A stretch of DNA of 64,000 nt from an uncultured Chthonomonadaceae bacterium (GTDB lineage Bacteria > Armatimonadota > Chthonomonadetes > Chthonomonadales > Chthonomonadaceae): contig CAWFQB010000001.1 of assembly GCA_963817895.1 (NCBI GenBank), forward strand, positions 1,216,001 to 1,280,000, given 5' to 3'. Positions within the stretch are counted from its first letter, which is position 1; every line of letters begins with the position of its first letter. A model generated the notes under the pieces. It was not told the origin of the DNA. It worked only from the letters and a program-made list of their open reading frames with translations, and made no database searches. The position numbers and the translations under genes were made by a program. Below, piece by piece: positions 1-64,000 of this stretch.

Positions 1-1
1 A

Positions 2-1381
2 CCTCACTCCGACTGGTACTACCACATTCAGCACCCCCGCGAACAGGAGCGCGGACAGGACTTTCAGGAAGACTTATACACGCCCGGAACCTTGTCGCTA
101 TCTCTTACGCCCGGTCAATCCGTTGTCGTTGTCGCCACGACGAAAACAGAGGAAAAGGAGAAAAGGAGAAAAGGAGAAGAGGAGAGCCAGGGAACAGGAG
201 CGGATTCATCCTTCATCCTTCATCCTTCATCCTTTGCGGGGCATCTTGCCCGTGCCGCCGAGCAATTCATCGTGCAGGTTCCGGGTGGGCGTTCCACAAT
301 CATTGCAGGGTATCCCTGGTTCGGGGATTGGGGGCGGGATACGATGATTTCCCTGCCGGGTTTGTGCCTGACAACGGGAAAAACGGACATTGCCCGCGAT
401 ACTCTGCTGTCGTTCGCGCAGTACGTGGATCAGGGGATGCTGCCCAACCGCTTTCCCGATGTCGGCGAAACGCCCGAATATAATACGGTTGACGCGACCC
501 TCTGGTACTTCGTCGCCATATATCGCTATGTGGAGGCGACGGGGGATAAAACTATCCTGTCCGGCGGCCTGTGGGAAACGCTCAAGGAGATTGTGAACTG
601 GCATCAGCAGGGAACGCGCTACAACATTCATGTAGACCCCCCCGACAACCTGTTATATGCCGGACAGGAGGGCGTTCAACTGACGTGGATGGACGCCAAA
701 TGCGGCGATTGTGTCGTGACGCCCCGTATCGGCAAGCCGGTCGAAATAAACGCGCTGTGGCATAACGCGCTGCAAATCATGGCATATTTCGCCGCTCTGC
801 TGAACGATTCCCTGTCTGGTTCGTACACACAACAGGCGCGACAGACGCAGGATAGTTTCATCTCCCGCTTCGCCCGCGCAGATGGACGCGGCTTATACGA
901 TGTTCTCGATGCGCCGCCATCAGGCCATTCCGACGCGTCCATTCGCCCGAATCAAATTTTCGCTTTGTCGCTGCCATTTCCAACCGTACAACCGGATACG
1001 CCGCTTGCATCGTCTATCATTGCTGTCGCGCGCGAAGAATTGTTGACGCCATGCGGACTGCGCACCTTGTCGCCGCGTGATCCTGACTTTCAGCCGCGCT
1101 ACGAGGGTGACGCGCTGCATCGGGACGGCGCGTACCATCAGGGAACCGTCTGGCCCTGGCTGCTCGGCCCGTTTGCGGAATCGTATTATAAAGTAACAGG
1201 CGACGCAGAAGGCGCAAAGCAGATGTTGAGTGGCTTACAGGCGCAAATGTCCACCTTCGGCATCGGCAGCCTTGCCGAAATTTTCGACGGCATGGAACCG
1301 CAGCGTCCCAACGGCTGTTACGCGCAGGCATGGAGCGTGGCCGAAACTCTGCGCGTGTGGCAACTGCTCACAACGCCGTAG
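2..1381 (+). CDS. Glycogen debranching enzyme (amylo-alpha-1,6-glucosidase family), 5'-truncated by window edge
   Basis: Frame open from nt 2 (PHSDWYYHIQHPREQERGQDFQEDLYTPG). Motifs AGYPWFGDWGRDTMISLPGL, YNTVDATLWY, QLTWMDAK, YHQGTVWPW, QAWSVAE. Confidence 0.92.
   Translation, partial: PHSDWYYHIQHPREQERGQDFQEDLYTPGTLSLSLTPGQSVVVVATTKTEEKEKRRKGEEESQGTGADSSFILHPSSFAGHLARAAEQFIVQVPGGRSTIIAGYPWFGDWGRDTMISLPGLCLTTGKTDIARDTLLSFAQYVDQGMLPNRFPDVGETPEYNTVDATLWYFVAIYRYVEATGDKTILSGGLWETLKEIVNWHQQGTRYNIHVDPPDNLLYAGQEGVQLTWMDAKCGDCVVTPRIGKPVEINALWHNALQIMAYFAALLNDSLSGSYTQQARQTQDSFISRFARADGRGLYDVLDAPPSGHSDASIRPNQIFALSLPFPTVQPDTPLASSIIAVAREELLTPCGLRTLSPRDPDFQPRYEGDALHRDGAYHQGTVWPWLLGPFAESYYKVTGDAEGAKQMLSGLQAQMSTFGIGSLAEIFDGMEPQRPNGCYAQAWSVAETLRVWQLLTTP
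149..235 (+). repeat. In-frame bipartite repeat element, copy 1: (GAAAAGGA)3-GAAGAGGA + spacer + (TTCATCC)4
   Basis: Octamers 152-183, heptamers 205-232; encodes EEKEKRRKGEEE...SSFILHPSSF inside the debranching enzyme. Confidence 0.95.
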
Positions 1382-1403
1382 TATGGAGAAAATACCATGC
1401 AGC
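1302..1403 (+). repeat. 102-bp direct repeat, copy A (3' end of debranching gene + RBS + ATGCAGC)
   Basis: Matches 2253-2354 with about 10 mismatches by manual alignment. Confidence 0.93.
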
Positions 1404-2254
1404 AGCTTCTCGAAGCGGAACAAAATGTTGATGTAAGCGCGGCGCAGGCGCGGGTGACGCCGCAGGAATTGGCGCAGGCGACGGCGGCGATTGAGGCGCG
1501 TCAGAACGCCATTGCGCAGCATGAGGCTGCCACTATTCCCATTGGCGAGGCCGTTCATCAACTGAATCTGGAAGCCACGCCCGAAGAGGTGCTGGCGGAA
1601 GTGCAGGCGCAGCGTAAGGCCAACACACAGATGCAGGCCACCGTAACGACAAATACGCGCTCACAATCCAGCAGAGTTATGCGGGTTGTTATCGCCGCGC
1701 AGACAGCGATTATATTGGGATTGGGCATGCAGATTGTCAGCACGAATAGTCGGCTTACCGAGGCGCAGCAGGTCGCGCAGCGTAACGCGCTGATATACAC
1801 GTTGCCGCTCGCGGTACAGCAGCAGGTTTTTCAGCAGCAGAATGGCGTTGTCAAACCGGCGACTTCCGTCATAGATGCGCAGTTAATAAAATCCGGGCAG
1901 TTTCATTCGCTCGACATTCCCATTGGTCAGACGGCGCAATGTAAATACGAGACTATCGAAAAACTGGCAAACAACGCCGACCCGTCACATACCTATACGG
2001 CGCAGCTATCCACAGGCACGACATGGCAATTGACGCGCAGCGCGGACGGATTTTATGTGAACTGCTGGGCAACCATGAAAGATGCCGAGCATCTTCTCAA
2101 CGGGCAGGAAGCGGTTGTTTACGCCACGAAAGCAGGCGCTTTTGACGAGCGCCCGGACACGCTGGTTAAAATTCCCATCCGCTCGTTTCAGAATCAACAC
2201 ATCTATGCCACTACCGATGCCCCGACTGGCGTTGTAATCAACGGAACGCATTAG
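1397..2254 (+). CDS. Hypothetical single-TM protein, paralog of 3053-3883
   Basis: GGAG RBS. N-terminal ~75 aa nearly identical to the paralog (RVTPQEL..ATAAIEAR..ATIPIGEAVHQLNLEATPEEVLAEVQAQR). Central hydrophobic segment. Confidence 0.8.
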   Translation: MQQLLEAEQNVDVSAAQARVTPQELAQATAAIEARQNAIAQHEAATIPIGEAVHQLNLEATPEEVLAEVQAQRKANTQMQATVTTNTRSQSSRVMRVVIAAQTAIILGLGMQIVSTNSRLTEAQQVAQRNALIYTLPLAVQQQVFQQQNGVVKPATSVIDAQLIKSGQFHSLDIPIGQTAQCKYETIEKLANNADPSHTYTAQLSTGTTWQLTRSADGFYVNCWATMKDAEHLLNGQEAVVYATKAGAFDERPDTLVKIPIRSFQNQHIYATTDAPTGVVINGTH

Positions 2255-2354
2255 CGTCCCAACGGCTGTTACGCGCAGGCATGGAGCGTTGCGGAAATAC
2301 TGCGCGTCTGGCAACTGCTCACAACGTCGTAATGTGGAGGAAACACCATGCAGC
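2253..2354 (+). repeat. 102-bp direct repeat, copy B
   Basis: Copy of 1302-1403; supplies the RBS and start of 2348-2962. Confidence 0.93.
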
Positions 2355-2962
2355 CTCCTATTATTGCGGATAAGGAAGCCCTGAATTTACGATTGCAGCA
2401 ACAATTTGGCAGGGACAAAATGCCGTTTTACATTGAGCAGGCTCAGAAGAAATTTGCGAAACCGAACCCGCCTGATTGGATATTTCTCTACAAATATGTA
2501 GAGCGGTCTGACATTCTTTTTATTCGCTGTTATTTGTGGCAGGCAGGAACATCACGCGGCTTGGGCTACGGCTGCGACAGTTTCGGCAGCGAGTTTGAAA
2601 AAGACTGGGAAACGACCGCCAAAGACACCATTATTGCAGAAACCTTCCACGGTTCCTTGTCCCGAGAAGACAGTGACCTGCTTATTCAAATGGCACAGCA
2701 GCCTTGCAGGGAGAACCTCAAGATATATCTGACCTATCTGAAGAACTCGTTCAAGTTTATGTTGATTGATGGATCCAGTCATTCCAGCGTTCAAGCCGCT
2801 ATCTTACGACGGCAACCACCTCGAACAACTTACAGCGATAATGTCGGGGCTTTTCTCTTTCTGAATCATAAACTCGTGAGCGCAATGCGCGATGCGCTGA
2901 GAAAGATTGTAGATTGTGAAAGGGTGAAAATCACTGTTGCCAATATAATCAAACTTGATTGA
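2348..2962 (+). CDS. Hypothetical protein
   Basis: 204-aa ORF with GGAGG RBS, visibly more AT-rich than neighbours; no family recognised. Confidence 0.65.
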   Translation: MQPPIIADKEALNLRLQQQFGRDKMPFYIEQAQKKFAKPNPPDWIFLYKYVERSDILFIRCYLWQAGTSRGLGYGCDSFGSEFEKDWETTAKDTIIAETFHGSLSREDSDLLIQMAQQPCRENLKIYLTYLKNSFKFMLIDGSSHSSVQAAILRRQPPRTTYSDNVGAFLFLNHKLVSAMRDALRKIVDCERVKITVANIIKLD

Positions 2963-3052
2963 GTATGTCTGATTCTTCATGGTGGCGAAGAAGACACATT
3001 CTCGCCAGTTTTCAACACCCGGAAACCATGTGTTCTGTAGTAGGAGATTTCC

Positions 3053-3883
3053 ATGCAGTTACTTGTCGAGGAAGCGCAAAACGTAGAAAATGAGGCCGCG
3101 CAGGTGCGTGTGACGCCGCAGGAGTTGGTTCAGGCGACGGCGGCGATTGAGGCGCGTCACAGCGCCCGCGCACAGCATGACGCCGCAACCATTCCCATCG
3201 GCGAAGCGGTGCATCAACTCAATCTGGAAGCCACGCCCGAAGAAGTTCTGGCGGAAGTGCAGGCGCAGCGCAGCGCGAAAACGCAAGCGCTGCAATCCGG
3301 CGAAAAGCGGAACACGCGCCCCAAATCCGTGAAAATCATGGCGGCTGTTATTGCGCTTCAGTTTGCCTTCATCGCCTTTATGGGAGCGCGCCTGCTGGCT
3401 GTCAATGATGCGCTAAGAGTCAGAGATAACGCTTATCACCAACTTGCCTTGCATCTGCCCAATCAAGTTACTTATCAACCTGCAATAAAAGCAACGTTGT
3501 CTGCCCTGCATCAGCTAAATCCCGGATTGTCCCACTCGCTGGATATTGCGAACGGGCAAACCGTCGCCTGCAAGTTTGATACGCTGGAAACACTGGCTCT
3601 GGGCGCAAAACCGGCGGACGTTCAGACCGCGCAACATCCCGCAGGCACGACATGGAGCCTGCTGCGCCGGGGTGATAAGTTCTTTGTGCAGGGATGGACA
3701 ACGCCTGAATACGCCGAACTGCTGATGAACGGGCATAGCGGCCTCGTCTTCGCGGCAAAAGACATTGACCGGGAGAAAAATCCCGCCATACCGATTACCC
3801 TGCCCGCTGAAATGTTCGCTAAAACTTCAACCTACTACACAACCGATTCGACCGCAGCCGTGTGGGTGAACACCACGCCCTGA
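3053..3883 (+). CDS. Hypothetical single-TM protein, paralog of 1397-2254
   Basis: AGGAG RBS; shares the N-terminal block and C-terminal motifs (HSLDI..GQT..CK..T.E.LA, GTTW.L.R) with the paralog. Confidence 0.8.
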   Translation: MQLLVEEAQNVENEAAQVRVTPQELVQATAAIEARHSARAQHDAATIPIGEAVHQLNLEATPEEVLAEVQAQRSAKTQALQSGEKRNTRPKSVKIMAAVIALQFAFIAFMGARLLAVNDALRVRDNAYHQLALHLPNQVTYQPAIKATLSALHQLNPGLSHSLDIANGQTVACKFDTLETLALGAKPADVQTAQHPAGTTWSLLRRGDKFFVQGWTTPEYAELLMNGHSGLVFAAKDIDREKNPAIPITLPAEMFAKTSTYYTTDSTAAVWVNTTP

Positions 3884-3935
3884 CACGCCTGACATCAACA
3901 CGACAAACATCAATAGCACAAAGGATTATAGAGAT

Positions 3936-4193
3936 ATGGCTGAACACGAAACAACCCGCGTGAAACTGGATTACCCGCTGGAACGGGTAAAAGAACCGAT
4001 TATCTACCATCTGGTGACGGATTACCGGCTGGTTCCCAATATCCGCCGCGCCAACATCGACCACAACGCGGGCGGCATGATGATTCTGGAAATCGAAGGC
4101 GATCCCGATGATCTGGAAGCGGGCATGGACTTTCTGCGCCGTTTAGGGATTACCGTCACGCCGGTCGGACAGGAACAATCGTGGACCATCTAA
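3936..4193 (+). CDS. NIL-domain protein
   Basis: 85 aa; EPIIYHLV.DY.LVPNIRRANID...G.MILEIEG pattern of stand-alone NIL domains. Confidence 0.8.
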   Translation: MAEHETTRVKLDYPLERVKEPIIYHLVTDYRLVPNIRRANIDHNAGGMMILEIEGDPDDLEAGMDFLRRLGITVTPVGQEQSWTI

Positions 4194-4196
4194 ATC

Positions 4197-4227
4197 CGGT
4201 GTTCCGTGTTCGGTGTTCGGTATTCGG
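4197..4227 (+). repeat. Heptamer array (CGGTGTT)~4 just after the NIL stop
   Basis: cggtgtt ccgtgtt cggtgtt cggtatt cgg. Confidence 0.85.
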
Positions 4228-4271
4228 ATGCAAAGGCTTTTGCAGGCTAACAGCCATTCTACTTGAGGAGG

Positions 4272-4805
4272 ATGGCTGTGAAGGTTAAGAACAAGCCTGT
4301 GGCAAGGCCTTCTGCCTCCACCGCTTCTATTCAGCACTGCGGGATGCCGGAGGCTGATCCGCCCTCATCCGCCATGCGTGATGAGCCGTTGTATCGCGTG
4401 TTCAAGCAGGTCGGGCTGGCGTTTCGGCAGCGGGCGTTGCAGTTGATGCGCGATGAGGGCATTGACGACGTGAACCCCGGCGCGACGCCGCTCCTTCTGC
4501 ATCTGGGCGACGAGGACGGCCTGACGCTGGGCGAACTGGCGCGGCGTTGCGGTCTGGAAAACTCCACGCTGACGCCCCTCGTCACCGATCTGGAAAGCGC
4601 TCAACTGGTGGCCCGCGCCCGCGCCCCCGAAGACCGCCGCGTGTCCCGCCTGTACCTGACCGCCTCGGGACGAACCCGCGAACGGCAGTTACGCGCCCTG
4701 ATGTTTCAGGTGCAGCAGCAGGCGCTTTCCGGCATTTCGGACAACGAACTTGCTATGCTGCATCAAACGCTGGATCAAATCTGTACAAATTTGCAGAGCG
4801 GTTAG
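4272..4805 (+). CDS. MarR-family transcriptional regulator
   Basis: Winged-helix pattern LTLGELARRCGLENSTLTPLV..LE...LV.R...PEDRR..RLYLT.SG; start uncertain. Confidence 0.88.
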   Translation: MAVKVKNKPVARPSASTASIQHCGMPEADPPSSAMRDEPLYRVFKQVGLAFRQRALQLMRDEGIDDVNPGATPLLLHLGDEDGLTLGELARRCGLENSTLTPLVTDLESAQLVARARAPEDRRVSRLYLTASGRTRERQLRALMFQVQQQALSGISDNELAMLHQTLDQICTNLQSG

Positions 4806-4835
4806 CCCGGAAACAGGAATTTACCGGTCTTATGG

Positions 4836-4941
4836 TTCGTATGCGAAAATAGGGCGGCGTTGCGCTTTATTCGTGATTGAACCCCACGAGTTGCGTAGAT
4901 ACTTCGGTTACGAACTAATTTGAAACCGCTTCGTTCTTGAA
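4836..4941. promoter_or_regulatory. Four TTCG-N4-(C/T)GAA boxes upstream of the RND gene, candidate MarR operators
   Basis: ttcgtatgcgaa 4836, ttcgtgattgaa 4870, ttcggttacgaa 4903, ttcgttcttgaa 4930. Confidence 0.55.
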
Positions 4942-5102
4942 TGACAGAGCCTATTTCTTTCACTGCGCTGCCGCCTCCACACTGTTTCTTGCAGCCCTGT
5001 TCGCGTGAAAATTACATCGCCATCCGCGTTTATTCGCGTTCATTCACGGCTATTGTTTGGTCAGGCCGCATAGGAAATCGTTTGCAGTAGGAGAGACATG
5101 TT

Positions 5103-8339
<3,237 letters not shown>

Positions 8340-8368
8340 ACCCTGTATCCACTTGCTACAACGCGCAA

Positions 8369-8398
8369 ACCGCCTCCTGTCACATGACAGGAGGCGGT
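8369..8398. terminator. Hairpin between convergent genes, likely terminator
   Basis: ACCGCCTCCTGTCA-ca-TGACAGGAGGCGGT perfect 14-bp inverted repeat. Confidence 0.75.
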
Positions 8399-8506
8399 AA
8401 ACATAAGTAGGCGCGACTCAGATAAGCTGTTCACATTCAATATCGTGGTGAAAAGTTTGGACACATTGACACTCTTCATGCTGCTGTAATACAATCCACA
8501 TACGCT

Positions 8507-10501
8507 TCAGAGTTCCCTCACATATTCCAGCAGGTCTTTGAGTTGTTCCGGGGTCAGAGTGGCGGCGTTGCCGTGCAGATGTTCGGGGTTGTATCTGGTG
8601 AAAATTTCTTCCAGCGTCTGGGCGCGGCCATCGTGGAGGTAGGGGGCGCTGTCGTAGGCTCCGACAAGATGCGGCACATCTATGGTGACATCTTTCGGGG
8701 TTGTGCCGATGTTTTCGCGCTTTTTCGTGCCGCCGGACATGTTGCCCACATGACAACGCGCGCACCCGCCCTGCCCGGTGAACAGAGTTTTGCCGCGCAG
8801 GGCCGCCGCCGTCATTGCGCCGTTGGCATTGCGGTAAGGGTTTGCCGGCAGGGGCGTTTCGTTGACCAGATCCCATAGCGCGTGAACTTCCGGGTGCTGC
8901 AAATGGCGCGTTTTCAATAATCCGCCCACCTCGTCATGCACGAAAACCTCGAAATCCTCCTCGCGCCCGCCCCATCCATAGGGAGCGGTCAACAGCAATA
9001 AACCGCGCAGGTCTTTGGTGTTGCGGGCGTCCATGCCGTCCTTTACATGCGCGAATTTCCACGAAAGGCCGTCCGTGCCGCCGTTGGGGTGACAGCTTTC
9101 GCAGGAAAAAAACTGACCATGCGAAACGTGCGCGCTGGCAAAAAAGAAGCGGCCTTTCAGTCGGCGGTTGGGATTGGGCGTAGCCGTTCCCAAATCCACC
9201 AATCGCGCGGTTGGCAAATCCGCAGGCGTTTTGTCTCCTGCCGCGCCGAACCAAACCGCAGGCAGAACCGTCAGCGAGTTGCCCAGATGGTTGCCGACCC
9301 AAAATTCGTGACTCTGCGGATTCAACGCGAGAGCGCGGGGATTGCACCCGACCCGAACCCGCCGAATGTCTGCCCCAACATGGAAAACAGGCAAACTTGC
9401 GCTAATCTCCCCGCCATCACTTTTGAAAATAGATTTTGGCGCGTTGGCATTTGCGGTTGAACCGGTTTCCGCTTGTGCCGAACCACTTACCCCTTTTCCC
9501 TTATCACTTATCCCTTGTAGCGGCACTGCCGCCACCTCATGCGTCCCGCTCAACGCGACATAAGCCGTTTCGCCCTTACTGTCCAATGCAATCCCACACG
9601 GATCGGACGCGCCATACTCCGGCAAATCCAAAATCAACATTCGCTCAAGGGTGGTTGGGGGTTGGTGATTGGTGGTTGGTGGTTGAACTGCATCGGTTTT
9701 CTCCTTTTCTCCTTTTCTCCTTTTCTCCTTTTCTTCCCCTAACGCGACTTCGCACAGCACATTCGACCAGAGCGTTTCCGGGCGAACCGTGGACAATTCG
9801 TTGTGGGGTTGCTGGCCGGTTATCCAGAGATGCGAACCGTCGGGAGTGAAGGCCATGCCGCGCAGGTTGATGGCGGGCAGGGGAATACGGCGGCGTTCCG
9901 CGCAGGAAGCGGTATCAATCAGGCTCAGGCTGCCGCCGAGCGAGTTGGCGCAGACAAGCGTTTTGCCGTCCGGCGCAAGGGCAAGGACACGCGGATTATG
10001 CCCGACCGGAATCCGCTGCAAGACTTTGCCCTGCGCGATGTCGAGAACCGCGACCTGATCCAACTGGCTCACGCTGACCCACGCCCGCCCATCGGGAGTG
10101 ACGGCAACACCCGCCGGTTCGCCCAACAAAGGGATTCGGGCGCGAACCGTTCGTTTTTCAATGTCTATGACGCTGATGCTGCCGGAAAACGTGTTGGCGA
10201 CAACCAGCGAATGTCCCTCCGGCGCAAGCGCAAACGCGCAGGGCTGTTCCCCGTCCGTCGGCAGATGCGCGAGAATTTTGCCGTCCGCGCCGTCCAGAAC
10301 GGCGATGTCGTTCTCATCCTGCTCGGCTACGAAAAGCTGTTTGCCGTCCGGGCGAAAGAGCAGGGCGGACGGCCCCCGCGTCCCGCCCTGCGCGGGCAGA
10401 GGCATGACAGTGGGCGCTTGTCCGAAGGTGCTGACCAGCAGCAGCGTCAAGCCGGAAGCAAGCAGGGCGGCACACAGGCTAAAAGGTTTGGTAACCACCA
10501 T
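8507..10501 (-). CDS. Secreted YncE/YVTN-type beta-propeller fused to a di-heme cytochrome c peroxidase-like domain
   Basis: Signal-like N-terminus (start 10501, GGAG RBS). Propeller repeats (P.G.A.TPDG..). CESCH and CARCH heme motifs; SAPYLHDGRA.TLEE. Confidence 0.85.
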   Translation of the reverse strand: MVVTKPFSLCAALLASGLTLLLVSTFGQAPTVMPLPAQGGTRGPSALLFRPDGKQLFVAEQDENDIAVLDGADGKILAHLPTDGEQPCAFALAPEGHSLVVANTFSGSISVIDIEKRTVRARIPLLGEPAGVAVTPDGRAWVSVSQLDQVAVLDIAQGKVLQRIPVGHNPRVLALAPDGKTLVCANSLGGSLSLIDTASCAERRRIPLPAINLRGMAFTPDGSHLWITGQQPHNELSTVRPETLWSNVLCEVALGEEKEKRRKGEKEKTDAVQPPTTNHQPPTTLERMLILDLPEYGASDPCGIALDSKGETAYVALSGTHEVAAVPLQGISDKGKGVSGSAQAETGSTANANAPKSIFKSDGGEISASLPVFHVGADIRRVRVGCNPRALALNPQSHEFWVGNHLGNSLTVLPAVWFGAAGDKTPADLPTARLVDLGTATPNPNRRLKGRFFFASAHVSHGQFFSCESCHPNGGTDGLSWKFAHVKDGMDARNTKDLRGLLLLTAPYGWGGREEDFEVFVHDEVGGLLKTRHLQHPEVHALWDLVNETPLPANPYRNANGAMTAAALRGKTLFTGQGGCARCHVGNMSGGTKKRENIGTTPKDVTIDVPHLVGAYDSAPYLHDGRAQTLEEIFTRYNPEHLHGNAATLTPEQLKDLLEYVREL
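9650..9738 (-). repeat. In-frame bipartite element, copy 3: (GAAAAGGA)4 + (CAACCAC)~5
   Basis: On the coding strand it encodes GEEKEKRRKGEKEKTDAVQPPTTNHQPPTT. Confidence 0.93.
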
Positions 10502-10830
10502 AACGCGTTCATCTCCAACAATTCCAACAGGGGAAGCCCGAAAATAAAATAAAACGAAGGATGCAAGAAAGACGCGAAAACACGTCAATACGTTACGCGA
10601 AGTTTGCAGTCTATCCCTGCAATCGCCTCTCACGGAAATATTAAGTTGCAGGCATGATATTTCCCAAATTAAATCATATAAACAGTGAAACGGGTAGACT
10701 GTTTATCCGTAAGGAGAGGTACTGCTGTTTCAAAGGCGCGTCTGTCGTCTTGCTCACCTGTCTTTTCTCGTGTCCTTTTCTCTCGTCGCTCTTGTTCGTT
10801 CTCGGGGTTGGTTTGGGAGGAGTTGCCGCT

Positions 10831-13800
10831 ATGCGTAAACGCAAATTCACGTCCACCAGGTTCACCATCAAAATAGCTGCCGTCGCGCCGACGCTGCTGC
10901 CGCTCACCCTTCTGGCAAATCCTGCCGTGGGACAAAGCCATGCGCAGGTCAGCGTTCAGCGCGTTGCGCCAACCGGCGCAGCCCCTGCCAGTTCGGCGGT
11001 TTCCGCGCTGATTCCCGTTGTCGGAAAAGTGGCGCTGCCGGACGGCAAACCGGCGGCAAACGCCCAAATTTACGTCACCTGGTCGCAAAATGATGGCAAG
11101 CAGCCGTTTCATAAATGCGTGGCGGACGCGAACGGCAAATTTGAAACCACCATTACCCCGGCCGGCAACGGCAAAACCGTTATTGTTTCGGCAATTCTCG
11201 TGACCGCGCTGCTGCCGGGTAAAGGCATCGCGTGGACGCAGGTTACGATGGGAAATCCCAATCTTTCCAAAGTGCAGTTGAACCTGATGCCGCTTGCCAC
11301 GCTGGAGGGGCGGCTTGTTCATACGGATGGCACTCCTAACGCCAATACGGAAGTGCGCGTTGAATCCCTGTTGCCGCGCGTCATCGTTCGCAACGGCGTC
11401 AATCCTGGCCCGGATACAACGCCGGGAGCAAAGGCGAATATCGTTTCGCGCCAGGCGGGGATGCAGCAGGCCGGCAACTTCTTTATACTGCCGCTTCTGC
11501 CTCCCGACGCGCTTGCCGAGCAGTTTCGCGCCACAACGGACGCGAACGGCAAATTCACGCTGAACGGCATTCCCCGCGATACCGCAGTCGCGCTGAAACC
11601 GGGCGGCAAGCTGGCAATGGCGGCGGGCAGCGCGAATACGTTTGCCATACAGGACCGGGAGCGGCAAAACGCGGGCCTGTTTGTGGCGACGCCTACGGTT
11701 CGCGTCAAAGTGCGCGTGTTTGATTTGCAGACTCATCAACCCGTGCCGCAAACCCATGTGATGGTTGCCGGCGCCAATCCGCTGCAAAATCGGGCAATGA
11801 TGCGCGTGGCGAACAGCATGAACTTCAGCCGCTTCGTAACCAATGCAAGTGGAGAAATGACCGCGTCCGATCTGCTTCCGGGCGAGTATGTAGTCAACGT
11901 GCTGGGCTGCATGAAGACCGTGCATCTGGAAGCGGGGCAGGACGCGCCCACTGTTGACATCGCCGTTCGGCACGGCTTCCTGAAGGGACGCCTGCTCGAC
12001 GCGGACGGCAAACCGGTTGTCAATGCGGACGTGCGGCTTGCCGCAACAGGAAACACCAACGGGCGGGTGTTCGCGTTCAACAACAACGTGCAGTTCTTCA
12101 ACGGTGATTTCGGAAATCCTGAAAGCGGTTTCACCCTGACACCGGATGGGAAAGCCATTCCATCCGGCTTTAACGGAGCCGTGCCTACCATGATGTCGCG
12201 GACGGATGCGGAGGGAAGGTTCACCATTCCCAACATGCCCTGGGGCAGCCCGCAGATTCGTATCTGGGCCACAAAGGGCAACGACCTTGCCGAGTGGAGC
12301 GGGCCGGCAAGCAAAACCGACGCCAACCTGACGCTGCAATTGCGCCGCAATGTTCTGATGACGGTTTCGGGCCGATTGGTAGACCCCCAACGCCGCCCGC
12401 TTTCCAAAGTCACCTGCAAAACGCTGCACTGGCTATCCTCGCCGCGTTCGACCTGGTTTGCTACCGCCCGCGATGTGACAACCGACGCGGACGGCAATTT
12501 CAAAGTGGACGGCATGGAGCGGGGCGAATCGTTTTCGCTGATTACCGTCGGGCAGTCGCAGTTCAGCAACCAGCTATCTTTCACTGGTGACAGCGGCCCG
12601 TCTGAAACTGTTTCGCTTGCGCAGAATGGCGGCGTGGAAAACGCGCTGCAAACCCTGGGCAATTTGCCGATTGTGTCGCGGCATGTGATTCCCATCCGGC
12701 AGGACTTTGAATTGCCCCGGTTCCTGACGTGCGCGACGGGCGACGGGCAGAGCCTGGGCGAAGTGATGGTACACCCGCAGGACACGCCCGACGAGGTGCT
12801 GCAAAGTTACGACGGTTCGCCGGGAGATCAGCCTTCGCTTCCCGGCGTTGTGGCCGCGCCCACGCCTGCTGACGTTCAGGCGGCGCAGTCTGTGCTTGCC
12901 CGCTTCGATACCGCCCTGAAAACGGGCGATGTGGACGCGCTGACCGCGCTCACGTCCCGCGTATCCCCCGGCTGGTCCGGCAATCGGCAGGCATTTTTGC
13001 AGAATGTCAGTTTGTGCGGCAGAGTGAACACGGACGAGGATACACCGACGCGGGCGCTGAACTTCGTGCCGCGCAGTATGGTTGCCGCATTGCTGAAAAT
13101 GGCCCCGAAGGAAGCGGGCGCGGAGCGGGCGGAACGGGTTGGAGAAGCCGTCAATGCCCCCGCCGACTGGGTTTTCCTGAATCGGCAGGTGGGCGACAGC
13201 GTGGTTACGGCGGGTATCTTGCACCGGGAAGCGGGCGAATGGCGCGTGGTCGCCAATCACTCCTTCGCCGCGCCCATAATGGCGAACGAGATGCAAACGC
13301 CGACAGCCGCAAGCAAGTGGGAGCAAACGGCCACCGCGCTGACGCCGGAATTGCAGCAGGAGGCGCGACAGACGGGCGAACTCTATATGCAGGCGTGGAT
13401 GGGCGCGGACCGGGAGCAGATGCGCCGCCTGACCGCCCCGTTTGCCGCCCTGCAGCCCGGCAATATCGAGCGTTTCCGCCACGCGCTGGAACATCGCGCG
13501 GATGATGGGGTATGCCCGCTGGATACGGAAGAGAAAATAGCCCTGCTGCCCGTCACGAACCTGACGCTGTGGGAGCAGGATTGGCTCAAACAGTTGACGA
13601 GCCTCAACGCGCCAATGAACGTGGACGCGCCGGCAAACGTGAGCGTAATCACCATCACGAATAATGGCAGTAGCGAGAACGTCACTCTCGTCCGGCCGGC
13701 AGTGTCTACCACCTCCACTTCTAAACCCGCGCCGGAGAAACTCGCCCCCGGACACGACACGGCGGTATTCCGCTATTCGGCGCAGGGCCGCAACTTCCTG

Positions 13801-13860
13801 ATGGTGCTGACTCGCCACAATCAACACTGGCAGATGCTGGAAGCGGCGCTTCCGCTGTGA
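10831..13860 (+). CDS. Large secreted protein with repeated carboxypeptidase-regulatory-like domains
   Basis: GGAGGAG RBS, signal-like N-terminus, repeated G.(V/L)...DGKP..NA.V and TDA.G.F motifs. Confidence 0.8.
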   Translation: MRKRKFTSTRFTIKIAAVAPTLLPLTLLANPAVGQSHAQVSVQRVAPTGAAPASSAVSALIPVVGKVALPDGKPAANAQIYVTWSQNDGKQPFHKCVADANGKFETTITPAGNGKTVIVSAILVTALLPGKGIAWTQVTMGNPNLSKVQLNLMPLATLEGRLVHTDGTPNANTEVRVESLLPRVIVRNGVNPGPDTTPGAKANIVSRQAGMQQAGNFFILPLLPPDALAEQFRATTDANGKFTLNGIPRDTAVALKPGGKLAMAAGSANTFAIQDRERQNAGLFVATPTVRVKVRVFDLQTHQPVPQTHVMVAGANPLQNRAMMRVANSMNFSRFVTNASGEMTASDLLPGEYVVNVLGCMKTVHLEAGQDAPTVDIAVRHGFLKGRLLDADGKPVVNADVRLAATGNTNGRVFAFNNNVQFFNGDFGNPESGFTLTPDGKAIPSGFNGAVPTMMSRTDAEGRFTIPNMPWGSPQIRIWATKGNDLAEWSGPASKTDANLTLQLRRNVLMTVSGRLVDPQRRPLSKVTCKTLHWLSSPRSTWFATARDVTTDADGNFKVDGMERGESFSLITVGQSQFSNQLSFTGDSGPSETVSLAQNGGVENALQTLGNLPIVSRHVIPIRQDFELPRFLTCATGDGQSLGEVMVHPQDTPDEVLQSYDGSPGDQPSLPGVVAAPTPADVQAAQSVLARFDTALKTGDVDALTALTSRVSPGWSGNRQAFLQNVSLCGRVNTDEDTPTRALNFVPRSMVAALLKMAPKEAGAERAERVGEAVNAPADWVFLNRQVGDSVVTAGILHREAGEWRVVANHSFAAPIMANEMQTPTAASKWEQTATALTPELQQEARQTGELYMQAWMGADREQMRRLTAPFAALQPGNIERFRHALEHRADDGVCPLDTEEKIALLPVTNLTLWEQDWLKQLTSLNAPMNVDAPANVSVITITNNGSSENVTLVRPAVSTTSTSKPAPEKLAPGHDTAVFRYSAQGRNFLMVLTRHNQHWQMLEAALPL

Positions 13861-13870
13861 GCAGCGACGA

Positions 13871-13950
13871 AGAGCCTAGCCCAAATGGCCCTCAACCCCT
13901 GACCCCTTCTCCCAACTTTGGGAGAAGGGGAACCTATCGGAATAGGCTCT
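13871..13950. repeat. REP-like hairpin enclosed by degenerate AGAGCCTA...TAGGCTCT ends
   Basis: CCCCTTCTCCCAA-c-TTTGGGAGAAGGGG hairpin; the ends resemble the inverted repeats of the element at 34478-34579. Confidence 0.7.
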
Positions 13951-14044
13951 AAGGGGCCGTAGATGTGTGACTTCCCGCCTGCAAAAGTCGGCGTTCCCGC
14001 CGGTTCGGGAATTTAGACATTTACGGCCCCTGAATGTCTGCGCG

Positions 14045-14641
14045 TCACTGAAGCATGGAAAGCACAACGCCGACAATTTTCTCTACATCGGCGAGAAAGT
14101 AAATGTCACTGTCAACAATTGCGTTGGTTCCCTCGAGTCGCAGAAACTTCCACTCCGTTCCCGAAGTCACGACGCCATAAAGTGTTGCGATAGACTGTCC
14201 CTGAGCCGCGTTGAACATCTGCGCGGCGACCAATTCCGCAAGACACTGCGGAATGCCCGCGTTGATGTCCTCTTTCTTTGCCTCGACGATAGAAACAATT
14301 GGAGCAAGAATATAGGGCGTATGCGGCGAAAGAGTAAACAGATAGTCACAGAAGCCCGCCAATCCCCGCTTCTTATCCATGTTGAACTCAATGCCGGAGA
14401 ACAGCGTAGCGCGATCCTGCGCCTGTTCGTAGACCTCTGTTAAAATGGGCGCAATGAAATATTCGGAACGGGCTTTCTCGCTTCCGCTTCGTAACGCTGT
14501 CTCGCGGTTCCTCGCCAGTATCTGGCGCAGGAGATCGGAGACAGGAACAGGCAGAATACCGGCGAACAGCCCGGATTTATCCGTGATTGCCAACTGATAC
14601 TCCTGCCGCAGTTTGTTCATCGTGAATTTATTGTAGGCCAT
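14045..14641 (-). CDS. Hypothetical protein, probable PD-(D/E)XK restriction-endonuclease-like fold
   Basis: SEKARSE.FIAPIL, G.CDY, IVEAKKEDI..G..QC.AEL, YGVVTSGTEWKF; start MAYNKFT. Confidence 0.7.
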   Translation of the reverse strand: MAYNKFTMNKLRQEYQLAITDKSGLFAGILPVPVSDLLRQILARNRETALRSGSEKARSEYFIAPILTEVYEQAQDRATLFSGIEFNMDKKRGLAGFCDYLFTLSPHTPYILAPIVSIVEAKKEDINAGIPQCLAELVAAQMFNAAQGQSIATLYGVVTSGTEWKFLRLEGTNAIVDSDIYFLADVEKIVGVVLSMLQ

Positions 14642-14706
14642 CTGGCGAGTTCCTCGATAACAGATTTTCTTGAGTATACCCTGTCGTGAAGAGCAAGAGG
14701 ACAACC

Positions 14707-14819
14707 CCCGCCGGATAGCCCACGCCTACTGCATCGCGCCCTGCCCGAACCAAACTGGCTCACCAACGCATACAAAAAAGCGTCTGCCACTTTATGTCTC
14801 TCGCGCCACTGTGGTATAA
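14707..14819 (+). repeat. Degenerate direct repeat upstream of the TA module, ending in an extended -10 (TGGTATAAT)
   Basis: Aligns with 15473-15590 (cccgccgga, tcgcgccctgcc, caaac, ccaa, A-run, tggtataa at the same spacing). Confidence 0.7.
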
Positions 14820-14841
14820 TGAGCCAAAGGAGGCATAAGTC

Positions 14842-15075
14842 ATGTATCAAATCACACTCAATGAAGCCACAGAACGCTTGCCGGAATTGGTACGCGAACT
14901 CAAGCAGGGCGATGAGGTTATTCTGATGGAAAACGAAATGCCTCTCGCGCGTCTTCTGCCAGTGGAACCGAAACTGCCACGCCCGCAAGCGCAACGCGGC
15001 AGCCACAAAGGAGAAATTCTCTACATGGCTCCCGACTTCGACGCCACACCGGAAGGTTTCGAGGATTATCTGTGA
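14842..15075 (+). CDS. Antitoxin, Phd/YefM-like with DUF2281-like C-terminus
   Basis: AGGAGG RBS; EA..RLPELV....G.EV....PLARL...GS.KG.I..MAPDFD..EGFEDY; overlaps the PIN gene. Confidence 0.85.
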   Translation: MYQITLNEATERLPELVRELKQGDEVILMENEMPLARLLPVEPKLPRPQAQRGSHKGEILYMAPDFDATPEGFEDYL

Positions 15076-15459
15076 TGCCGCTCATCCTTGACAGCCATGC
15101 CCTGCTCTGGTTCGCTGATGACGATCCGCAGTTACCCGATGCCGCTAAACTCCTCATCGAAAACCCTAACAACATCAAATACGTCAGCCTGATGAGCATT
15201 TGGGAAATCGCTATCAAATCAGCAAGCGGCAACCTCAAGTTAAAACGGGAAGCGGGCGTTTACCTTGCCGATGTCATGGCAAAGAACGGTTTCCTCCTGC
15301 TGAGTCCAACCTACGCCCACGCCATTCTTGCGGCGAGTTTGCCCCTGCATCACAAAGATCCTTTTGACCGTTCTCATTGCCCGGAGTTTGCATGAGAACA
15401 TGGCAATCATCAGCGCAGACGTGATTTTCGATGCTTACAGCGTAACGCGCATCTGGTAG
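15072..15459 (+). CDS. PIN-domain VapC toxin, frameshifted near 15372
   Basis: LILDSHALLW, SIWEIAIK, HHKDPFDR; the C-terminus LIARSLHENMAIISADVIFDAYSVTRIW* continues in another frame. Confidence 0.88.
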
Positions 15460-15472
15460 CCACACCGCCCCG

Positions 15473-15590
15473 CCCGCCGGACAGACTGCGGCCCACCTAC
15501 CGCCTCGCGCCCTGCCGCAGCAAACCGCCTCGCCAATTCACACGAAAAAACTCTCCTCGCAACAGATTTTTCATTTCTTCAATGGTATAA
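15473..15590 (+). repeat. Degenerate direct repeat downstream of the TA module
   Basis: Second copy of 14707-14819. Confidence 0.7.
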
Positions 15591-15657
15591 GGAGGACTTC
15601 GACGGTGAATCATTGTATGACAATTTGGGCAGACAGGGCGCAAATCCGTGATTGGTT

Positions 15658-17016
15658 TTACAAACTATACCCTGCGCGATATGTGGGCTTGATGATGGAC
15701 GCGACGTTTCCGGCGTTTTTGGCGCGGAGATGTTTCGCGTCCCATTCCACTTTGGGGCCTTTGCCACTATCGGCGGGCCACACGGCGAGATTGCCGAGCA
15801 GGATGGTTTCCGCGAGTGGCCCCGCGTAGTTGGGGAAGTTGGACATGGCCGGTTCCGCGTTGTTGGTGCGGATGGCGCGGATGAACTCCTCCCAGTGGCC
15901 GGGCGACATGGGAAACTCTACCGTTCCCACATCCACGCCGCCTACGACATGCCCGCCCGCGCCGCCGTCACCCGGCGAGTACAATTTGCCTTTTGTGCCT
16001 ACGAACAGCGAACCGCTGTCCGGCAGTTTGCCCTCGTTGAGCAGGTCAGAAAAACCCGCGTCCTGAAACAAATCCAGTGAAGGCTTGTTGCCGCCATCGT
16101 ACCATGTCAGCGTGATGGGCGGACGGTCGCCAAGTGTGCCGAATTCGTACACGATGCGGGACGCTTTGGGGTAGCTGTCTTTATTGTGCGTGGACGTTTC
16201 GGCCTGTACGCTCAGGGGGTCGCGCAGGTTCAGCGCCATGAAGGGCAGGTTTACGTCGTGGCAGGCCATGTCGCCTAATGCGCCCGTGCCAAAGTCCCAC
16301 CATCCGCGCCATTTGAAATCGTGGTAGTTGTCGCTATAGGAACGCATTTTGGCGGGGCCGATCCACAGTTCCCAATCCAGATAGGCGGGAACAGGCTTTT
16401 CCGCGCTGCGAGCAATCCCCTGCGGCCAGATGGGGCGATTGGTCCAGACATGGACTTCCGTGACCGCGCCGATTGCGCCCGCCCGTATCTTGTAGGCGTT
16501 GCGGCGCATGGAGTTGTCGGCGGTTCCCTGATTGCCCATCTGCGTCGCCACCTTCATCTTGTGGGCCAGTTCGGACAAATGGCGAACTTCATAAACAGAA
16601 TGGGCAAGCGGTTTCTGGCAGTACACGGCTTTGTTCATGTGCATCGCCATTGCCGCTGCGGGCGCGTGGGAATGGTCGGGGATGCTGACCGTAACGGCGT
16701 CTATCTGCTTGTTCATGTCGTCGAGCATTTTGCGCCAGTCTTTGTAAGTTTTGGCGTTGGGGTATTTGGCGGACGCTTTCGCCAGCGTCCGCGCGTCCAC
16801 ATCGCAGATAGCGACAATGTTGCCGTGCGTGTTCGCGTCTACGGCGTCACTTTCGCCTTTGCCTCCCACGCCGATGCAGGCGATGCTGATCTGATTGTTG
16901 GGCGATTTGTTTTCGGGCTTGCCCTCCTGCGCCCACGCGCGCTGCCCCACCCACACGCTGAACCCGCCCGCAAGACCGGTTTTCAGCAATTCCCGCCGAT
17001 TGGCTTTGTAACTCAT
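15658..17016 (-). CDS. Tat-exported Gfo/Idh/MocA oxidoreductase
   Basis: NRRELLK Tat motif, IACIGVGGKG, PDHSHA, YCQKPLAH, GALGDMACH. Confidence 0.92.
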   Translation of the reverse strand: MSYKANRRELLKTGLAGGFSVWVGQRAWAQEGKPENKSPNNQISIACIGVGGKGESDAVDANTHGNIVAICDVDARTLAKASAKYPNAKTYKDWRKMLDDMNKQIDAVTVSIPDHSHAPAAAMAMHMNKAVYCQKPLAHSVYEVRHLSELAHKMKVATQMGNQGTADNSMRRNAYKIRAGAIGAVTEVHVWTNRPIWPQGIARSAEKPVPAYLDWELWIGPAKMRSYSDNYHDFKWRGWWDFGTGALGDMACHDVNLPFMALNLRDPLSVQAETSTHNKDSYPKASRIVYEFGTLGDRPPITLTWYDGGNKPSLDLFQDAGFSDLLNEGKLPDSGSLFVGTKGKLYSPGDGGAGGHVVGGVDVGTVEFPMSPGHWEEFIRAIRTNNAEPAMSNFPNYAGPLAETILLGNLAVWPADSGKGPKVEWDAKHLRAKNAGNVASIIKPTYRAGYSL

Positions 17017-17132
17017 AATGTTGTCTCCAAATTGTCTTTGTGTACGCGACTTTTCAGCCACGCTGTAACACAGTCGTCTGGCAGTGTTGTTCGACAACAA
17101 TAGTCGGATTCCTTTGTGAGTTGGGTTTTAGT

Positions 17133-18434
17133 TTATTTCGTCAGGCTAAATCGGTTTCTGAACTCGTATTTTGCCCATCGGCTTGCGCGGTATTCTTCCT
17201 GTATTGTCAATTTGCCCACGTCCAGAATGAGGCGCAGCCGAACTTCGCGGTCGTGGGCTATGTCGGTTCCCTGAAACGCCACTTCGTTGAGGGAAAGCCG
17301 TATCAACGCGCCCTCTCCCGCCAGTCCATGCGAACTTTGCGGCCCCGCGTTTTTGACGAGAAACAGGCCCGTTCGCGGATTGCGGCTAAAGGTTGTGATG
17401 TCTACATTGGCAGTGCCTTTGTAGGTGGCGGTGAATTGCAGCGTATTGCCCTGATTTTCAGTGGTGGCGATTACCGTTGTCGGATAGATGAAATGCTGCC
17501 GGGTTTTGTCATCGGCGTACTCAAGACGGCCCTGCCACGTTCCCCCGAGCGCGGCAAACAACCGGCGTTGCTCATCCCGGTTTAATGACTGTGGAGTAAA
17601 AAAATAGTTTGCTACAATCCCAGCAAGAATGAAGAAACCGATGACCGATCCAGCCCATAATCCAGTCGCCTGCCTGCGAGTGGGACGCAACGCGGCCCGT
17701 TTTACAATGTTCGCTACACCGTTTGCTGTTGACGGCGCGGCTCCCATTGCGCCTGCCCGTATCCCGACTTCATAAATACCGGTGGGAATGGCCTGCGCGG
17801 TCTGCGCGTCCCACAGTTCTGTAAGCGCGGCAATGCTAACGACGATACCCGTTTTGCCAAGATGCCCGCGCATTTTCTCCAGAGCGCGCGTGACGCGCAT
17901 CCGCGCCGTGTTCTCGGAAATTCCAAAACACGCCCCAATTTCCGCAAGGCTCTGTTCCTGTACAAATCGCAGCAGGATGGCTTCGCGATCTACAGGCTTG
18001 AGTTGCGCAAGCGCGTCATGGAGATGTGGCTCGATGCGTTCCCAACTTGCGTCCTCCGCGTTTTGCGAAACGACCTCCTGAACCGCCTGAAGTTCCGTTC
18101 GCTGCCGCCTGCGCTCCTGCTTCATCAGGTTGCGGGCAACATAGCGGGACGCGCTGTACAGCCACCCGGCAAGCGTTTCACAGCGTTTCAATGCGCCCGC
18201 CTTTCGACTCAACAGCAGAAACACGCCCTGCGCCGCATCCTCGGCCAGCGTTCGATCCTGCGTTTCGCGCAGGCAGGTGGCGTAAATCAGGCGTGCGTAA
18301 CGGCGAACCAGTTCGGAGAACGCGGATTGGAAACCCGCCTCGGCATACAAGCGAATCAATTCGCTGTCAGCCTTACCCTTCAGCGCGTCCGGTGTTATCG
18401 GTATGGATAATTGTGGTTGTGGTTGTGCCTGCAT
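17133..18434 (-). CDS. ECF sigma-70 factor with a long C-terminal extension containing a TM segment
   Basis: AFSELVRRY..AEDAAQGVF..LAGWL (sigma2); DREAILLRF..SLAEIG...ISENTARMRV.RAL (sigma4). Confidence 0.9.
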   Translation of the reverse strand: MQAQPQPQLSIPITPDALKGKADSELIRLYAEAGFQSAFSELVRRYARLIYATCLRETQDRTLAEDAAQGVFLLLSRKAGALKRCETLAGWLYSASRYVARNLMKQERRRQRTELQAVQEVVSQNAEDASWERIEPHLHDALAQLKPVDREAILLRFVQEQSLAEIGACFGISENTARMRVTRALEKMRGHLGKTGIVVSIAALTELWDAQTAQAIPTGIYEVGIRAGAMGAAPSTANGVANIVKRAALRPTRRQATGLWAGSVIGFFILAGIVANYFFTPQSLNRDEQRRLFAALGGTWQGRLEYADDKTRQHFIYPTTVIATTENQGNTLQFTATYKGTANVDITTFSRNPRTGLFLVKNAGPQSSHGLAGEGALIRLSLNEVAFQGTDIAHDREVRLRLILDVGKLTIQEEYRASRWAKYEFRNRFSLTK

Positions 18435-19264
18435 AGTCGCGTTATTTGGTTCCGTTACTTGGTTCCGTGGACGGGTATAATGGCGCAGCCAATCGCTTTG
18501 CCGACTTTCAGCGTGACTGGCTTGCCTGCCGCAAGGTCCTGAAGCGCCTGCCGCAGATAGGATTTCTGAACCCGCTTTTCCGTTACATTGTCGTCAAATC
18601 CGCCCCGATACCGCAGCTTGCCATCATGATCGAGAACGGCAAACGTCAGCGATTGCTTGATTTGAAAAGACTCTGCAAGCAAACCGTCCGCATCGTCCGC
18701 AAACGTCATTTTCAGATAACCGGCTTCGGCCAGCGTGATCGGCGCACCGGGCTTTTCCCTGCGTCCGCAGCGTATACCGAGAAACGCAAACCCTTTGCCC
18801 TCGAACTCCTTCTGAAGTTGCTGTAGTCGCTGCTTGTAATAATATGTGACGCCGCACTGTTCGCTGAAAAAGAACAGCACCCGCATTTTATCCCTGTTCC
18901 AATCGGAAAGCGCCACAGTGTTTGGGCTGTGATTGGCGCGTATTTCCGGCAGAGTGTAGTTCAGGGTAACAGGCAGATCCATCTGCGCCGATGAAGGGCG
19001 GGCTTCTCCTGTCGGCGCATTCTGCGCAAGGCATGTAGGCCTGCCTGAAATTTGGCTGTCCGTCGAAGCCGCGCATGTGTTCGCTTGCAGTTTTCCGCTT
19101 GCCGATGTTTTGCCGCCGTCAGCAGGGGCGGCCTTCTTGTTGCTGTTAGCGGCTGCCGGAGGAGTTTGCGCCTGCGGTTCCACGGCTTTCGGTTCGGGCG
19201 CATAGCGGATGCCCACCACTGCAACCCGAACCTCAATTTTGTTGCCCACCAGATTTTCGGGAAT

Positions 19265-20328
19265 AGATACTCCGACAAATAAGTTTGGATTTATTCTTGG
19301 CGCGGGTAGAATAGACGTATGAACCTTCACGAACTTGGCCGCTATCCCGAAAACAAAGTCCGTTCGCTCTTCGGACTACCCCACGCCGCCTTAGCTGAAC
19401 TCTTCCTGGCAGCGCTTCCCGAAATCGAGCGCCGTCGCCAACAAGAACAGGCCAACAAGCCCACGCGCCGCCGCAAGGTGGGAGGCGGCCGCAAACGCCT
19501 GCTCAAGCCCTACCAGGAAGTGTTGCTGACGCTGCTGTACCTGCGCCACAACGTCGCCTTCTCTGTGGTGGGCATGCTGTTTGGCGTCAGCGCCGATGTG
19601 GCGGAGAACACCTTCCATGAGATTGTCGGCGTCCTCAAAGACGTGTGTCCGGCCAACCGCTGGGAAGCGGAGAAACGCTGGACCAAGAAAGAACCCTCCT
19701 GGAAGCCCGAGGAGGTGGATCAGGTGATTGTGGATAGTTTCGAGACGCCGGTTCCGCGTCCCTCGATTGAACCCAAGCAACGCGCCTTCTACTCGGGCAA
19801 GAAGAAAGACCACACGCTCAAGACCGAGGTCATCACCAACCGCAATGGCGACATTCTTGATGTGGATGCGGGCTATCGCGGCCCGAAGTCGGACAAGAAA
19901 GTGCATGAGCAGAGTACGGTTGCCAAGCAGTTTCCCCATGCGACGGTCAAAGGCGATCTGGCCTATCAAGGCTTACCCCACAGCGAAGTGCCGCACAAGA
20001 AGCCACGCGGAGGCGCGTTGAGCGCTGTGCAGAAAGAAGAGAACCGCGCCTTTTCCTCAGGGCGTGTGCGTGTCGAACATAGTATCCGGCGCGTCAAAGC
20101 GTTTCGGATGGTGCGTGATGAATATCGTCTGGCGACGGGATTGTTCCGTCGCACTTGCTTCTGTGTGGTGGGTCTGGTGCAATTGATCGCGCTGACACGC
20201 GAGCCGCAAGGCGCGTAAGCCGGGAAAAGTAAACGCGGAAAAAGGGTTTTCGACGGGTGGAGTGTGTCTGCTCCACCTGAGCGCTAGCCTGCCTCAAAAC
20301 AGCCTATATACTATTTGTCGGAGTATCT
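19265..20328 (+). mobile_element. IS5-family (ISL2-like) insertion sequence, 1064 bp
   Basis: Perfect 17-bp terminal inverted repeats AGATACTCCGACAAATA (19265-19281, 20312-20328); AAT duplicated at 19262-19264 and 20329-20331. Confidence 0.93.
19319..20218 (+). CDS. DDE transposase (HTH_Tnp_4 + DDE_Tnp_4 type)
   Basis: LLYLRH, IVDSFE, YSGKKK.HTLK, GDLAYQG, RVRVEHSI. Confidence 0.93.
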   Translation: MNLHELGRYPENKVRSLFGLPHAALAELFLAALPEIERRRQQEQANKPTRRRKVGGGRKRLLKPYQEVLLTLLYLRHNVAFSVVGMLFGVSADVAENTFHEIVGVLKDVCPANRWEAEKRWTKKEPSWKPEEVDQVIVDSFETPVPRPSIEPKQRAFYSGKKKDHTLKTEVITNRNGDILDVDAGYRGPKSDKKVHEQSTVAKQFPHATVKGDLAYQGLPHSEVPHKKPRGGALSAVQKEENRAFSSGRVRVEHSIRRVKAFRMVRDEYRLATGLFRRTCFCVVGLVQLIALTREPQGA

Positions 20329-21133
20329 AATGCCTTCGCTGATGCCATATTGTGAGCGGCTGACACTGAAGTTGGTACGCAATACGAGAATGTCGCCTTT
20401 GTACTGTCCATTAGTCCGCTCTTCGGCCTTACCCGGATAGTAACTTGCCGTCACGGGAACCGTAAGCGGAACCGTCACGCCCCGGCACGTAAAATCCGCC
20501 TGCACGGTCGCCTTAAACACGCCGGGAGTCGGATGTGTCACACGCAGCACTTTGCGCAGCGTGAAGAATATCTGCGGGTACTTTGCGCCATTGAGCGCGA
20601 AGCCCCGCGCCGTCGCCGTGTAGCCCTCATTGGCAAACTGAACGCTGGATACGTCTACGGCAATTTTGCCCGTCGTCGCAAGGGGGTTTTCGGGATCGAA
20701 ATTCACGTTTCCGGAGATGCCTTTGGCCCAACCGACAATCGGTTCCAGCATGGAATCAATGGTAAGGCTGATGGCGCTGATGGATTTCGGGTCTTTGAAA
20801 TTAAAGCCCGAAGCGTCAGCTTCACTTTGAGCGTTCGCGAACAACATGGCAAATACCCCCAACATGAGCATGGTTTTGTAGAACATGGCTAACTTTGAAA
20901 ACATTGAGACACTCCTGATTGTGTAATCATAGCCCTTCACGAAATGGCGCGAAGGCAAGTACACAAAGGAATGTACGCTCAGGGGCAAAACCGCACAAAC
21001 ATAAAATAAAATTACAGGGAAATTTTTCAGGAAGCGCTACGAAGTCGGGAAATTTCGCGCAACGCGCGAATTGGGCGTAAAAGTGGTAATGTTTCCAGTG
21101 GTAATGACTATACTAATTTTCAGGAGTTTGCAC

Positions 21134-22246
21134 ATGTCTTCCACCATCAACATTGGTATCATCGGTTCCGGCTTCATTGCCGATATTCATGCCCATGCCA
21201 TTCGGCATTTCGTGCCGGACGCGAAAGTCGTTGCTGTAGCGTCGCCCACTCCCGGCAAAGCCTCCTCATTTGCCGGTTCGCGCGACATTCCGAACGCTTT
21301 TGAGAATTACCGCGACCTGCTTGCCATGCCGGAAATTGATCTGGTCACGCTGGCTCTGCCCAATGACCTGCACTGTCAAATCGCGCTGGACGCGGCGCGG
21401 GCGGGCAAGCATATCCTGTGTGAAAAACCGCTGTGCCGCACTATGGAAGAAGCGGATCAAATGATTGCCGCGTGTCGGGAAGCGGGCGTCCTCCTATTGT
21501 ACGCAGAAGAGTTGCTGTATGCGCCCAAATATGTTCGCGCCCGCCAACTTGTGGAGGAGGGCGCGTTGGGGCGGGCGTTTCTGGTCAAGCAGTGGGAGGA
21601 GCATTTCGGGCCGCACGAAGCGTGGTTCTGGGACGTGAACCGTTCGGGCGGCGGCGTATTGCTGGACATGGGCTGCCACTCCATCGAGTACGCGCGGTGG
21701 GTGTTTGGCAAGCCGCCAATCAAAAGCGTGTCGGCCACATTGGGAACGTATGTGCATGGCGATAAAACGCGGGGCGAAGACCATTCTATCGTGATTGTGG
21801 AGTACGAGGGGAACCGCGTCGGCATGGCGGAAAACTCGTGGGCCAAACCGGGCGGCGTGGATGACCGCTGCGAAATCTACGGCTCACGGGGCCATACTCG
21901 CGCCGACCTGCTGCGCGGCAACGCCCTTGTCACCTACAGCGATGTGGGCTACGGCTACGCGACCGAGAAGATGGACCTTACAACCGGATGGACTTACACC
22001 ATGTTCGAGGAGGTCTGGAACTACGGCTTCCCGCAGGAGTTGAACGCGGCGGTACACGCCGTTCAGGGCAAAATCACGCCTGTAGAAACGGGAGAAGACG
22101 GGCGCGAAGTCTTGAAAATTATCTATGCCTCCTATCAGTCTATGGGCGAAGGCCGTAAAATCAACTGGCCCTACGAAGTGCCGGAATGGGCCGGAAACGA
22201 ATCGCCCATTGTGTTGTGGAAACCGGAATTGAGGCAGAACAAGTAG
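21134..22246 (+). CDS. Gfo/Idh/MocA oxidoreductase
   Basis: IGIIGSGFIA, HILCEKPL, GGGVLLDMGCH; AGGAG RBS. Confidence 0.92.
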   Translation: MSSTINIGIIGSGFIADIHAHAIRHFVPDAKVVAVASPTPGKASSFAGSRDIPNAFENYRDLLAMPEIDLVTLALPNDLHCQIALDAARAGKHILCEKPLCRTMEEADQMIAACREAGVLLLYAEELLYAPKYVRARQLVEEGALGRAFLVKQWEEHFGPHEAWFWDVNRSGGGVLLDMGCHSIEYARWVFGKPPIKSVSATLGTYVHGDKTRGEDHSIVIVEYEGNRVGMAENSWAKPGGVDDRCEIYGSRGHTRADLLRGNALVTYSDVGYGYATEKMDLTTGWTYTMFEEVWNYGFPQELNAAVHAVQGKITPVETGEDGREVLKIIYASYQSMGEGRKINWPYEVPEWAGNESPIVLWKPELRQNK

Positions 22247-22349
22247 CCGGAAAAATGTTTACGTGACAGAACTAATTTGCCCGCCAAAAGGTTAAGAGGG
22301 TGGAACTACACAATTTCGATCAACCTTTGAGATCAGGAGAAACACCCTT

Positions 22350-23165
22350 ATGAATACCAAACCCCGTTTTGTCCTCGCGGGACTGAGCGCCTGCGCGCTG
22401 ACGTTTACCGCGATGCTTGCAGTTCGCGCCTTGCCCTTCGACAGCAAGAACAAAGACGCTAAAACCGGCGCGGCTGCGAGCAGTGGTTCGCCCGTTATCG
22501 TGGAACTGTTCACTTCGGAGGGATGTTCCAGTTGCCCGTCCGCCGACAAAGCGCTTGCCGACTTGAAGCGGACGCAGCCGGTCAAAGGGGCGCGAATTCT
22601 GGTATTGAGTGAACACGTAGACTACTGGAACAACATCGGCTGGCGCGATCCGTTTTCCAATTCCGCGTTTACCGCCCGACAGTACGAATACGGGCGCAGG
22701 TTCCGGTTGGACGGCGTGTACACGCCGCAGGCCATCGTAGATGGAACCGCGCAAATGGTCGGCAGCGAGCGCGACAATCTGGAAACCGCCATTGAAAAGT
22801 CCGTTCGGGGCTACAAGGCCGAAGTGACCGTTTCGCCCGAACCGAACGCGCCCAACAAAGTGCATGTCACGGTCAGCCGCCCGTCCACGAACGACGCGGA
22901 TGTGATGCTCGCCATTACGGAAGACAACCTGACCAGTAATGTGTCGCGGGGCGAAAACTCCGGGCGCAAATTATCGCATGTGGGCGTGGTTCGCGAACTG
23001 CGCAAAATCGGCAGCATTTCCGGCAAGGAAACCTTCGCCACAAGCGCGTCTCTGGAATTGCAAAGCGGCTGGAAAAAGGGCGACATGGAAGCCGTTGTTT
23101 TCGTGCAGGAGCGCGACAGCCGCCGGATTGTGGGCGCGAACACGTTGAAGTTGGGAACGGAGTAG
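22350..23165 (+). CDS. DUF1223-family secreted thioredoxin-like protein
   Basis: VELFTSEGCSSCP.AD, HVDYWN..GWRDPFS, YTPQAIVDG, RGENSGRKL.H. Confidence 0.9.
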   Translation: MNTKPRFVLAGLSACALTFTAMLAVRALPFDSKNKDAKTGAAASSGSPVIVELFTSEGCSSCPSADKALADLKRTQPVKGARILVLSEHVDYWNNIGWRDPFSNSAFTARQYEYGRRFRLDGVYTPQAIVDGTAQMVGSERDNLETAIEKSVRGYKAEVTVSPEPNAPNKVHVTVSRPSTNDADVMLAITEDNLTSNVSRGENSGRKLSHVGVVRELRKIGSISGKETFATSASLELQSGWKKGDMEAVVFVQERDSRRIVGANTLKLGTE

Positions 23166-23174
23166 TTCCCTTTC

Positions 23175-23208
23175 GGTGTTCAGGTGTTTAGGTGTTCGGG
23201 TATTCAGG
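23175..23208 (+). repeat. Octamer array (GGTGTTCA)~4 after stop codon
   Basis: ggtgttca ggtgttta ggtgttcg ggtattca. Confidence 0.85.
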
Positions 23209-23582
23209 CGCGGACATGCTGAAATCGCGAGTGCAATAGCCACAGCATAATTCAAGGGAACATCAAACAGCGGCGCGGCGTCAAACCAATACCAATTCCA
23301 ACTCATGACGGTTCGGATAGGAGAGTAAGCTCATGACCGTATTGATACCGGTGATTCTCGTGGCAATCGCCTACTTTGACAGCAAATCTTGGCTTTAAGT
23401 CATTACTTGCGTTCCTCATTTCTCCGGCAGTAGTGAACGTTTTACAATTCCATCTTTTCTGCCGGACAAAACGCCCCCTTTATGTTATATAAAGGGGGCG
23501 TTTTCGGGTGTTCAAGAACTGAATTGCAAGTCGTTCGCGCAAAAGCAAGCGTGTCAGGGACTTACGGACAAATAGTTGTTCC

Positions 23583-23617
23583 AGTCCGCGCAGGCGGACT
23601 TCGTTATCACAGCCGCG
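23583..23617. repeat. REP-like palindrome
   Basis: AGTCCGC-gcag-GCGGACT followed by tcgtt...agccgcg. Confidence 0.55.
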
Positions 23618-23651
23618 CAAAAGATTAAAATTGGTTTTGCGCGGACGCTCA

Positions 23652-23744
23652 TGGGACGGCGAAGAACGCGATGTGGAAGTACTGGCGCTGGAAGGCGCTC
23701 CCCTGATCGGCATGACGCTGTTAAAAGGCTACGATATCAAATGA
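23652..23744 (+). pseudogene. C-terminal fragment of a clan AA aspartic-protease-like small protein
   Basis: Reads WDGEERDVEVLALEGAPLIGMTLLKGYDIK*; no N-terminal half seen. Confidence 0.55.
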
Positions 23745-24056
23745 AAAATGATGGTCGCCACTGCCGCATGTCCGGCACTGAATCAATTCCCGCTCGTATC
23801 CATTCCGAGCGGGAGTAACGTACAAGTCCAAACGGTTGAACAACGAAAGCCGTTCCAACTGTCGTTCGGGAATGATGGTTGCCGAAACATTCTCTGCAAA
23901 ATAGAGTTCCATTGCCCTGCCAGTCCGTGAAATACCTTTTGCCACCAACTCTGCCTTAATCGCCGAGTAAGCCGCATAGTAGGAACTGCTGATACTGCGC
24001 CTGAACAACTCTTCCTCCAGCAGTTTCTTCGCCGTCTTCAAGCAGTCCTGACTCAT
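23721..24056 (-). pseudogene. HEPN-like N-terminal fragment joined to unrecognised sequence
   Basis: L..AKKLLEE..FR.SISSSYYAAYSA resembles the first HEPN helices; the similarity ends after about 42 aa. Confidence 0.55.
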
Positions 24057-24098
24057 TTCCTGCTACGTTGCCACTACGTTTTCCTCTGTTGATGTTGA

Positions 24099-24128
24099 AA
24101 GGAGGACGCGATATTTCGCGTCCTCCTT
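24099..24128 (-). terminator. Hairpin downstream of ppdK
   Basis: AAGGAGGACGCGA-tatt-TCGCGTCCTCCTT, followed by a short T run on the minus strand. Confidence 0.7.
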
Positions 24129-24202
24129 ATTATACGCCCGGTTCGCAGGAATGTCTACCGGTCGCGTTCGGTTCCGCTGTTGAGGGCAGCTTGCGCGGCG
24201 GC
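24127..24202 (-). repeat. 76-bp repeat, copy A (ppdK 3' end + TATAAT)
   Basis: Reverse complement matches 27852-27927 with 8 mismatches by manual count. Confidence 0.9.
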
Positions 24203-26849
24203 AAGGCGGGCAATGGGAACGCGGAAGGGACTGCAACTGACGTAGTTGAGGCCGATTTTGTGGCAGAACTTCACGCTTTCGGGTTCGCCGCCATGTTCGC
24301 CGCAGATGCCTAACTTGATGTCGGGACGCACCTCTTTCGCGCTGGCAACCGCCATTTGCATCAGTTTACCCACGCCCGTTTGATCAATGGTGTCGAAGGG
24401 ATCAGTCGGCAGGATTTTCTGCTCGATGTACGGCACGAGGAACTTGCCCGCGTCGTCCCGCGAAAACCCGAACGTCATCTGCGTCAGGTCGTTGGTTCCG
24501 AACGAGAAGAAGGCGGCGTTGCCGTTCGCGGGGTCGGCCAGTTGGTCGGCAACCAGACACGCGCGGGGAATTTCAATCATCGTGCCGAACATGTAGTCTA
24601 GTTCGACGCCCGCGTTGGCAATTACGTCGTTGGCGACCTTTTCCAGATTGCCGCGCACGGATTTGAGTTCGTTGACGTGGCCGACGAGCGGGATCATGAT
24701 TTCGGGATGGACTTCCTTGCCCCGCTTCTTCACGTCTGCCGCGCCCTGCAAAATGGCGCGTACCTGCATTTCGACGATGCCGGGGAATACGATGGAAAGT
24801 CGGCAGCCGCGCAGTCCCATCATCGGGTTGGCTTCGCGCATCCCCTCGACGGCTTGCAGCAGCGTCTCTTTCTTGTGCAGTTCTTCCGGATTGTTGCCCT
24901 TGTCGCGCAGTTCCGTCACCTGTACAAGCAGTTCGTCGTGGGAGGGTAGGAACTCGTGCAGGGGCGGGTCAATCAGGCGGATGGTGACGGGCTTGCCATC
25001 CATGACCTCAAAGATGCCCTCGAAGTCCTTCTGCTGAATGGGCAGCAAGCGGTCTAAGGCGTTTTTGCGAATGGTTTCATCGGTTGCGAGAATCATCTCC
25101 TGCACGATGGGCAGGCGCTCCGGCTCGAAGAACATGTGTTCCGTCCGGCAAAGGCCGATGCCTTCCGCGCCCAGATCAAGAGCCTGCTGCGCGTCGCGGG
25201 GATTGTCGGCGTTGGTGCGGACGGCCATAGTGCGGTAGCTGTCGGCCCATGTCATCAGTTCGCCGAACGCGCCGCTGACTTCCGGGGCAATCAGTTTCAA
25301 CGCGCCCACATACACCGCGCCGCTGGAACCGTCCATTGTAATCGTGTCACCCTCGCGCACAACTACGTCGCCAACCGTCACGGTTTTGGCGTCCGCATTG
25401 ACTTTGAGGCTCTCCGCGCCGGCTACGCAGGGGATGCCGAAGCCGCGCGCCACAACAGCGGCGTGACTGGTTTTGCCGCCGCGAGCGGTTAGGACGCCCT
25501 GCGCCGCCAACATACCGTGAACATCATCCGGGTTGGTTTCATCGCGGACGAGAATCACTTTGCCGCCCGCGCCGCCGTGTACGCCCTGAAGCGCGGCGGT
25601 ATCGGCATCGAAAACCACTTTGCCGACCGCAGCGCCGGGAGAAGCGGCAAGTCCGGTCGCGATTTTTTTCGCGCTGTCGAGTACGGACGGGTCAATGCGC
25701 GGATGGAGAAGTTGGTCTACATGCGAACCCGTGATGCGGTTGACGGCCTCTTCTTTGGAAATCAAGCCCTCATGCACCATGTCAACCGCGATATGCACGG
25801 CGGCAGGGCCGGTTCGCTTGCCGGAACGACACTGGAGCATGAACAGTTTGTTGTGTTCGATGGTGAACTCAATGTCCTGCATGTCCTTGTAATGGTCTTC
25901 CAGACGGTCGCAGGTTTCAATGAACTGCTTGTAGATGGCGGGGTTCTGCTGCTGCAACTCAGAAATCGGAACCGGGGTGCGGACGCCCGCTACCACGTCT
26001 TCGCCCTGCGCGTTCATCAGGTATTCGCCGAAGATGGCCTTTTCGCCAATGGAGGGATCGCGGGTAAAGGCTACGCCCGTGCCGCAATCGTCGCCCGCGT
26101 TGCCGTAGACCATTGCCTGAATGTTGACGGCGGTTCCGATGTCGTCCGGTATCTTCTCCGTGCGGCGGTACACAATGGCGCGATCCGTATTCCAACTGCG
26201 GAACACGGCTTCAATCGCCAATTGCAGTTGCTCATACGGGTCGGTGGGGAATTCCCGTCCCGCGTGGTCGCGGACGTGGGCAAGGAATAGTTCCGATACT
26301 TTTTTCAGGTCGTCGGCATCGAGTTGAAGGTCGTCCGTGACGCCCTTCTTTTCTTTGTATTCCTTGAAAATGTGGTTGTCGAAATCGTGCTTGCTCAGGC
26401 CGAACGCGACATCGGAGAGCATCATAATGAGACGGCGGTAGGCGTCGTAGACAAAGCGGGGGTTGCCGGTTTCTTTAATCAGGGCGTCAATCGTAGTTGG
26501 GTTCAGTCCGAGATTGAGTACGGTGTCCATCATGCCGGGCATGGAGAACTTCGCGCCGGAACGGACGGATACGAGCAGGGGCTTGTCACTCCCGCCGAAC
26601 GTCGCGCTCCATCTGCTTTTCGACGGCGTGAATGGCTTCGGTGACGGCGGGCATAAGGTCGGCGGGAACCTGCTTGCCGTTGGCGTAATAGGCGTTGCAG
26701 GTATCGGTGGTGATGGTAAATCCGGGCGGGACGGGCAGGCCGATGTTGGTCATTTCGGCGAGGTTGGCGCCTTTGCCACCTAACAAATCACGCATGGATT
26801 TGTCGCCCTCTGCAAATAAGTAGACTCGCTTCGTTGCTGCTGCGGTCAT
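24155..26849 (-). CDS. ppdK: Pyruvate phosphate dikinase, one frameshift near 26605
   Basis: [69 protein letters not shown]. Confidence 0.97.
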
Positions 26850-27070
26850 AGTTGGGTAGGTCTCCTTCTCAAACATTCGTAGTTTCGGAATGTGTTAGAT
26901 ATTGTACCCGAAAACGGCGGGAAGGGTTTAACGCGGGAACGAGGAGGAGTTCACCACCCGCTTCGCTAGAGGCACAGAGACACAGAGGAGGAACACAGAG
27001 GGAGAGGAACGATCCACAACTTTATAAAAGCGCGAAAGCCTTTAGGGTTCGTAAAAGTATAAGTTCCCGC

Positions 27071-27096
27071 GTAGGGGCAATCCCCCGTGATTGGCC
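27071..27096 (+). repeat. GTAG-type REP-like sequence
   Basis: GTAGGGGCAATCCCCCGTGATTGGCC: GTAG followed by an imperfect hairpin. Confidence 0.55.
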
Positions 27097-27230
27097 TTCA
27101 GATGAGCGTCCTTCACCGGCAGACGGATCAAGGACGTATTCGGAAACAGCGCGACAGGAAAGCGGACGAATTGATTGTAGCGTCCGAACGCCTTCTTGAT
27201 TTAGCGCAGCAGCCATCCGAAAGGTGAAGA

Positions 27231-27827
27231 ATGTTCTTTACGCGCAACGTTCCGAAGCGACGTTACCGCGATTACACGCGCTACCGTGATTTGCTCCGCC
27301 GCGATTTTCAATATCGGCGCGCCTATTGCCTGATCCATGAATTTCATAATGGCGGTGTCGCAAACTTTGCCATAGATCATCACCGACCTGTACGTGGCGC
27401 TCATGCCCATCCCGATCTGGCAGACGACTACACAAATTTGTACTGCCACTGTAGCGAGTGCAATCAGAACAAGGCCGACAACCGGCCTACTCCGCAGCAG
27501 GAAGCATCGGGCTTCCGGTGAATTGATTCCTGCGAACCCTGGGGTAACCATGACCTGCACTGGCACATTACGCCTGATGGTGAAATACAGTGGCTGACAT
27601 CGGCGGGGGAGTATACAATCCGCATACTAATGCTCCACAGGCGAGAAGACTTGAAAGCATACTGGAGAAAACAACATCGAATTACCATGTTACGCGCTCG
27701 GTTGACGGAGGTTGTTGCACAGGAAGAACTTTCCCCGTCTCTGGCAGAAGCCATTCAGCGGCAAATTGCAGAGTTGAACGAGTTTTTAGAGCCGCCTGTA
27801 TTTAGCAGACCACGCCGTCAACGATGA
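27231..27827 (+). pseudogene. HNH endonuclease with internal stop
   Basis: LRRDF...AYC, IDHHRP, Y.NL..C..CN..K. In-frame TGA at 27519-27521; ORF 27630-27827 is the same frame. First Zn-binding Cys appears replaced by Arg. Confidence 0.8.
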
Positions 27828-27851
27828 TCGAATTTCCGCGTTTGTCTGGTA

Positions 27852-27927
27852 GCCACCGCGCAAACCGCCCTCAACAGCGGAACCGAACGCGACTGGAAGA
27901 CATTCCCGCAAACCGGACGTATAATAA
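27852..27927 (+). repeat. 76-bp repeat, copy B (inverted copy of ppdK 3' end + TATAAT)
   Basis: See 24127-24202; followed by hairpin GGCGCGTGAA-cagt-TTCACGCGCC (27931-27954). Confidence 0.9.
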
Positions 27928-28028
27928 AGTGGCGCGTGAACAGTTTCACGCGCCTCTTCTTTCCAACTTAAACGGGATACAGGGAGAGCATGGAACAGAA
28001 GCGTAACGCGGAATAATGAGACGAGACA

Positions 28029-29234
28029 TTGACGAACAGTAACCAACGCAACGATATAACCTCCGGCAGCGATTCCGTTGGACTGCCTACGCCTGCTGAC
28101 ACCGCGCCGCTCTATGAGGGCGAATCCGCGATTGTAGATGCGGCAAGGCGTGTCGGAGAAACGGTTCTCGGTCCTCACGCGCAGGAGGCCGACCGCGCGC
28201 CCGGACCTCTGCTTTCCAACTTTCACGCCCTTGCCGAAGCCGGACTGCTGGGTATGAGCCTGCCCCGCGAGTACGGCGGACTGGACGCCAGCGGGCCGAC
28301 GCAGCGCGAAGTGATGGAGATTCTGGCCTCGTATTGCGGCGTGACCACGTTTACGCAGGCGCAGCATCATGGCCCCTCGCGCATGATTTGCAGCGGCCCG
28401 AACCAACAGTTGAAAGACGCGCTTCTGCCCGATCTGGCGCGCGGCAAACGGATGTGCGCCGTGTCGTTCGCGCACCTGCGGCGACCCGGCCCACCTGTTC
28501 TGCGCGCCGAACCCGTTGAGGGCGGTTTCCGATTGAATGGAACCAACCCCTGGGTGACAGGATGGGGCCTGATGACGCAGGTAGTCATGGGCGCGACCCT
28601 GCCGGACGGACGCTTCGTATACGTCTGGGTTCCCGACCATCGCGACGATTTCCTCTCGTTATTTGCCGATGCGGACGCGCCGGATGGCGATTGGGGCGAA
28701 CTGCGCGCATCCGCGCCCCTGGTGTTGTGCGCCATGAACGCTTCCGCGACCGTGGAACTGGCGTGCGAAAATCTGTTTGTTCCTCTCGCGCACAAATTAT
28801 CTGAATCCGACCGCGAAACCATGCAGCGCAACGACCGCAACGGCGTGTTGGGCGCGACAGCCATGCCGCTCGGCTGCGCGATGGGCAGTATCCGTCTGCT
28901 GCATACCACTGCGGAACGCCGCCCGCTTCCCGCCATCAGCCGCGCCGCCCAATCCTTTGCCCGCGAACTGGAAGAGGTTCGGGCGCTAATACGCGACGCG
29001 AACGCCCGCAATAACGAACCGGACTTTTTCGCCAACGCCGTGAAACTCCGCGCCCATGTCATAGACCTTGCCGTTCGCGCCGCCCATGCCGCCGTCACCG
29101 CCAACAGCGGCGGAGCCAATAATCTCTCTCATCCCGCGCAACGCCTGTACCGCGAAGCCATGTTCTACACCATACAGGCGCAAACAACGGATGTTATGGA
29201 TGCCACGCTTGCTCGCCTTGAACGGCCACTTTAA
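28029..29234 (+). CDS. Acyl-CoA dehydrogenase family protein
   Basis: LAEAGLLGMSLPREYGG, GFRLNG..PWVTG, HPAQRLYREA. Confidence 0.88.
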   Translation: MTNSNQRNDITSGSDSVGLPTPADTAPLYEGESAIVDAARRVGETVLGPHAQEADRAPGPLLSNFHALAEAGLLGMSLPREYGGLDASGPTQREVMEILASYCGVTTFTQAQHHGPSRMICSGPNQQLKDALLPDLARGKRMCAVSFAHLRRPGPPVLRAEPVEGGFRLNGTNPWVTGWGLMTQVVMGATLPDGRFVYVWVPDHRDDFLSLFADADAPDGDWGELRASAPLVLCAMNASATVELACENLFVPLAHKLSESDRETMQRNDRNGVLGATAMPLGCAMGSIRLLHTTAERRPLPAISRAAQSFARELEEVRALIRDANARNNEPDFFANAVKLRAHVIDLAVRAAHAAVTANSGGANNLSHPAQRLYREAMFYTIQAQTTDVMDATLARLERPL

Positions 29235-29267
29235 CTACGTTCAAGTTCAATTAAGGATAGTATCAAG

Positions 29268-29870
29268 ATGCCCGAACTAACGGTTGCTTACGATGTGATT
29301 TGTCCCTGGTGCTGGGTAGGTTGGAAGCAGGCCGCGCGACTGAAGCAGGAGTTCCCGACGCTCACGTTTCGATGGGTGGGATACGAATTGTTGCCGGTGG
29401 GACTGGAATATACGCCCTCACCGCCCGACCCGAACGCCGCCAGAAAGCCGCGCGTCCCCTCCCGTTTAGATCTACTATTAGCTGCGGAAGGATTGACATT
29501 GCCGAAGCGAACGCGCGGACTGTCCAATTCCCGGCTGGCGCTGGAGGGCGCGGAATTTGCGCATGAGGCAGGCAAAGCCGATGCGTATCTCGACGCGCTG
29601 TATCACGCCTATTGGGAAGACGATCAGGACATCAGCGACAGGGCCGTATTGACCGAAATCGCGGAAACAGCGGGGCTGGACGCTGCCGCGTTTATGACCG
29701 CGCTGGAAACCCATGCCTACTGTGACCGGGTTGTTGAATACGATGACCCGGCACACGAAGCGGGCGTATGGAACGTGCCGACGTGGATGTTCCCCGAAGA
29801 GTGGGTGGCGGAACAGCCGTATTCCACCCTGCGGGAAATGGCCGCGCGGTTTATCGCGCCAAACCCATAG
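29268..29870 (+). CDS. DsbA/FrnE-family oxidoreductase
   Basis: YDVICPWCWVG; GVWNVPT cis-Pro motif. Confidence 0.88.
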   Translation: MPELTVAYDVICPWCWVGWKQAARLKQEFPTLTFRWVGYELLPVGLEYTPSPPDPNAARKPRVPSRLDLLLAAEGLTLPKRTRGLSNSRLALEGAEFAHEAGKADAYLDALYHAYWEDDQDISDRAVLTEIAETAGLDAAAFMTALETHAYCDRVVEYDDPAHEAGVWNVPTWMFPEEWVAEQPYSTLREMAARFIAPNP

Positions 29871-30306
29871 TTGCCTGTCACGAAATACCCTTTTGCCCTG
29901 ATATGAGCCTGAAAGAACCATCTTCCGGTATTTCTTTCAGGCTATTTGCTTGTGTATCCCCTTTAGTTGCCTCCTTATCCACCCGATTATCAGAAGGAAT
30001 TGTTTTTCTCGCGGAGCAAGATCATACAGGCATTTGTATCGAATACAAAATACTGTTCCCGAGGCTCCGGGCGTTCTCCTTCAAGGGGGTATGTTGTTCC
30101 ATGATGCGCAACAGTAAACGCGAACCCGGTCTGGTACTGGGCGCCGCTTCGATTGTTCTTCTGCTCGCCGCCTGGCTGCTGTTTCCGACAGCCACAATGC
30201 CGGGGGGCCGTCTTGTTTTTGCCCTGCTTTTGGCTGGGCTTTTGTGCCGTGCCTGCCGTCTGCTACTTCCGCCTGATGCGCGAATCCGCCGCGCCGCGCT
30301 GCGATT

Positions 30307-31389
30307 ATGCAGGCGGAAGAGCAGGAGCGCGCCCAACTTGTGGCGACCATGCAAAGGGAAAAGCAGGCGCATGCCCGCCTTGTGGCGATCCTGGAAGCCA
30401 CGCCCGATCTGGTCGCCATCAACGACATACATGGTCGAATCTGTTATCTCAATCAGGCCGGGCGCAAAATGCTGGGACTGGAAGATGCCCCATCCGTTGC
30501 CTGCGCCGACAGTCCTGCCTCCCTGCCAGGCATAGATGTTTGCGATGTGGCCGATGATCTGTTTCCCATCGGCCTGGAAGACGGTTACTGGAGCGGGGAA
30601 AAAACGCTAAAGCTGGACGATGGGCGCAAACTCCCCGTTTCACAGGTGGTTGTCGCGCACAGGGAACAGAATGGTCAGCTGGGGTTTCTGTCCACCATTG
30701 CCCGCGACATCACGGAACGCAAGCAGTTGGATGCGCAGATGCAGGAGCAATTGCTCATCATCCGCGAACAAAAAGAGGCGCTGGAACAGCACGAAGCGGA
30801 GTTGATAACCATCAATGCCCGCATTGCCCGGTCCTACGCCGAATTACAGGAGGCCAACCGCAGTCTGGAAGCGCTGGCGACAACGGATGGATTGACCGGG
30901 CTTTGCAATCACCGCGCGTTTCAGCAAAAATTGGCAGCAGAATTCGACCGCAGCGCGCGCTACCACACCCCGCTGTCGCTGCTGCTCATTGACGTGGACA
31001 AGTTCAAGCCGTTCAACGATACGTATGGACACCCGGCGGGCGATGAAGTGCTGAAACAGGTGGCATCCCTGCTGCAATCCGCCGCCCGAACTACGGACTG
31101 CGTGGCGCGTTACGGCGGGGAAGAGTTCGTTGTTATTCTGCCGGAAACGGATGAAAACGGCGCATTGGAGGCGGCGGAGCGCATCCGTCTTGCCATAGAA
31201 CAGGCTCCCTGGCAGAAGCGTTCCATTACCATCAGCGCGGGACTGGCCTCCATGCGCCTGGACACCTCAAACCCCGCCATGCTCATCGAAGAGGCCGACA
31301 AAGCGCTGTACGTGTCCAAAGAGTTCGGGCGCAACTGCGTCACGCATCACGACGCGCTGCTCAATGCGTTGGTTCAGGGAAGTAGATAG
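30307..31389 (+). CDS. PAS + GGDEF diguanylate cyclase; N-terminal TM part probably starts at 30101 across frameshifts
   Basis: DGLTGLCNHR, DVDKFKPFNDTYGHPAGDEVL, RYGGEEF. Hydrophobic ORF from 30101 in another frame. Confidence 0.9.
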   Translation: MQAEEQERAQLVATMQREKQAHARLVAILEATPDLVAINDIHGRICYLNQAGRKMLGLEDAPSVACADSPASLPGIDVCDVADDLFPIGLEDGYWSGEKTLKLDDGRKLPVSQVVVAHREQNGQLGFLSTIARDITERKQLDAQMQEQLLIIREQKEALEQHEAELITINARIARSYAELQEANRSLEALATTDGLTGLCNHRAFQQKLAAEFDRSARYHTPLSLLLIDVDKFKPFNDTYGHPAGDEVLKQVASLLQSAARTTDCVARYGGEEFVVILPETDENGALEAAERIRLAIEQAPWQKRSITISAGLASMRLDTSNPAMLIEEADKALYVSKEFGRNCVTHHDALLNALVQGSR

Positions 31390-31480
31390 GTAGGTGGGTA
31401 GATGGTAGATAGGTAGAGATTACACTCTTCAATTGCGCCATGTTCTAAATAACAGAGGCTACCTATCTACCTATCTACCT
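31382..31480. repeat. Convergent inverted octamer arrays (GGTAGATA)n / (CTACCTAT)n
   Basis: Left arm 31382-31417 overlaps the GGDEF stop; right arm 31459-31480. Confidence 0.88.
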
Positions 31481-31484
31481 CCCC

Positions 31485-32939
31485 CTACTCCTCCCACGGA
31501 AACAGATCGGGCGGTTCGTTGTCGAACCGGGCCGTGACAGGCAGGGGATGCAGAGCGCGGGTGGTGTCCACGTAAAGAAAAGCGTCGTAGCGGTCGGGCA
31601 AAATGGTGGGAACGTAATTGCCCCAACGTTCCTGTTCCGGGTTGTACACCACCCCGACCGCCCGATGCCCGCGTCTGGTTCGCGCTATATCCGGGGCGTC
31701 GTCGAGCAGCAGCAGTTTGTTGCGCTCTCCCGCCTGCCGCAGAATGGCTTCCCAACTCCCCTCGCGCGCCGGGGGCAGATTCATGCGCTCCCAATCCGCG
31801 CCCCAGGAACGCCCCGCGATCACGCTGCCCTGATAAGAACCGCAGCCTACCAGAAACACGTCTTCGGGGGAATGGTGTTCCCGTGCCAACTGCCCGATAT
31901 TGTGCATGCCCTCCTCGGCCATATCTGTTGCGCGGGCGTCGCCAATGTGCGTGTTATGCTCCCACACAATGGCTTTTACAGGGCGGCGTTTGGTATTCGG
32001 TGTTCGGTGTTGGATACTCTCGCTGTGGATTGTGGATTCAGGGTTGGAAATTGTTTCTCCTTTTCTCCTTTTCTCCCCTTCTCCTTTTCTGTTTTCTGCT
32101 CCCTGCTCCGGGTGCTGCGCGTGGAAATTCATCAGGCGTTCCAGCGTGTCGAACATGTGCGTATCGCGCAGGTTCCAGGAGTCGTGTCCGCCCTGCATCA
32201 TGGTACGATAATAGGCTTCCGCGCCCTGAACGACGAGCGCGTTCTGTTCCGCCACAAAATGGGCCTCCTGCTCCGCCGCGCCGCCCGGTGTCTGGCGGCG
32301 CAGCGCGGTCAGCAGGTTCGTCACCTCATCGCGGCAGATTGTCGGGATGAATGAATCGGTAGCGCGGGCGTAGCGATGCTCGTCGCCGTAATAGGGTTCA
32401 AAGCAGTGGTACGCCTGCCGCGCCGCATCCGCCGCCTGTCCGTCCTCCTGTTCCAGATACCGCAATACCGAGTCCAGCGACTCCCACAGGCTGTATACAT
32501 CCAGACCGTAGAAGCCGACTTTCGCCGCCGGGGGCAGGCTGGCGTTGTGCTTGCGCAGCCATTCCGTCAGCGCGACAATCTCCCAATTGGCCCACATCCA
32601 CGTCGGCCAGCGTTGAAAATCGCTCAACACTTCCCGCGCCGAGGTTCCACACTCGTTATAATCCTTGACATAGCGATTCACGCAGTAACAGTAGGGCCAG
32701 TCGCCCTCCACGCCGATGAACGAGAACCCTTTTTCCTGTATCAGCCGCTGCGTCAGCCACATTCGCCAGACATAGTATTCCGAAGTGCCGTGCGTGGCCT
32801 CGCCCAACAGCACATAGCGCGCGTCGCCGATACGCTCCATCAGCGGGTCCAAATCGGTAGGCGTTTCCAGCGGCTTTCCCTGCTCGGCGCACCATTGCGC
32901 CAGTTCCACATCCTGCGCTCTCGATTTCGGTGTCAACAT
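31485..32939 (-). CDS. Erythromycin esterase family protein
   Basis: VLLGEATHGT, VEGDWP, RWPTWMWAN, FYGLDVYSL, WNLRD.HM, IVWEHNTHIGDARAT. Confidence 0.93.
   Translation of the reverse strand: MLTPKSRAQDVELAQWCAEQGKPLETPTDLDPLMERIGDARYVLLGEATHGTSEYYVWRMWLTQRLIQEKGFSFIGVEGDWPYCYCVNRYVKDYNECGTSAREVLSDFQRWPTWMWANWEIVALTEWLRKHNASLPPAAKVGFYGLDVYSLWESLDSVLRYLEQEDGQAADAARQAYHCFEPYYGDEHRYARATDSFIPTICRDEVTNLLTALRRQTPGGAAEQEAHFVAEQNALVVQGAEAYYRTMMQGGHDSWNLRDTHMFDTLERLMNFHAQHPEQGAENRKGEGEKRRKGETISNPESTIHSESIQHRTPNTKRRPVKAIVWEHNTHIGDARATDMAEEGMHNIGQLAREHHSPEDVFLVGCGSYQGSVIAGRSWGADWERMNLPPAREGSWEAILRQAGERNKLLLLDDAPDIARTRRGHRAVGVVYNPEQERWGNYVPTILPDRYDAFLYVDTTRALHPLPVTARFDNEPPDLFPWEE
31985..32100 (-). repeat. 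In-frame composite element, copy 4: degenerate (GAAAAGGA)n + (AATCCAC)2 + (AACACCG)~4
   Basis: Encodes AENRKGEGEKRRKGETISNPESTIHSESIQHRTPNTKRR just before KAIVWEHNTH. Confidence 0.9.
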
Positions 32940-33325
32940 GCGAACCTTGCCCTCCTGCTATGACAGGCCGACAGGAATTTTCAATCCCTGCTTGTCTAAA
33001 ACAAGCGTCTTGCGGACGCGATTTTTCTATGTAGGTTCCCTCGTCTAACGGGCGCTTGCGCGTTCTTGCAGGGTATTTTCAATACGCGGCGCGGAGATAT
33101 ACATGCCTGAAGCAGATACGCCGGACTTAAACTAAAGATATAGCCTGTCTTAACAATTTCGATGTAAAAAGCCGCAAAAGCGCCATTTGCGGCAATTGTG
33201 TATTGTCCGGCAGGAACTTTCCCGCGTCAGCATCAATATAGATGATAGTTCTACCACTTTTCCAACTCGGAGGACGCGCGGCAGCCGTTTCGCGGCGCGA
33301 ACCTTGCAAGGAGCAGCAGACGCTT

Positions 33326-34411
33326 ATGAGCGACAGGAAAATTCGCGTTGCCCTTATCGGCGTGGGCAATTGCGCCTCCTCGCTGGTGCAGGGCGTGGAA
33401 TTTTATAAAAACGCCAGTGAAACCGATTTTGTTCCCGGCCTGATGCACGTCAATCTGGGCGGCTACCATATCCGCGACATCGAGTTTTCCGCCGCCTTCG
33501 ACATCAACGTTACCAAAGTCGGCAAAGACCTGAGCGAAGCCATTTTCGCGCAGCCCAACAACACGTACCGCTTTTCGCCCGTTCCCCCGCTCAACGTGCC
33601 GGTTCAGCGGGGCATGACGCTGGACGGATTGGGCAAATACCTGCGCGACGTGATTGACGAGTCGCCCGAACCGACCGCAGACATTACCCGCATCCTGAAA
33701 GAGACCCGAACAGATGTGGTTGTTTCCTATCTTCCCGTCGGTTCGGAGATGGCGACGCAATGGTACGTGGAGCAGATACTGGCGGCAGGCTGCGGGTTCG
33801 TCAACTGCGTCCCCGTATTTATCGCGTCGCAATCCTGCTGGCAGCAGAAGTTTGCCGAACGCGGCCTACCCATCATTGGCGACGATATTAAATCACAGGT
33901 GGGCGCGACCATTACGCACCGGGTATTGACGAACCTGTTTCGGGAACGGGGCGTCCGGCTGGATCACACGTATCAGCTCAATTTCGGCGGCAACACGGAC
34001 TTTATGAACATGCTGGAACGCGAACGGCTGGAATCTAAAAAAATCTCCAAGACCAATGCCGTCACCAGCCAGTTGGATTATCCCATGTCCAATGGCGACG
34101 CGCATGTCGGGCCAAGCGATTACGTGGAGTGGCTTCAGGATCGCAAATTCTGTTACATTCGCATGGAGGGGACGACGTTCGGCAACGTGCCCCTCAATTG
34201 TGAACTAAAACTGGAAGTGTGGGACTCGCCCAATTCGGCGGGCGTCGTGATTGATGCCCTGCGTTGCATCAAACTCGCCCTCGACCGGGGCATCGGCGGC
34301 GCGTTGGGCAGCCCGTCCAGCTACTTCATGAAAACGCCGCCCACCCAAACCACCGACAGCGAAGCCCATGACCGCGTAGAAGCCTTTATTCGCGGCGAAA
34401 TCGAAAGGTGA
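33326..34411 (+). CDS. ino1: Myo-inositol-1-phosphate synthase
   Basis: [52 protein letters not shown]. Confidence 0.96.
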
Positions 34412-34614
34412 GTTGTTAGGTTGTGAGTTGTTAGGTTTGTCGTATTTACGCTCGGCCACTCCTAACCTAACAACTTAGAGCCTATTCCAATAGGCCGGGT
34501 ACAGAGAACGTACCCGTCTGAGTGGCCTGCGGCCAAGCGTCCTTCGGACGCAAATGCAATCGCCTATTGGGATAGGCTCTTAATACCCTAACAACCTAAC
34601 AACCCAACAACCTA
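34408..34614. repeat. Convergent inverted arrays (GTTGTTAG-type / CCTAACAA-type); right arm interrupted by a MITE
   Basis: Left arm 34408-34437 overlaps the ino1 stop; right arm 34461-34474 and 34587-34614 ends at the next ATG. Confidence 0.85.
34478..34579. mobile_element. 102-bp MITE with GAG... termini and TTA target duplication (IS5/IS1031-like)
   Basis: GAGCCTATTCCAATAGGC / GCCTATTGGGATAGGCTC (17/18 match); TTA at 34475-34477 and 34580-34582. Confidence 0.78.
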
Positions 34615-35397
34615 ATGACCTACAACCCTACTACCGTGGCCGAACTCGGCCCCTGGTTTCACAACATTGTTCTGCCGGACGGAACGCAGACTGCGCCCGA
34701 CCACTTTTTAGGCAGTGACTTTCCGCGTAACAAGTGGCAGTGTCTGGCTCCACATCTGCCTGCGGATTTAACAGGCTGGACCGCGCTGGACATCGGCTGC
34801 AACGCGGGCTACTATACGCTGGAACTGGCGAAACGGGGAGCGCATATCACCGCCATTGACGTCAACCCGTTTTATCTGGCGCAGGCGCAATGGGCGTGTG
34901 AGCAGTTTGGCTTGCAGGAGCGGGTGACGTTCCAGCAAACGGGCGTGTACGAACTGGCGCAATCGTCAGAAAAATACGACCTGATTCTGTTTTTAGGCGT
35001 GTTTTACCATTTGCGCTATCCGACGCTTGCCCTTGACATTGTGGCCGAAAAGACCAATCGCCTGCTCGTATTCCAAACCCTGACGATGCCCGGTATGGAG
35101 GTTTATCCTGCCGAAGAGGACATGGACATTGACCATCGCGAGGCCATGCAGGAACCGGGCTGGCCCCAAATGGCGTTTATCGAGCATCGGCTGTGCGGCG
35201 ACCCGACCAACTGGTGGGCGCTCAACCATGCCGGTATTCTGGCCCTGCTGCGCTCCTGTGGCCTGCGAACCCTTGCCACTCCCGGCCATGAACTCTATAT
35301 TTCCGAACCCGATCCCGAACACCCCTCCTGCATGACTACGTGGAATTGCTGGGAGTATGAGGCGGTAACAAAGAGAGGAAGTGAGAGTGGAGAGTGA
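34615..35397 (+). CDS. SAM-dependent methyltransferase, TIGR04290-like
   Basis: LGPWFHNI.LPDG.QTAPDHFLG, ALDIGCNAGYY, LFLGVFYHLRYP, DPTNWW. Confidence 0.9.
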   Translation: MTYNPTTVAELGPWFHNIVLPDGTQTAPDHFLGSDFPRNKWQCLAPHLPADLTGWTALDIGCNAGYYTLELAKRGAHITAIDVNPFYLAQAQWACEQFGLQERVTFQQTGVYELAQSSEKYDLILFLGVFYHLRYPTLALDIVAEKTNRLLVFQTLTMPGMEVYPAEEDMDIDHREAMQEPGWPQMAFIEHRLCGDPTNWWALNHAGILALLRSCGLRTLATPGHELYISEPDPEHPSCMTTWNCWEYEAVTKRGSESGE

Positions 35398-35449
35398 GAG
35401 TGAGAGTACCACTCGCATTGTCTCTCACTCTTCACTCTCCACTCTCACT
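35380..35449. repeat. Convergent inverted heptamer arrays (GTGAGA(G))n / (CTCTCAC)n
   Basis: Left arm 35380-35407 encodes the last codons and stop of the methyltransferase; right arm 35422-35449. Confidence 0.88.
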
Positions 35450-35458
35450 ATATAAACT

Positions 35459-36397
35459 ATGATCGAAGCTATCAAACTCTGGAACGAACCGAACAATATG
35501 TCGCACTGGGATTTTCATCTGGATCCCGGTTGGGTCGAGTTCGCGCAAATGCTGCGGCTGTGTTCGCAGGCCATACGAGACGTGAAGCCGGATTTGCCGA
35601 TTGTATTGGGCGGCATGTCGCCCATTGACCCGGAATTTCTGATTCTGCTGCGGAAGCAGGGCGCGCTGGAAAACATGGACGTGGTTGCTGTACACGGCTT
35701 TCCGCTGGACTGGAACCACTGGCAGATAAACGACTGGCCGCAGAAGATCGAAGAGATTCAGCGCGTGACCAATTTACCCGTTTGGGTCACAGAAGTCGGC
35801 GCGTCCACGTTCGGCGCGGACGAGGTTCAGGTGTTCGGACTACAGCGCACGGCGGAGCTGTTGCTTGGGCGCGTGGAACGGGTGTTCTGGTACAGCCTGC
35901 TGGATTTGCCGCCGACATGGGAAGCCACCACCCGACACAAAGAAGCGGAAGGCAGCTCCTATTACCGGCATTTTTATCTGGGGTTGATACGCGCCGACGG
36001 GACGCCCAAACCCTCGGCAGACTGTTTCAACCCGGAAATGGGCATTTGCCAGTGGTTTCATTTCGAGGATCATCGGCTTGATATGGCGGTGGAATGGCTG
36101 AAACGGTTGGGAGTAAAGAAATTGCGCACGGGCATCAGTTGGGCGGATTGGCATCGTCCCAATGCCGTCGCGTGGTTCGACCGGCAGATGGACGCGCTGC
36201 AAGACTTCGACGTAACGGTAACGCTGTGCTTTACGCCGCCCTCGCGGGGCCGGGAACCGCATCATACAAGCCCGCCGCTTGTACCGGAAGAGTTCGGCTG
36301 GTTCGCCGCCGATGTTGTGCGCCGGTATGTATTGCATGAGGGCTGGCAGCCGTCCAAAACTATGCAATCCCCGAATGTGGAGGCTATCGGCTCGTGA
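35459..36397 (+). CDS. Clan GH-A glycoside hydrolase-like protein (often labelled beta-xylosidase)
   Basis: WNEPNN acid/base motif, VAVHGFPLDW, VWVTEVG nucleophile motif. Confidence 0.82.
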   Translation: MIEAIKLWNEPNNMSHWDFHLDPGWVEFAQMLRLCSQAIRDVKPDLPIVLGGMSPIDPEFLILLRKQGALENMDVVAVHGFPLDWNHWQINDWPQKIEEIQRVTNLPVWVTEVGASTFGADEVQVFGLQRTAELLLGRVERVFWYSLLDLPPTWEATTRHKEAEGSSYYRHFYLGLIRADGTPKPSADCFNPEMGICQWFHFEDHRLDMAVEWLKRLGVKKLRTGISWADWHRPNAVAWFDRQMDALQDFDVTVTLCFTPPSRGREPHHTSPPLVPEEFGWFAADVVRRYVLHEGWQPSKTMQSPNVEAIGS

Positions 36398-37002
36398 CGA
36401 CGACCTTTTACTTGATACGACATGCCGCGCACGGACTGCTCGGCCATAAAATGGCGGGGTGCATGTCCGGTGTTTGTCTCAGCGATGCGGGGCAGGCGCA
36501 GGCCGCGCAGCTTGCCGAACGCCTGTCTTCTGTACCGCTGTCCGCTATCTACAGCAGCCCTCTGGAACGGGCGCAGGAGACTGCCGCGCCCCTTGCCGCG
36601 AAGTTGAATTTGCCCGTACAAACCTGCCCTGCCATTTTGGAGATCAACTACGGCGATTGGACGGGCCTGACGTTTGAAGAGTTGTACGCCCGCCCCGAAT
36701 GGAAAGCGTATAATGAATTTCGCAGCGGCACACGGATTCCGGGCGGCGAAATGATGCTGGAAGCGCAAACGCGAGCGGTGGCGCAGATGCAAGCGTTGTG
36801 CCTGCTGCACCCCAATCAGCAAATCGCCCTCGTCAGCCACGCCGACATTATCAAGGGCGCGCTTGCCTACTATCTTGGGATGCCGCTCGACCTGTTTTTG
36901 CGTCTGGAAATCAGCCCCGCGTCCGTCAGCATCCTTACGCTAAACGAGTTCGGCCCCAGAGTGCTGCGCGTCAACGATACGGGCAGTATGTCTACAGAGT
37001 AA
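36394..37002 (+). CDS. Histidine phosphatase (phosphoglycerate mutase family)
   Basis: LIRHA, YSSPLERAQETA, E..YGDWTG, LVSHAD. Confidence 0.92.
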   Translation: MTTTFYLIRHAAHGLLGHKMAGCMSGVCLSDAGQAQAAQLAERLSSVPLSAIYSSPLERAQETAAPLAAKLNLPVQTCPAILEINYGDWTGLTFEELYARPEWKAYNEFRSGTRIPGGEMMLEAQTRAVAQMQALCLLHPNQQIALVSHADIIKGALAYYLGMPLDLFLRLEISPASVSILTLNEFGPRVLRVNDTGSMSTE

Positions 37003-37014
37003 TCTCACAGAACG

Positions 37015-39000
37015 TTAAACTTGCAGCAGTCGCGCTAATGTTTCTTTGTAGATATTGTACGCGCCCCATAAGCGGGCTTGCTCGTTGGGGTCGTGACTGC
37101 TCATGTTGGCGCAAAGATGTGTTTGGCCGACGCGAAAAGCGGCATAGGCGAGTTGATATGCCGCCAGTACATCGGACGGAACGGTCGCGTCGAACCCTAC
37201 ACTGTTGGGCGTCAATCCCTGAATTGCTGTTTGCGCGGCCTCTAACAGCAACGCAGCCGTCGTTGCCTCCAATCCCCATTCCACGATTGCTCCCGCTATG
37301 TCCCACACATACGCCTGCCACCCGATGATGGTATGATCCGGTTCGTAGCCGATGCAGTCGATTTTGTGCAACTTCCCGCTTTCGGTATGTATCCATTCCT
37401 GCGGGGCAAGGTGTCCGTCGCCAAAAGTACGCGCCTGTCGCGCCCATGCGGATTGTTCCAAAATCGCCCTCCACTGCCGCGTTCGTTCCGCCGCTTCCTC
37501 GCCCAATGCTTCCCACGTATTCCAGTACAGCAAGGATTGCAGGCGGGCGAGCGCGGCTTCGTGTTCTTCGGGCATTGGTGGCGGCGCGGAACACGCGCCG
37601 ATATACGCGCCCATTTCCGCCAGAAACGCCGGGGTCGAATCTGGTAGCGTCAGGGGCGTTCCCTCAGTCCAGAGTGTGGCGACAAAGCCCATGAGCGCGC
37701 CGAGGGGTACGGGCGGAAGGGGCGACGCAAACATGCCGCGCATACCAAACCACTGTTCCATGACGTGCGATTGACTGAGCCAACCCTCCCGTTGCGACGT
37801 TGGGGATACGGGGGGATTGGGTAAAGGAATAGTCGCCAGTCCCGCGTATTTCCACAACACGCGCGTTCCATTCGACAGCGTGACGCGGTATTTGGGCCGC
37901 TCGAACGCCGCGCAAACCGCAGGCCATTCCGCTTCACTCTCGTACACCGCCCGCCGCCATAGCCCGCCGCCGAAATCCTCCACCGATACGACATGAACCT
38001 CTTCACCACGCGCCATGCTGCCGGTGTTGCCCTCAGACTGCCGATATTGCGCATAGTCCCTGACCAGTTGCGGCGTTCGGGCGGCCAGAACATCGGGAAG
38101 GGCAAGCCCGTTCCAGCGCAATTCCGCCGTTGGCGTGACATAACGTGGCGTATCCGCCCACCACTGCCGAACGGCTTCACCCCCGCTGCCGCCCGGATTG
38201 CCGCCGTGTCCGGGCAGAAACGCGATGCGTTCACGCGCCATTCCCAACTCTACAAGCGCCTGCGCGACGGATGCCATTGAAGAACCGGACTGCCCCGGCC
38301 CCTCGTCTACAATCAACGCCCATTCGTTCGGCCCGATTTCTATTTCACCCAAATCAGCCTGTCGCTCATAAGGGTGTCCGGTCGGGCGAACCGTTTGCCA
38401 TGTCGTATTAAATCCCGCCGATTTCAACGCGGCGCGAACGACGGCGCCCAGACTCGTCCCGATGCTCCGTATGCCGATAACGCGCACAGTGGCAACGGTT
38501 TCTCCGGCATGTTCCTGCGCCCATTGCCGCGCCGCCGCGCAGTACTGTTCCGGGTAAAGCGCGTAAAAAGCGTAGCCCTCCGGCAATTTCAGGGTCAGCC
38601 GGATTTGAGGCGCGATTTCCCAATTCGGAACGCTATCCGCCAGCGAACCTAACCTCGCTCCAACGCTGATTTCGCCCTGTTCGGCAGCGACAAAAGCGTT
38701 CGCAAGCCGTTCCGTTACAGTTCGCATTGCGTCCAATAAGGATAAATCTTCTGCCGGAGAGGGCGCGATGAGGGGAGAGGGCGCAGCGATAGGGGAGGGC
38801 GCAGCAAGCGGCGCCCCTACATCAAGAGCGTCTTCTAAACCCTGCTGTATCTGTCCCGCGAAAATCAGCAGCCAGCGCAGCCGTTCCAGCGCGTCCAGCC
38901 CGCTGAATTTCAATCCGCTCGACAGCGTTATACAGCCATGCAGATAGCGCAGGAGAGTGGGGAAATCTTCTTCATAACTCGGGTCGCCGTAGACAATCAT
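37015..39000 (-). CDS. Hypothetical protein with PRTase-like and kinase-like regions
   Basis: LPEGYAFYALYPEQY, VIGIRSIGTSLGA, LIVDEGPGQSGSS (PRPP-loop-like), GDGHLAPQEW...KID...DH...WDIAG. Confidence 0.72.
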   Translation of the reverse strand: MIVYGDPSYEEDFPTLLRYLHGCITLSSGLKFSGLDALERLRWLLIFAGQIQQGLEDALDVGAPLAAPSPIAAPSPLIAPSPAEDLSLLDAMRTVTERLANAFVAAEQGEISVGARLGSLADSVPNWEIAPQIRLTLKLPEGYAFYALYPEQYCAAARQWAQEHAGETVATVRVIGIRSIGTSLGAVVRAALKSAGFNTTWQTVRPTGHPYERQADLGEIEIGPNEWALIVDEGPGQSGSSMASVAQALVELGMARERIAFLPGHGGNPGGSGGEAVRQWWADTPRYVTPTAELRWNGLALPDVLAARTPQLVRDYAQYRQSEGNTGSMARGEEVHVVSVEDFGGGLWRRAVYESEAEWPAVCAAFERPKYRVTLSNGTRVLWKYAGLATIPLPNPPVSPTSQREGWLSQSHVMEQWFGMRGMFASPLPPVPLGALMGFVATLWTEGTPLTLPDSTPAFLAEMGAYIGACSAPPPMPEEHEAALARLQSLLYWNTWEALGEEAAERTRQWRAILEQSAWARQARTFGDGHLAPQEWIHTESGKLHKIDCIGYEPDHTIIGWQAYVWDIAGAIVEWGLEATTAALLLEAAQTAIQGLTPNSVGFDATVPSDVLAAYQLAYAAFRVGQTHLCANMSSHDPNEQARLWGAYNIYKETLARLLQV

Positions 39001-39008
39001 GGGGTGCA

Positions 39009-39036
39009 GGTGTTCGGTATTCGGTATTCGGTGTTG
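39009..39036 (-). repeat. Heptamer array (GAATACC)4 on the coding strand between stop and next start
   Basis: Plus strand ggtgttc ggtattc ggtattc ggtgttg. Confidence 0.85.
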
Positions 39037-39039
39037 GGG

Positions 39040-39891
39040 CTACTGGTCGGTTGCCAGCAGGGTAGAAAACAGGGTTACATCTGTTTGTATGGTATAGGAG
39101 AGCTTGTCTGCGTGTGCCGATTGTTGGACGCGCAAACGACTATCGGGCGCAAGGATGACGGCTTTTTGTGTGTCCCACGCTTCTATTGCCACCTTCATGA
39201 TGATATGAAATGTGGGCGGCAATTGGGAAAGGGGCAGGCCCTCGGTTTGTAAAATTTGCTGCTGTTCGGGCGAGAGTTTACGGAATTCCTTATTGAACAG
39301 CATTTCCGCCGCCGTCACGGTCGCGCCGCCAGCCGTTAAACGGAAAGAACGCGCAAGCGCGGCAGTGTCGGAAAGTGGAGGCGCATTGGGCGTTGGAGTT
39401 CCCGTTTGCGCGCTTCCCGGTAAAGGCGCAGTTGCGGACTGGCCTGAATCGTTGTCTTGCAGCGCCAGGACTTCCCGCCGCGTCCGCTCCAGTTCTACGC
39501 CCTGCTGTTTCAGGACACGCCCCGCCAACCCCACTTTGTCCCGAATCAGGCCAAGCAACAGGTGTTCCGTGCCGATGTAGTTGTTGGACAATTGCCGCGC
39601 TTCATCGTAGGCATGGTCAATCAGGCTCTTGCTTTGCGGCGACAACTGCATGTCCAGCTTTTTGTTGGCTGGATCGGCAGTTCCTTTGCTCATCTGCGGC
39701 TCCAGCGCGGCGCGGACGGTCTGCGGCGCAATATCCATGCGTTTCAGGATGCGGCAGGCGACATTTTCTTCGTCGCTTATAAGCGCGAACAATAAGTGTT
39801 CCGTATTGACGGTCAGGTGATTAAGCCTGATCGCCTCCACCTGCGCGGCAAAAATCACTTCTCTCGCTTTTCCCGTAAACCGCTGCCACAT
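39040..39891 (-). CDS. Clp N-terminal repeat domain protein without AAA+ module
   Basis: MWQRFT, TEHLL, two Clp repeats, 283 aa, no Walker A. Confidence 0.9.
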   Translation of the reverse strand: MWQRFTGKAREVIFAAQVEAIRLNHLTVNTEHLLFALISDEENVACRILKRMDIAPQTVRAALEPQMSKGTADPANKKLDMQLSPQSKSLIDHAYDEARQLSNNYIGTEHLLLGLIRDKVGLAGRVLKQQGVELERTRREVLALQDNDSGQSATAPLPGSAQTGTPTPNAPPLSDTAALARSFRLTAGGATVTAAEMLFNKEFRKLSPEQQQILQTEGLPLSQLPPTFHIIMKVAIEAWDTQKAVILAPDSRLRVQQSAHADKLSYTIQTDVTLFSTLLATDQ

Positions 39892-39918
39892 AGCCTACCT
39901 CCGGTGACGCGCAATGGC

Positions 39919-40821
39919 CTACTCCGCCGCTTCATCTTCCGGCGCGTTGTCCGTAGAAGTTTCGGAAGGCGTTTCTTCCGTTGCAGGTGTTTCTGTAGGC
40001 GCAGGTTCCTCGGTGGGAGTTTTCGCCTGCTCGGTAGATGGCTCGACGACGGGCGGCGGGGCAGGCGCAGGCGGTTGATCACGTATCAGAAAGGTGGTGA
40101 CGAACGAGGCGCGGGTGGCGATGGTATAGTGGGTTGCGCCCTCCACGCGAACGATGCCTACCTGCACCCACGATTCAGGATCAAGAACGTAATGCCCCTG
40201 CTGCATTGTCACCTGAAACAACTGTCGGATACACGCCTGAAATATCGCAGGCAGTTGGCTCATGGGAACGCCCTCACGCTGCAATTGCGCCTGCTGTTCC
40301 GGGGGCAGGGCAGCAAACTCGTCCCGAAACGGTTGTTGGGGCTTTGCGGAATCTGGGCTGGCGACAGAAGCGGGATTTCCGTAGCCTGATTCGCTTTGTA
40401 TTACTACCACTTCGCGGCGCGTCCGCTCCAATTCCACGCCCAATTTTGTCAGAACCCGCCCTGCCAACCCCTCCGCCTCGCGTACCATGCCGAGTAGCAG
40501 ATGTTCGGTTCCGATGTAGTTGTTGCTGAGTTGACGGGCTTCGTCATAGGCGAGGTCAATGATGCGCTTGGCGCGGGGCGTGAGCTGCATATCCTGCCCC
40601 AAACGCCCATCACCTCGCGTCACCTGTCGCTCGATCTCGCTGCGGATGCGTCCGAGCGATATGCCCATCCGATCCAAAATGCGGGCGGCCACGCTGTCGT
40701 TTTCGCGTACCAGTCCGAGCAGCAGGTGTTCGGTGGAAACATAGTTCTCGCCCAAACGCCCCGCCTCTTCCTGCGCGAAAAACACCACCCGCCGCGCCCG
40801 CTCTGTAAATCGCTGCCACAT
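39919..40821 (-). CDS. Clp N-terminal repeat domain protein without AAA+ module
   Basis: MWQRFTERARRVVFFAQEEA...YIGTEHLLLG, 300 aa, acidic Pro/Thr-rich tail, no Walker A. Confidence 0.92.
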   Translation of the reverse strand: MWQRFTERARRVVFFAQEEAGRLGENYVSTEHLLLGLVRENDSVAARILDRMGISLGRIRSEIERQVTRGDGRLGQDMQLTPRAKRIIDLAYDEARQLSNNYIGTEHLLLGMVREAEGLAGRVLTKLGVELERTRREVVVIQSESGYGNPASVASPDSAKPQQPFRDEFAALPPEQQAQLQREGVPMSQLPAIFQACIRQLFQVTMQQGHYVLDPESWVQVGIVRVEGATHYTIATRASFVTTFLIRDQPPAPAPPPVVEPSTEQAKTPTEEPAPTETPATEETPSETSTDNAPEDEAAE

Positions 40822-40837
40822 AGTCTCTCTCCGGGAA

Positions 40838-40944
40838 TAGGTTGTTAGGTTGTTAGTTGTTAGGTTGTTAGGTATTCAATTGATAGTCTCGCTACGCAAA
40901 TGTAAATGTGTACTCTTGCATCGTCCTAACAACCTAACAACCTA
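40838..40944. repeat. Convergent inverted octamer arrays (TAGGTTGT)n / (CCTAACAA)n
   Basis: Arms 40838-40873 and 40925-40944; the second overlaps the MFS stop. Confidence 0.9.
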
Positions 40945-42375
40945 TTCCGGTAACGGCTTGCCTTTGGTTTCGGGCGCAAGCGCCAATCCCACAAATCCTA
41001 CGAGGTAGATAAAGGCCACGATGGAAGCGGCCATGCGAAAACCGTAATCGGGACGCGCGGCGTCCGCGAAATGTTGGGCCAGTTTGCCGAGCGTGAAGGG
41101 GGCAAGCGCGGCCAGAACGCGGGCGCAGTTGTAGGCGAAACCGCAGCCGGTGGCGCGTAATCGCGTGGGGAACAGTTCGGGAAAGAAGACCGTGTACGCG
41201 GCGAACGGGCCGAGCGTGCAAAAGCCCATGATAGGAACCAGAATCAGCAGGGAAGTCATGTTATGCGCCTGCCAGAATGTTAGTTGAATGGCGGCGAAAG
41301 CCAGATAGAAGAACATGGACAGAACGCCACGCCGCGTGTAGCGTTCGGCAAGCGTGGCGTAGGCATACATGCCGCAAAACGCCCCGGCCTGCTGCGTCAG
41401 AAACACGTAACTCTGATACTGCGCGAGGGTTTGTTTGGGCAGATTCAGGGGCGCCAGCGCCACTTTGGTCAGTTCCGGCGTCCAAAACGCAATTCCCCAC
41501 AAGCCGCCTACGCCCGCCGTCGCCATAAGCGTCGCGGCAATGGTATTACGGCGAATGACGGGATCGCGAAACAGATTTGGGATACCGCCGAGTTCCTGAC
41601 CTCCGGTTTGCCGCGCCGCGTCTTTGGCTTCCTGCCACTTTTCCGGCTCTTTTATGGATCGGCGTATCCACAGCACGAGCAACGCGGGTAACGCTCCGAC
41701 CGCAAACGCCCACCGCCACGCTTCTCCCGATATGTGAACGCTGTTGAGCGTGAGATTAATCAGCGCGGCAAACCCGTTGCCCACTGCGGAGAGCGCTTGC
41801 AGCAGTCCCAACGCCATCGGACGAGAACGGGAGGGGAATACTTCCGATACCAGAGCCGCGCCCGCCGCCCATTCGCCGCCAATCCCCAGCCCGGTCAGAA
41901 ACCGAAACAGGCCGAACATCGGAACGGTATGGGTCAGGCTGCTCAAGCCTGTAAATATGGAGTAGATGAGAATGGTGGCGATCATGGTGCGCGTACGGCC
42001 CATCCGGTCGCCCAACACGCCGAAGATAAACCCGCCCGCCGCCCAGCCGAGCAGAAAAATGGCGGTCATGTTCGCGCTGTTCTGCGTCACCAATGCCTGC
42101 TGCGCTTTAGTCAGCACTGTAGAAGGCGCAGTTCCAAACAACAGCGAGGTCAACGCGCTGTTGCGCACCAGATTGAACAGGTTCTGATCCATCGAGTCGA
42201 ACAGCCAGCCGAGCGCGGAAACAAACAGCACCAGCCAGGCGTAGCGCGGCACACCCTGATACCAGCGGGGGGCAAAGGATGAAGGATGAAGGATGAAGGA
42301 TGAATTCTCTCCTGTAATCTCCTCTTCTCCTTCTCTCCTTTTCTCCTTTTCTTCACTTTTACGCGGGTCGGCCAT
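40942..42375 (-). CDS. MFS transporter (sialate/carboxylate-like)
   Basis: LGWLFDSMD, GVLGDRMGRTR, RFLTGLGIGGEW, ELFPTRLRATG. Confidence 0.93.
   Translation of the reverse strand: MADPRKSEEKEKRREGEEEITGENSSFILHPSSFAPRWYQGVPRYAWLVLFVSALGWLFDSMDQNLFNLVRNSALTSLLFGTAPSTVLTKAQQALVTQNSANMTAIFLLGWAAGGFIFGVLGDRMGRTRTMIATILIYSIFTGLSSLTHTVPMFGLFRFLTGLGIGGEWAAGAALVSEVFPSRSRPMALGLLQALSAVGNGFAALINLTLNSVHISGEAWRWAFAVGALPALLVLWIRRSIKEPEKWQEAKDAARQTGGQELGGIPNLFRDPVIRRNTIAATLMATAGVGGLWGIAFWTPELTKVALAPLNLPKQTLAQYQSYVFLTQQAGAFCGMYAYATLAERYTRRGVLSMFFYLAFAAIQLTFWQAHNMTSLLILVPIMGFCTLGPFAAYTVFFPELFPTRLRATGCGFAYNCARVLAALAPFTLGKLAQHFADAARPDYGFRMAASIVAFIYLVGFVGLALAPETKGKPLPE
42274..42355 (-). repeat. In-frame bipartite element, copy 5: (GAAAAGGA)-type x4 + (TTCATCC)4
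   Basis: Encodes EEKEKRREGEEEITGENSSFILHPSSF in the MFS N-terminal tail; same heptamer as copy 1. Confidence 0.95.
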
Positions 42376-42460
42376 GATGTTCCTCGTTGAGCAGGCATTG
42401 GATAAACTTCTGCCGCTATGTTCATCGGACGCGCCCATTTTCCCTGCACAATTATAAAAA

Positions 42461-42520
42461 AGCATTAAGCGTTGAGTTCCGTTCCTCAACGCTTAATGCT
42501 CAATGTTCAATGCCTGATGC
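42461..42520. repeat. 16-bp inverted repeat with trailing AATGCTC-like heptamers
   Basis: AGCATTAAGCGTTGAG ... CTCAACGCTTAATGCT caatgtt caatgcc tgatgct, downstream of the SDR gene. Confidence 0.7.
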
Positions 42521-42534
42521 TCTGTACTAAACGC

Positions 42535-43359
42535 TCATCCCTCTTCCGCTCTCTGGCGTTTCAGGCGTTCGATGGCGGCGGCGCGAAGGTAGCTGCGGCC
42601 CGCGAATCTGCCTAACGCGCCGGGAAGCAGACTGTCAATGGCAAAGACGATGCGAACAGGGCGATACGGAAGCACTTCGGCGGGGGGATATTTCTGGCGG
42701 GCGGTGCGGACGATGCTGGCGGCAACCTGCTCCGGCGTCAACACCACCCCGCCGGGCTGATAGGTTTCGCCTTTCACGCTGTTGAAGAACTGGGTGCGGA
42801 CGGAAATCGGCAGAATTTCGCTGACGCGCACATTGTACTCTCTCGCTTCGATGCGCAATGCCTGCGTATAAGCGTGAACCGCGCCTTTAGAAGCCGAATA
42901 CGCCGATACGGTCGGACTGCCGAACCGTCCGGCTGCCGAGGTGACGTTGAGGATATAGCCGAAATTGCGGGAAGCCATGCCGCGCAACGCCTGCTGGCAC
43001 AGTTGATGCAGACCGAAAAAGTTTACTTCAAACACAAACCGGATGTCTTCCAGCCGCGTGTCGAGAATGGTCGCGCCCAATCCCACGCCCGCATTGTTGA
43101 CAAGCGTATCAATCGGTCCGGCTTCCGCTTCCAGCCGCTCCCACAAACCGTCAAGCTGCGCAGGCTGCGTCAGGTCGGCAACGGCGCAGGTCGCCTTCGC
43201 GCCCCCCTCGCGCAGCGAATCGCGAACGCTTGCCAGCGCCTTTGCCTGCTCGGAAACCAGAATCACATGCGCGCCCTGATTGGCGAACGCTCTGGCCGTC
43301 GCCTCGCCAATTCCCGAAGACGCGCCCGTCACCAGAACGCGCCGATTGCTTAAATCCAC
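42535..43359 (-). CDS. SDR family oxidoreductase
   Basis: TGASSGIG, NNAG, YSASK. Confidence 0.93.
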   Translation of the reverse strand: MDLSNRRVLVTGASSGIGEATARAFANQGAHVILVSEQAKALASVRDSLREGGAKATCAVADLTQPAQLDGLWERLEAEAGPIDTLVNNAGVGLGATILDTRLEDIRFVFEVNFFGLHQLCQQALRGMASRNFGYILNVTSAAGRFGSPTVSAYSASKGAVHAYTQALRIEAREYNVRVSEILPISVRTQFFNSVKGETYQPGGVVLTPEQVAASIVRTARQKYPPAEVLPYRPVRIVFAIDSLLPGALGRFAGRSYLRAAAIERLKRQRAEEG

Positions 43360-43383
43360 GATGGGTTGGTATCCTTATTGTGT

Positions 43384-43427
43384 CCCCCTCTCCCAGGCTT
43401 TTTTGGGAGAGGGTCGGGGTGAGGGCC
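43384..43427. repeat. REP-like element, CCCTCACCCC family
   Basis: CCCTCTCCCA...TGGGAGAGGG-tcggggtgagggc; related to 45272-45381 and 55156-55395. Confidence 0.8.
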
Positions 43428-43570
43428 AATTGTTTTGATTGTCTGAACAGCGCGGCAGACAGGAATCGCGAAACGGAGTTGCGAAGTCAGCCGTACTAGA
43501 TTATGGAACCCGCGCGATACCCGTTTCACTGCCGAATTGCGCGCGGCGCACTCATTGAGAGGAAAAGGCT

Positions 43571-43744
43571 ATGTCTGACTGGATTAAGTGGATTCTCGCG
43601 TTCGTGCTGATCTGGGTTGTGGGCGGTATCGTGATTCACCTGCTGGCCGGGTTGGTTCATATCGCGATTACGCTGGCCGTAATTGTTCTGTTCTGCTATA
43701 TCGTTTACGCGGTGGTTCGCGCCGCGTCGAGGCAGAAGATATAG
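43571..43744 (+). CDS. Small 57-aa two-TM membrane protein (absent from the ORF track)
   Basis: GAGG RBS; MSDWIKWILAFVLIWVVGGIVIHLLAGLVHIAITLAVIVLFCYIVYAVVRAASRQKI*. Confidence 0.8.
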   Translation: MSDWIKWILAFVLIWVVGGIVIHLLAGLVHIAITLAVIVLFCYIVYAVVRAASRQKI

Positions 43745-43823
43745 GTTGTTAGTTGTTAGGTTGTCAGGCAGGAAAGCGCGAGCCTATCGCCTGAATGACT
43801 AACAACTAACAACTAACAACCTG
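43742..43823. repeat. Convergent inverted arrays (TAG(G)TTGT)n / (ACTAACA)n
   Basis: Arms 43742-43768 (starts at the TAG stop) and 43798-43823 (next to the comB stop). Confidence 0.88.
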
Positions 43824-43824
43824 T

Positions 43825-44574
43825 TTACCTCACCAGAACTACCGGACACGCCACACTCGCAACCTCGGCTTCGGATACGAGAATGGGGATATGGGGCAGG
43901 GGGTCTATGCGGGCGCAGTAGCCAACATCGTCCCCGAAACCCCGGTTCGCGAGCGTTTGCGCGTGAATGCCCTCCATCCAACCCCGCAGCAGGTTCGGCT
44001 CCGTTTGCCACAGGCGGCGGGCGGCAATAGCCGAATCCGCCAGAACGGGCGCTTCCCACGCGCCTGCCATTCCCACAAGCGCTTCCACATACAACCCCGC
44101 TACGGTCGCGTCTTCCAGCGTGAATTGGTCGTTGGTTCCCGAACACACCAGTACGATGTCACTGCCCGATTCCTGCGCCGCCTGCCACGCGGCGCGAGCA
44201 ACCGCCATACGATTAATGGCCGCGCCCAAAAACACTTTGCGGGCATTGGCAACCATCGCGGTGGCTTTCGTGCCGTTCGTAGTGGAAAGCGCGACGGGAC
44301 GACCGGCAAAGTCCTCCCGCGCGAACTCGACCGGCGAGTTGCCGTAATCGAAATCCGGCACTTTGTAGCCCTCGGTTTCGCCGCACAGCGCGAATCCCTG
44401 CGCGCGGGCAAAACTCCGCGCCGCTTCATGGGACGCCGCCACATACACGCGGGGACACTGCCGCTCGAACAGTGTGGCAATCACCGTCGTCGCCCGCAGC
44501 ACGTCAATCACCACGCACACACATTCAGAAACATCCCCCGCCAGTTGCGGCAGCAGGGCAACGCGGATTTGCAT
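43825..44574 (-). CDS. comB: 2-phosphosulfolactate phosphatase family
   Basis: VVIDVLRATT, DYGNSP.E, STTNGT, FTLED...AG. Confidence 0.9.
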   Translation of the reverse strand: MQIRVALLPQLAGDVSECVCVVIDVLRATTVIATLFERQCPRVYVAASHEAARSFARAQGFALCGETEGYKVPDFDYGNSPVEFAREDFAGRPVALSTTNGTKATAMVANARKVFLGAAINRMAVARAAWQAAQESGSDIVLVCSGTNDQFTLEDATVAGLYVEALVGMAGAWEAPVLADSAIAARRLWQTEPNLLRGWMEGIHAQTLANRGFGDDVGYCARIDPLPHIPILVSEAEVASVACPVVLVR

Positions 44575-44583
44575 AAAAACTCC

Positions 44584-45251
44584 CTACTTCATCCTCTTCA
44601 ACTCCCGCTGATAAAACTCCACATTGCGCGGGTCCCAGCACCAGAGATGGACGGTTTTTAAGACGCCCCGGCACGATTTCAGCGCGTCCACAAGGGTAAA
44701 CGCAACGATTTCTGCGGTTTCGGCGCGCTGTTGGGCGGTAATCCAGTTGGGCTGCGCCAGCAGGTTTTCGGTCATATCGGGCAAAATCAGGCCCGTCGCG
44801 CCCTTTTGGGCGGCAAGCTGCGCGCCCCGGCGTACCGCCTGCCGGATCATGTCGGGACTGGTACGCTTGTTGTTATCGAACACAACGGCAAGCACGGTAT
44901 GGCGATAACGATACTTTGCGCCCGTGCCAATGAAAGCGTCGCCGGGCTGAAGCGGGGCCACTTTCAGGGCTTCATGCTGCGCAATGTCCGCGCCCCAGTC
45001 CCGCGCCATTTTCGCGATGCCGAATACCATGCGCAGGTCGGGCGCGACGGGGACAAGCAGGGCGTTATTTTGAAACAGCGTGTTGCCGATCATAAAGGGC
45101 AATTTACGTTGCGCCACAAACAGGTTGACGTTCAGGTCGCCCGAACGGGCGCGCGCGTGGTCGGCTGAATAACGGCCTGCGGGGCAATCATCTCGCGCCG
45201 GACATTCTCCACCGAACCCGTCGGTATAAGGTGCTTCAAAGGCGAGGCCAT
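44584..45251 (-). CDS. Macro-domain-like protein, probable frameshift near 45150
   Basis: AGGAG RBS before ATG 45251 (MASPLKHL...). NALLVP...L.M..GIA...EA...PLQPGDA..G.G...Y..T.LAV resembles a divergent macro fold. Confidence 0.65.
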
Positions 45252-45271
45252 ACAATCTCCTTGTTATAGTA

Positions 45272-45381
45272 GCCCTCACCCCCGGCCCCTCTCCCAACTT
45301 TGGGAGAGGGGTGACTGTGAACAGGCAAATTCAGCATATTAGCCTTCTCCCAAAGTTGGGAGAGGGGCCGGGGGTGAGGGC
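45272..45381. repeat. REP doublet (BIME-like inverted pair)
   Basis: GCCCTCACCCCCGGCCCCTCTCCCAACTTTGGGAGA ... TCTCCCAAAGTTGGGAGAGGGGCCGGGGGTGAGGGC. Confidence 0.9.
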
Positions 45382-45389
45382 TTGAATAA

Positions 45390-46010
45390 TTAAACTGTAC
45401 CAAACAGCCGGTCACCGAAATCCCCGAGACCGGGCAGAATATAACGCTTTTCGTTTAGTTCGCGATCCAGGGCGGCGGTGACGATGCGCAGGTCGGGAAA
45501 CTCCGCTTCCAGATACTTCACGCCTTCGGGCGCGGCCACCATGCACAGCAATTGCAACTGTGACGCGCCCGCGTCCATCAACTGCCGGACGGCGGACGCG
45601 GCGGAACCTCCCGTCGCCAGCATCGGGTCGAGCAGCAGCGTGGTACGGCCTTGCAGGGGAGGCAGTTTACAATAATACGCGCTGGCAATGGCTGTCGTCT
45701 CATCGCGCTCCAGCCCCACATAGCCGACAGTCGCTTCCGGCAGCAGTTCCAGAACCGCGTCCAGCATCCCCAATCCCGCCCGCAACACGGGAACGGCCAC
45801 CAGTCCGGTATCCAGCACTTGCATTTCCGTATCTTCTAGCGGCGTCCGAACGATTTGCGGGCGCGTGGGCAGATAGCGCGTGGCTTCCACCACCAGAATC
45901 TGCGTCAGGGCGCGCGTCAGGGTACGGAAATGTTCGGGAGGCGTGGTTTCATCCCGCAATTGCGCCAGCAGATGCCCGCCCAGCGCATGTTCCAAAACGG
46001 TCAGGGGCAT
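45390..46010 (-). CDS. upp: Uracil phosphoribosyltransferase
   Basis: VPVLRAGLGM, LLDPMLATGGS, YILPGLGDFGDRLFGT. Confidence 0.97.
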   Translation of the reverse strand: MPLTVLEHALGGHLLAQLRDETTPPEHFRTLTRALTQILVVEATRYLPTRPQIVRTPLEDTEMQVLDTGLVAVPVLRAGLGMLDAVLELLPEATVGYVGLERDETTAIASAYYCKLPPLQGRTTLLLDPMLATGGSAASAVRQLMDAGASQLQLLCMVAAPEGVKYLEAEFPDLRIVTAALDRELNEKRYILPGLGDFGDRLFGTV

Positions 46011-46022
46011 AGGAAACTCCAG

Positions 46023-46140
46023 AGTAGATGGGTAGATGGGTAGATAGGTAGATAGGTAGGAGCCTTGCATAAGATTGTCTGGCTTAATATAAAGTAACGA
46101 ACAAGCGCCATCTACCAATCTACTCATCTACCCATCTACT
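46023..46140. repeat. Convergent inverted octamer arrays (GGTAGATG/A)n / (CATCTACC)n
   Basis: Arms 46023-46060 and 46109-46140; the second encodes the plsC C-terminus SRWVDE*. Confidence 0.9.
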
Positions 46141-46788
46141 CTCCTTCAGCAACTCCTGAATCGCTTCCATAATCCGCGCGGCGATTTCATTGCGCGGCAT
46201 ATCGGCGGGGAAGGTCAGCGGCTTGCCGAAGGCGACGGTGAGCCCCGCGCGTTTCAATTTGTTCTGGCCGACGGGCATCATTTCATACGTGCCGGATATG
46301 CCGACCGGCACGACGGGCGCGCCGCTTTTCTGCACAAGCAGGCCGATTCCCGCCTGTGGGGCCTGCAATTCGCCGTTGGGAGAGCGCGTTCCTTCCGGGA
46401 ACAGTCCCACCGCTTCGCCTTTTGCCAGCAGATCCAGAACGGCGCGAATCATAGCGCGGTCTGCCGTGCCGCGCTTGACCGGAATCGCGCCAATGCAGTT
46501 CATAAAATAGCGGGTGAGAGGATTCTGCCACAACTCCACTTTGGCGACGCCCCACATTTTACGCTTGACCCGCAACGTGGCCCAGCCCAAAACAGGGTCT
46601 ATGTTACTGGCATGGTTGGCCGCGAAAATTACGGCGCCCGATGCCGGAACATTTTCCAGCCCGACCACTTTGCACTTGCCGTACCACCCGAAGAAGCCCC
46701 GCGCCGCTGCAGCAAATACATGGTGCATCACAGCCATGTCCGGGCGCGGCGTCAGGTTTACGGTATATTCCGGCGCGCTTTTAGTCAA
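46120..46788 (-). CDS. plsC: 1-acyl-sn-glycerol-3-phosphate acyltransferase
   Basis: ANHASNID, FPEGTRS, PVVPVGI.G. Confidence 0.9.
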   Translation of the reverse strand: MTKSAPEYTVNLTPRPDMAVMHHVFAAAARGFFGWYGKCKVVGLENVPASGAVIFAANHASNIDPVLGWATLRVKRKMWGVAKVELWQNPLTRYFMNCIGAIPVKRGTADRAMIRAVLDLLAKGEAVGLFPEGTRSPNGELQAPQAGIGLLVQKSGAPVVPVGISGTYEMMPVGQNKLKRAGLTVAFGKPLTFPADMPRNEIAARIMEAIQELLKESRWVDE

Positions 46789-47465
46789 CCCTCAACCCTC
46801 GACTTGTTTCAGTATACGCTGCGACGACCTGCGCAATGCTCAACCCGTCCGTATTCAGCAGGATGGCATCGGCGGCGGCAATCAAGAGGCGAGTCGGCTC
46901 GGTGGCTGTCACGATTATCGCGTTCGCGTTGTTCCGCCAGTGTTTGCGCGTAGTCTACGGTCATGCCTTTGGCTTGCAGGTCTTCCACGCGCCGCCGCGC
47001 CCGCTCCTCATCGCTGGCTGTCAGGAAAATCTTCACCTGCGCGTCGGGAAAAACTACCGTGCCGATGTCGCGGCCCTCCAGAACCACGCCCCGCGCATCT
47101 GACTGCCCCAATCGCCGCTGCTGCTCCACAATCACGCGGCGCAATGCCGGAAACGCGGAGATAGTTGACGTAATGCTGCTGACGTGGGGCGTTCGTATCG
47201 CGTCGGTTACGTCCTCGCCGTCCACCTGCACCGTTTGCCGCATATCCGGAGTCAGGACGGAAAATTGCAGGTTCAATGATTGCGCCAGACTTGCCAATGC
47301 TTCAGCATCGGTTATATCCACGCCGGTTTGCAGCGCTTTCCACGCCACGGCCCGGTACATCGCGCCCGTATCAATGTATGTTAAATGCAGGGCGGAGGCT
47401 ACGCGCCGCGCAACCGTGCTTTTGCCGGCTCCCGCCGGTCCGTCAATGGCAATTGTCAGGGGCAT
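46781..47465 (-). CDS. cmk: Cytidylate kinase, frameshifted near 46885
   Basis: IAIDGPAGAGKST, DTGAMYRA, EGRDIGTVVFPDA; the tail AADAILLNTDGLSIAQVV is in another frame; end approximate. Confidence 0.95.
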
Positions 47466-47700
47466 CGCCACTCCTGAATGGGTTCAACTCACAGCTCAAA
47501 AGAATCATTCGCATTTGATGAAAACTGCACAGGATTATAACATATTCGGCGCGAAAATAACAGCGAGCATCCAGCTCTGGATTGGCTGAAGTCTCGATTT
47601 TGTTGTACCCTGCTGTACTCTGTTGTTATTTCTTGTTTTATGCTCCCTTACTTAACCCGGCGCGGGTGCAGCAATTTTTGCCCAAAGGAGCATTTTCATT

Positions 47701-47910
47701 ATGCGCCCTATTGTGACCCCCTCCCAAAAAGCGGCTTCCGCGCTCCGCCGCGCCGAAAAAGCGCTTCGTAACTGGCAGGACGACCCTGACAGCCCGCGCA
47801 GCGATGTAGACAAGATGCTGCATATCATGGCTGACCTGTGCGCGTGGACGCAGGGCCATGTCTTAGCCGATCTGGATCGCGCTCGGGAACGGGCGCGTGA
47901 CCCGGATTAA
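47701..47910 (+). CDS. Hypothetical 69-aa helical protein
   Basis: AAGGAG RBS; fills the gap between cmk and the next gene. Confidence 0.6.
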   Translation: MRPIVTPSQKAASALRRAEKALRNWQDDPDSPRSDVDKMLHIMADLCAWTQGHVLADLDRARERARDPD

Positions 47911-47962
47911 ATTCAGTCCGCGAAATTTGATAGAACTGGAAAGTTTCGAGAGGATTGTGCTG

Positions 47963-50076
47963 ATGCCGTTTCCCGAAGATTATACGGAGCGCGTTTATGC
48001 GGGCGTGTTGGGCAAATTGATCGGCGTGTATCTGGGCCGTCCGTTCGAGGGCTGGAGCTACGAGCGGATCATGGCCGAGTTGGGCGAAGTCTGGTACTAC
48101 GTCCATGAGAAGCGCGGGACGCCCCTGATTGTCACGGATGACGATATATCCGGCACGTTCACGTTTCTTCGCGCCCTGCCCGACTACGCCAATTCGCCCG
48201 ATTTGACGCCCGAACAGATCGGGCAAACGTGGCTCAACTACATCATCGAAAACCGCGCCATTTTGTGGTGGGGCGGCATGAGCAATTCTACCGAACACAC
48301 GGCTTTTTTGCGCCTGAAGTCGGGCATTCCCGCGCCCCGTTCCGGCAGCATCGGCCTGAACGGACAGACCGTTGCCGAGCAGATCGGGGCGCAGATTTTC
48401 ATTGACGGGTGGGGCATGGTTTGTCCCGGCGACCCGGAACGCGCAGCCGATTTCGCCCGTCGCGCCGCCGGCGTCAGTCACGACGGCGAGGCCATTTACG
48501 GGGCGCAGGTTGTGGCCGCGATGGAAGCGCAGGCGTTTGTCGAATCGGATATAAACGCGTTGCTGGATACCGCCGTCCGTCTGATTCCGCGCGACTCGGT
48601 TATTTATCGGCTGATTGCCGACCTGCGCGAATGGCATGACGCGGAACCCGACTGGCGCAAAACACGAGAAAAGATCGTGGCGCGATACGGCTACGACAAA
48701 TATGGCGGCAACTGCCATATCGTCCCCAACCACGCGCTCATTATCCACGCCCTCCTGCACGGCGAAGGCGATTTCCAAAAATCGCTGATGATCGTCAATA
48801 CGTGCGGGTGGGATACGGACTGCAATTCCGGCAACGTGGGTTGCCTGCTCGGTATCCTCAACGGATTGGCAGGCATTGACGACGGCCCCAATTGGCGCGG
48901 GCCGGTTGCCGACCGAATGTACCTTCCCACCGCAGACGGCGGAAGGTGCATCACGGATGCGGTTCAGGAAACCTACCGTATCGTCAACATAGCCCGCGCC
49001 TTGCAGGGGGAACCGGGAGTTACGCCCAAGAACGGCGCGCGTTTCCATTTCAGCCTGCAGGGAAGCGTACAGGGTTTTCAGCCCGAAGACAGCCCTGAGT
49101 GTCGCAGAGTGGTTTCTGTGGGTAATACGGATTGGACTCAGGAGAGCCGGAGGGAAACCAACCGTCTTGAATTGGACTTTGCTTACCTCGCCCCCGGACG
49201 CGCCGCCCGCGTCGCAACTCCTACGTTCATCTTGCCTTCTGAGGCGAATATGAGCGGCTATGGGATGATTGCCTGCCCGACCCTGTACCCCGGCCAGACA
49301 ATAAAGGCCGCGCTGCATGCGGAATACAATGACCAATCCCCCCGTCAGGTCAACGGACTGTCTTTACATCCGCGTCTATGACAAAGACGACAAATTACAG
49401 CATGTTTTTGGACCAGAAGAGGTGTTGACCGCTGGCTTTGATACTCTGCTGCAATGGCAAGTCTCCGATACAGGCGGCTTTCCAATTGCCGAAGTAGGTA
49501 TTCAGCTTACTGCCGCAGAATGTGTATTCGGTCAGATGCTCGTAGATTACCTTACGTGGGATGGCGCGCCGAACTTCACGCTGGAACGTCCACCCGGAAA
49601 AATGGCAAAACAGCAGTGGGCGAACGGCGTGGATCATTTCGAGACGCCGGAGGGGGAGGGATTTCGGCTGATACAGGACAGGGGAACGGGGCTGATTATT
49701 CATGGAACGCGGGAGTGGACGGATTACGAAGTTTCGGCGGCAATCACGCCGCACAGCGTAAAGTCGTGCGGGCTTGCCGCGCGGGTGCAGGGCTTAAAGC
49801 GCTACTACGCGCTGCTGCTTGGCAGCGACAACAGAGCGCGATTGGTGAAAGCGCTGGATGGCGACACGGTTCTGGCCGAAATGGATTTTCCGTTGCAAGT
49901 GGGCAGGCAATATGAGTTGAGTCTGCGGGTTACGGGAAATCGGATTCGGGCGGGCATAGACGGCGCGGCAGTGTTCGAACGTGGAGGATGGGGAACGGCC
50001 TTTGTTGGAGGGAACCATTGGGCTGGTGTGCGAGGAGGGACGGATGGCGGCGCAATGGGTGAAAGTGCAGCCGTAG
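47963..50076 (+). CDS. ADP-ribosylglycohydrolase family protein with C-terminal beta domains; frameshifts near 49350 and 49980
   Basis: YAGVLGK.IG..LGRPFEGW, VTDDD, GWDTDCNSGNVG; continues through ORF 49317 and ends ...GLVCEEGRMAAQWVKVQP*. Confidence 0.85.
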
Positions 50077-50251
50077 TGTCACGCAATGGATGGCAAGCCC
50101 GTGTTGTATTATGAGCGTAATGGGGCAGAACCCGGCGCGTTACAGCGTTTCATCGCCGTGTATTGTTGCTATCTCCGCAGGGGCAGGCTTTTCAAATCAG
50201 TCGCAACAAGAACCGCGCCTGCTCGTCTTGTCCTGTAAAGGAGGGCTAAGA

Positions 50252-52144
50252 ATGGCCTGCCGAACGTTCCGAATGTGGATACCATTTTTACCGAGTCTGT
50301 CCTGCGCGTCGTTGGGGTTGCTCTGGGGGTTCTCTGCAATACCTGCGCAAACCGCTTCCTCCGCTCCGCAAATCAAGCCTGTACCGCCTGCGCCCGCGCT
50401 TTCTCTTGCTGACGACGTTCGCCTGAATGTTCCTGTCGGCGTTCAGGCGAACGGCATTGAATTGCAGGAGTTGCTTAAACAGGTAAGCCCGTCGCCCCTT
50501 ACTCTCAAAGCAGACCGTTTTTGCGCCGGACAGAAAATCCAACTCAGCCTGCATCCGCGCCCTCTGCGCCAGTTGATGTACGCGCTTGCCGAACTGCTGC
50601 CGGGAACGTGGCGGACGCTTGATGACAAAAGCGGCTATATCCTGCGTATGTCACCTGCTGCCGTACAAAGGCGGGAAAAGTGGTGGCGGATATTTGAGCA
50701 GGAGCGCGAACAGGAGATTGCCGCCCTCCGCGCCGCCGTCCTTGCCGCCATGCGTACCCCGCCGTACCGGCGCAAACCCGGCGAACCCGATTCCGAACAC
50801 GCCAATCCACAGATAGAAGCGCAGATTGCCGCTGAACACAGTTTTTTCAACGTTCTGGCGCCCGAACAGCAGGAGCGCATCGCCAACAGCCTGAACGACA
50901 TACCATTGAACAGCGGGGGTGGCGACATGGGGTTTGGCGAGGAGGAGGCCGTACAGATCGCGTTTACCGATCTGCCGCCCGCCGCGCAGGAGATACTGCG
51001 CAAAGACCCCGGCAACAGCCTGTTCGCGTCGCGCCGCAATGTTGACTGGAATATGGTGACGGTGCGCTTCGATAATACCGGCAGCAATGTTGCCGGCAGC
51101 ATCGCCCTGCCCAACGGAGAAGCCTCCATGGGGCAGGCGCTGCGCGTTCCGTTCGAGCAATCGCTCACGCTCGGCATTGACCACCGAAATCTCGCCTATT
51201 CCGCCCATCTTCTGGAACGCGCCGCGCCCAAAACTCTGAAGCGGTGGCCGGAAACGTGGAAACAACTGCTGACTTACCAGAACAGCCGCGTGTGGCCCAA
51301 TGACGCGCCCCTGCGTCCGTCGCGCCTGTCGCCGCCGCATCGTTCGGATGTGCTGCGTAAAATCAGCGCGCAAACCGATATAGAGTTTGTAGCCGATTAC
51401 TATTCCAAATCCGGTCTTCCAATTCAACTGGATTTCGCTTACGCCGCATCAGCGGCAAAAGGACCGATTTCCGCCCACGCGCTGAAAACCGCGCTTGACG
51501 ATGCCGCCGCGCTGGAGGATATGAGCTGGAAGCGGGAAACGGGCGGGCTGTACCTGTTTCGTAACAATCGCTGGTATCGGGACGATCTGCTGGAAGCGCC
51601 GGACGCGCCGGTAAAGCGGTGGATGGCGGAGCAGGCGAAGCCGGACGCGGAACAGCGCCGCCGCGCCTGGAAAACGGAGTGGACGCCACAGTACATTCGG
51701 GCGCAGATGGATTGGGAGGCGGATGTGGTTTCCAATCTAAGTCTGTGGCAAATCGGCATTGGTCTGCATTGGACGGCGAATGAGGATTACCTTGCTACGC
51801 TGCAAACCTTTGCTTCTACGGATGAGTGGTCTTCCCGTTTTATGCGGGCGTTGACGTTCCAGAGAGAAACGGCGCGTATTCTGGGCGAGTATCATACCAC
51901 GCGGTTTTATGCCGGTCTGGGCAGCGAACAGCGCGACGCCATCATTGCCAATCGCCTGCCCTTTACTTCCCTGACGCCCGCGCTTCAGCAGCAGGCAGCG
52001 GCCCTGTCGCCGCGTCTTCGCGCCCTGCTTACATCGGGCGCGGCCCCTGTACTGTTGGGGTTAAACTCCAACATCGGCAAAGAGCCGACAGACCCCAACA
52101 ACATGCCGCGCGTTCGCCTGACGGCGGTTGCCGTGCCGCCGTAA
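50252..52144 (+). CDS. Hypothetical secreted protein
   Basis: AAGGAGG RBS, signal-like N-terminus, about 630 aa; no family recognised. Confidence 0.7.
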   Translation: MACRTFRMWIPFLPSLSCASLGLLWGFSAIPAQTASSAPQIKPVPPAPALSLADDVRLNVPVGVQANGIELQELLKQVSPSPLTLKADRFCAGQKIQLSLHPRPLRQLMYALAELLPGTWRTLDDKSGYILRMSPAAVQRREKWWRIFEQEREQEIAALRAAVLAAMRTPPYRRKPGEPDSEHANPQIEAQIAAEHSFFNVLAPEQQERIANSLNDIPLNSGGGDMGFGEEEAVQIAFTDLPPAAQEILRKDPGNSLFASRRNVDWNMVTVRFDNTGSNVAGSIALPNGEASMGQALRVPFEQSLTLGIDHRNLAYSAHLLERAAPKTLKRWPETWKQLLTYQNSRVWPNDAPLRPSRLSPPHRSDVLRKISAQTDIEFVADYYSKSGLPIQLDFAYAASAAKGPISAHALKTALDDAAALEDMSWKRETGGLYLFRNNRWYRDDLLEAPDAPVKRWMAEQAKPDAEQRRRAWKTEWTPQYIRAQMDWEADVVSNLSLWQIGIGLHWTANEDYLATLQTFASTDEWSSRFMRALTFQRETARILGEYHTTRFYAGLGSEQRDAIIANRLPFTSLTPALQQQAAALSPRLRALLTSGAAPVLLGLNSNIGKEPTDPNNMPRVRLTAVAVPP

Positions 52145-52232
52145 AAGGCTCTTTGCCTGTAGCATTTTGTCAATCTATCGAGTATACTGTTCGATATACG
52201 ACTTTGTAAACGAAAGGCTGAACACCGCTTTT

Positions 52233-55155
52233 ATGAATGAACTGAATATTCGCCCCGCCGCGACCGAAATACCCCGCCCCGAACACCCGCGCCCCGACTT
52301 TATGCGCCAGCCCTGGGTGAATCTCAACGGCACATGGCGCTTCACGTTCGACCCGCGCAATGTGGGCGAACAGGATAGATGGCATCGCGTTACGCACCCG
52401 GAACTTCGGACGCAGGCGGGCATTTTGAACTCCGACCCGTTTGGCGATCATATTGTCGTCCCGTTTCCATGGGAAAGCGCATTGTCTGGCATCGGCGAAA
52501 CCGAGTACAAGGGCGCGGCGTGGTATCAGCGATTGTTGGAAGTTCCCGAAGCGTGGGCTTCCGAAGACGCAGGCAGTGGCCCCAAAAACGCGCGCGGCCT
52601 GCCCGGAATGGAAGAATCGGCCACATCCGTTACGGCGTTAGGCGCGAATGTCGTCTGGCGCGTCCGTCCGTTTCTGTGCTTCGGCGCGGTGGATTGGAGC
52701 GCGAAAGTATGGATCAACGGGCGCTTTGTGGGCGAACACGTTGGCGGCTACACCCCCTTTGAACTGGATATTTCGCGCTACGTCCGTCCCGGCAAGCCCG
52801 CCACGCTGACCGTCCGGGTTTACGACGCCTGCGACGCGGATACCCTGCTCGGCAAGCAGACAACCGACTGGTACAACCATTCCGGCGGCATCTGGCAAAC
52901 CGTATGGCTGGAGGGCCGCGCCCCGACTTACATTCAGCATATCCACGTCACGCCCAACATCGAAACCGGGGAAGCACTGTTCGCCGTCACTGTTGTGGGC
53001 GCGGAAAACCAACCCTGCCGCGTCACCATTTCCTCACCCAAAAACGAATTCCCCGATACCCATGCCGACGTGTCCCCTGACGGAACCGCTCTCCTCCCCA
53101 TTTCCGTTCCCAATCCCCACCTCTGGTCCCCCGAGCATCCACATTTGTACGACGCGGTGGTACGTTTGGAGGAAGAAAAGGAGAAAAGGAGAAAAGGAGA
53201 AGAGGAGACAGAAAATACGCAGTCGAAAATCGAAAATCGAAAATCGAAAATCGAAAATGACGAAGTCGTTACCTACTTCGGACTGCGCAGCGTGACGCGG
53301 GGAAAGTGGAAGGACAAGCCGTATGAGTACGTTTTGCTCAACGGCGAACCGGTGTATTTGCGGGGCGCGTTGGATCAGGCGTTTACGCCGGACGGCCTTC
53401 ATGCCTATGCGACGGATGACGCGATACGGCAGGATATTCAGATCGCCCGCGACATGGGGCTGAACATGCTGCGCTGCCATATCAAGGTGAACGATCCGCG
53501 CTACTACTACTGGGCGGACAAGTTGGGCGTGTTGATGATGTACGACCTGCCTTCCGCCAGTTTGTACACGCCGACGGCGCGGGCGCACTGGGAAGCGACA
53601 ATGCGCGACGCCTTTCAGCGCGATGGCTCGCACCCGTGCATTATCGCGTGGATTCTGTTCAACGAAACGTGGGGGCTGGAAGAGCATCAGACGCCCGCAA
53701 GCTGGAACTGGGTACGGGAGATGTTCGCGCTGGCAAAATCGCTGGATTCGACCCGGCTGATCGAGGACAATTCCGCGTGTCTGTACGACCACGTTCAAAC
53801 CGACATCAACACGTGGCACTTCTACATCAGCAATTACGACCGGGCGCGGCGGCACGTTCAGCGCGTGGTGGACCTGACGTATGAGGGTTCGCCGTTCAAC
53901 TATGTCGGGCACGAGTACAGGCATGTCGAGGGTTCTGAGGAGTTCAAGCAGGGAATCGAGCCGCTGCTCAACAGCGAGTACGCGGGATTGGGCGCGTCAG
54001 GCGGCGACAAGGACATTTCGTACACGTTCAAGTACCTGACGACGGAACTGCGCCGCCATGCCAAAATCTGCGGCTACGTGTACACGGAACTGACCGACAT
54101 CGAATGGGAACACAACGGCTTTGTCAATTACGACCGCTCGGCCAAAGGTTATGGCTACGAACAGGCGTTTCCCGGCATGAGCGTGGCCGACCTGAACGGC
54201 GCGGACTTCATCGGGCTGGACTGCGCCCCCTGCAAAACGCTTGCGCCGGGTTCCGCGTGGAGCTGCGCCCCTGTTCGTGTCGCATTGGGACAAAAAGCGC
54301 ATGGAAACCGCGCAGGTCTGCTGGCACATTACTTCCATTGACAATTCGGGCGAAACACATTTGCTGGACGAGGGCAGGCGCGAAATCCGCCCGGAACAGT
54401 ACGATGTAACGGACGCGGGCGCGCTGGAAATAACCTGCCCCAACGGACACGCGCTGCTGACAGTCGCGTTCTGGCTGGAAGATGAACACGGCAACAGTTC
54501 GCGCCCGCAACTACGTCAACATAGATGTACACGACGGCAAGCCGCTAAGACCGCTGGAACGGACGGCACAGGGCTACGCGCTGCGGTTCGCGCCGGGCGA
54601 TTATCTGGAAACCTCGCGGCAAAATCCCACCGTAGGCGGAAACGGCAACAAATTCGTTTGTGGCGGCGCGGGTTGGATAGATTACGCGCTCAAACTGCCG
54701 GAAAGAGTCGACGCGAACGCGATTCAGGGCCTGCGCGTTGTGTTCGAGGCGGGCGTCAAGGACGGCGGGCGGGCGCATGGGCTGGAAGCGGACATGGCAC
54801 GAAGTCCGGCAACAGCTACCCGCAAACCCATGCCGCGCAGAAGGGCAGCCGGGTTCAAGTGAGCATCAACGGCGTATCGCTCGGTGAGGCCACGATTGCC
54901 GACGATCCCGCCGATGCGCGGGGCGTGTTGAGCGCGCATTTGCACGAAAACTTCGAGTTCGCGTCCTACGGCTTCCTGACAACGCTTCAGGTAGATGCGG
55001 CAAAAGCGCGTGAGATTCTGGCGGCAAGCGAAAACGGCGAGATTATTGTCCGCTTCGAGGTTCCCCGCGTTGCGGGAGCCAACGGCCTGAATCTATACGG
55101 CGAACGTATGGGCGCGTACCCCGTCGCCCCGACTGTGTTTCTGGATATGGAATAG
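52233..55155 (+). CDS. Glycoside hydrolase family 2 with C-terminal extension; several frameshifts between ~54260 and 54800
   Basis: PRPEHPRPDF.R..W.NLNG.W, FGAVDW, GIWQTVWLE, LWSPEHPHLY, RGALDQ, LFNETWG, LNSEY. Confidence 0.9.
53169..53257 (+). repeat. In-frame bipartite element, copy 6: (GAAAAGGA)3-GAAGAGGA + (TCGAAAA)5
   Basis: Octamers 53175-53206, heptamers 53223-53257; encodes EEEKEKRRKGEEETENTQSKIENRKSKIEN. Confidence 0.95.
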
Positions 55156-55395
55156 TACCTCACCCCCGGCCCCTCTCCTTGCCGCGCAACGCGCTAGGAG
55201 AGGGGTGACTATTGATTAGCCTCCATGAACTCCGTTCACCATAGAGCATTAAAACAAGCGGCTCCCCTTCTCCCAAGCTTTTTTGGGAGAAGGGGCCGGG
55301 GGTTGAGGGCTATTTTCAGAACAGAGCATCTACCAATTACGCTCTCCCCTCTCCTGGCGCGTTGCGCGGCAAGGAGAGGGGCCGGGGGTGAGGTA
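55156..55395. repeat. Cluster of three REP-like elements; outer two form a 50-bp inverted repeat
   Basis: 55156-55205 vs 55346-55395 (1 mismatch); middle copy 55262-55310. Confidence 0.9.
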
Positions 55396-56310
55396 AAGGC
55401 GTTTGTCAAGATACGCCAGCAGCGTGTCGAAGTAGGGCCTCATGCCTTTGTAGGTGATGAGGGCGGCGGGGTAGTCGCGCAGGACGGCGGTAAGGCGGCG
55501 CAGTCGGGCGGGGTCGCAAATCACGTCTTCCAGCGGGTTGAGGTAGGTGTGGATAGTGAAGAGAATGCCGCGCGTATGGGGCAGGCGAGTCAGGGTTTGC
55601 CGCTCCACGCGGAAGAAAAAGCGTTCTGCGGCGTTGTCGAGCGTGATGCCGTAGCGGTTCTGGTGCCATTCCCCTGCCAGACGGGGAGCGAGGTTGAGTT
55701 GGTCATTGCAGGTCACGCTCCAGTTCAGGCGGGCTACGGAGCGATTGGGCTTGAGGCGGCGCATCAGCAGGTCGGAAGGCGTTCCCACCTGCGAACGAAA
55801 ACCCGGCACATCGTCATGGATGTTCAGAAACGACACGCCCATTTTGTCATCCAGACACCACGCGGAACCGAAGCACAAATGCCCGCCCGCGCAAATCGCT
55901 TCCCCCTCCTCGCCCTCCCGCATCAGAATCAAATCCTCCTGAACCTGCCGCCCCATCCAGTCCAGCGGAGGCAACGGCAGCGTTGACGTATCTCCCAATG
56001 TAAACGTCGTTATCGTATTCAGCAGATGATTCGTCCACGTCCAGCGGTTGTCTTCCTGTTGCAGCGCGAAATGCTGCGGCAGATTGGCAGCCATATCGGG
56101 CAGCAGCAGTTCCAGCATTTCCCACGCGAGGGGTTCCGTTTCGGGCGGGCATTGCGCGTAATAATGCGGATTCGACGCAAGGATTTCCGACTTCAGCGCG
56201 ATCTCGGCGTGGTAGTGGTCCAGTTCCACTTCGATCAGGGAAGCCACGCCCGCCTGCGCGTCCATCGTCAGTTGGTATTTGTCACCGGTAAGAGGAAAAT
56301 AGGGCAGCAT
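55330..56310 (-). CDS. DUF3445 / heme-dependent oxidative N-demethylase alpha-subunit family
   Basis: QVQEDL.L, LCF.S.W.L.DK.G..F..IH..VP, RLNWS, FRVERQTL.RLP.T..ILFTIHT. Confidence 0.88.
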   Translation of the reverse strand: MLPYFPLTGDKYQLTMDAQAGVASLIEVELDHYHAEIALKSEILASNPHYYAQCPPETEPLAWEMLELLLPDMAANLPQHFALQQEDNRWTWTNHLLNTITTFTLGDTSTLPLPPLDWMGRQVQEDLILMREGEEGEAICAGGHLCFGSAWCLDDKMGVSFLNIHDDVPGFRSQVGTPSDLLMRRLKPNRSVARLNWSVTCNDQLNLAPRLAGEWHQNRYGITLDNAAERFFFRVERQTLTRLPHTRGILFTIHTYLNPLEDVICDPARLRRLTAVLRDYPAALITYKGMRPYFDTLLAYLDKRLYLTPGPSPCRATRQERGERNW

Positions 56311-56388
56311 ACTCTATTATAGCCGACGAACCTGCTCAATCCGCGCAGTTTTTGGGTGGCCTCTACCCGCTTCAGGCGTAAACCGCTA

Positions 56389-56397
56389 TGGTATAAT
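56389..56397 (+). promoter_or_regulatory. Extended -10 element TGGTATAAT
   Basis: About 60 bp upstream of ATG 56458; same element as at 14812. Confidence 0.55.
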
Positions 56398-56457
56398 GAA
56401 GTGCAACAGGCCATACGGAACGTTTTGTATTCTGAGTGAAGAAGGTCCCACAAAATT

Positions 56458-56818
56458 ATGACGCTGACAATTACTCTTCAACCGGATATGGAAGCGCGTT
56501 TTCGCGCTGAAAGCGATTCACGCGGGAACAACACCGGAACAACTGGCGGCGCAGCGTCTTCTCGAAGTGGAACTCCTGTGGCGCATCCGCATTGCCACGC
56601 CGGAAACTGAAACGCGCGAACTGCATCGCCTGCTGCGGCGCGGCAAAGCCGGAACATTGCGTCAAGACGAACACGTTCGACTGCAAACCCTTTTGGATGC
56701 GCGGGAAGAACGCGCCGCGCAACGGTTGGAAGACCTGATCTAGCTTTCCCGTTTGTGCGCCATTCCGGTACGCCAACTTATGGACCATTTAGGTATTTGT
56801 CCTCTTCCGACTCCCTGA
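56458..56818 (+). pseudogene. Small antitoxin-like gene with frameshift and internal stop
   Basis: MTLTITLQPDMEARF, frameshift near 56510, then GTTPEQLAAQRL...GTL..DE..RL..L...E...AQRLEDLI*LSRL..IPVRQLMDHLGI. Confidence 0.65.
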
Positions 56819-56820
56819 CC

Positions 56821-57258
56821 ATGAGACGCAAGATACCAATACTTCGGCGCAGACAGGTTATCACGCGGGCGCAGGGCCGCTGTGAATACTGCCAATCCCC
56901 GGAAGACTTCTCGCTGGATACTTTCACCGTAGATCATATTCAGCCGGTTGCCGCTTCGGGAAGTAACGAGTTGGACAATCTTGCCTTCGCCTGCCACAAC
57001 TGCAACAATCGCAAACAGGACGATACAGCCGTTCTGGATGCGCAAACCGGTGAGCAGGTTCCCCTCTATCATCCTCGCGATGACGTGTGTAGTGACCACT
57101 TTGTTTGGAGTGAGGATGCTTTGAGCATCCTGCCTCTGACAGCTACCGGGCGTGTCACTATCGCTCGCTTGCAACTAAATCGGCGTGGCGCGGTAAACAT
57201 CCGCCGCGCGTTATTGGCGCTCGGCGAAGAGCATCCATCGGGCAGGCGTCAAGCGTGA
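56821..57258 (+). CDS. HNH endonuclease
   Basis: RAQGRCEYC, VDHIQP, NLAFACHNCNNRK, LYHPR, TATGRVTI..LQLN. Confidence 0.92.
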   Translation: MRRKIPILRRRQVITRAQGRCEYCQSPEDFSLDTFTVDHIQPVAASGSNELDNLAFACHNCNNRKQDDTAVLDAQTGEQVPLYHPRDDVCSDHFVWSEDALSILPLTATGRVTIARLQLNRRGAVNIRRALLALGEEHPSGRRQA

Positions 57259-57393
57259 ACCGCCCGGGTTTCAGACAACGTTACAAAGTTTGATAGAAGC
57301 GGCAAACCCGCGAAGGCGTGTTTCGTTACCACAGCCGCGCAATTCATTGCACGGACTTTTTGTATAGGCTTCCCGTATCACACAGCCTATCTT

Positions 57394-58416
57394 CTAACCT
57401 GCATAAGGGCGAAACTCCTCGTAATGATCTTTCAGGTAGGCGGACAGGTCCGCCCACTCCGTGCCGTTTTTCAACAGATTGGGATAAGCATCGCGTATTT
57501 TCTTGTAGATTACGGAGAGCCTTGCCCGTATTGCTGGCTCGGTAGTGCCGTAATGCTCGGCAAGCGTGCTTTTAGTCGCCCCTTGATGTAGGAATTCCAG
57601 CAGTTCCCTCTGCTCAAGAGTCAAATCTAATTGGGGACGCCGAATAGTGACGTTATTGTACACCACACTTCCGGGTTCCAGCATCGTTCGGTCTACCCAA
57701 GTCAAGAACAAGCGATGCTGGTCAGAAATATGGCTGTTTTGCGCATAGTATTTTTTATACTCTTTGATCTGAAAACCCAATCTCGGCACCTGCATTTTCG
57801 CCGCCAGGCTGAAGGGTTCATTGATGGCACCTTCCAGCCAATAGCCCTTGTGTATCTCTGTAACCGCCTCATAGACGGCTTGCGCAAAGGCGTGAACTCC
57901 CGGCAGAGAGTTCAAAATCTCATCTTCCTGCCATGCGAAGTAGAACGAAAACAGGCCATCACGCCCTTCTCGAGCGTTTGCCTGCGCGACCTCGCTACGG
58001 GCCAGAATAGGCGATTTGTTCAGCCTGTTCGCCCGATGATGCTGATCGTACAACCGGGTACAAATGCGCGGTTCTAACGTTTGCGCTTCTGCGCAGCGGA
58101 GTATTTCTCGATAAAACTCCCCTCTCACGAAACATTGGAAACAAAACCCAACCGGGCGAGGCTGAATGCCCCACTCGCTGGAACGGCTGGGGATATCTTC
58201 AGTTTGCTCAATCATCGCCAGGGACATTCTCTTCTCAATCAGCAGTTGCTTCCACACCTCCGGCAAATAGTTGTCCAAACTCGTTCCATAAGCAGGACTT
58301 TGTCGGGCAAGCATCAGGCAACGGGCAATATCCTCCTCATAACCCATGGAGCCGACAGTCTGGTACGAATCAGCATCTTTCTTGAAGACATTCACCATGC
58401 GAAAGGATACATTCAT
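57394..58416 (-). CDS. Putative transcriptional regulator with C-terminal LuxR-like HTH
   Basis: LTLEQRELLEFLHQGATKSTLAEHYGTTEPAIRARLSVIYKKI; N-terminal domain unrecognised. Confidence 0.7.
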   Translation of the reverse strand: MNVSFRMVNVFKKDADSYQTVGSMGYEEDIARCLMLARQSPAYGTSLDNYLPEVWKQLLIEKRMSLAMIEQTEDIPSRSSEWGIQPRPVGFCFQCFVRGEFYREILRCAEAQTLEPRICTRLYDQHHRANRLNKSPILARSEVAQANAREGRDGLFSFYFAWQEDEILNSLPGVHAFAQAVYEAVTEIHKGYWLEGAINEPFSLAAKMQVPRLGFQIKEYKKYYAQNSHISDQHRLFLTWVDRTMLEPGSVVYNNVTIRRPQLDLTLEQRELLEFLHQGATKSTLAEHYGTTEPAIRARLSVIYKKIRDAYPNLLKNGTEWADLSAYLKDHYEEFRPYAG

Positions 58417-58471
58417 CGGGAACCTCTTTATGGGAGAAAAAGAAACGTGAATATTATAAACTCCCTTATCG

Positions 58472-58495
58472 TACTCCTCACAAGTGTGAGGAGTA
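58472..58495. promoter_or_regulatory. Perfect 11-2-11 palindrome in the divergent intergenic region
   Basis: TACTCCTCACA-ag-TGTGAGGAGTA. Confidence 0.6.
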
Positions 58496-58686
58496 GTGTT
58501 TTCAGGGTGGTATACACTGTGAATATTCGTTCAAACGAACAATATTTCCTTCTGATTTTCTGTAACAGCCGCAAATTGCCCTCTGGAAGAACGCAATTTT
58601 ACAGAGAACACTTGATTTACCCTTGTGCCACATTCCAAGTTCACACTTGTTTTCAGCGCTCACTTCTCTTGGAAGGAGAACCGTTT

Positions 58687-59661
58687 ATGCTTCGCTTTCG
58701 TTCTCGCATCCTTTTCCTATTGAGCGGTATTGCCGCGCTCTGCTTTTCTCCCATGCAGGCCAACGCCCAAATGGTACTGACGGCAAATGCGATTGCCGCC
58801 GGTTTCCAACTAACAACCTTCGCTTCCGGCTTTCCGTCCATCGGCAGCGTTGGCCCGCTCGGTATCGCCTTCAATGGCAGCCAGGTTATCGTCAGCGACA
58901 ATCCTGGGAATGTGCGTGTCTTTCCCACCGACACGGATGGACAGTCGGCAGGTTCTGTTTCTGTTGGGCATAACTATGGATATGGATACGCCTCCGGACT
59001 TACTCTTGCCAATGGCCGCTACTACATGTCGCAGTATTTCGGCAATCTTGTTCAGATCAATGCCAACGGAACCTTCAATCAGACAATCATGACCGGACTC
59101 TCACATCTCGAAGGCATCACCACCAATCCGGTCAATGGACACCTGTTCCTTTCCGTAGATAGCGGCATTCTTGACATTGATCCAATCGCCAAAACATCCA
59201 AGGTAATCAATGGTGTTCGCGTTGATGGCCTTACCACAGACGGAACCGTTGTGTATGGCGCAGCCAGCGACCGCATTTTAGGGTTCCGCATTAGTGATGG
59301 CCTTCAGGTCTTCGACTCTGGACACATCAACGGCGGGCCGGATGGAACAGCACTGGGCAATGGCACACTAACAGGCGATCTTTTCGTGAATACTAACGCC
59401 GGGCAGTTGTTGGAATACAACCTGACCGGTACACCGGTTGGAACCGTACTCGGAACAAACGGCTCACGCGGCGATTTTGTCACCGTAGACCCGAACGGAA
59501 CTTTACTGCTAACGCAAACTGATCGCATTTTGCGTCTCACCGCGCCTACAGGCGGCGGTTTCGGCAATACGCCTGAACCCGGCCCTATTGCCATGCTTCT
59601 CGCAGGCGGTTTAACCGGCGCAGGCTTTTTTATTCGCCGTCATCAAAAGCGATTAAGTTAG
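58687..59661 (+). CDS. PEP-CTERM surface protein, probable beta-propeller
   Basis: AAGGAG RBS, signal peptide (ANA-Q), C-terminal TPEPG + TM + RRHQKR. Confidence 0.9.
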   Translation: MLRFRSRILFLLSGIAALCFSPMQANAQMVLTANAIAAGFQLTTFASGFPSIGSVGPLGIAFNGSQVIVSDNPGNVRVFPTDTDGQSAGSVSVGHNYGYGYASGLTLANGRYYMSQYFGNLVQINANGTFNQTIMTGLSHLEGITTNPVNGHLFLSVDSGILDIDPIAKTSKVINGVRVDGLTTDGTVVYGAASDRILGFRISDGLQVFDSGHINGGPDGTALGNGTLTGDLFVNTNAGQLLEYNLTGTPVGTVLGTNGSRGDFVTVDPNGTLLLTQTDRILRLTAPTGGGFGNTPEPGPIAMLLAGGLTGAGFFIRRHQKRLS

Positions 59662-59949
59662 AGCAAGAATTGTGTCATTGAAGGTTCTTGCTTGCAGCAG
59701 CACAATCAAGCCTTACAACGAAGGTGCCGCCAATCGCGCTTTGAATTGCGAGTTGAAACCCGCTTTAACCCCGTCAAAGTTGTTTCGCAAGCCGAGGGCT
59801 GACATTATCAGCCCTCGGCTTGCCGCCGCCGCCGCAAGTCGGTGACATGATAATGTGAGGCGTAGGGTACAGGAAAAGTTGAGGTATAATCAGGATGTAT
59901 AGAGCAACCCGGTCAGGAACGGAATAATATAGCAACAGGAGAGGAAATA

Positions 59950-60162
59950 ATGACAGAGACGACAACAGAGCAAACACTGGAAACGCCGCGCCCCGAAGCG
60001 TCGCCACGCGCCTCGTTCATCACGCCGGAGATGATTGCCCGAAACCCGGTTCTCGCCGCCGCCGGATCCTTCGCCGGTGATCCGCTGTGGCAAGAGGTGC
60101 GTGAAGAGATCAAGCGCAACCGCGAACGGGACCGGTTGGAGGAAGAGCAGGCGCAAAAGTGA
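59950..60162 (+). CDS. Small antitoxin-like hypothetical protein
   Basis: GAGG RBS; AGSFAGDPLWQEV.EEI.R.R; GTGA overlap with a PIN remnant. Confidence 0.7.
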   Translation: MTETTTEQTLETPRPEASPRASFITPEMIARNPVLAAAGSFAGDPLWQEVREEIKRNRERDRLEEEQAQK

Positions 60163-60288
60163 TTGTCTATCTGCTCGACACCGATACGTTTTCTGGGTAT
60201 CTGAACGAGGGCGCCCTGCCTCTCTCCAACGCAAATCCCCGGCGTCAGCATTGAGGATTGGACAATGATGGAAGACGAATCGGCATAA
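60159..60288 (+). pseudogene. PIN/VapC toxin with large internal deletion
   Basis: N-terminus VIVYLLDTDTFS and C-terminus QIPGVSIEDWT are only about 60 nt apart and out of frame. Confidence 0.75.
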
Positions 60289-60306
60289 CCGGGTCTAAAG
60301 GATACT

Positions 60307-60336
60307 GACTGCCAATCGCCAACCACCAACTATCAA
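60307..60336 (-). repeat. (TGGTGGT)-type heptamer arm after stop codon
   Basis: Minus strand ttgatagttggtggttggcgattggcagt; similar arm at 60599-60631. Confidence 0.7.
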
Positions 60337-60337
60337 A

Positions 60338-60565
60338 TCATAGCGAGGCCGCAACCGCCGATGTGCGCTCCGCGAGTTCGGTAAGTATGTTTCGCAAATC
60401 CTCGCGTCGCTCTGAAAAAGTGTCTGTCTCTTGTGCGGCGTCAGCCTCTATTCGTTCTAATTCCGCCGCCCGCGCCTCCAAAGCAATACGTTTTTGACGC
60501 ATCTGTTCGGTAGACTGCTCCAAGCGCCGATCAAACTCTTCGCGGCTAATTGTATCCAGTGTCAT
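60338..60565 (-). CDS. Hypothetical 75-aa coiled-coil protein
   Basis: AGGAG RBS; MTLDTISREEFDRRLEQ... Confidence 0.65.
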   Translation of the reverse strand: MTLDTISREEFDRRLEQSTEQMRQKRIALEARAAELERIEADAAQETDTFSERREDLRNILTELAERTSAVAASL

Positions 60566-60598
60566 CGGATCTTCTCCTGCTGAAAACGATAATTCCTG

Positions 60599-60631
60599 CT
60601 GCCAATCACCAGACACCAACCACCAATTACC
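60599..60631 (-). repeat. (TGGTGGT)-type heptamer arm after the kinase stop
   Basis: Minus strand taattggtggttggtgtctggtgattggcag. Confidence 0.75.
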
Positions 60632-61866
60632 CTGTATTGTGCGACAGGGATACGGCGATGTCTACAATCGCGCCGCCACCTTCGCGGTTGTTGTAGTGCG
60701 CTTCGCCGCCCAAATCCCAGCGGCTCAGGTTTTCTACCAGTTCCAAACCCGTATTGGCGGTCAGGGCGGGATCGAAATCGGGGGCGAAACCCGGCCCGTC
60801 GTCGCATACTTGCAGAAGCGCTTTGTCGCTGATTCACTTTCAGGGTCACTTCCACCATGCCCTTGCCGTGTTTCAGAGCGTTGCTGACCAGTTCATTGGT
60901 GACAAGCGCGAGGGACGTCCCCTGCCGCGCCGATAATCGCGCGTCTTCGATGTAAAATTTTATGGCGCGTCCGCCCGCCCCCTCTTGCAGCATCGGCAGC
61001 AGGGTTCCCAATACCTGTTTCGCCGACAGCCAGTGCGCTTCCCCGTCCGCTTTGGCCTGCTGCGTCAGAATGTCATGGACGCCCGCGAGAGTTCGCACGT
61101 AACTGCCCAGCCGGTGAATTTCGTGCGACGAGATGGACGGCGTACCTTCCATCAGGCGCATGTCAATCATGGCGGCGATCAGTTGCAGGTTGTTCTTGAC
61201 GCGGTGATGCGTTTCCGTCATGGCCTGCTGCAAGCGCATATTGAGCGACTTCGACATACGCGCGATTCTCCTCCAGAGTGGCCTCGGCTTTGCGCCGCTC
61301 CGCCACTTCCGTTTCCAGCTCTTTATTGGCTGTCTGCAGCGCGGCCGTTCGCTCCCTGACGCGCCGCTCCAATTCCGAATTCAGTTTGCGCACTTCCTGC
61401 TCGGCCTGCTTGCGCCTTGCCACTTCCGCTTTCAGTTCCTGCGTCTTTTTGTACAGTTCGACAAAGGCGGCCACTTTCGCCCGCAATACATCCGGGTCGA
61501 ACGGCTTGAACACGTAATCCACCGCGCCCGACCGAGTAGCCGTGCGTGACATGCGTATCGCTTTTGTTGATGGCCGTTAAAAACAGAATGGGCGTATGCT
61601 GAGGATTTGGCGCGGGCGCGGATCATCGTGGCGGTTTCAAAGCCGTCCATTTCGGGCATCTGCACGTCCAGCAGAATCACGGCAAACTCTTCGCGCAGAA
61701 CGTGTTTGAGCGCTTCCATGCCCGAACGAGCCGTGACAAGGGTTTGCCCCAGATCGCTCAGAACGGATTCCAGCGCAATCAGATTTTCAGGCCGATCATC
61801 CACGAGCAGAATGCTCATTTTGGGTTCCGTTTGTGGTTCGGACAATGCGGCTTCGGAAACAGGCAT
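60627..61866 (-). CDS. REC + HisKA_2/HATPase hybrid histidine kinase, multiple frameshifts
   Basis: ILLVDDRPENL, LLDVQMPEMDG, GAVDYVFKP, ETHHRVKNNLQ, NELVSNALKHG; pieces in ORFs 61432-61866, 61163-61552, 60562-61257. Confidence 0.88.
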
Positions 61867-61876
61867 GAGGTCGCTC

Positions 61877-62444
61877 CTACGCGGCAGGACATAGGCGGGC
61901 CAACAGCGGGGCTATGTCGGCTAAGGGCAGCACGTAATCGGGCGTGGCGGCGCGGATGGCGGCTTCGGGCATCATCGCGCACTCGGCTTCTTCGGGCGAC
62001 TGCACAACGAGGGTTCCGCCCCTGTGTTTTAACCGCTGCCGCGCCTTTCGCGCCGTCGTAATTGGCCCCGGTCAGAACAACGCCAATGACATTCCGGCCC
62101 AATGCCTCGGCAGCGGTTTCAAACAGCACATCTATGCTCGGACGCGCGTAACTCACCGGCCCGTCCGTGGTCAGCGCAAACGTCCCGTCTTCAATCAGCA
62201 AATGATAGTCGGCAGGGGCCACATAGATGCGTCCCGGCACAATCGGTTCCTTATCGCACGGTTCGCGAACGGGCAGAGCGCAATTCCGTCGCAAAATCAC
62301 TTGCAACTGGCTGCGCGGGTCCGCCATCCGATGCTGCACGACTGCAATTGCCGCCCCCAACGCTGCCGGCAGTCCGCCCAACACGATTTTCAGCGCGTTC
62401 AAGCCGCCTAATGATGTGCCGATGACGATAATGCGGGTATTCAT
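61877..62444 (-). CDS. cheB: Stand-alone CheB methylesterase domain, frameshift near 62020
   Basis: IGTSLGG, VVQHR, APADYHL, RPSIDVLF, LTGANYDGA.G; no REC domain. Confidence 0.9.
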
Positions 62445-63257
62445 CGTATCCTCCGGTACAACTTGTGTCCCGGTTCCAGCAGTTCGTAATCTTTTTCGTG
62501 CGGCAGGAATTGCAGGGATTCTTTGCTGCCGACTCCCAAAATACCGAACATCGCCAGACTGTCGTACAGCAGGGTGTGAACCCGTTCCTGCAAGGCGCGG
62601 GTGAAGTAGATCATCACATTGCGGCACATAATGACGTTGAACTCGTTGAACGAGCCGTCCGAGGCCAGATTGTGCTGCGAAAAGATGATGTTCTCTTTCA
62701 GGGATTGCCGGAACAGGCCACTGCCATACGCGCCCGTGTAGTAGTCGCTGAACGCGCCCGTCCCGCCCGCCTGCTGATAGTTATCGGCATAGACTCGGGC
62801 GTGTTCCAGGGAGAAAATGCCCTCTTTGGCCCGTTTCAGTACCGCCTCATCCATATCCGTCGCGTAAATCCGGCAGCGGTCGTACAGGCCCTCCTCGTGC
62901 AGCAAAATCGCCATCGAGTAGACCTCTTCGCCCGTCGAGCAGCCCGCGTGCCAGATGCGAACAAACGGATAGGTGCGCAGAAGCGGAACCACTTTCTGCC
63001 GAAACGTGACGAAGAATTCCGGGTCGCGAAACACAGCCGTGACGTTGACGGAAAGGGCGAGCAGAAACCGCTTCATGCTTTCCGGCTCGTGCAGAATCCG
63101 CTCCTGCAAGCCGGAAACGCGTCGCCAGTTTCTCGGTTTCCATGAACGCCGCAATCCGCCGCTTCAGCGACGCGGGCGCGTACTGCCGAAAGTCGTACCC
63201 ATACCGCTGAAATACGGCTTCCAGCAGCAGATCGCGTTCGAGTTGTTCAAGTTCCAT
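62441..63257 (-). CDS. cheR: CheR-type methyltransferase, frameshift near 63125
   Basis: YGYDFRQY..ASLKRR, FRDP, IWHAGCSTGEE.YS, CRNVMIYF. Confidence 0.92.
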
Positions 63258-63258
63258 A

Positions 63259-63377
63259 GGTGTTCGGTGTTCGGTGTTTGGTATTCGGTATTTGGCATTA
63301 TGCGTGTCAGGGTCACTGCACAGAACATCGCTAAGAGGGGTGCGCCGAACACCGAATTACCAAACACCGAACACCGA
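63259..63377. repeat. Convergent inverted heptamer arrays (GGTGTTC)n / (GAACACC)n
   Basis: Arms 63259-63295 (abuts the cheR start) and 63345-63377 (abuts the upstream stop). Confidence 0.9.
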
Positions 63378-64000
63378 CTATCTATACAGCCAGACCCGCA
63401 GCAGCGACAATAACTGCTCCGTGTCAACGGGTTTGGAGATGTAATCGGACGCGCCCGCTTCGATGCACGTTTCCCGGTCGCCCTTCATGGCTTTGGCGGT
63501 CAGGGCGATAATCGGCAGGGATTTGAACTTGGACAGGGCGCGAATGGCGCGCATCGTCTCGTATCCGTCCATCGTCGGGCATCATCACATCCATAAGGAC
63601 GATGTCAATGCCCGCCGTGTTCTGTAAGGTTTCAATGCCGTCCTTGCCATTCTCCGCGTACAGGACCTGCATCTTGTGCCGTTCCAGCAGACTGGTCAGG
63701 GCGAAGATGTTGCGAATGTCGTCGTCCACGACAAGCACTTTCTTGCCGGAAAGAACCGGGTCGTCAAGCCGTACCTGATCCAGCATTTGCCGCTTGGAGG
63801 TGGGCAGATTGGCCTGTACGCGGTGCAGGAACAGGGTTGTCTCGTCCAGCAGGCGTTCGGGCGAACGGGCGTCCTTGACGATGATGGTATCCGCCAGTCG
63901 GCGCAGTTCCGTATCCTGCTTTTTGGTCAGTTCCTTGCCCGTGTAGATCACAATGGGAATGTGGGTCAGGGCCGGGTCTTTGCGGATTTGCTCGATCAGT
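63378..64000 (-). CDS. C-terminal REC domains of a multi-REC hybrid kinase (partial), frameshift near 63575
   Basis: [67 protein letters not shown]. Confidence 0.9.

Follow-up and report, generated by a model that had tools for sequence, protein, structure and literature searches.

The six in-frame inserts of an octamer block and a heptamer block found in the window (the whole stretch of 64,000 nucleotides that was analysed, from an uncultured Chthonomonadaceae genome) are probably gene-less derivatives of IVS-type cassettes, whose arms have been replaced repeatedly at occupied sites while selection has kept the tolerated combinations. Counting for this reading are the fixed order of the arms, the contrast in pairing between genes and intergenic regions, the link to cassettes, the turnover, nesting and copying of the elements, and a filter on stop codons and hydrophobicity.

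A preliminary description had reported the six inserts, and all were confirmed in place and in sense orientation within open reading frames (Table 1); the names it gave the host genes agree with Pfam. Insert 1 lies between GDE_N and GDE_C, insert 2 lies in the loop joining the two pump halves (query 493-546 vs. MdtB 502-517), and insert 6 adjoins the end of an Ig-like domain match. The beta-turn that harbors insert 3 is short in 31 distant propeller homologues, all of which are without the insert. The MFS copy is present and sense as described, but it belongs to an N-terminal extension about 8 codons past the ATG and outside the domain. All six are located in protein-coding genes, none in a 23S rRNA helix, and no PF05635 gene lies between their arms; an Rfam scan of the window gave zero matches. 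They fold with -3 to -26 kcal/mol and have no long-stem inverted termini, and convergent inverted pairs near stop codons are not a trait of theirs. The intergenic hairpins of the window have arms of tandem 7-8-mers and stems of -28 to -70 kcal/mol.

Table 1. Inserts, a decayed arm and matched hairpins in the window, with the state of the same site in the sister genome (G002) where available.
Feature	Position	Strand	Arms and remarks
Insert 1, debranching-enzyme gene	148..234	+	GAAAAGGA x4 left arm 148-185, spacer, TTCATCC x4 right arm 205-234; G002: GGGAACA + ATGATGA / TCATCAC + CAACACC
Insert 2, RND pump gene	6637..6709	+	octamer arm 6637-6676, AATCGGC arm 6678-6709; G002: GGGAACA + AACCACC-type arms
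Decayed left-type arm, second propeller-gene site	9486..9516	-	fresh arms there in relatives
Insert 3, beta-propeller/cytochrome gene	9650..9736	-	octamer arm + CAACCAC arm, within beta-turn
Intergenic matched hairpin	31381..31483		GGTAGATA-type arms; -50 kcal/mol; G002: different words
Insert 4, erythromycin-esterase-family gene	31984..32090	-	octamer arm 32054-32090; right arms AATCCAC 32024-32038 and AACACCG 31984-32013; G002: non-repeat loop
Intergenic matched hairpin	34408..34478		GTTGTTAG-type arms; -28 kcal/mol
Intergenic matched hairpin	35380..35449		GAGAGTG-type arms; -50 kcal/mol; G002: GTTGATA arms
Intergenic matched hairpin	40838..40945		GTTGTTAG-type arms; -48 kcal/mol
Insert 5, MFS gene	42275..42354	-	octamer arm 42318-42354, TTCATCC arm 42275-42304; G002: GAAGAGGA/GAAGAAGA-type arm + AATCCAA-type arm
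Intergenic matched hairpin	43742..43822		GTTGTTA(G)-type arms; -41 kcal/mol; G002: GGCATTA arms
Matched hairpin at gene boundary	46022..46141		GGTAGATG-type arms; -66 kcal/mol; G002: GTAGTCA arms
Insert 6, GH2 gene	53170..53258	+	octamer arm 53170-53208, TCGAAAA arm 53221-53258; G002: GGGAACA + AATCGGC, junctions in common
Intergenic matched hairpin	63257..63380		GGTGTTC-type arms; -70 kcal/mol

About a hundred genes of this genome (G000, a draft assembly, 81% complete) carry such an in-frame two-block insert. Hosts of the family include glmS, carB, trpE, miaB, mtaB, and queG, and the host sites examined turned out to be loops, linkers, or termini. Of 20 host proteins scanned against NCBIfam at E 1e-30, 9 received a name; L109, a cassette protein described below, was not listed. 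The octamer blocks are not due to chance: there are 202 of them genome-wide vs. 0 in one local shuffle. By the analysis's own gene calls, genes contain 109 of them in sense and 6 in antisense orientation; 52 are intergenic, 11 sit at gene edges, and the other 24 fall in 5' ORF extensions that are uncertain. Many of these blocks have an inverted partner arm. The absence of intergenic and antisense octamer blocks, as first described, therefore holds within the window but not genome-wide. The common reading frame claimed for the copies is partly automatic, because three octamers traverse all three frames and yield one cyclic peptide; in the esterase gene, the octamer block begins in frame 1. Among 86 deep in-gene octamer blocks, the first unit is in frame 0, 1, and 2 in 57, 26, and 3 cases, respectively.

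The element is built of about four G-rich 7-8-mers, a spacer, and about four C-rich 7-8-mers. The left-then-right order was observed in 463 of 501 multi-array clusters (471 when arms are typed by base content) and the opposite order in none; similarly, of the 39 words seen to open an inverted pair, none has a complement that ever does so. Within genes, 118 clusters are non-inverted vs. 12 inverted, while the intergenic ones comprise 129 inverted vs. 88 not inverted, and the median fold is -19.9 vs. -46.9 kcal/mol. The vocabulary consists of dozens of species-skewed words, with 351 arrays inside genes. The combination of the octamer with TTCATCC was found in two stretches among 185,579 species genomes, both in one uncultured Chthonomonadaceae assembly. 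Five DNA or unlabelled sequencing runs contain 0.06-0.22 of the words, and no RNA run was among those listed. A scan of JGI metagenomes with the propeller protein returned 10 distant loci (28-36%), none of them informative. Although the genome is a draft assembly, the chance that the inserts are an assembly or sequencing artefact is negligible: they occur at the same codons in independent assemblies, their frames are open, and their strand bias follows the genes.

The arms change rapidly between relatives. In the sister genome, an array is present at 25 of 26 orthologous in-gene sites, mostly with other words, and both arms have a changed word at 22 of the 29 sites that bear a hairpin in both genomes. 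The octamer was initially thought to be constant; it is not, because at the same sites the left arms of the sister genome are made of GGGAACA, GGGAAAA, or GAAGAGGA-type words. Seven close homologues at the site of insert 3 reveal seven arm combinations. One arm is kept and the other is different between the window propeller and P0001 (support 100, core distance ~0.08), between the GlmS proteins P0121 and P0122 (support 89, distance ~0.03), and between P0124 and P0125 (support 99, distance ~0.03), the swaps being deduced from peptides rather than DNA; another GlmS, P0127, has a decayed two-arm insert. Judging from these sequences, single-arm exchange at fixed codons appears to outpace a host-protein divergence of a few percent. 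Since relatives have different arms at identical spots, the protein loops seem to have been repeatedly rewritten.

Alternatively, arrays would arise by slippage, drift base by base, and be homogenised within or between arms through template switching without any mobile cassette; the exchange of arms would then be only apparent, and the four-helix-bundle genes would simply be located in such hairpins. Words at orthologous sites are indeed somewhat closer than random (distance 2.58 vs. permuted 2.99+-0.15 for intergenic left words, 2.11 vs. 3.11+-0.21 for edge words, and 2.10 vs. 2.69+-0.21 for in-gene right words), so retention or stepwise drift contributes; variant units mirrored across both arms and loops decayed at several sites in the genome G001 point the same way. 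As the whole explanation, however, these processes are improbable: in proteins 3-8% apart the words differ at 2-4 positions or by unit length, spacers are replaced wholesale while the flanks are still ~75-95% alike, the vocabulary is limited and species-skewed with identical odd variants at many loci, and the arm order is fixed. As for G001, it was rejected as a repeat-free genome, having some arrays at its loci besides the decayed loops.

Elements are both nested and copied. The outermost pair is matched in 13 of 15 clusters of at least three arms that contain a matched pair, and the sister genome has a four-level nest. A stop-avoiding 18-base arm variant occurs at 12 loci, 10 of them in-gene sense, and one 77-base spacer is common to four loci. 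The 275 hairpin spacers form 36 matching pairs, many via nested 9-10-mer arms. Most are unique, with no partner elsewhere, which counts against whole-unit copying; small spacer families are few, and no conserved internal sequence is general to the copies. Under derivation from cassettes, a newcomer element would enter the loop of a resident one or, alternatively, an arm might be copied from another dispersed array through recombination, and older arms and cargo would be lost afterwards. Between genes, both arms would remain matched. Inside genes, a change would survive only if it takes one step, leaves the frame open, and forms neither a long mRNA stem nor a hydrophobic peptide, and the outcome would be mismatched pairs such as octamer plus heptamer.

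L109 of the sister genome is a PF05635 (23S-IVS protein) gene flanked by inverted octamer arrays, and its site in G000 is a gene-less hairpin. The site of L088 carries a GATACGA hairpin and that of L102 is empty. What is found at orthologous sites ranges from a full cassette through a gene-less hairpin with a different word to nothing at all. Inverted arrays are found at both PF05635 genes of G000 and at all four of its GxxExxY genes. The latter were rejected as a specific driver: G001 has 6 matches and nearly no octamer, and their arms are 9-10-mers. The preliminary description had overlooked that the inserts belong to a hairpin family linked with four-helix-bundle cassettes, of which they are the members in coding sequence. 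The PF05635 family is presumably kin to the DGR protein Avd.

Against derivation from cassettes counts the fact that no mobilising enzyme was identified among the reverse transcriptases and Y1 transposases of five genomes, and that no target-site duplication was seen by eye at a few filled/empty pairs, whose flanks are 10-25% diverged. None of the 30 largest families of short paralogous proteins has arrays on both sides. The co-distributed reverse transcriptase suggested earlier did not emerge, as RVT_1 has 1 match in G000, 1 in G001, 2 in G002, and 0 in both G005 and G015. A Y1 transposase tracking the octamer likewise gained no support, PF01797 being present in 5/5 genomes tested whether octamer-bearing or not.

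The L109 protein matches PDB entries 2gsc and 2rld, each with five chains. A dedicated system, in which a pentameric four-helix-bundle protein would read 4-5 units and write or swap single arms at the loops of resident elements, is unlikely. If true, the heptamer repeats of bacteria would have their missing source in this system, which would also continually generate new loop peptides in ~100 proteins per genome, housekeeping enzymes included. It is also rather unlikely that arms are written singly de novo, a telomerase-like templated polymerase adding about four G-rich units per 3' end of a loop break before the ends are rejoined, perhaps with the assistance of the pentameric protein; one template would give a hairpin and two templates a mismatched pair. 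Under this scheme one would expect a strict left-then-right order, growth that starts at the centre, spacers that are unique, and changes affecting one arm only; it also agrees with the five-chain matches and the tight arm length (mostly 3-5 units, with quartiles of 30-36 bases for in-gene and 25-33 for intergenic arms). However, no reverse transcriptase tracks the arrays in the five genomes, and whole elements including the spacer are sometimes copied.

Several counts point to selection inside genes. A stop-bearing word occurs in 13 of the 351 in-gene arrays and the most hydrophobic class in 15; almost no arm inside a gene contains a stop, most are hydrophilic, and most are not complementary to their partner. 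These data support the earlier proposal that a non-random supply of modules is combined with selection retaining those in tolerant loops. The filter on stops and hydrophobicity is nevertheless incomplete, as it leaves over the in-gene rarity of two words: the stop-free hydrophilic ACACAGAG (0 in genes vs. 41 intergenic) and ATCTCGT, with 2 in-gene occurrences against 39 for the common and equally hydrophobic TTCATCC. In-gene hairpins do exist (6/19 in the sister genome, and GlmS P0132).

It is very unlikely that the inserts owe their retention to a function in RNA or translation, such as internal Shine-Dalgarno pausing, frameshifting, or regulator binding. The octamer pairs with the anti-Shine-Dalgarno sequence at -8.7 kcal/mol, the sites remain occupied between species, and stop codons are often next to intergenic arms (no more than 10 bases away in 155 of 238). 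Yet the replacing arms pair weakly (-3 to -6.5 kcal/mol; GGGAACA -5.8, GATACGA -3.0), a downstream ATG is not enriched (after 4 of 86 blocks vs. 12.5% background), the words are not conserved, and the insert is absent from the distant propeller homologues. The Shine-Dalgarno-like role first suggested for the octamer is not supported by these figures. The suggested partial octamer/TTCATCC pairing stands for two of the six inserts (about -25 kcal/mol) but not for the other four (-3 to -15 kcal/mol). As general explanations, both were rejected on the anti-Shine-Dalgarno and fold energies.

The genus provides a testable handle on the origin of the four-unit heptamer arrays abundant in bacteria, with one word seen in three states, namely cassette arm, gene-less hairpin, and translated half-element. 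Both a protein and a substrate (hairpin loops) can be named as candidates, and the outcome can be measured. Annotators should note that peptides such as EKEKRRKGEEE, SSFILHPSS, IRDTRYE, and LSTLNSQ are products of DNA repeats rather than protein motifs. In the literature covered, which includes few subscription journals, neither mismatched pairs within genes nor the swapping of single arms in proteins was found described.

Paired four-unit arrays as such are already published for Geobacter, Xanthomonas, and the Coxiella IVS, as the available parts of the sources cited below describe them. Rickettsia palindromic elements and MITEs are non-autonomous and add peptides in frame to unrelated genes, the former as ~150-bp units with a conserved peptide (PMC10969869). 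The inserts resemble them in entering unrelated genes in frame at tolerant sites, but they are built as tandem arrays of modules, their spacers are mostly unique, and no target duplication was seen by eye. In Geobacter metallireducens, four or five tandem 7-8-mers form opposite-strand pairs, with one family both in genes and intergenic, and were interpreted as regulator binding sites or RNAs (PMC2700814). The present arrays share the unit length, the opposite-strand pairs, and the in-gene and intergenic members, whereas a cassette link, mismatched pairs, and arm turnover are absent from the available part of that account. A regulatory or RNA function was likewise suggested for the paired arrays of Beggiatoaceae (PMC4679880).

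GGGAATC of Xanthomonas and GGGGA(C/T)T of Nostoc (PMC4692102), together with TAACTGA of Beggiatoaceae (PMC4679880), prefer four units and form convergent inverted pairs near stop codons, which also govern the strand in ORFs. According to the parts of these papers at hand, each genome has a single word, found largely between genes, and 83% are conserved between Xanthomonas species. Dispersed 7-8-mers of mostly 3-5 units and intergenic convergent inverted pairs near stops occur here too, but with dozens of words, ~350 in-gene arrays, and rapid replacement. The 23S rRNA IVS of Coxiella burnetii (S23p / PF05635), as far as its available description goes, consists of a four-helix-bundle gene with inverted termini, a 28-bp stem, and 2-3 tandem heptamers (PMC4990558). 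Excision from RNA by RNase III is a further trait of such IVS elements. The L109 and G000 cassettes have the same build; the six inserts, by contrast, are gene-less, lie in mRNA coding regions, and are translated in frame with their arms unmatched.

All six inserts lie where the preliminary description placed them. In each, a heptamer block comes after the octamer block, and the insert runs sense within an open gene. Pfam bears out the host-gene labels; the inserts are real. The host genome (G000; 7.5 Mb, 81% complete) contains 202 octamer blocks vs. none in one local shuffle. By gene calls of our own (dicodon-based; 7,552 genes, with approximate boundaries), 109 of them are in-gene sense, 52 are intergenic, 35 fall on gene edges or within 5' extensions of uncertain status, and six are in-gene antisense, every one close to an inverted partner; the lack of intergenic and antisense blocks noted in the window does not hold genome-wide. 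This genome uses dozens of such 7–8-base words besides the octamer, and its arrays mostly comprise 3–5 units (about 25–36 bases). Its overlapping pattern matches number 368 in G000, 148 in the sister genome G002, 7 and 1 in the related genomes G015 and G001, and 0 in 27 other genomes. Among 185,579 species genomes, the sole other assembly with the octamer plus TTCATCC pattern belongs to Chthonomonadaceae, as do the named close homologues, which suggests this family for G000 too.

The arms follow a strict order. Among 501 clusters with at least two arrays, G-rich arms precede C-rich arms in 463 and the reverse order never occurs; typing by base content gives 471, with 26 single-type and 4 mixed clusters. 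De novo writing of arms at break ends would agree with this order, with the nesting and with the unique spacers, but no reverse transcriptase co-varies with the arrays across five genomes, and we regard this route as unlikely. Arms are inverted in 129 intergenic clusters and not in 88, vs. 12 and 118 in genes (scored by exact complementarity, so near-complements are missed). The median folding energy is −46.9 kcal/mol for intergenic (n = 216) vs. −19.9 kcal/mol for in-gene clusters (n = 125), and the window holds at least seven matched intergenic hairpins. The arm-to-stop distance of G000 intergenic hairpins is ≤10 bases in 155 of 238; hairpins are scarce between divergent genes (15/221), and AATGC is enriched at spacer ends (47/436 vs. 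7/330 mid-spacer windows).

The words turn over at orthologous sites. In G002, arrays stand at five of the window's six sites, all of other words, so the octamer is not constant as had been claimed; the esterase site is a non-repeat loop, as are all four sites compared in G001. When 1,028 G000 clusters were compared with 1.095 Mb of G002 (about one seventh), both flanks were matched for 112 clusters, three long rows being removed before the counts. An array was present in G002 at 25 of 26 in-gene sites. Where both genomes have a hairpin (29 sites), the word has changed in both arms at 22, with new spacers and conserved flanks. The propeller site shows seven arm combinations among seven close homologues and a short turn in 31 distant ones; the AlphaFold model predicts the insert between two strands, with pLDDT mostly <50. 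Close relatives likewise differ in arm combination at one GlmS loop, where several distant homologues hold left/right-type peptides. The GlmS proteins P0132, P0209, P0212–P0215 and P0236, from other lineages, have such peptides of other words in this loop, some as matched pairs. In insert-masked trees, sister proteins 3–8% apart share one arm while the other differs, the arms being inferred from peptide sequence. Orthologous words are somewhat nearer than permuted ones, except for in-gene left arms, which counts against a pure swap model. Slippage with drift is a poorer fit overall and seems improbable, to about the same degree as de novo writing.

A coding filter acts inside genes: only 13 of 351 in-gene arrays have a stop-bearing word and 15 of 351 fall in the most hydrophobic class. 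One arm variant, in which a stop-bearing arm has lost its in-frame stop, recurs at 12 loci, 10 of them in-gene sense; this suggests that arms are copied from locus to locus and then selected. The insert of the RND pump sits in the loop joining two halves and the debranching-enzyme insert between domains; among the 20 of about 100 hosts scanned are glmS, carB, trpE, miaB, mtaB and queG. The filter leaves two patterns unexplained: some harmless words are absent from genes, and in 67 of 86 in-gene blocks the last octamer lies in frame 0. Both would follow if genes copied from one another out of an in-gene pool already fitted to the frame. A function at the RNA level is a poorer fit and appears less probable still than de novo writing or slippage with drift.

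The arrays are linked to a gene cassette. Inverted arrays flank both G000 genes of PF05635 (the four-helix-bundle 23S-IVS protein) and enclose each of the four GxxExxY genes of this genome. PF05635 has matches in 16 of 31 related genomes, G001 (97% complete) having none, and repeat arms stand at most of the 13 PF05635 loci listed. In G002, the arms of one cassette (L109) are the octamer of the six inserts; the orthologous G000 site is a nested hairpin without the gene. G000 has a GATACGA hairpin at the site of L088 and an empty site at that of L102, while its own two cassette sites correspond in G002 to a two-gene insert and a 9–10-mer hairpin.

The data establish the anatomy, the link to a cassette, the turnover and the filter. 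We consider it probable that the inserts descend from IVS-type cassettes but lack their gene; insertion of one element inside another and the copying of arms from array to array would keep renewing them, and coding selection would filter them. The four-helix-bundle protein may be a player in arm movement. A motif of about 27 bases beginning CCGGGCGTCCACCC occurs at 22 places in G000, within in-gene heptamer arms, REP-like palindromes and a putative IS605-type end (by eye), as if it were a parasite of repeats.

Coordinates of further features in the window and in the compared genomes
Feature	Location	Remarks
Non-tandem intergenic palindromic repeat	window 13870-14030	Many copies in G002; fold of 13860-14040, −89 kcal/mol
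PIN-domain gene	window 14842-15395	With small upstream partner
PPDK N-terminal fragment	window 26586-26795	69 aa
Unpaired ACACAGAG-type left arm	window 26930-27000	Word family without in-gene occurrences
HNH endonuclease gene	window 56755-57258	
CCGGGCGTCCACCC motif, examples	C3:342980, C5:157155, C8:27626, C4:214082 (G000)	
Hairpin elements alternating with tRNA-like genes	C4:223064 (G000) and other tRNA-like clusters	Words differ in G002
Four-level nested hairpin (L054, G002)	ortholog of C14:314804 (G000)	8-10-mer arms; outer three pairs matched, innermost mismatched
Two-gene insert (L127)	G002:C24, ~82,670-83,580	Putative RHH antitoxin and MazF-like toxin (by eye), leftover right arm; G000 carries a four-helix-bundle cassette here

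Arrays of this class are known. The Coxiella IVS is cleaved by RNase III; it contains the S23p gene and tandem heptamers and has a 28-bp stem (PMC4990558). In Geobacter, heptamers and octamers form arrays of four units, which occur paired and also in genes (PMC2700814). Descriptions exist for arrays of Xanthomonas and Nostoc (PMC4692102) and of Beggiatoaceae (PMC4679880), and for Rickettsia palindromic elements, RPEs (PMC10969869). Mismatched in-gene pairs or single-arm swapping were not found in the portions of the published literature covered. The six inserts behave as in-frame non-autonomous repeats, but they do not qualify as IVS or MITE/RPE elements: their termini are unmatched, they carry no cargo gene, and their interior is not conserved.
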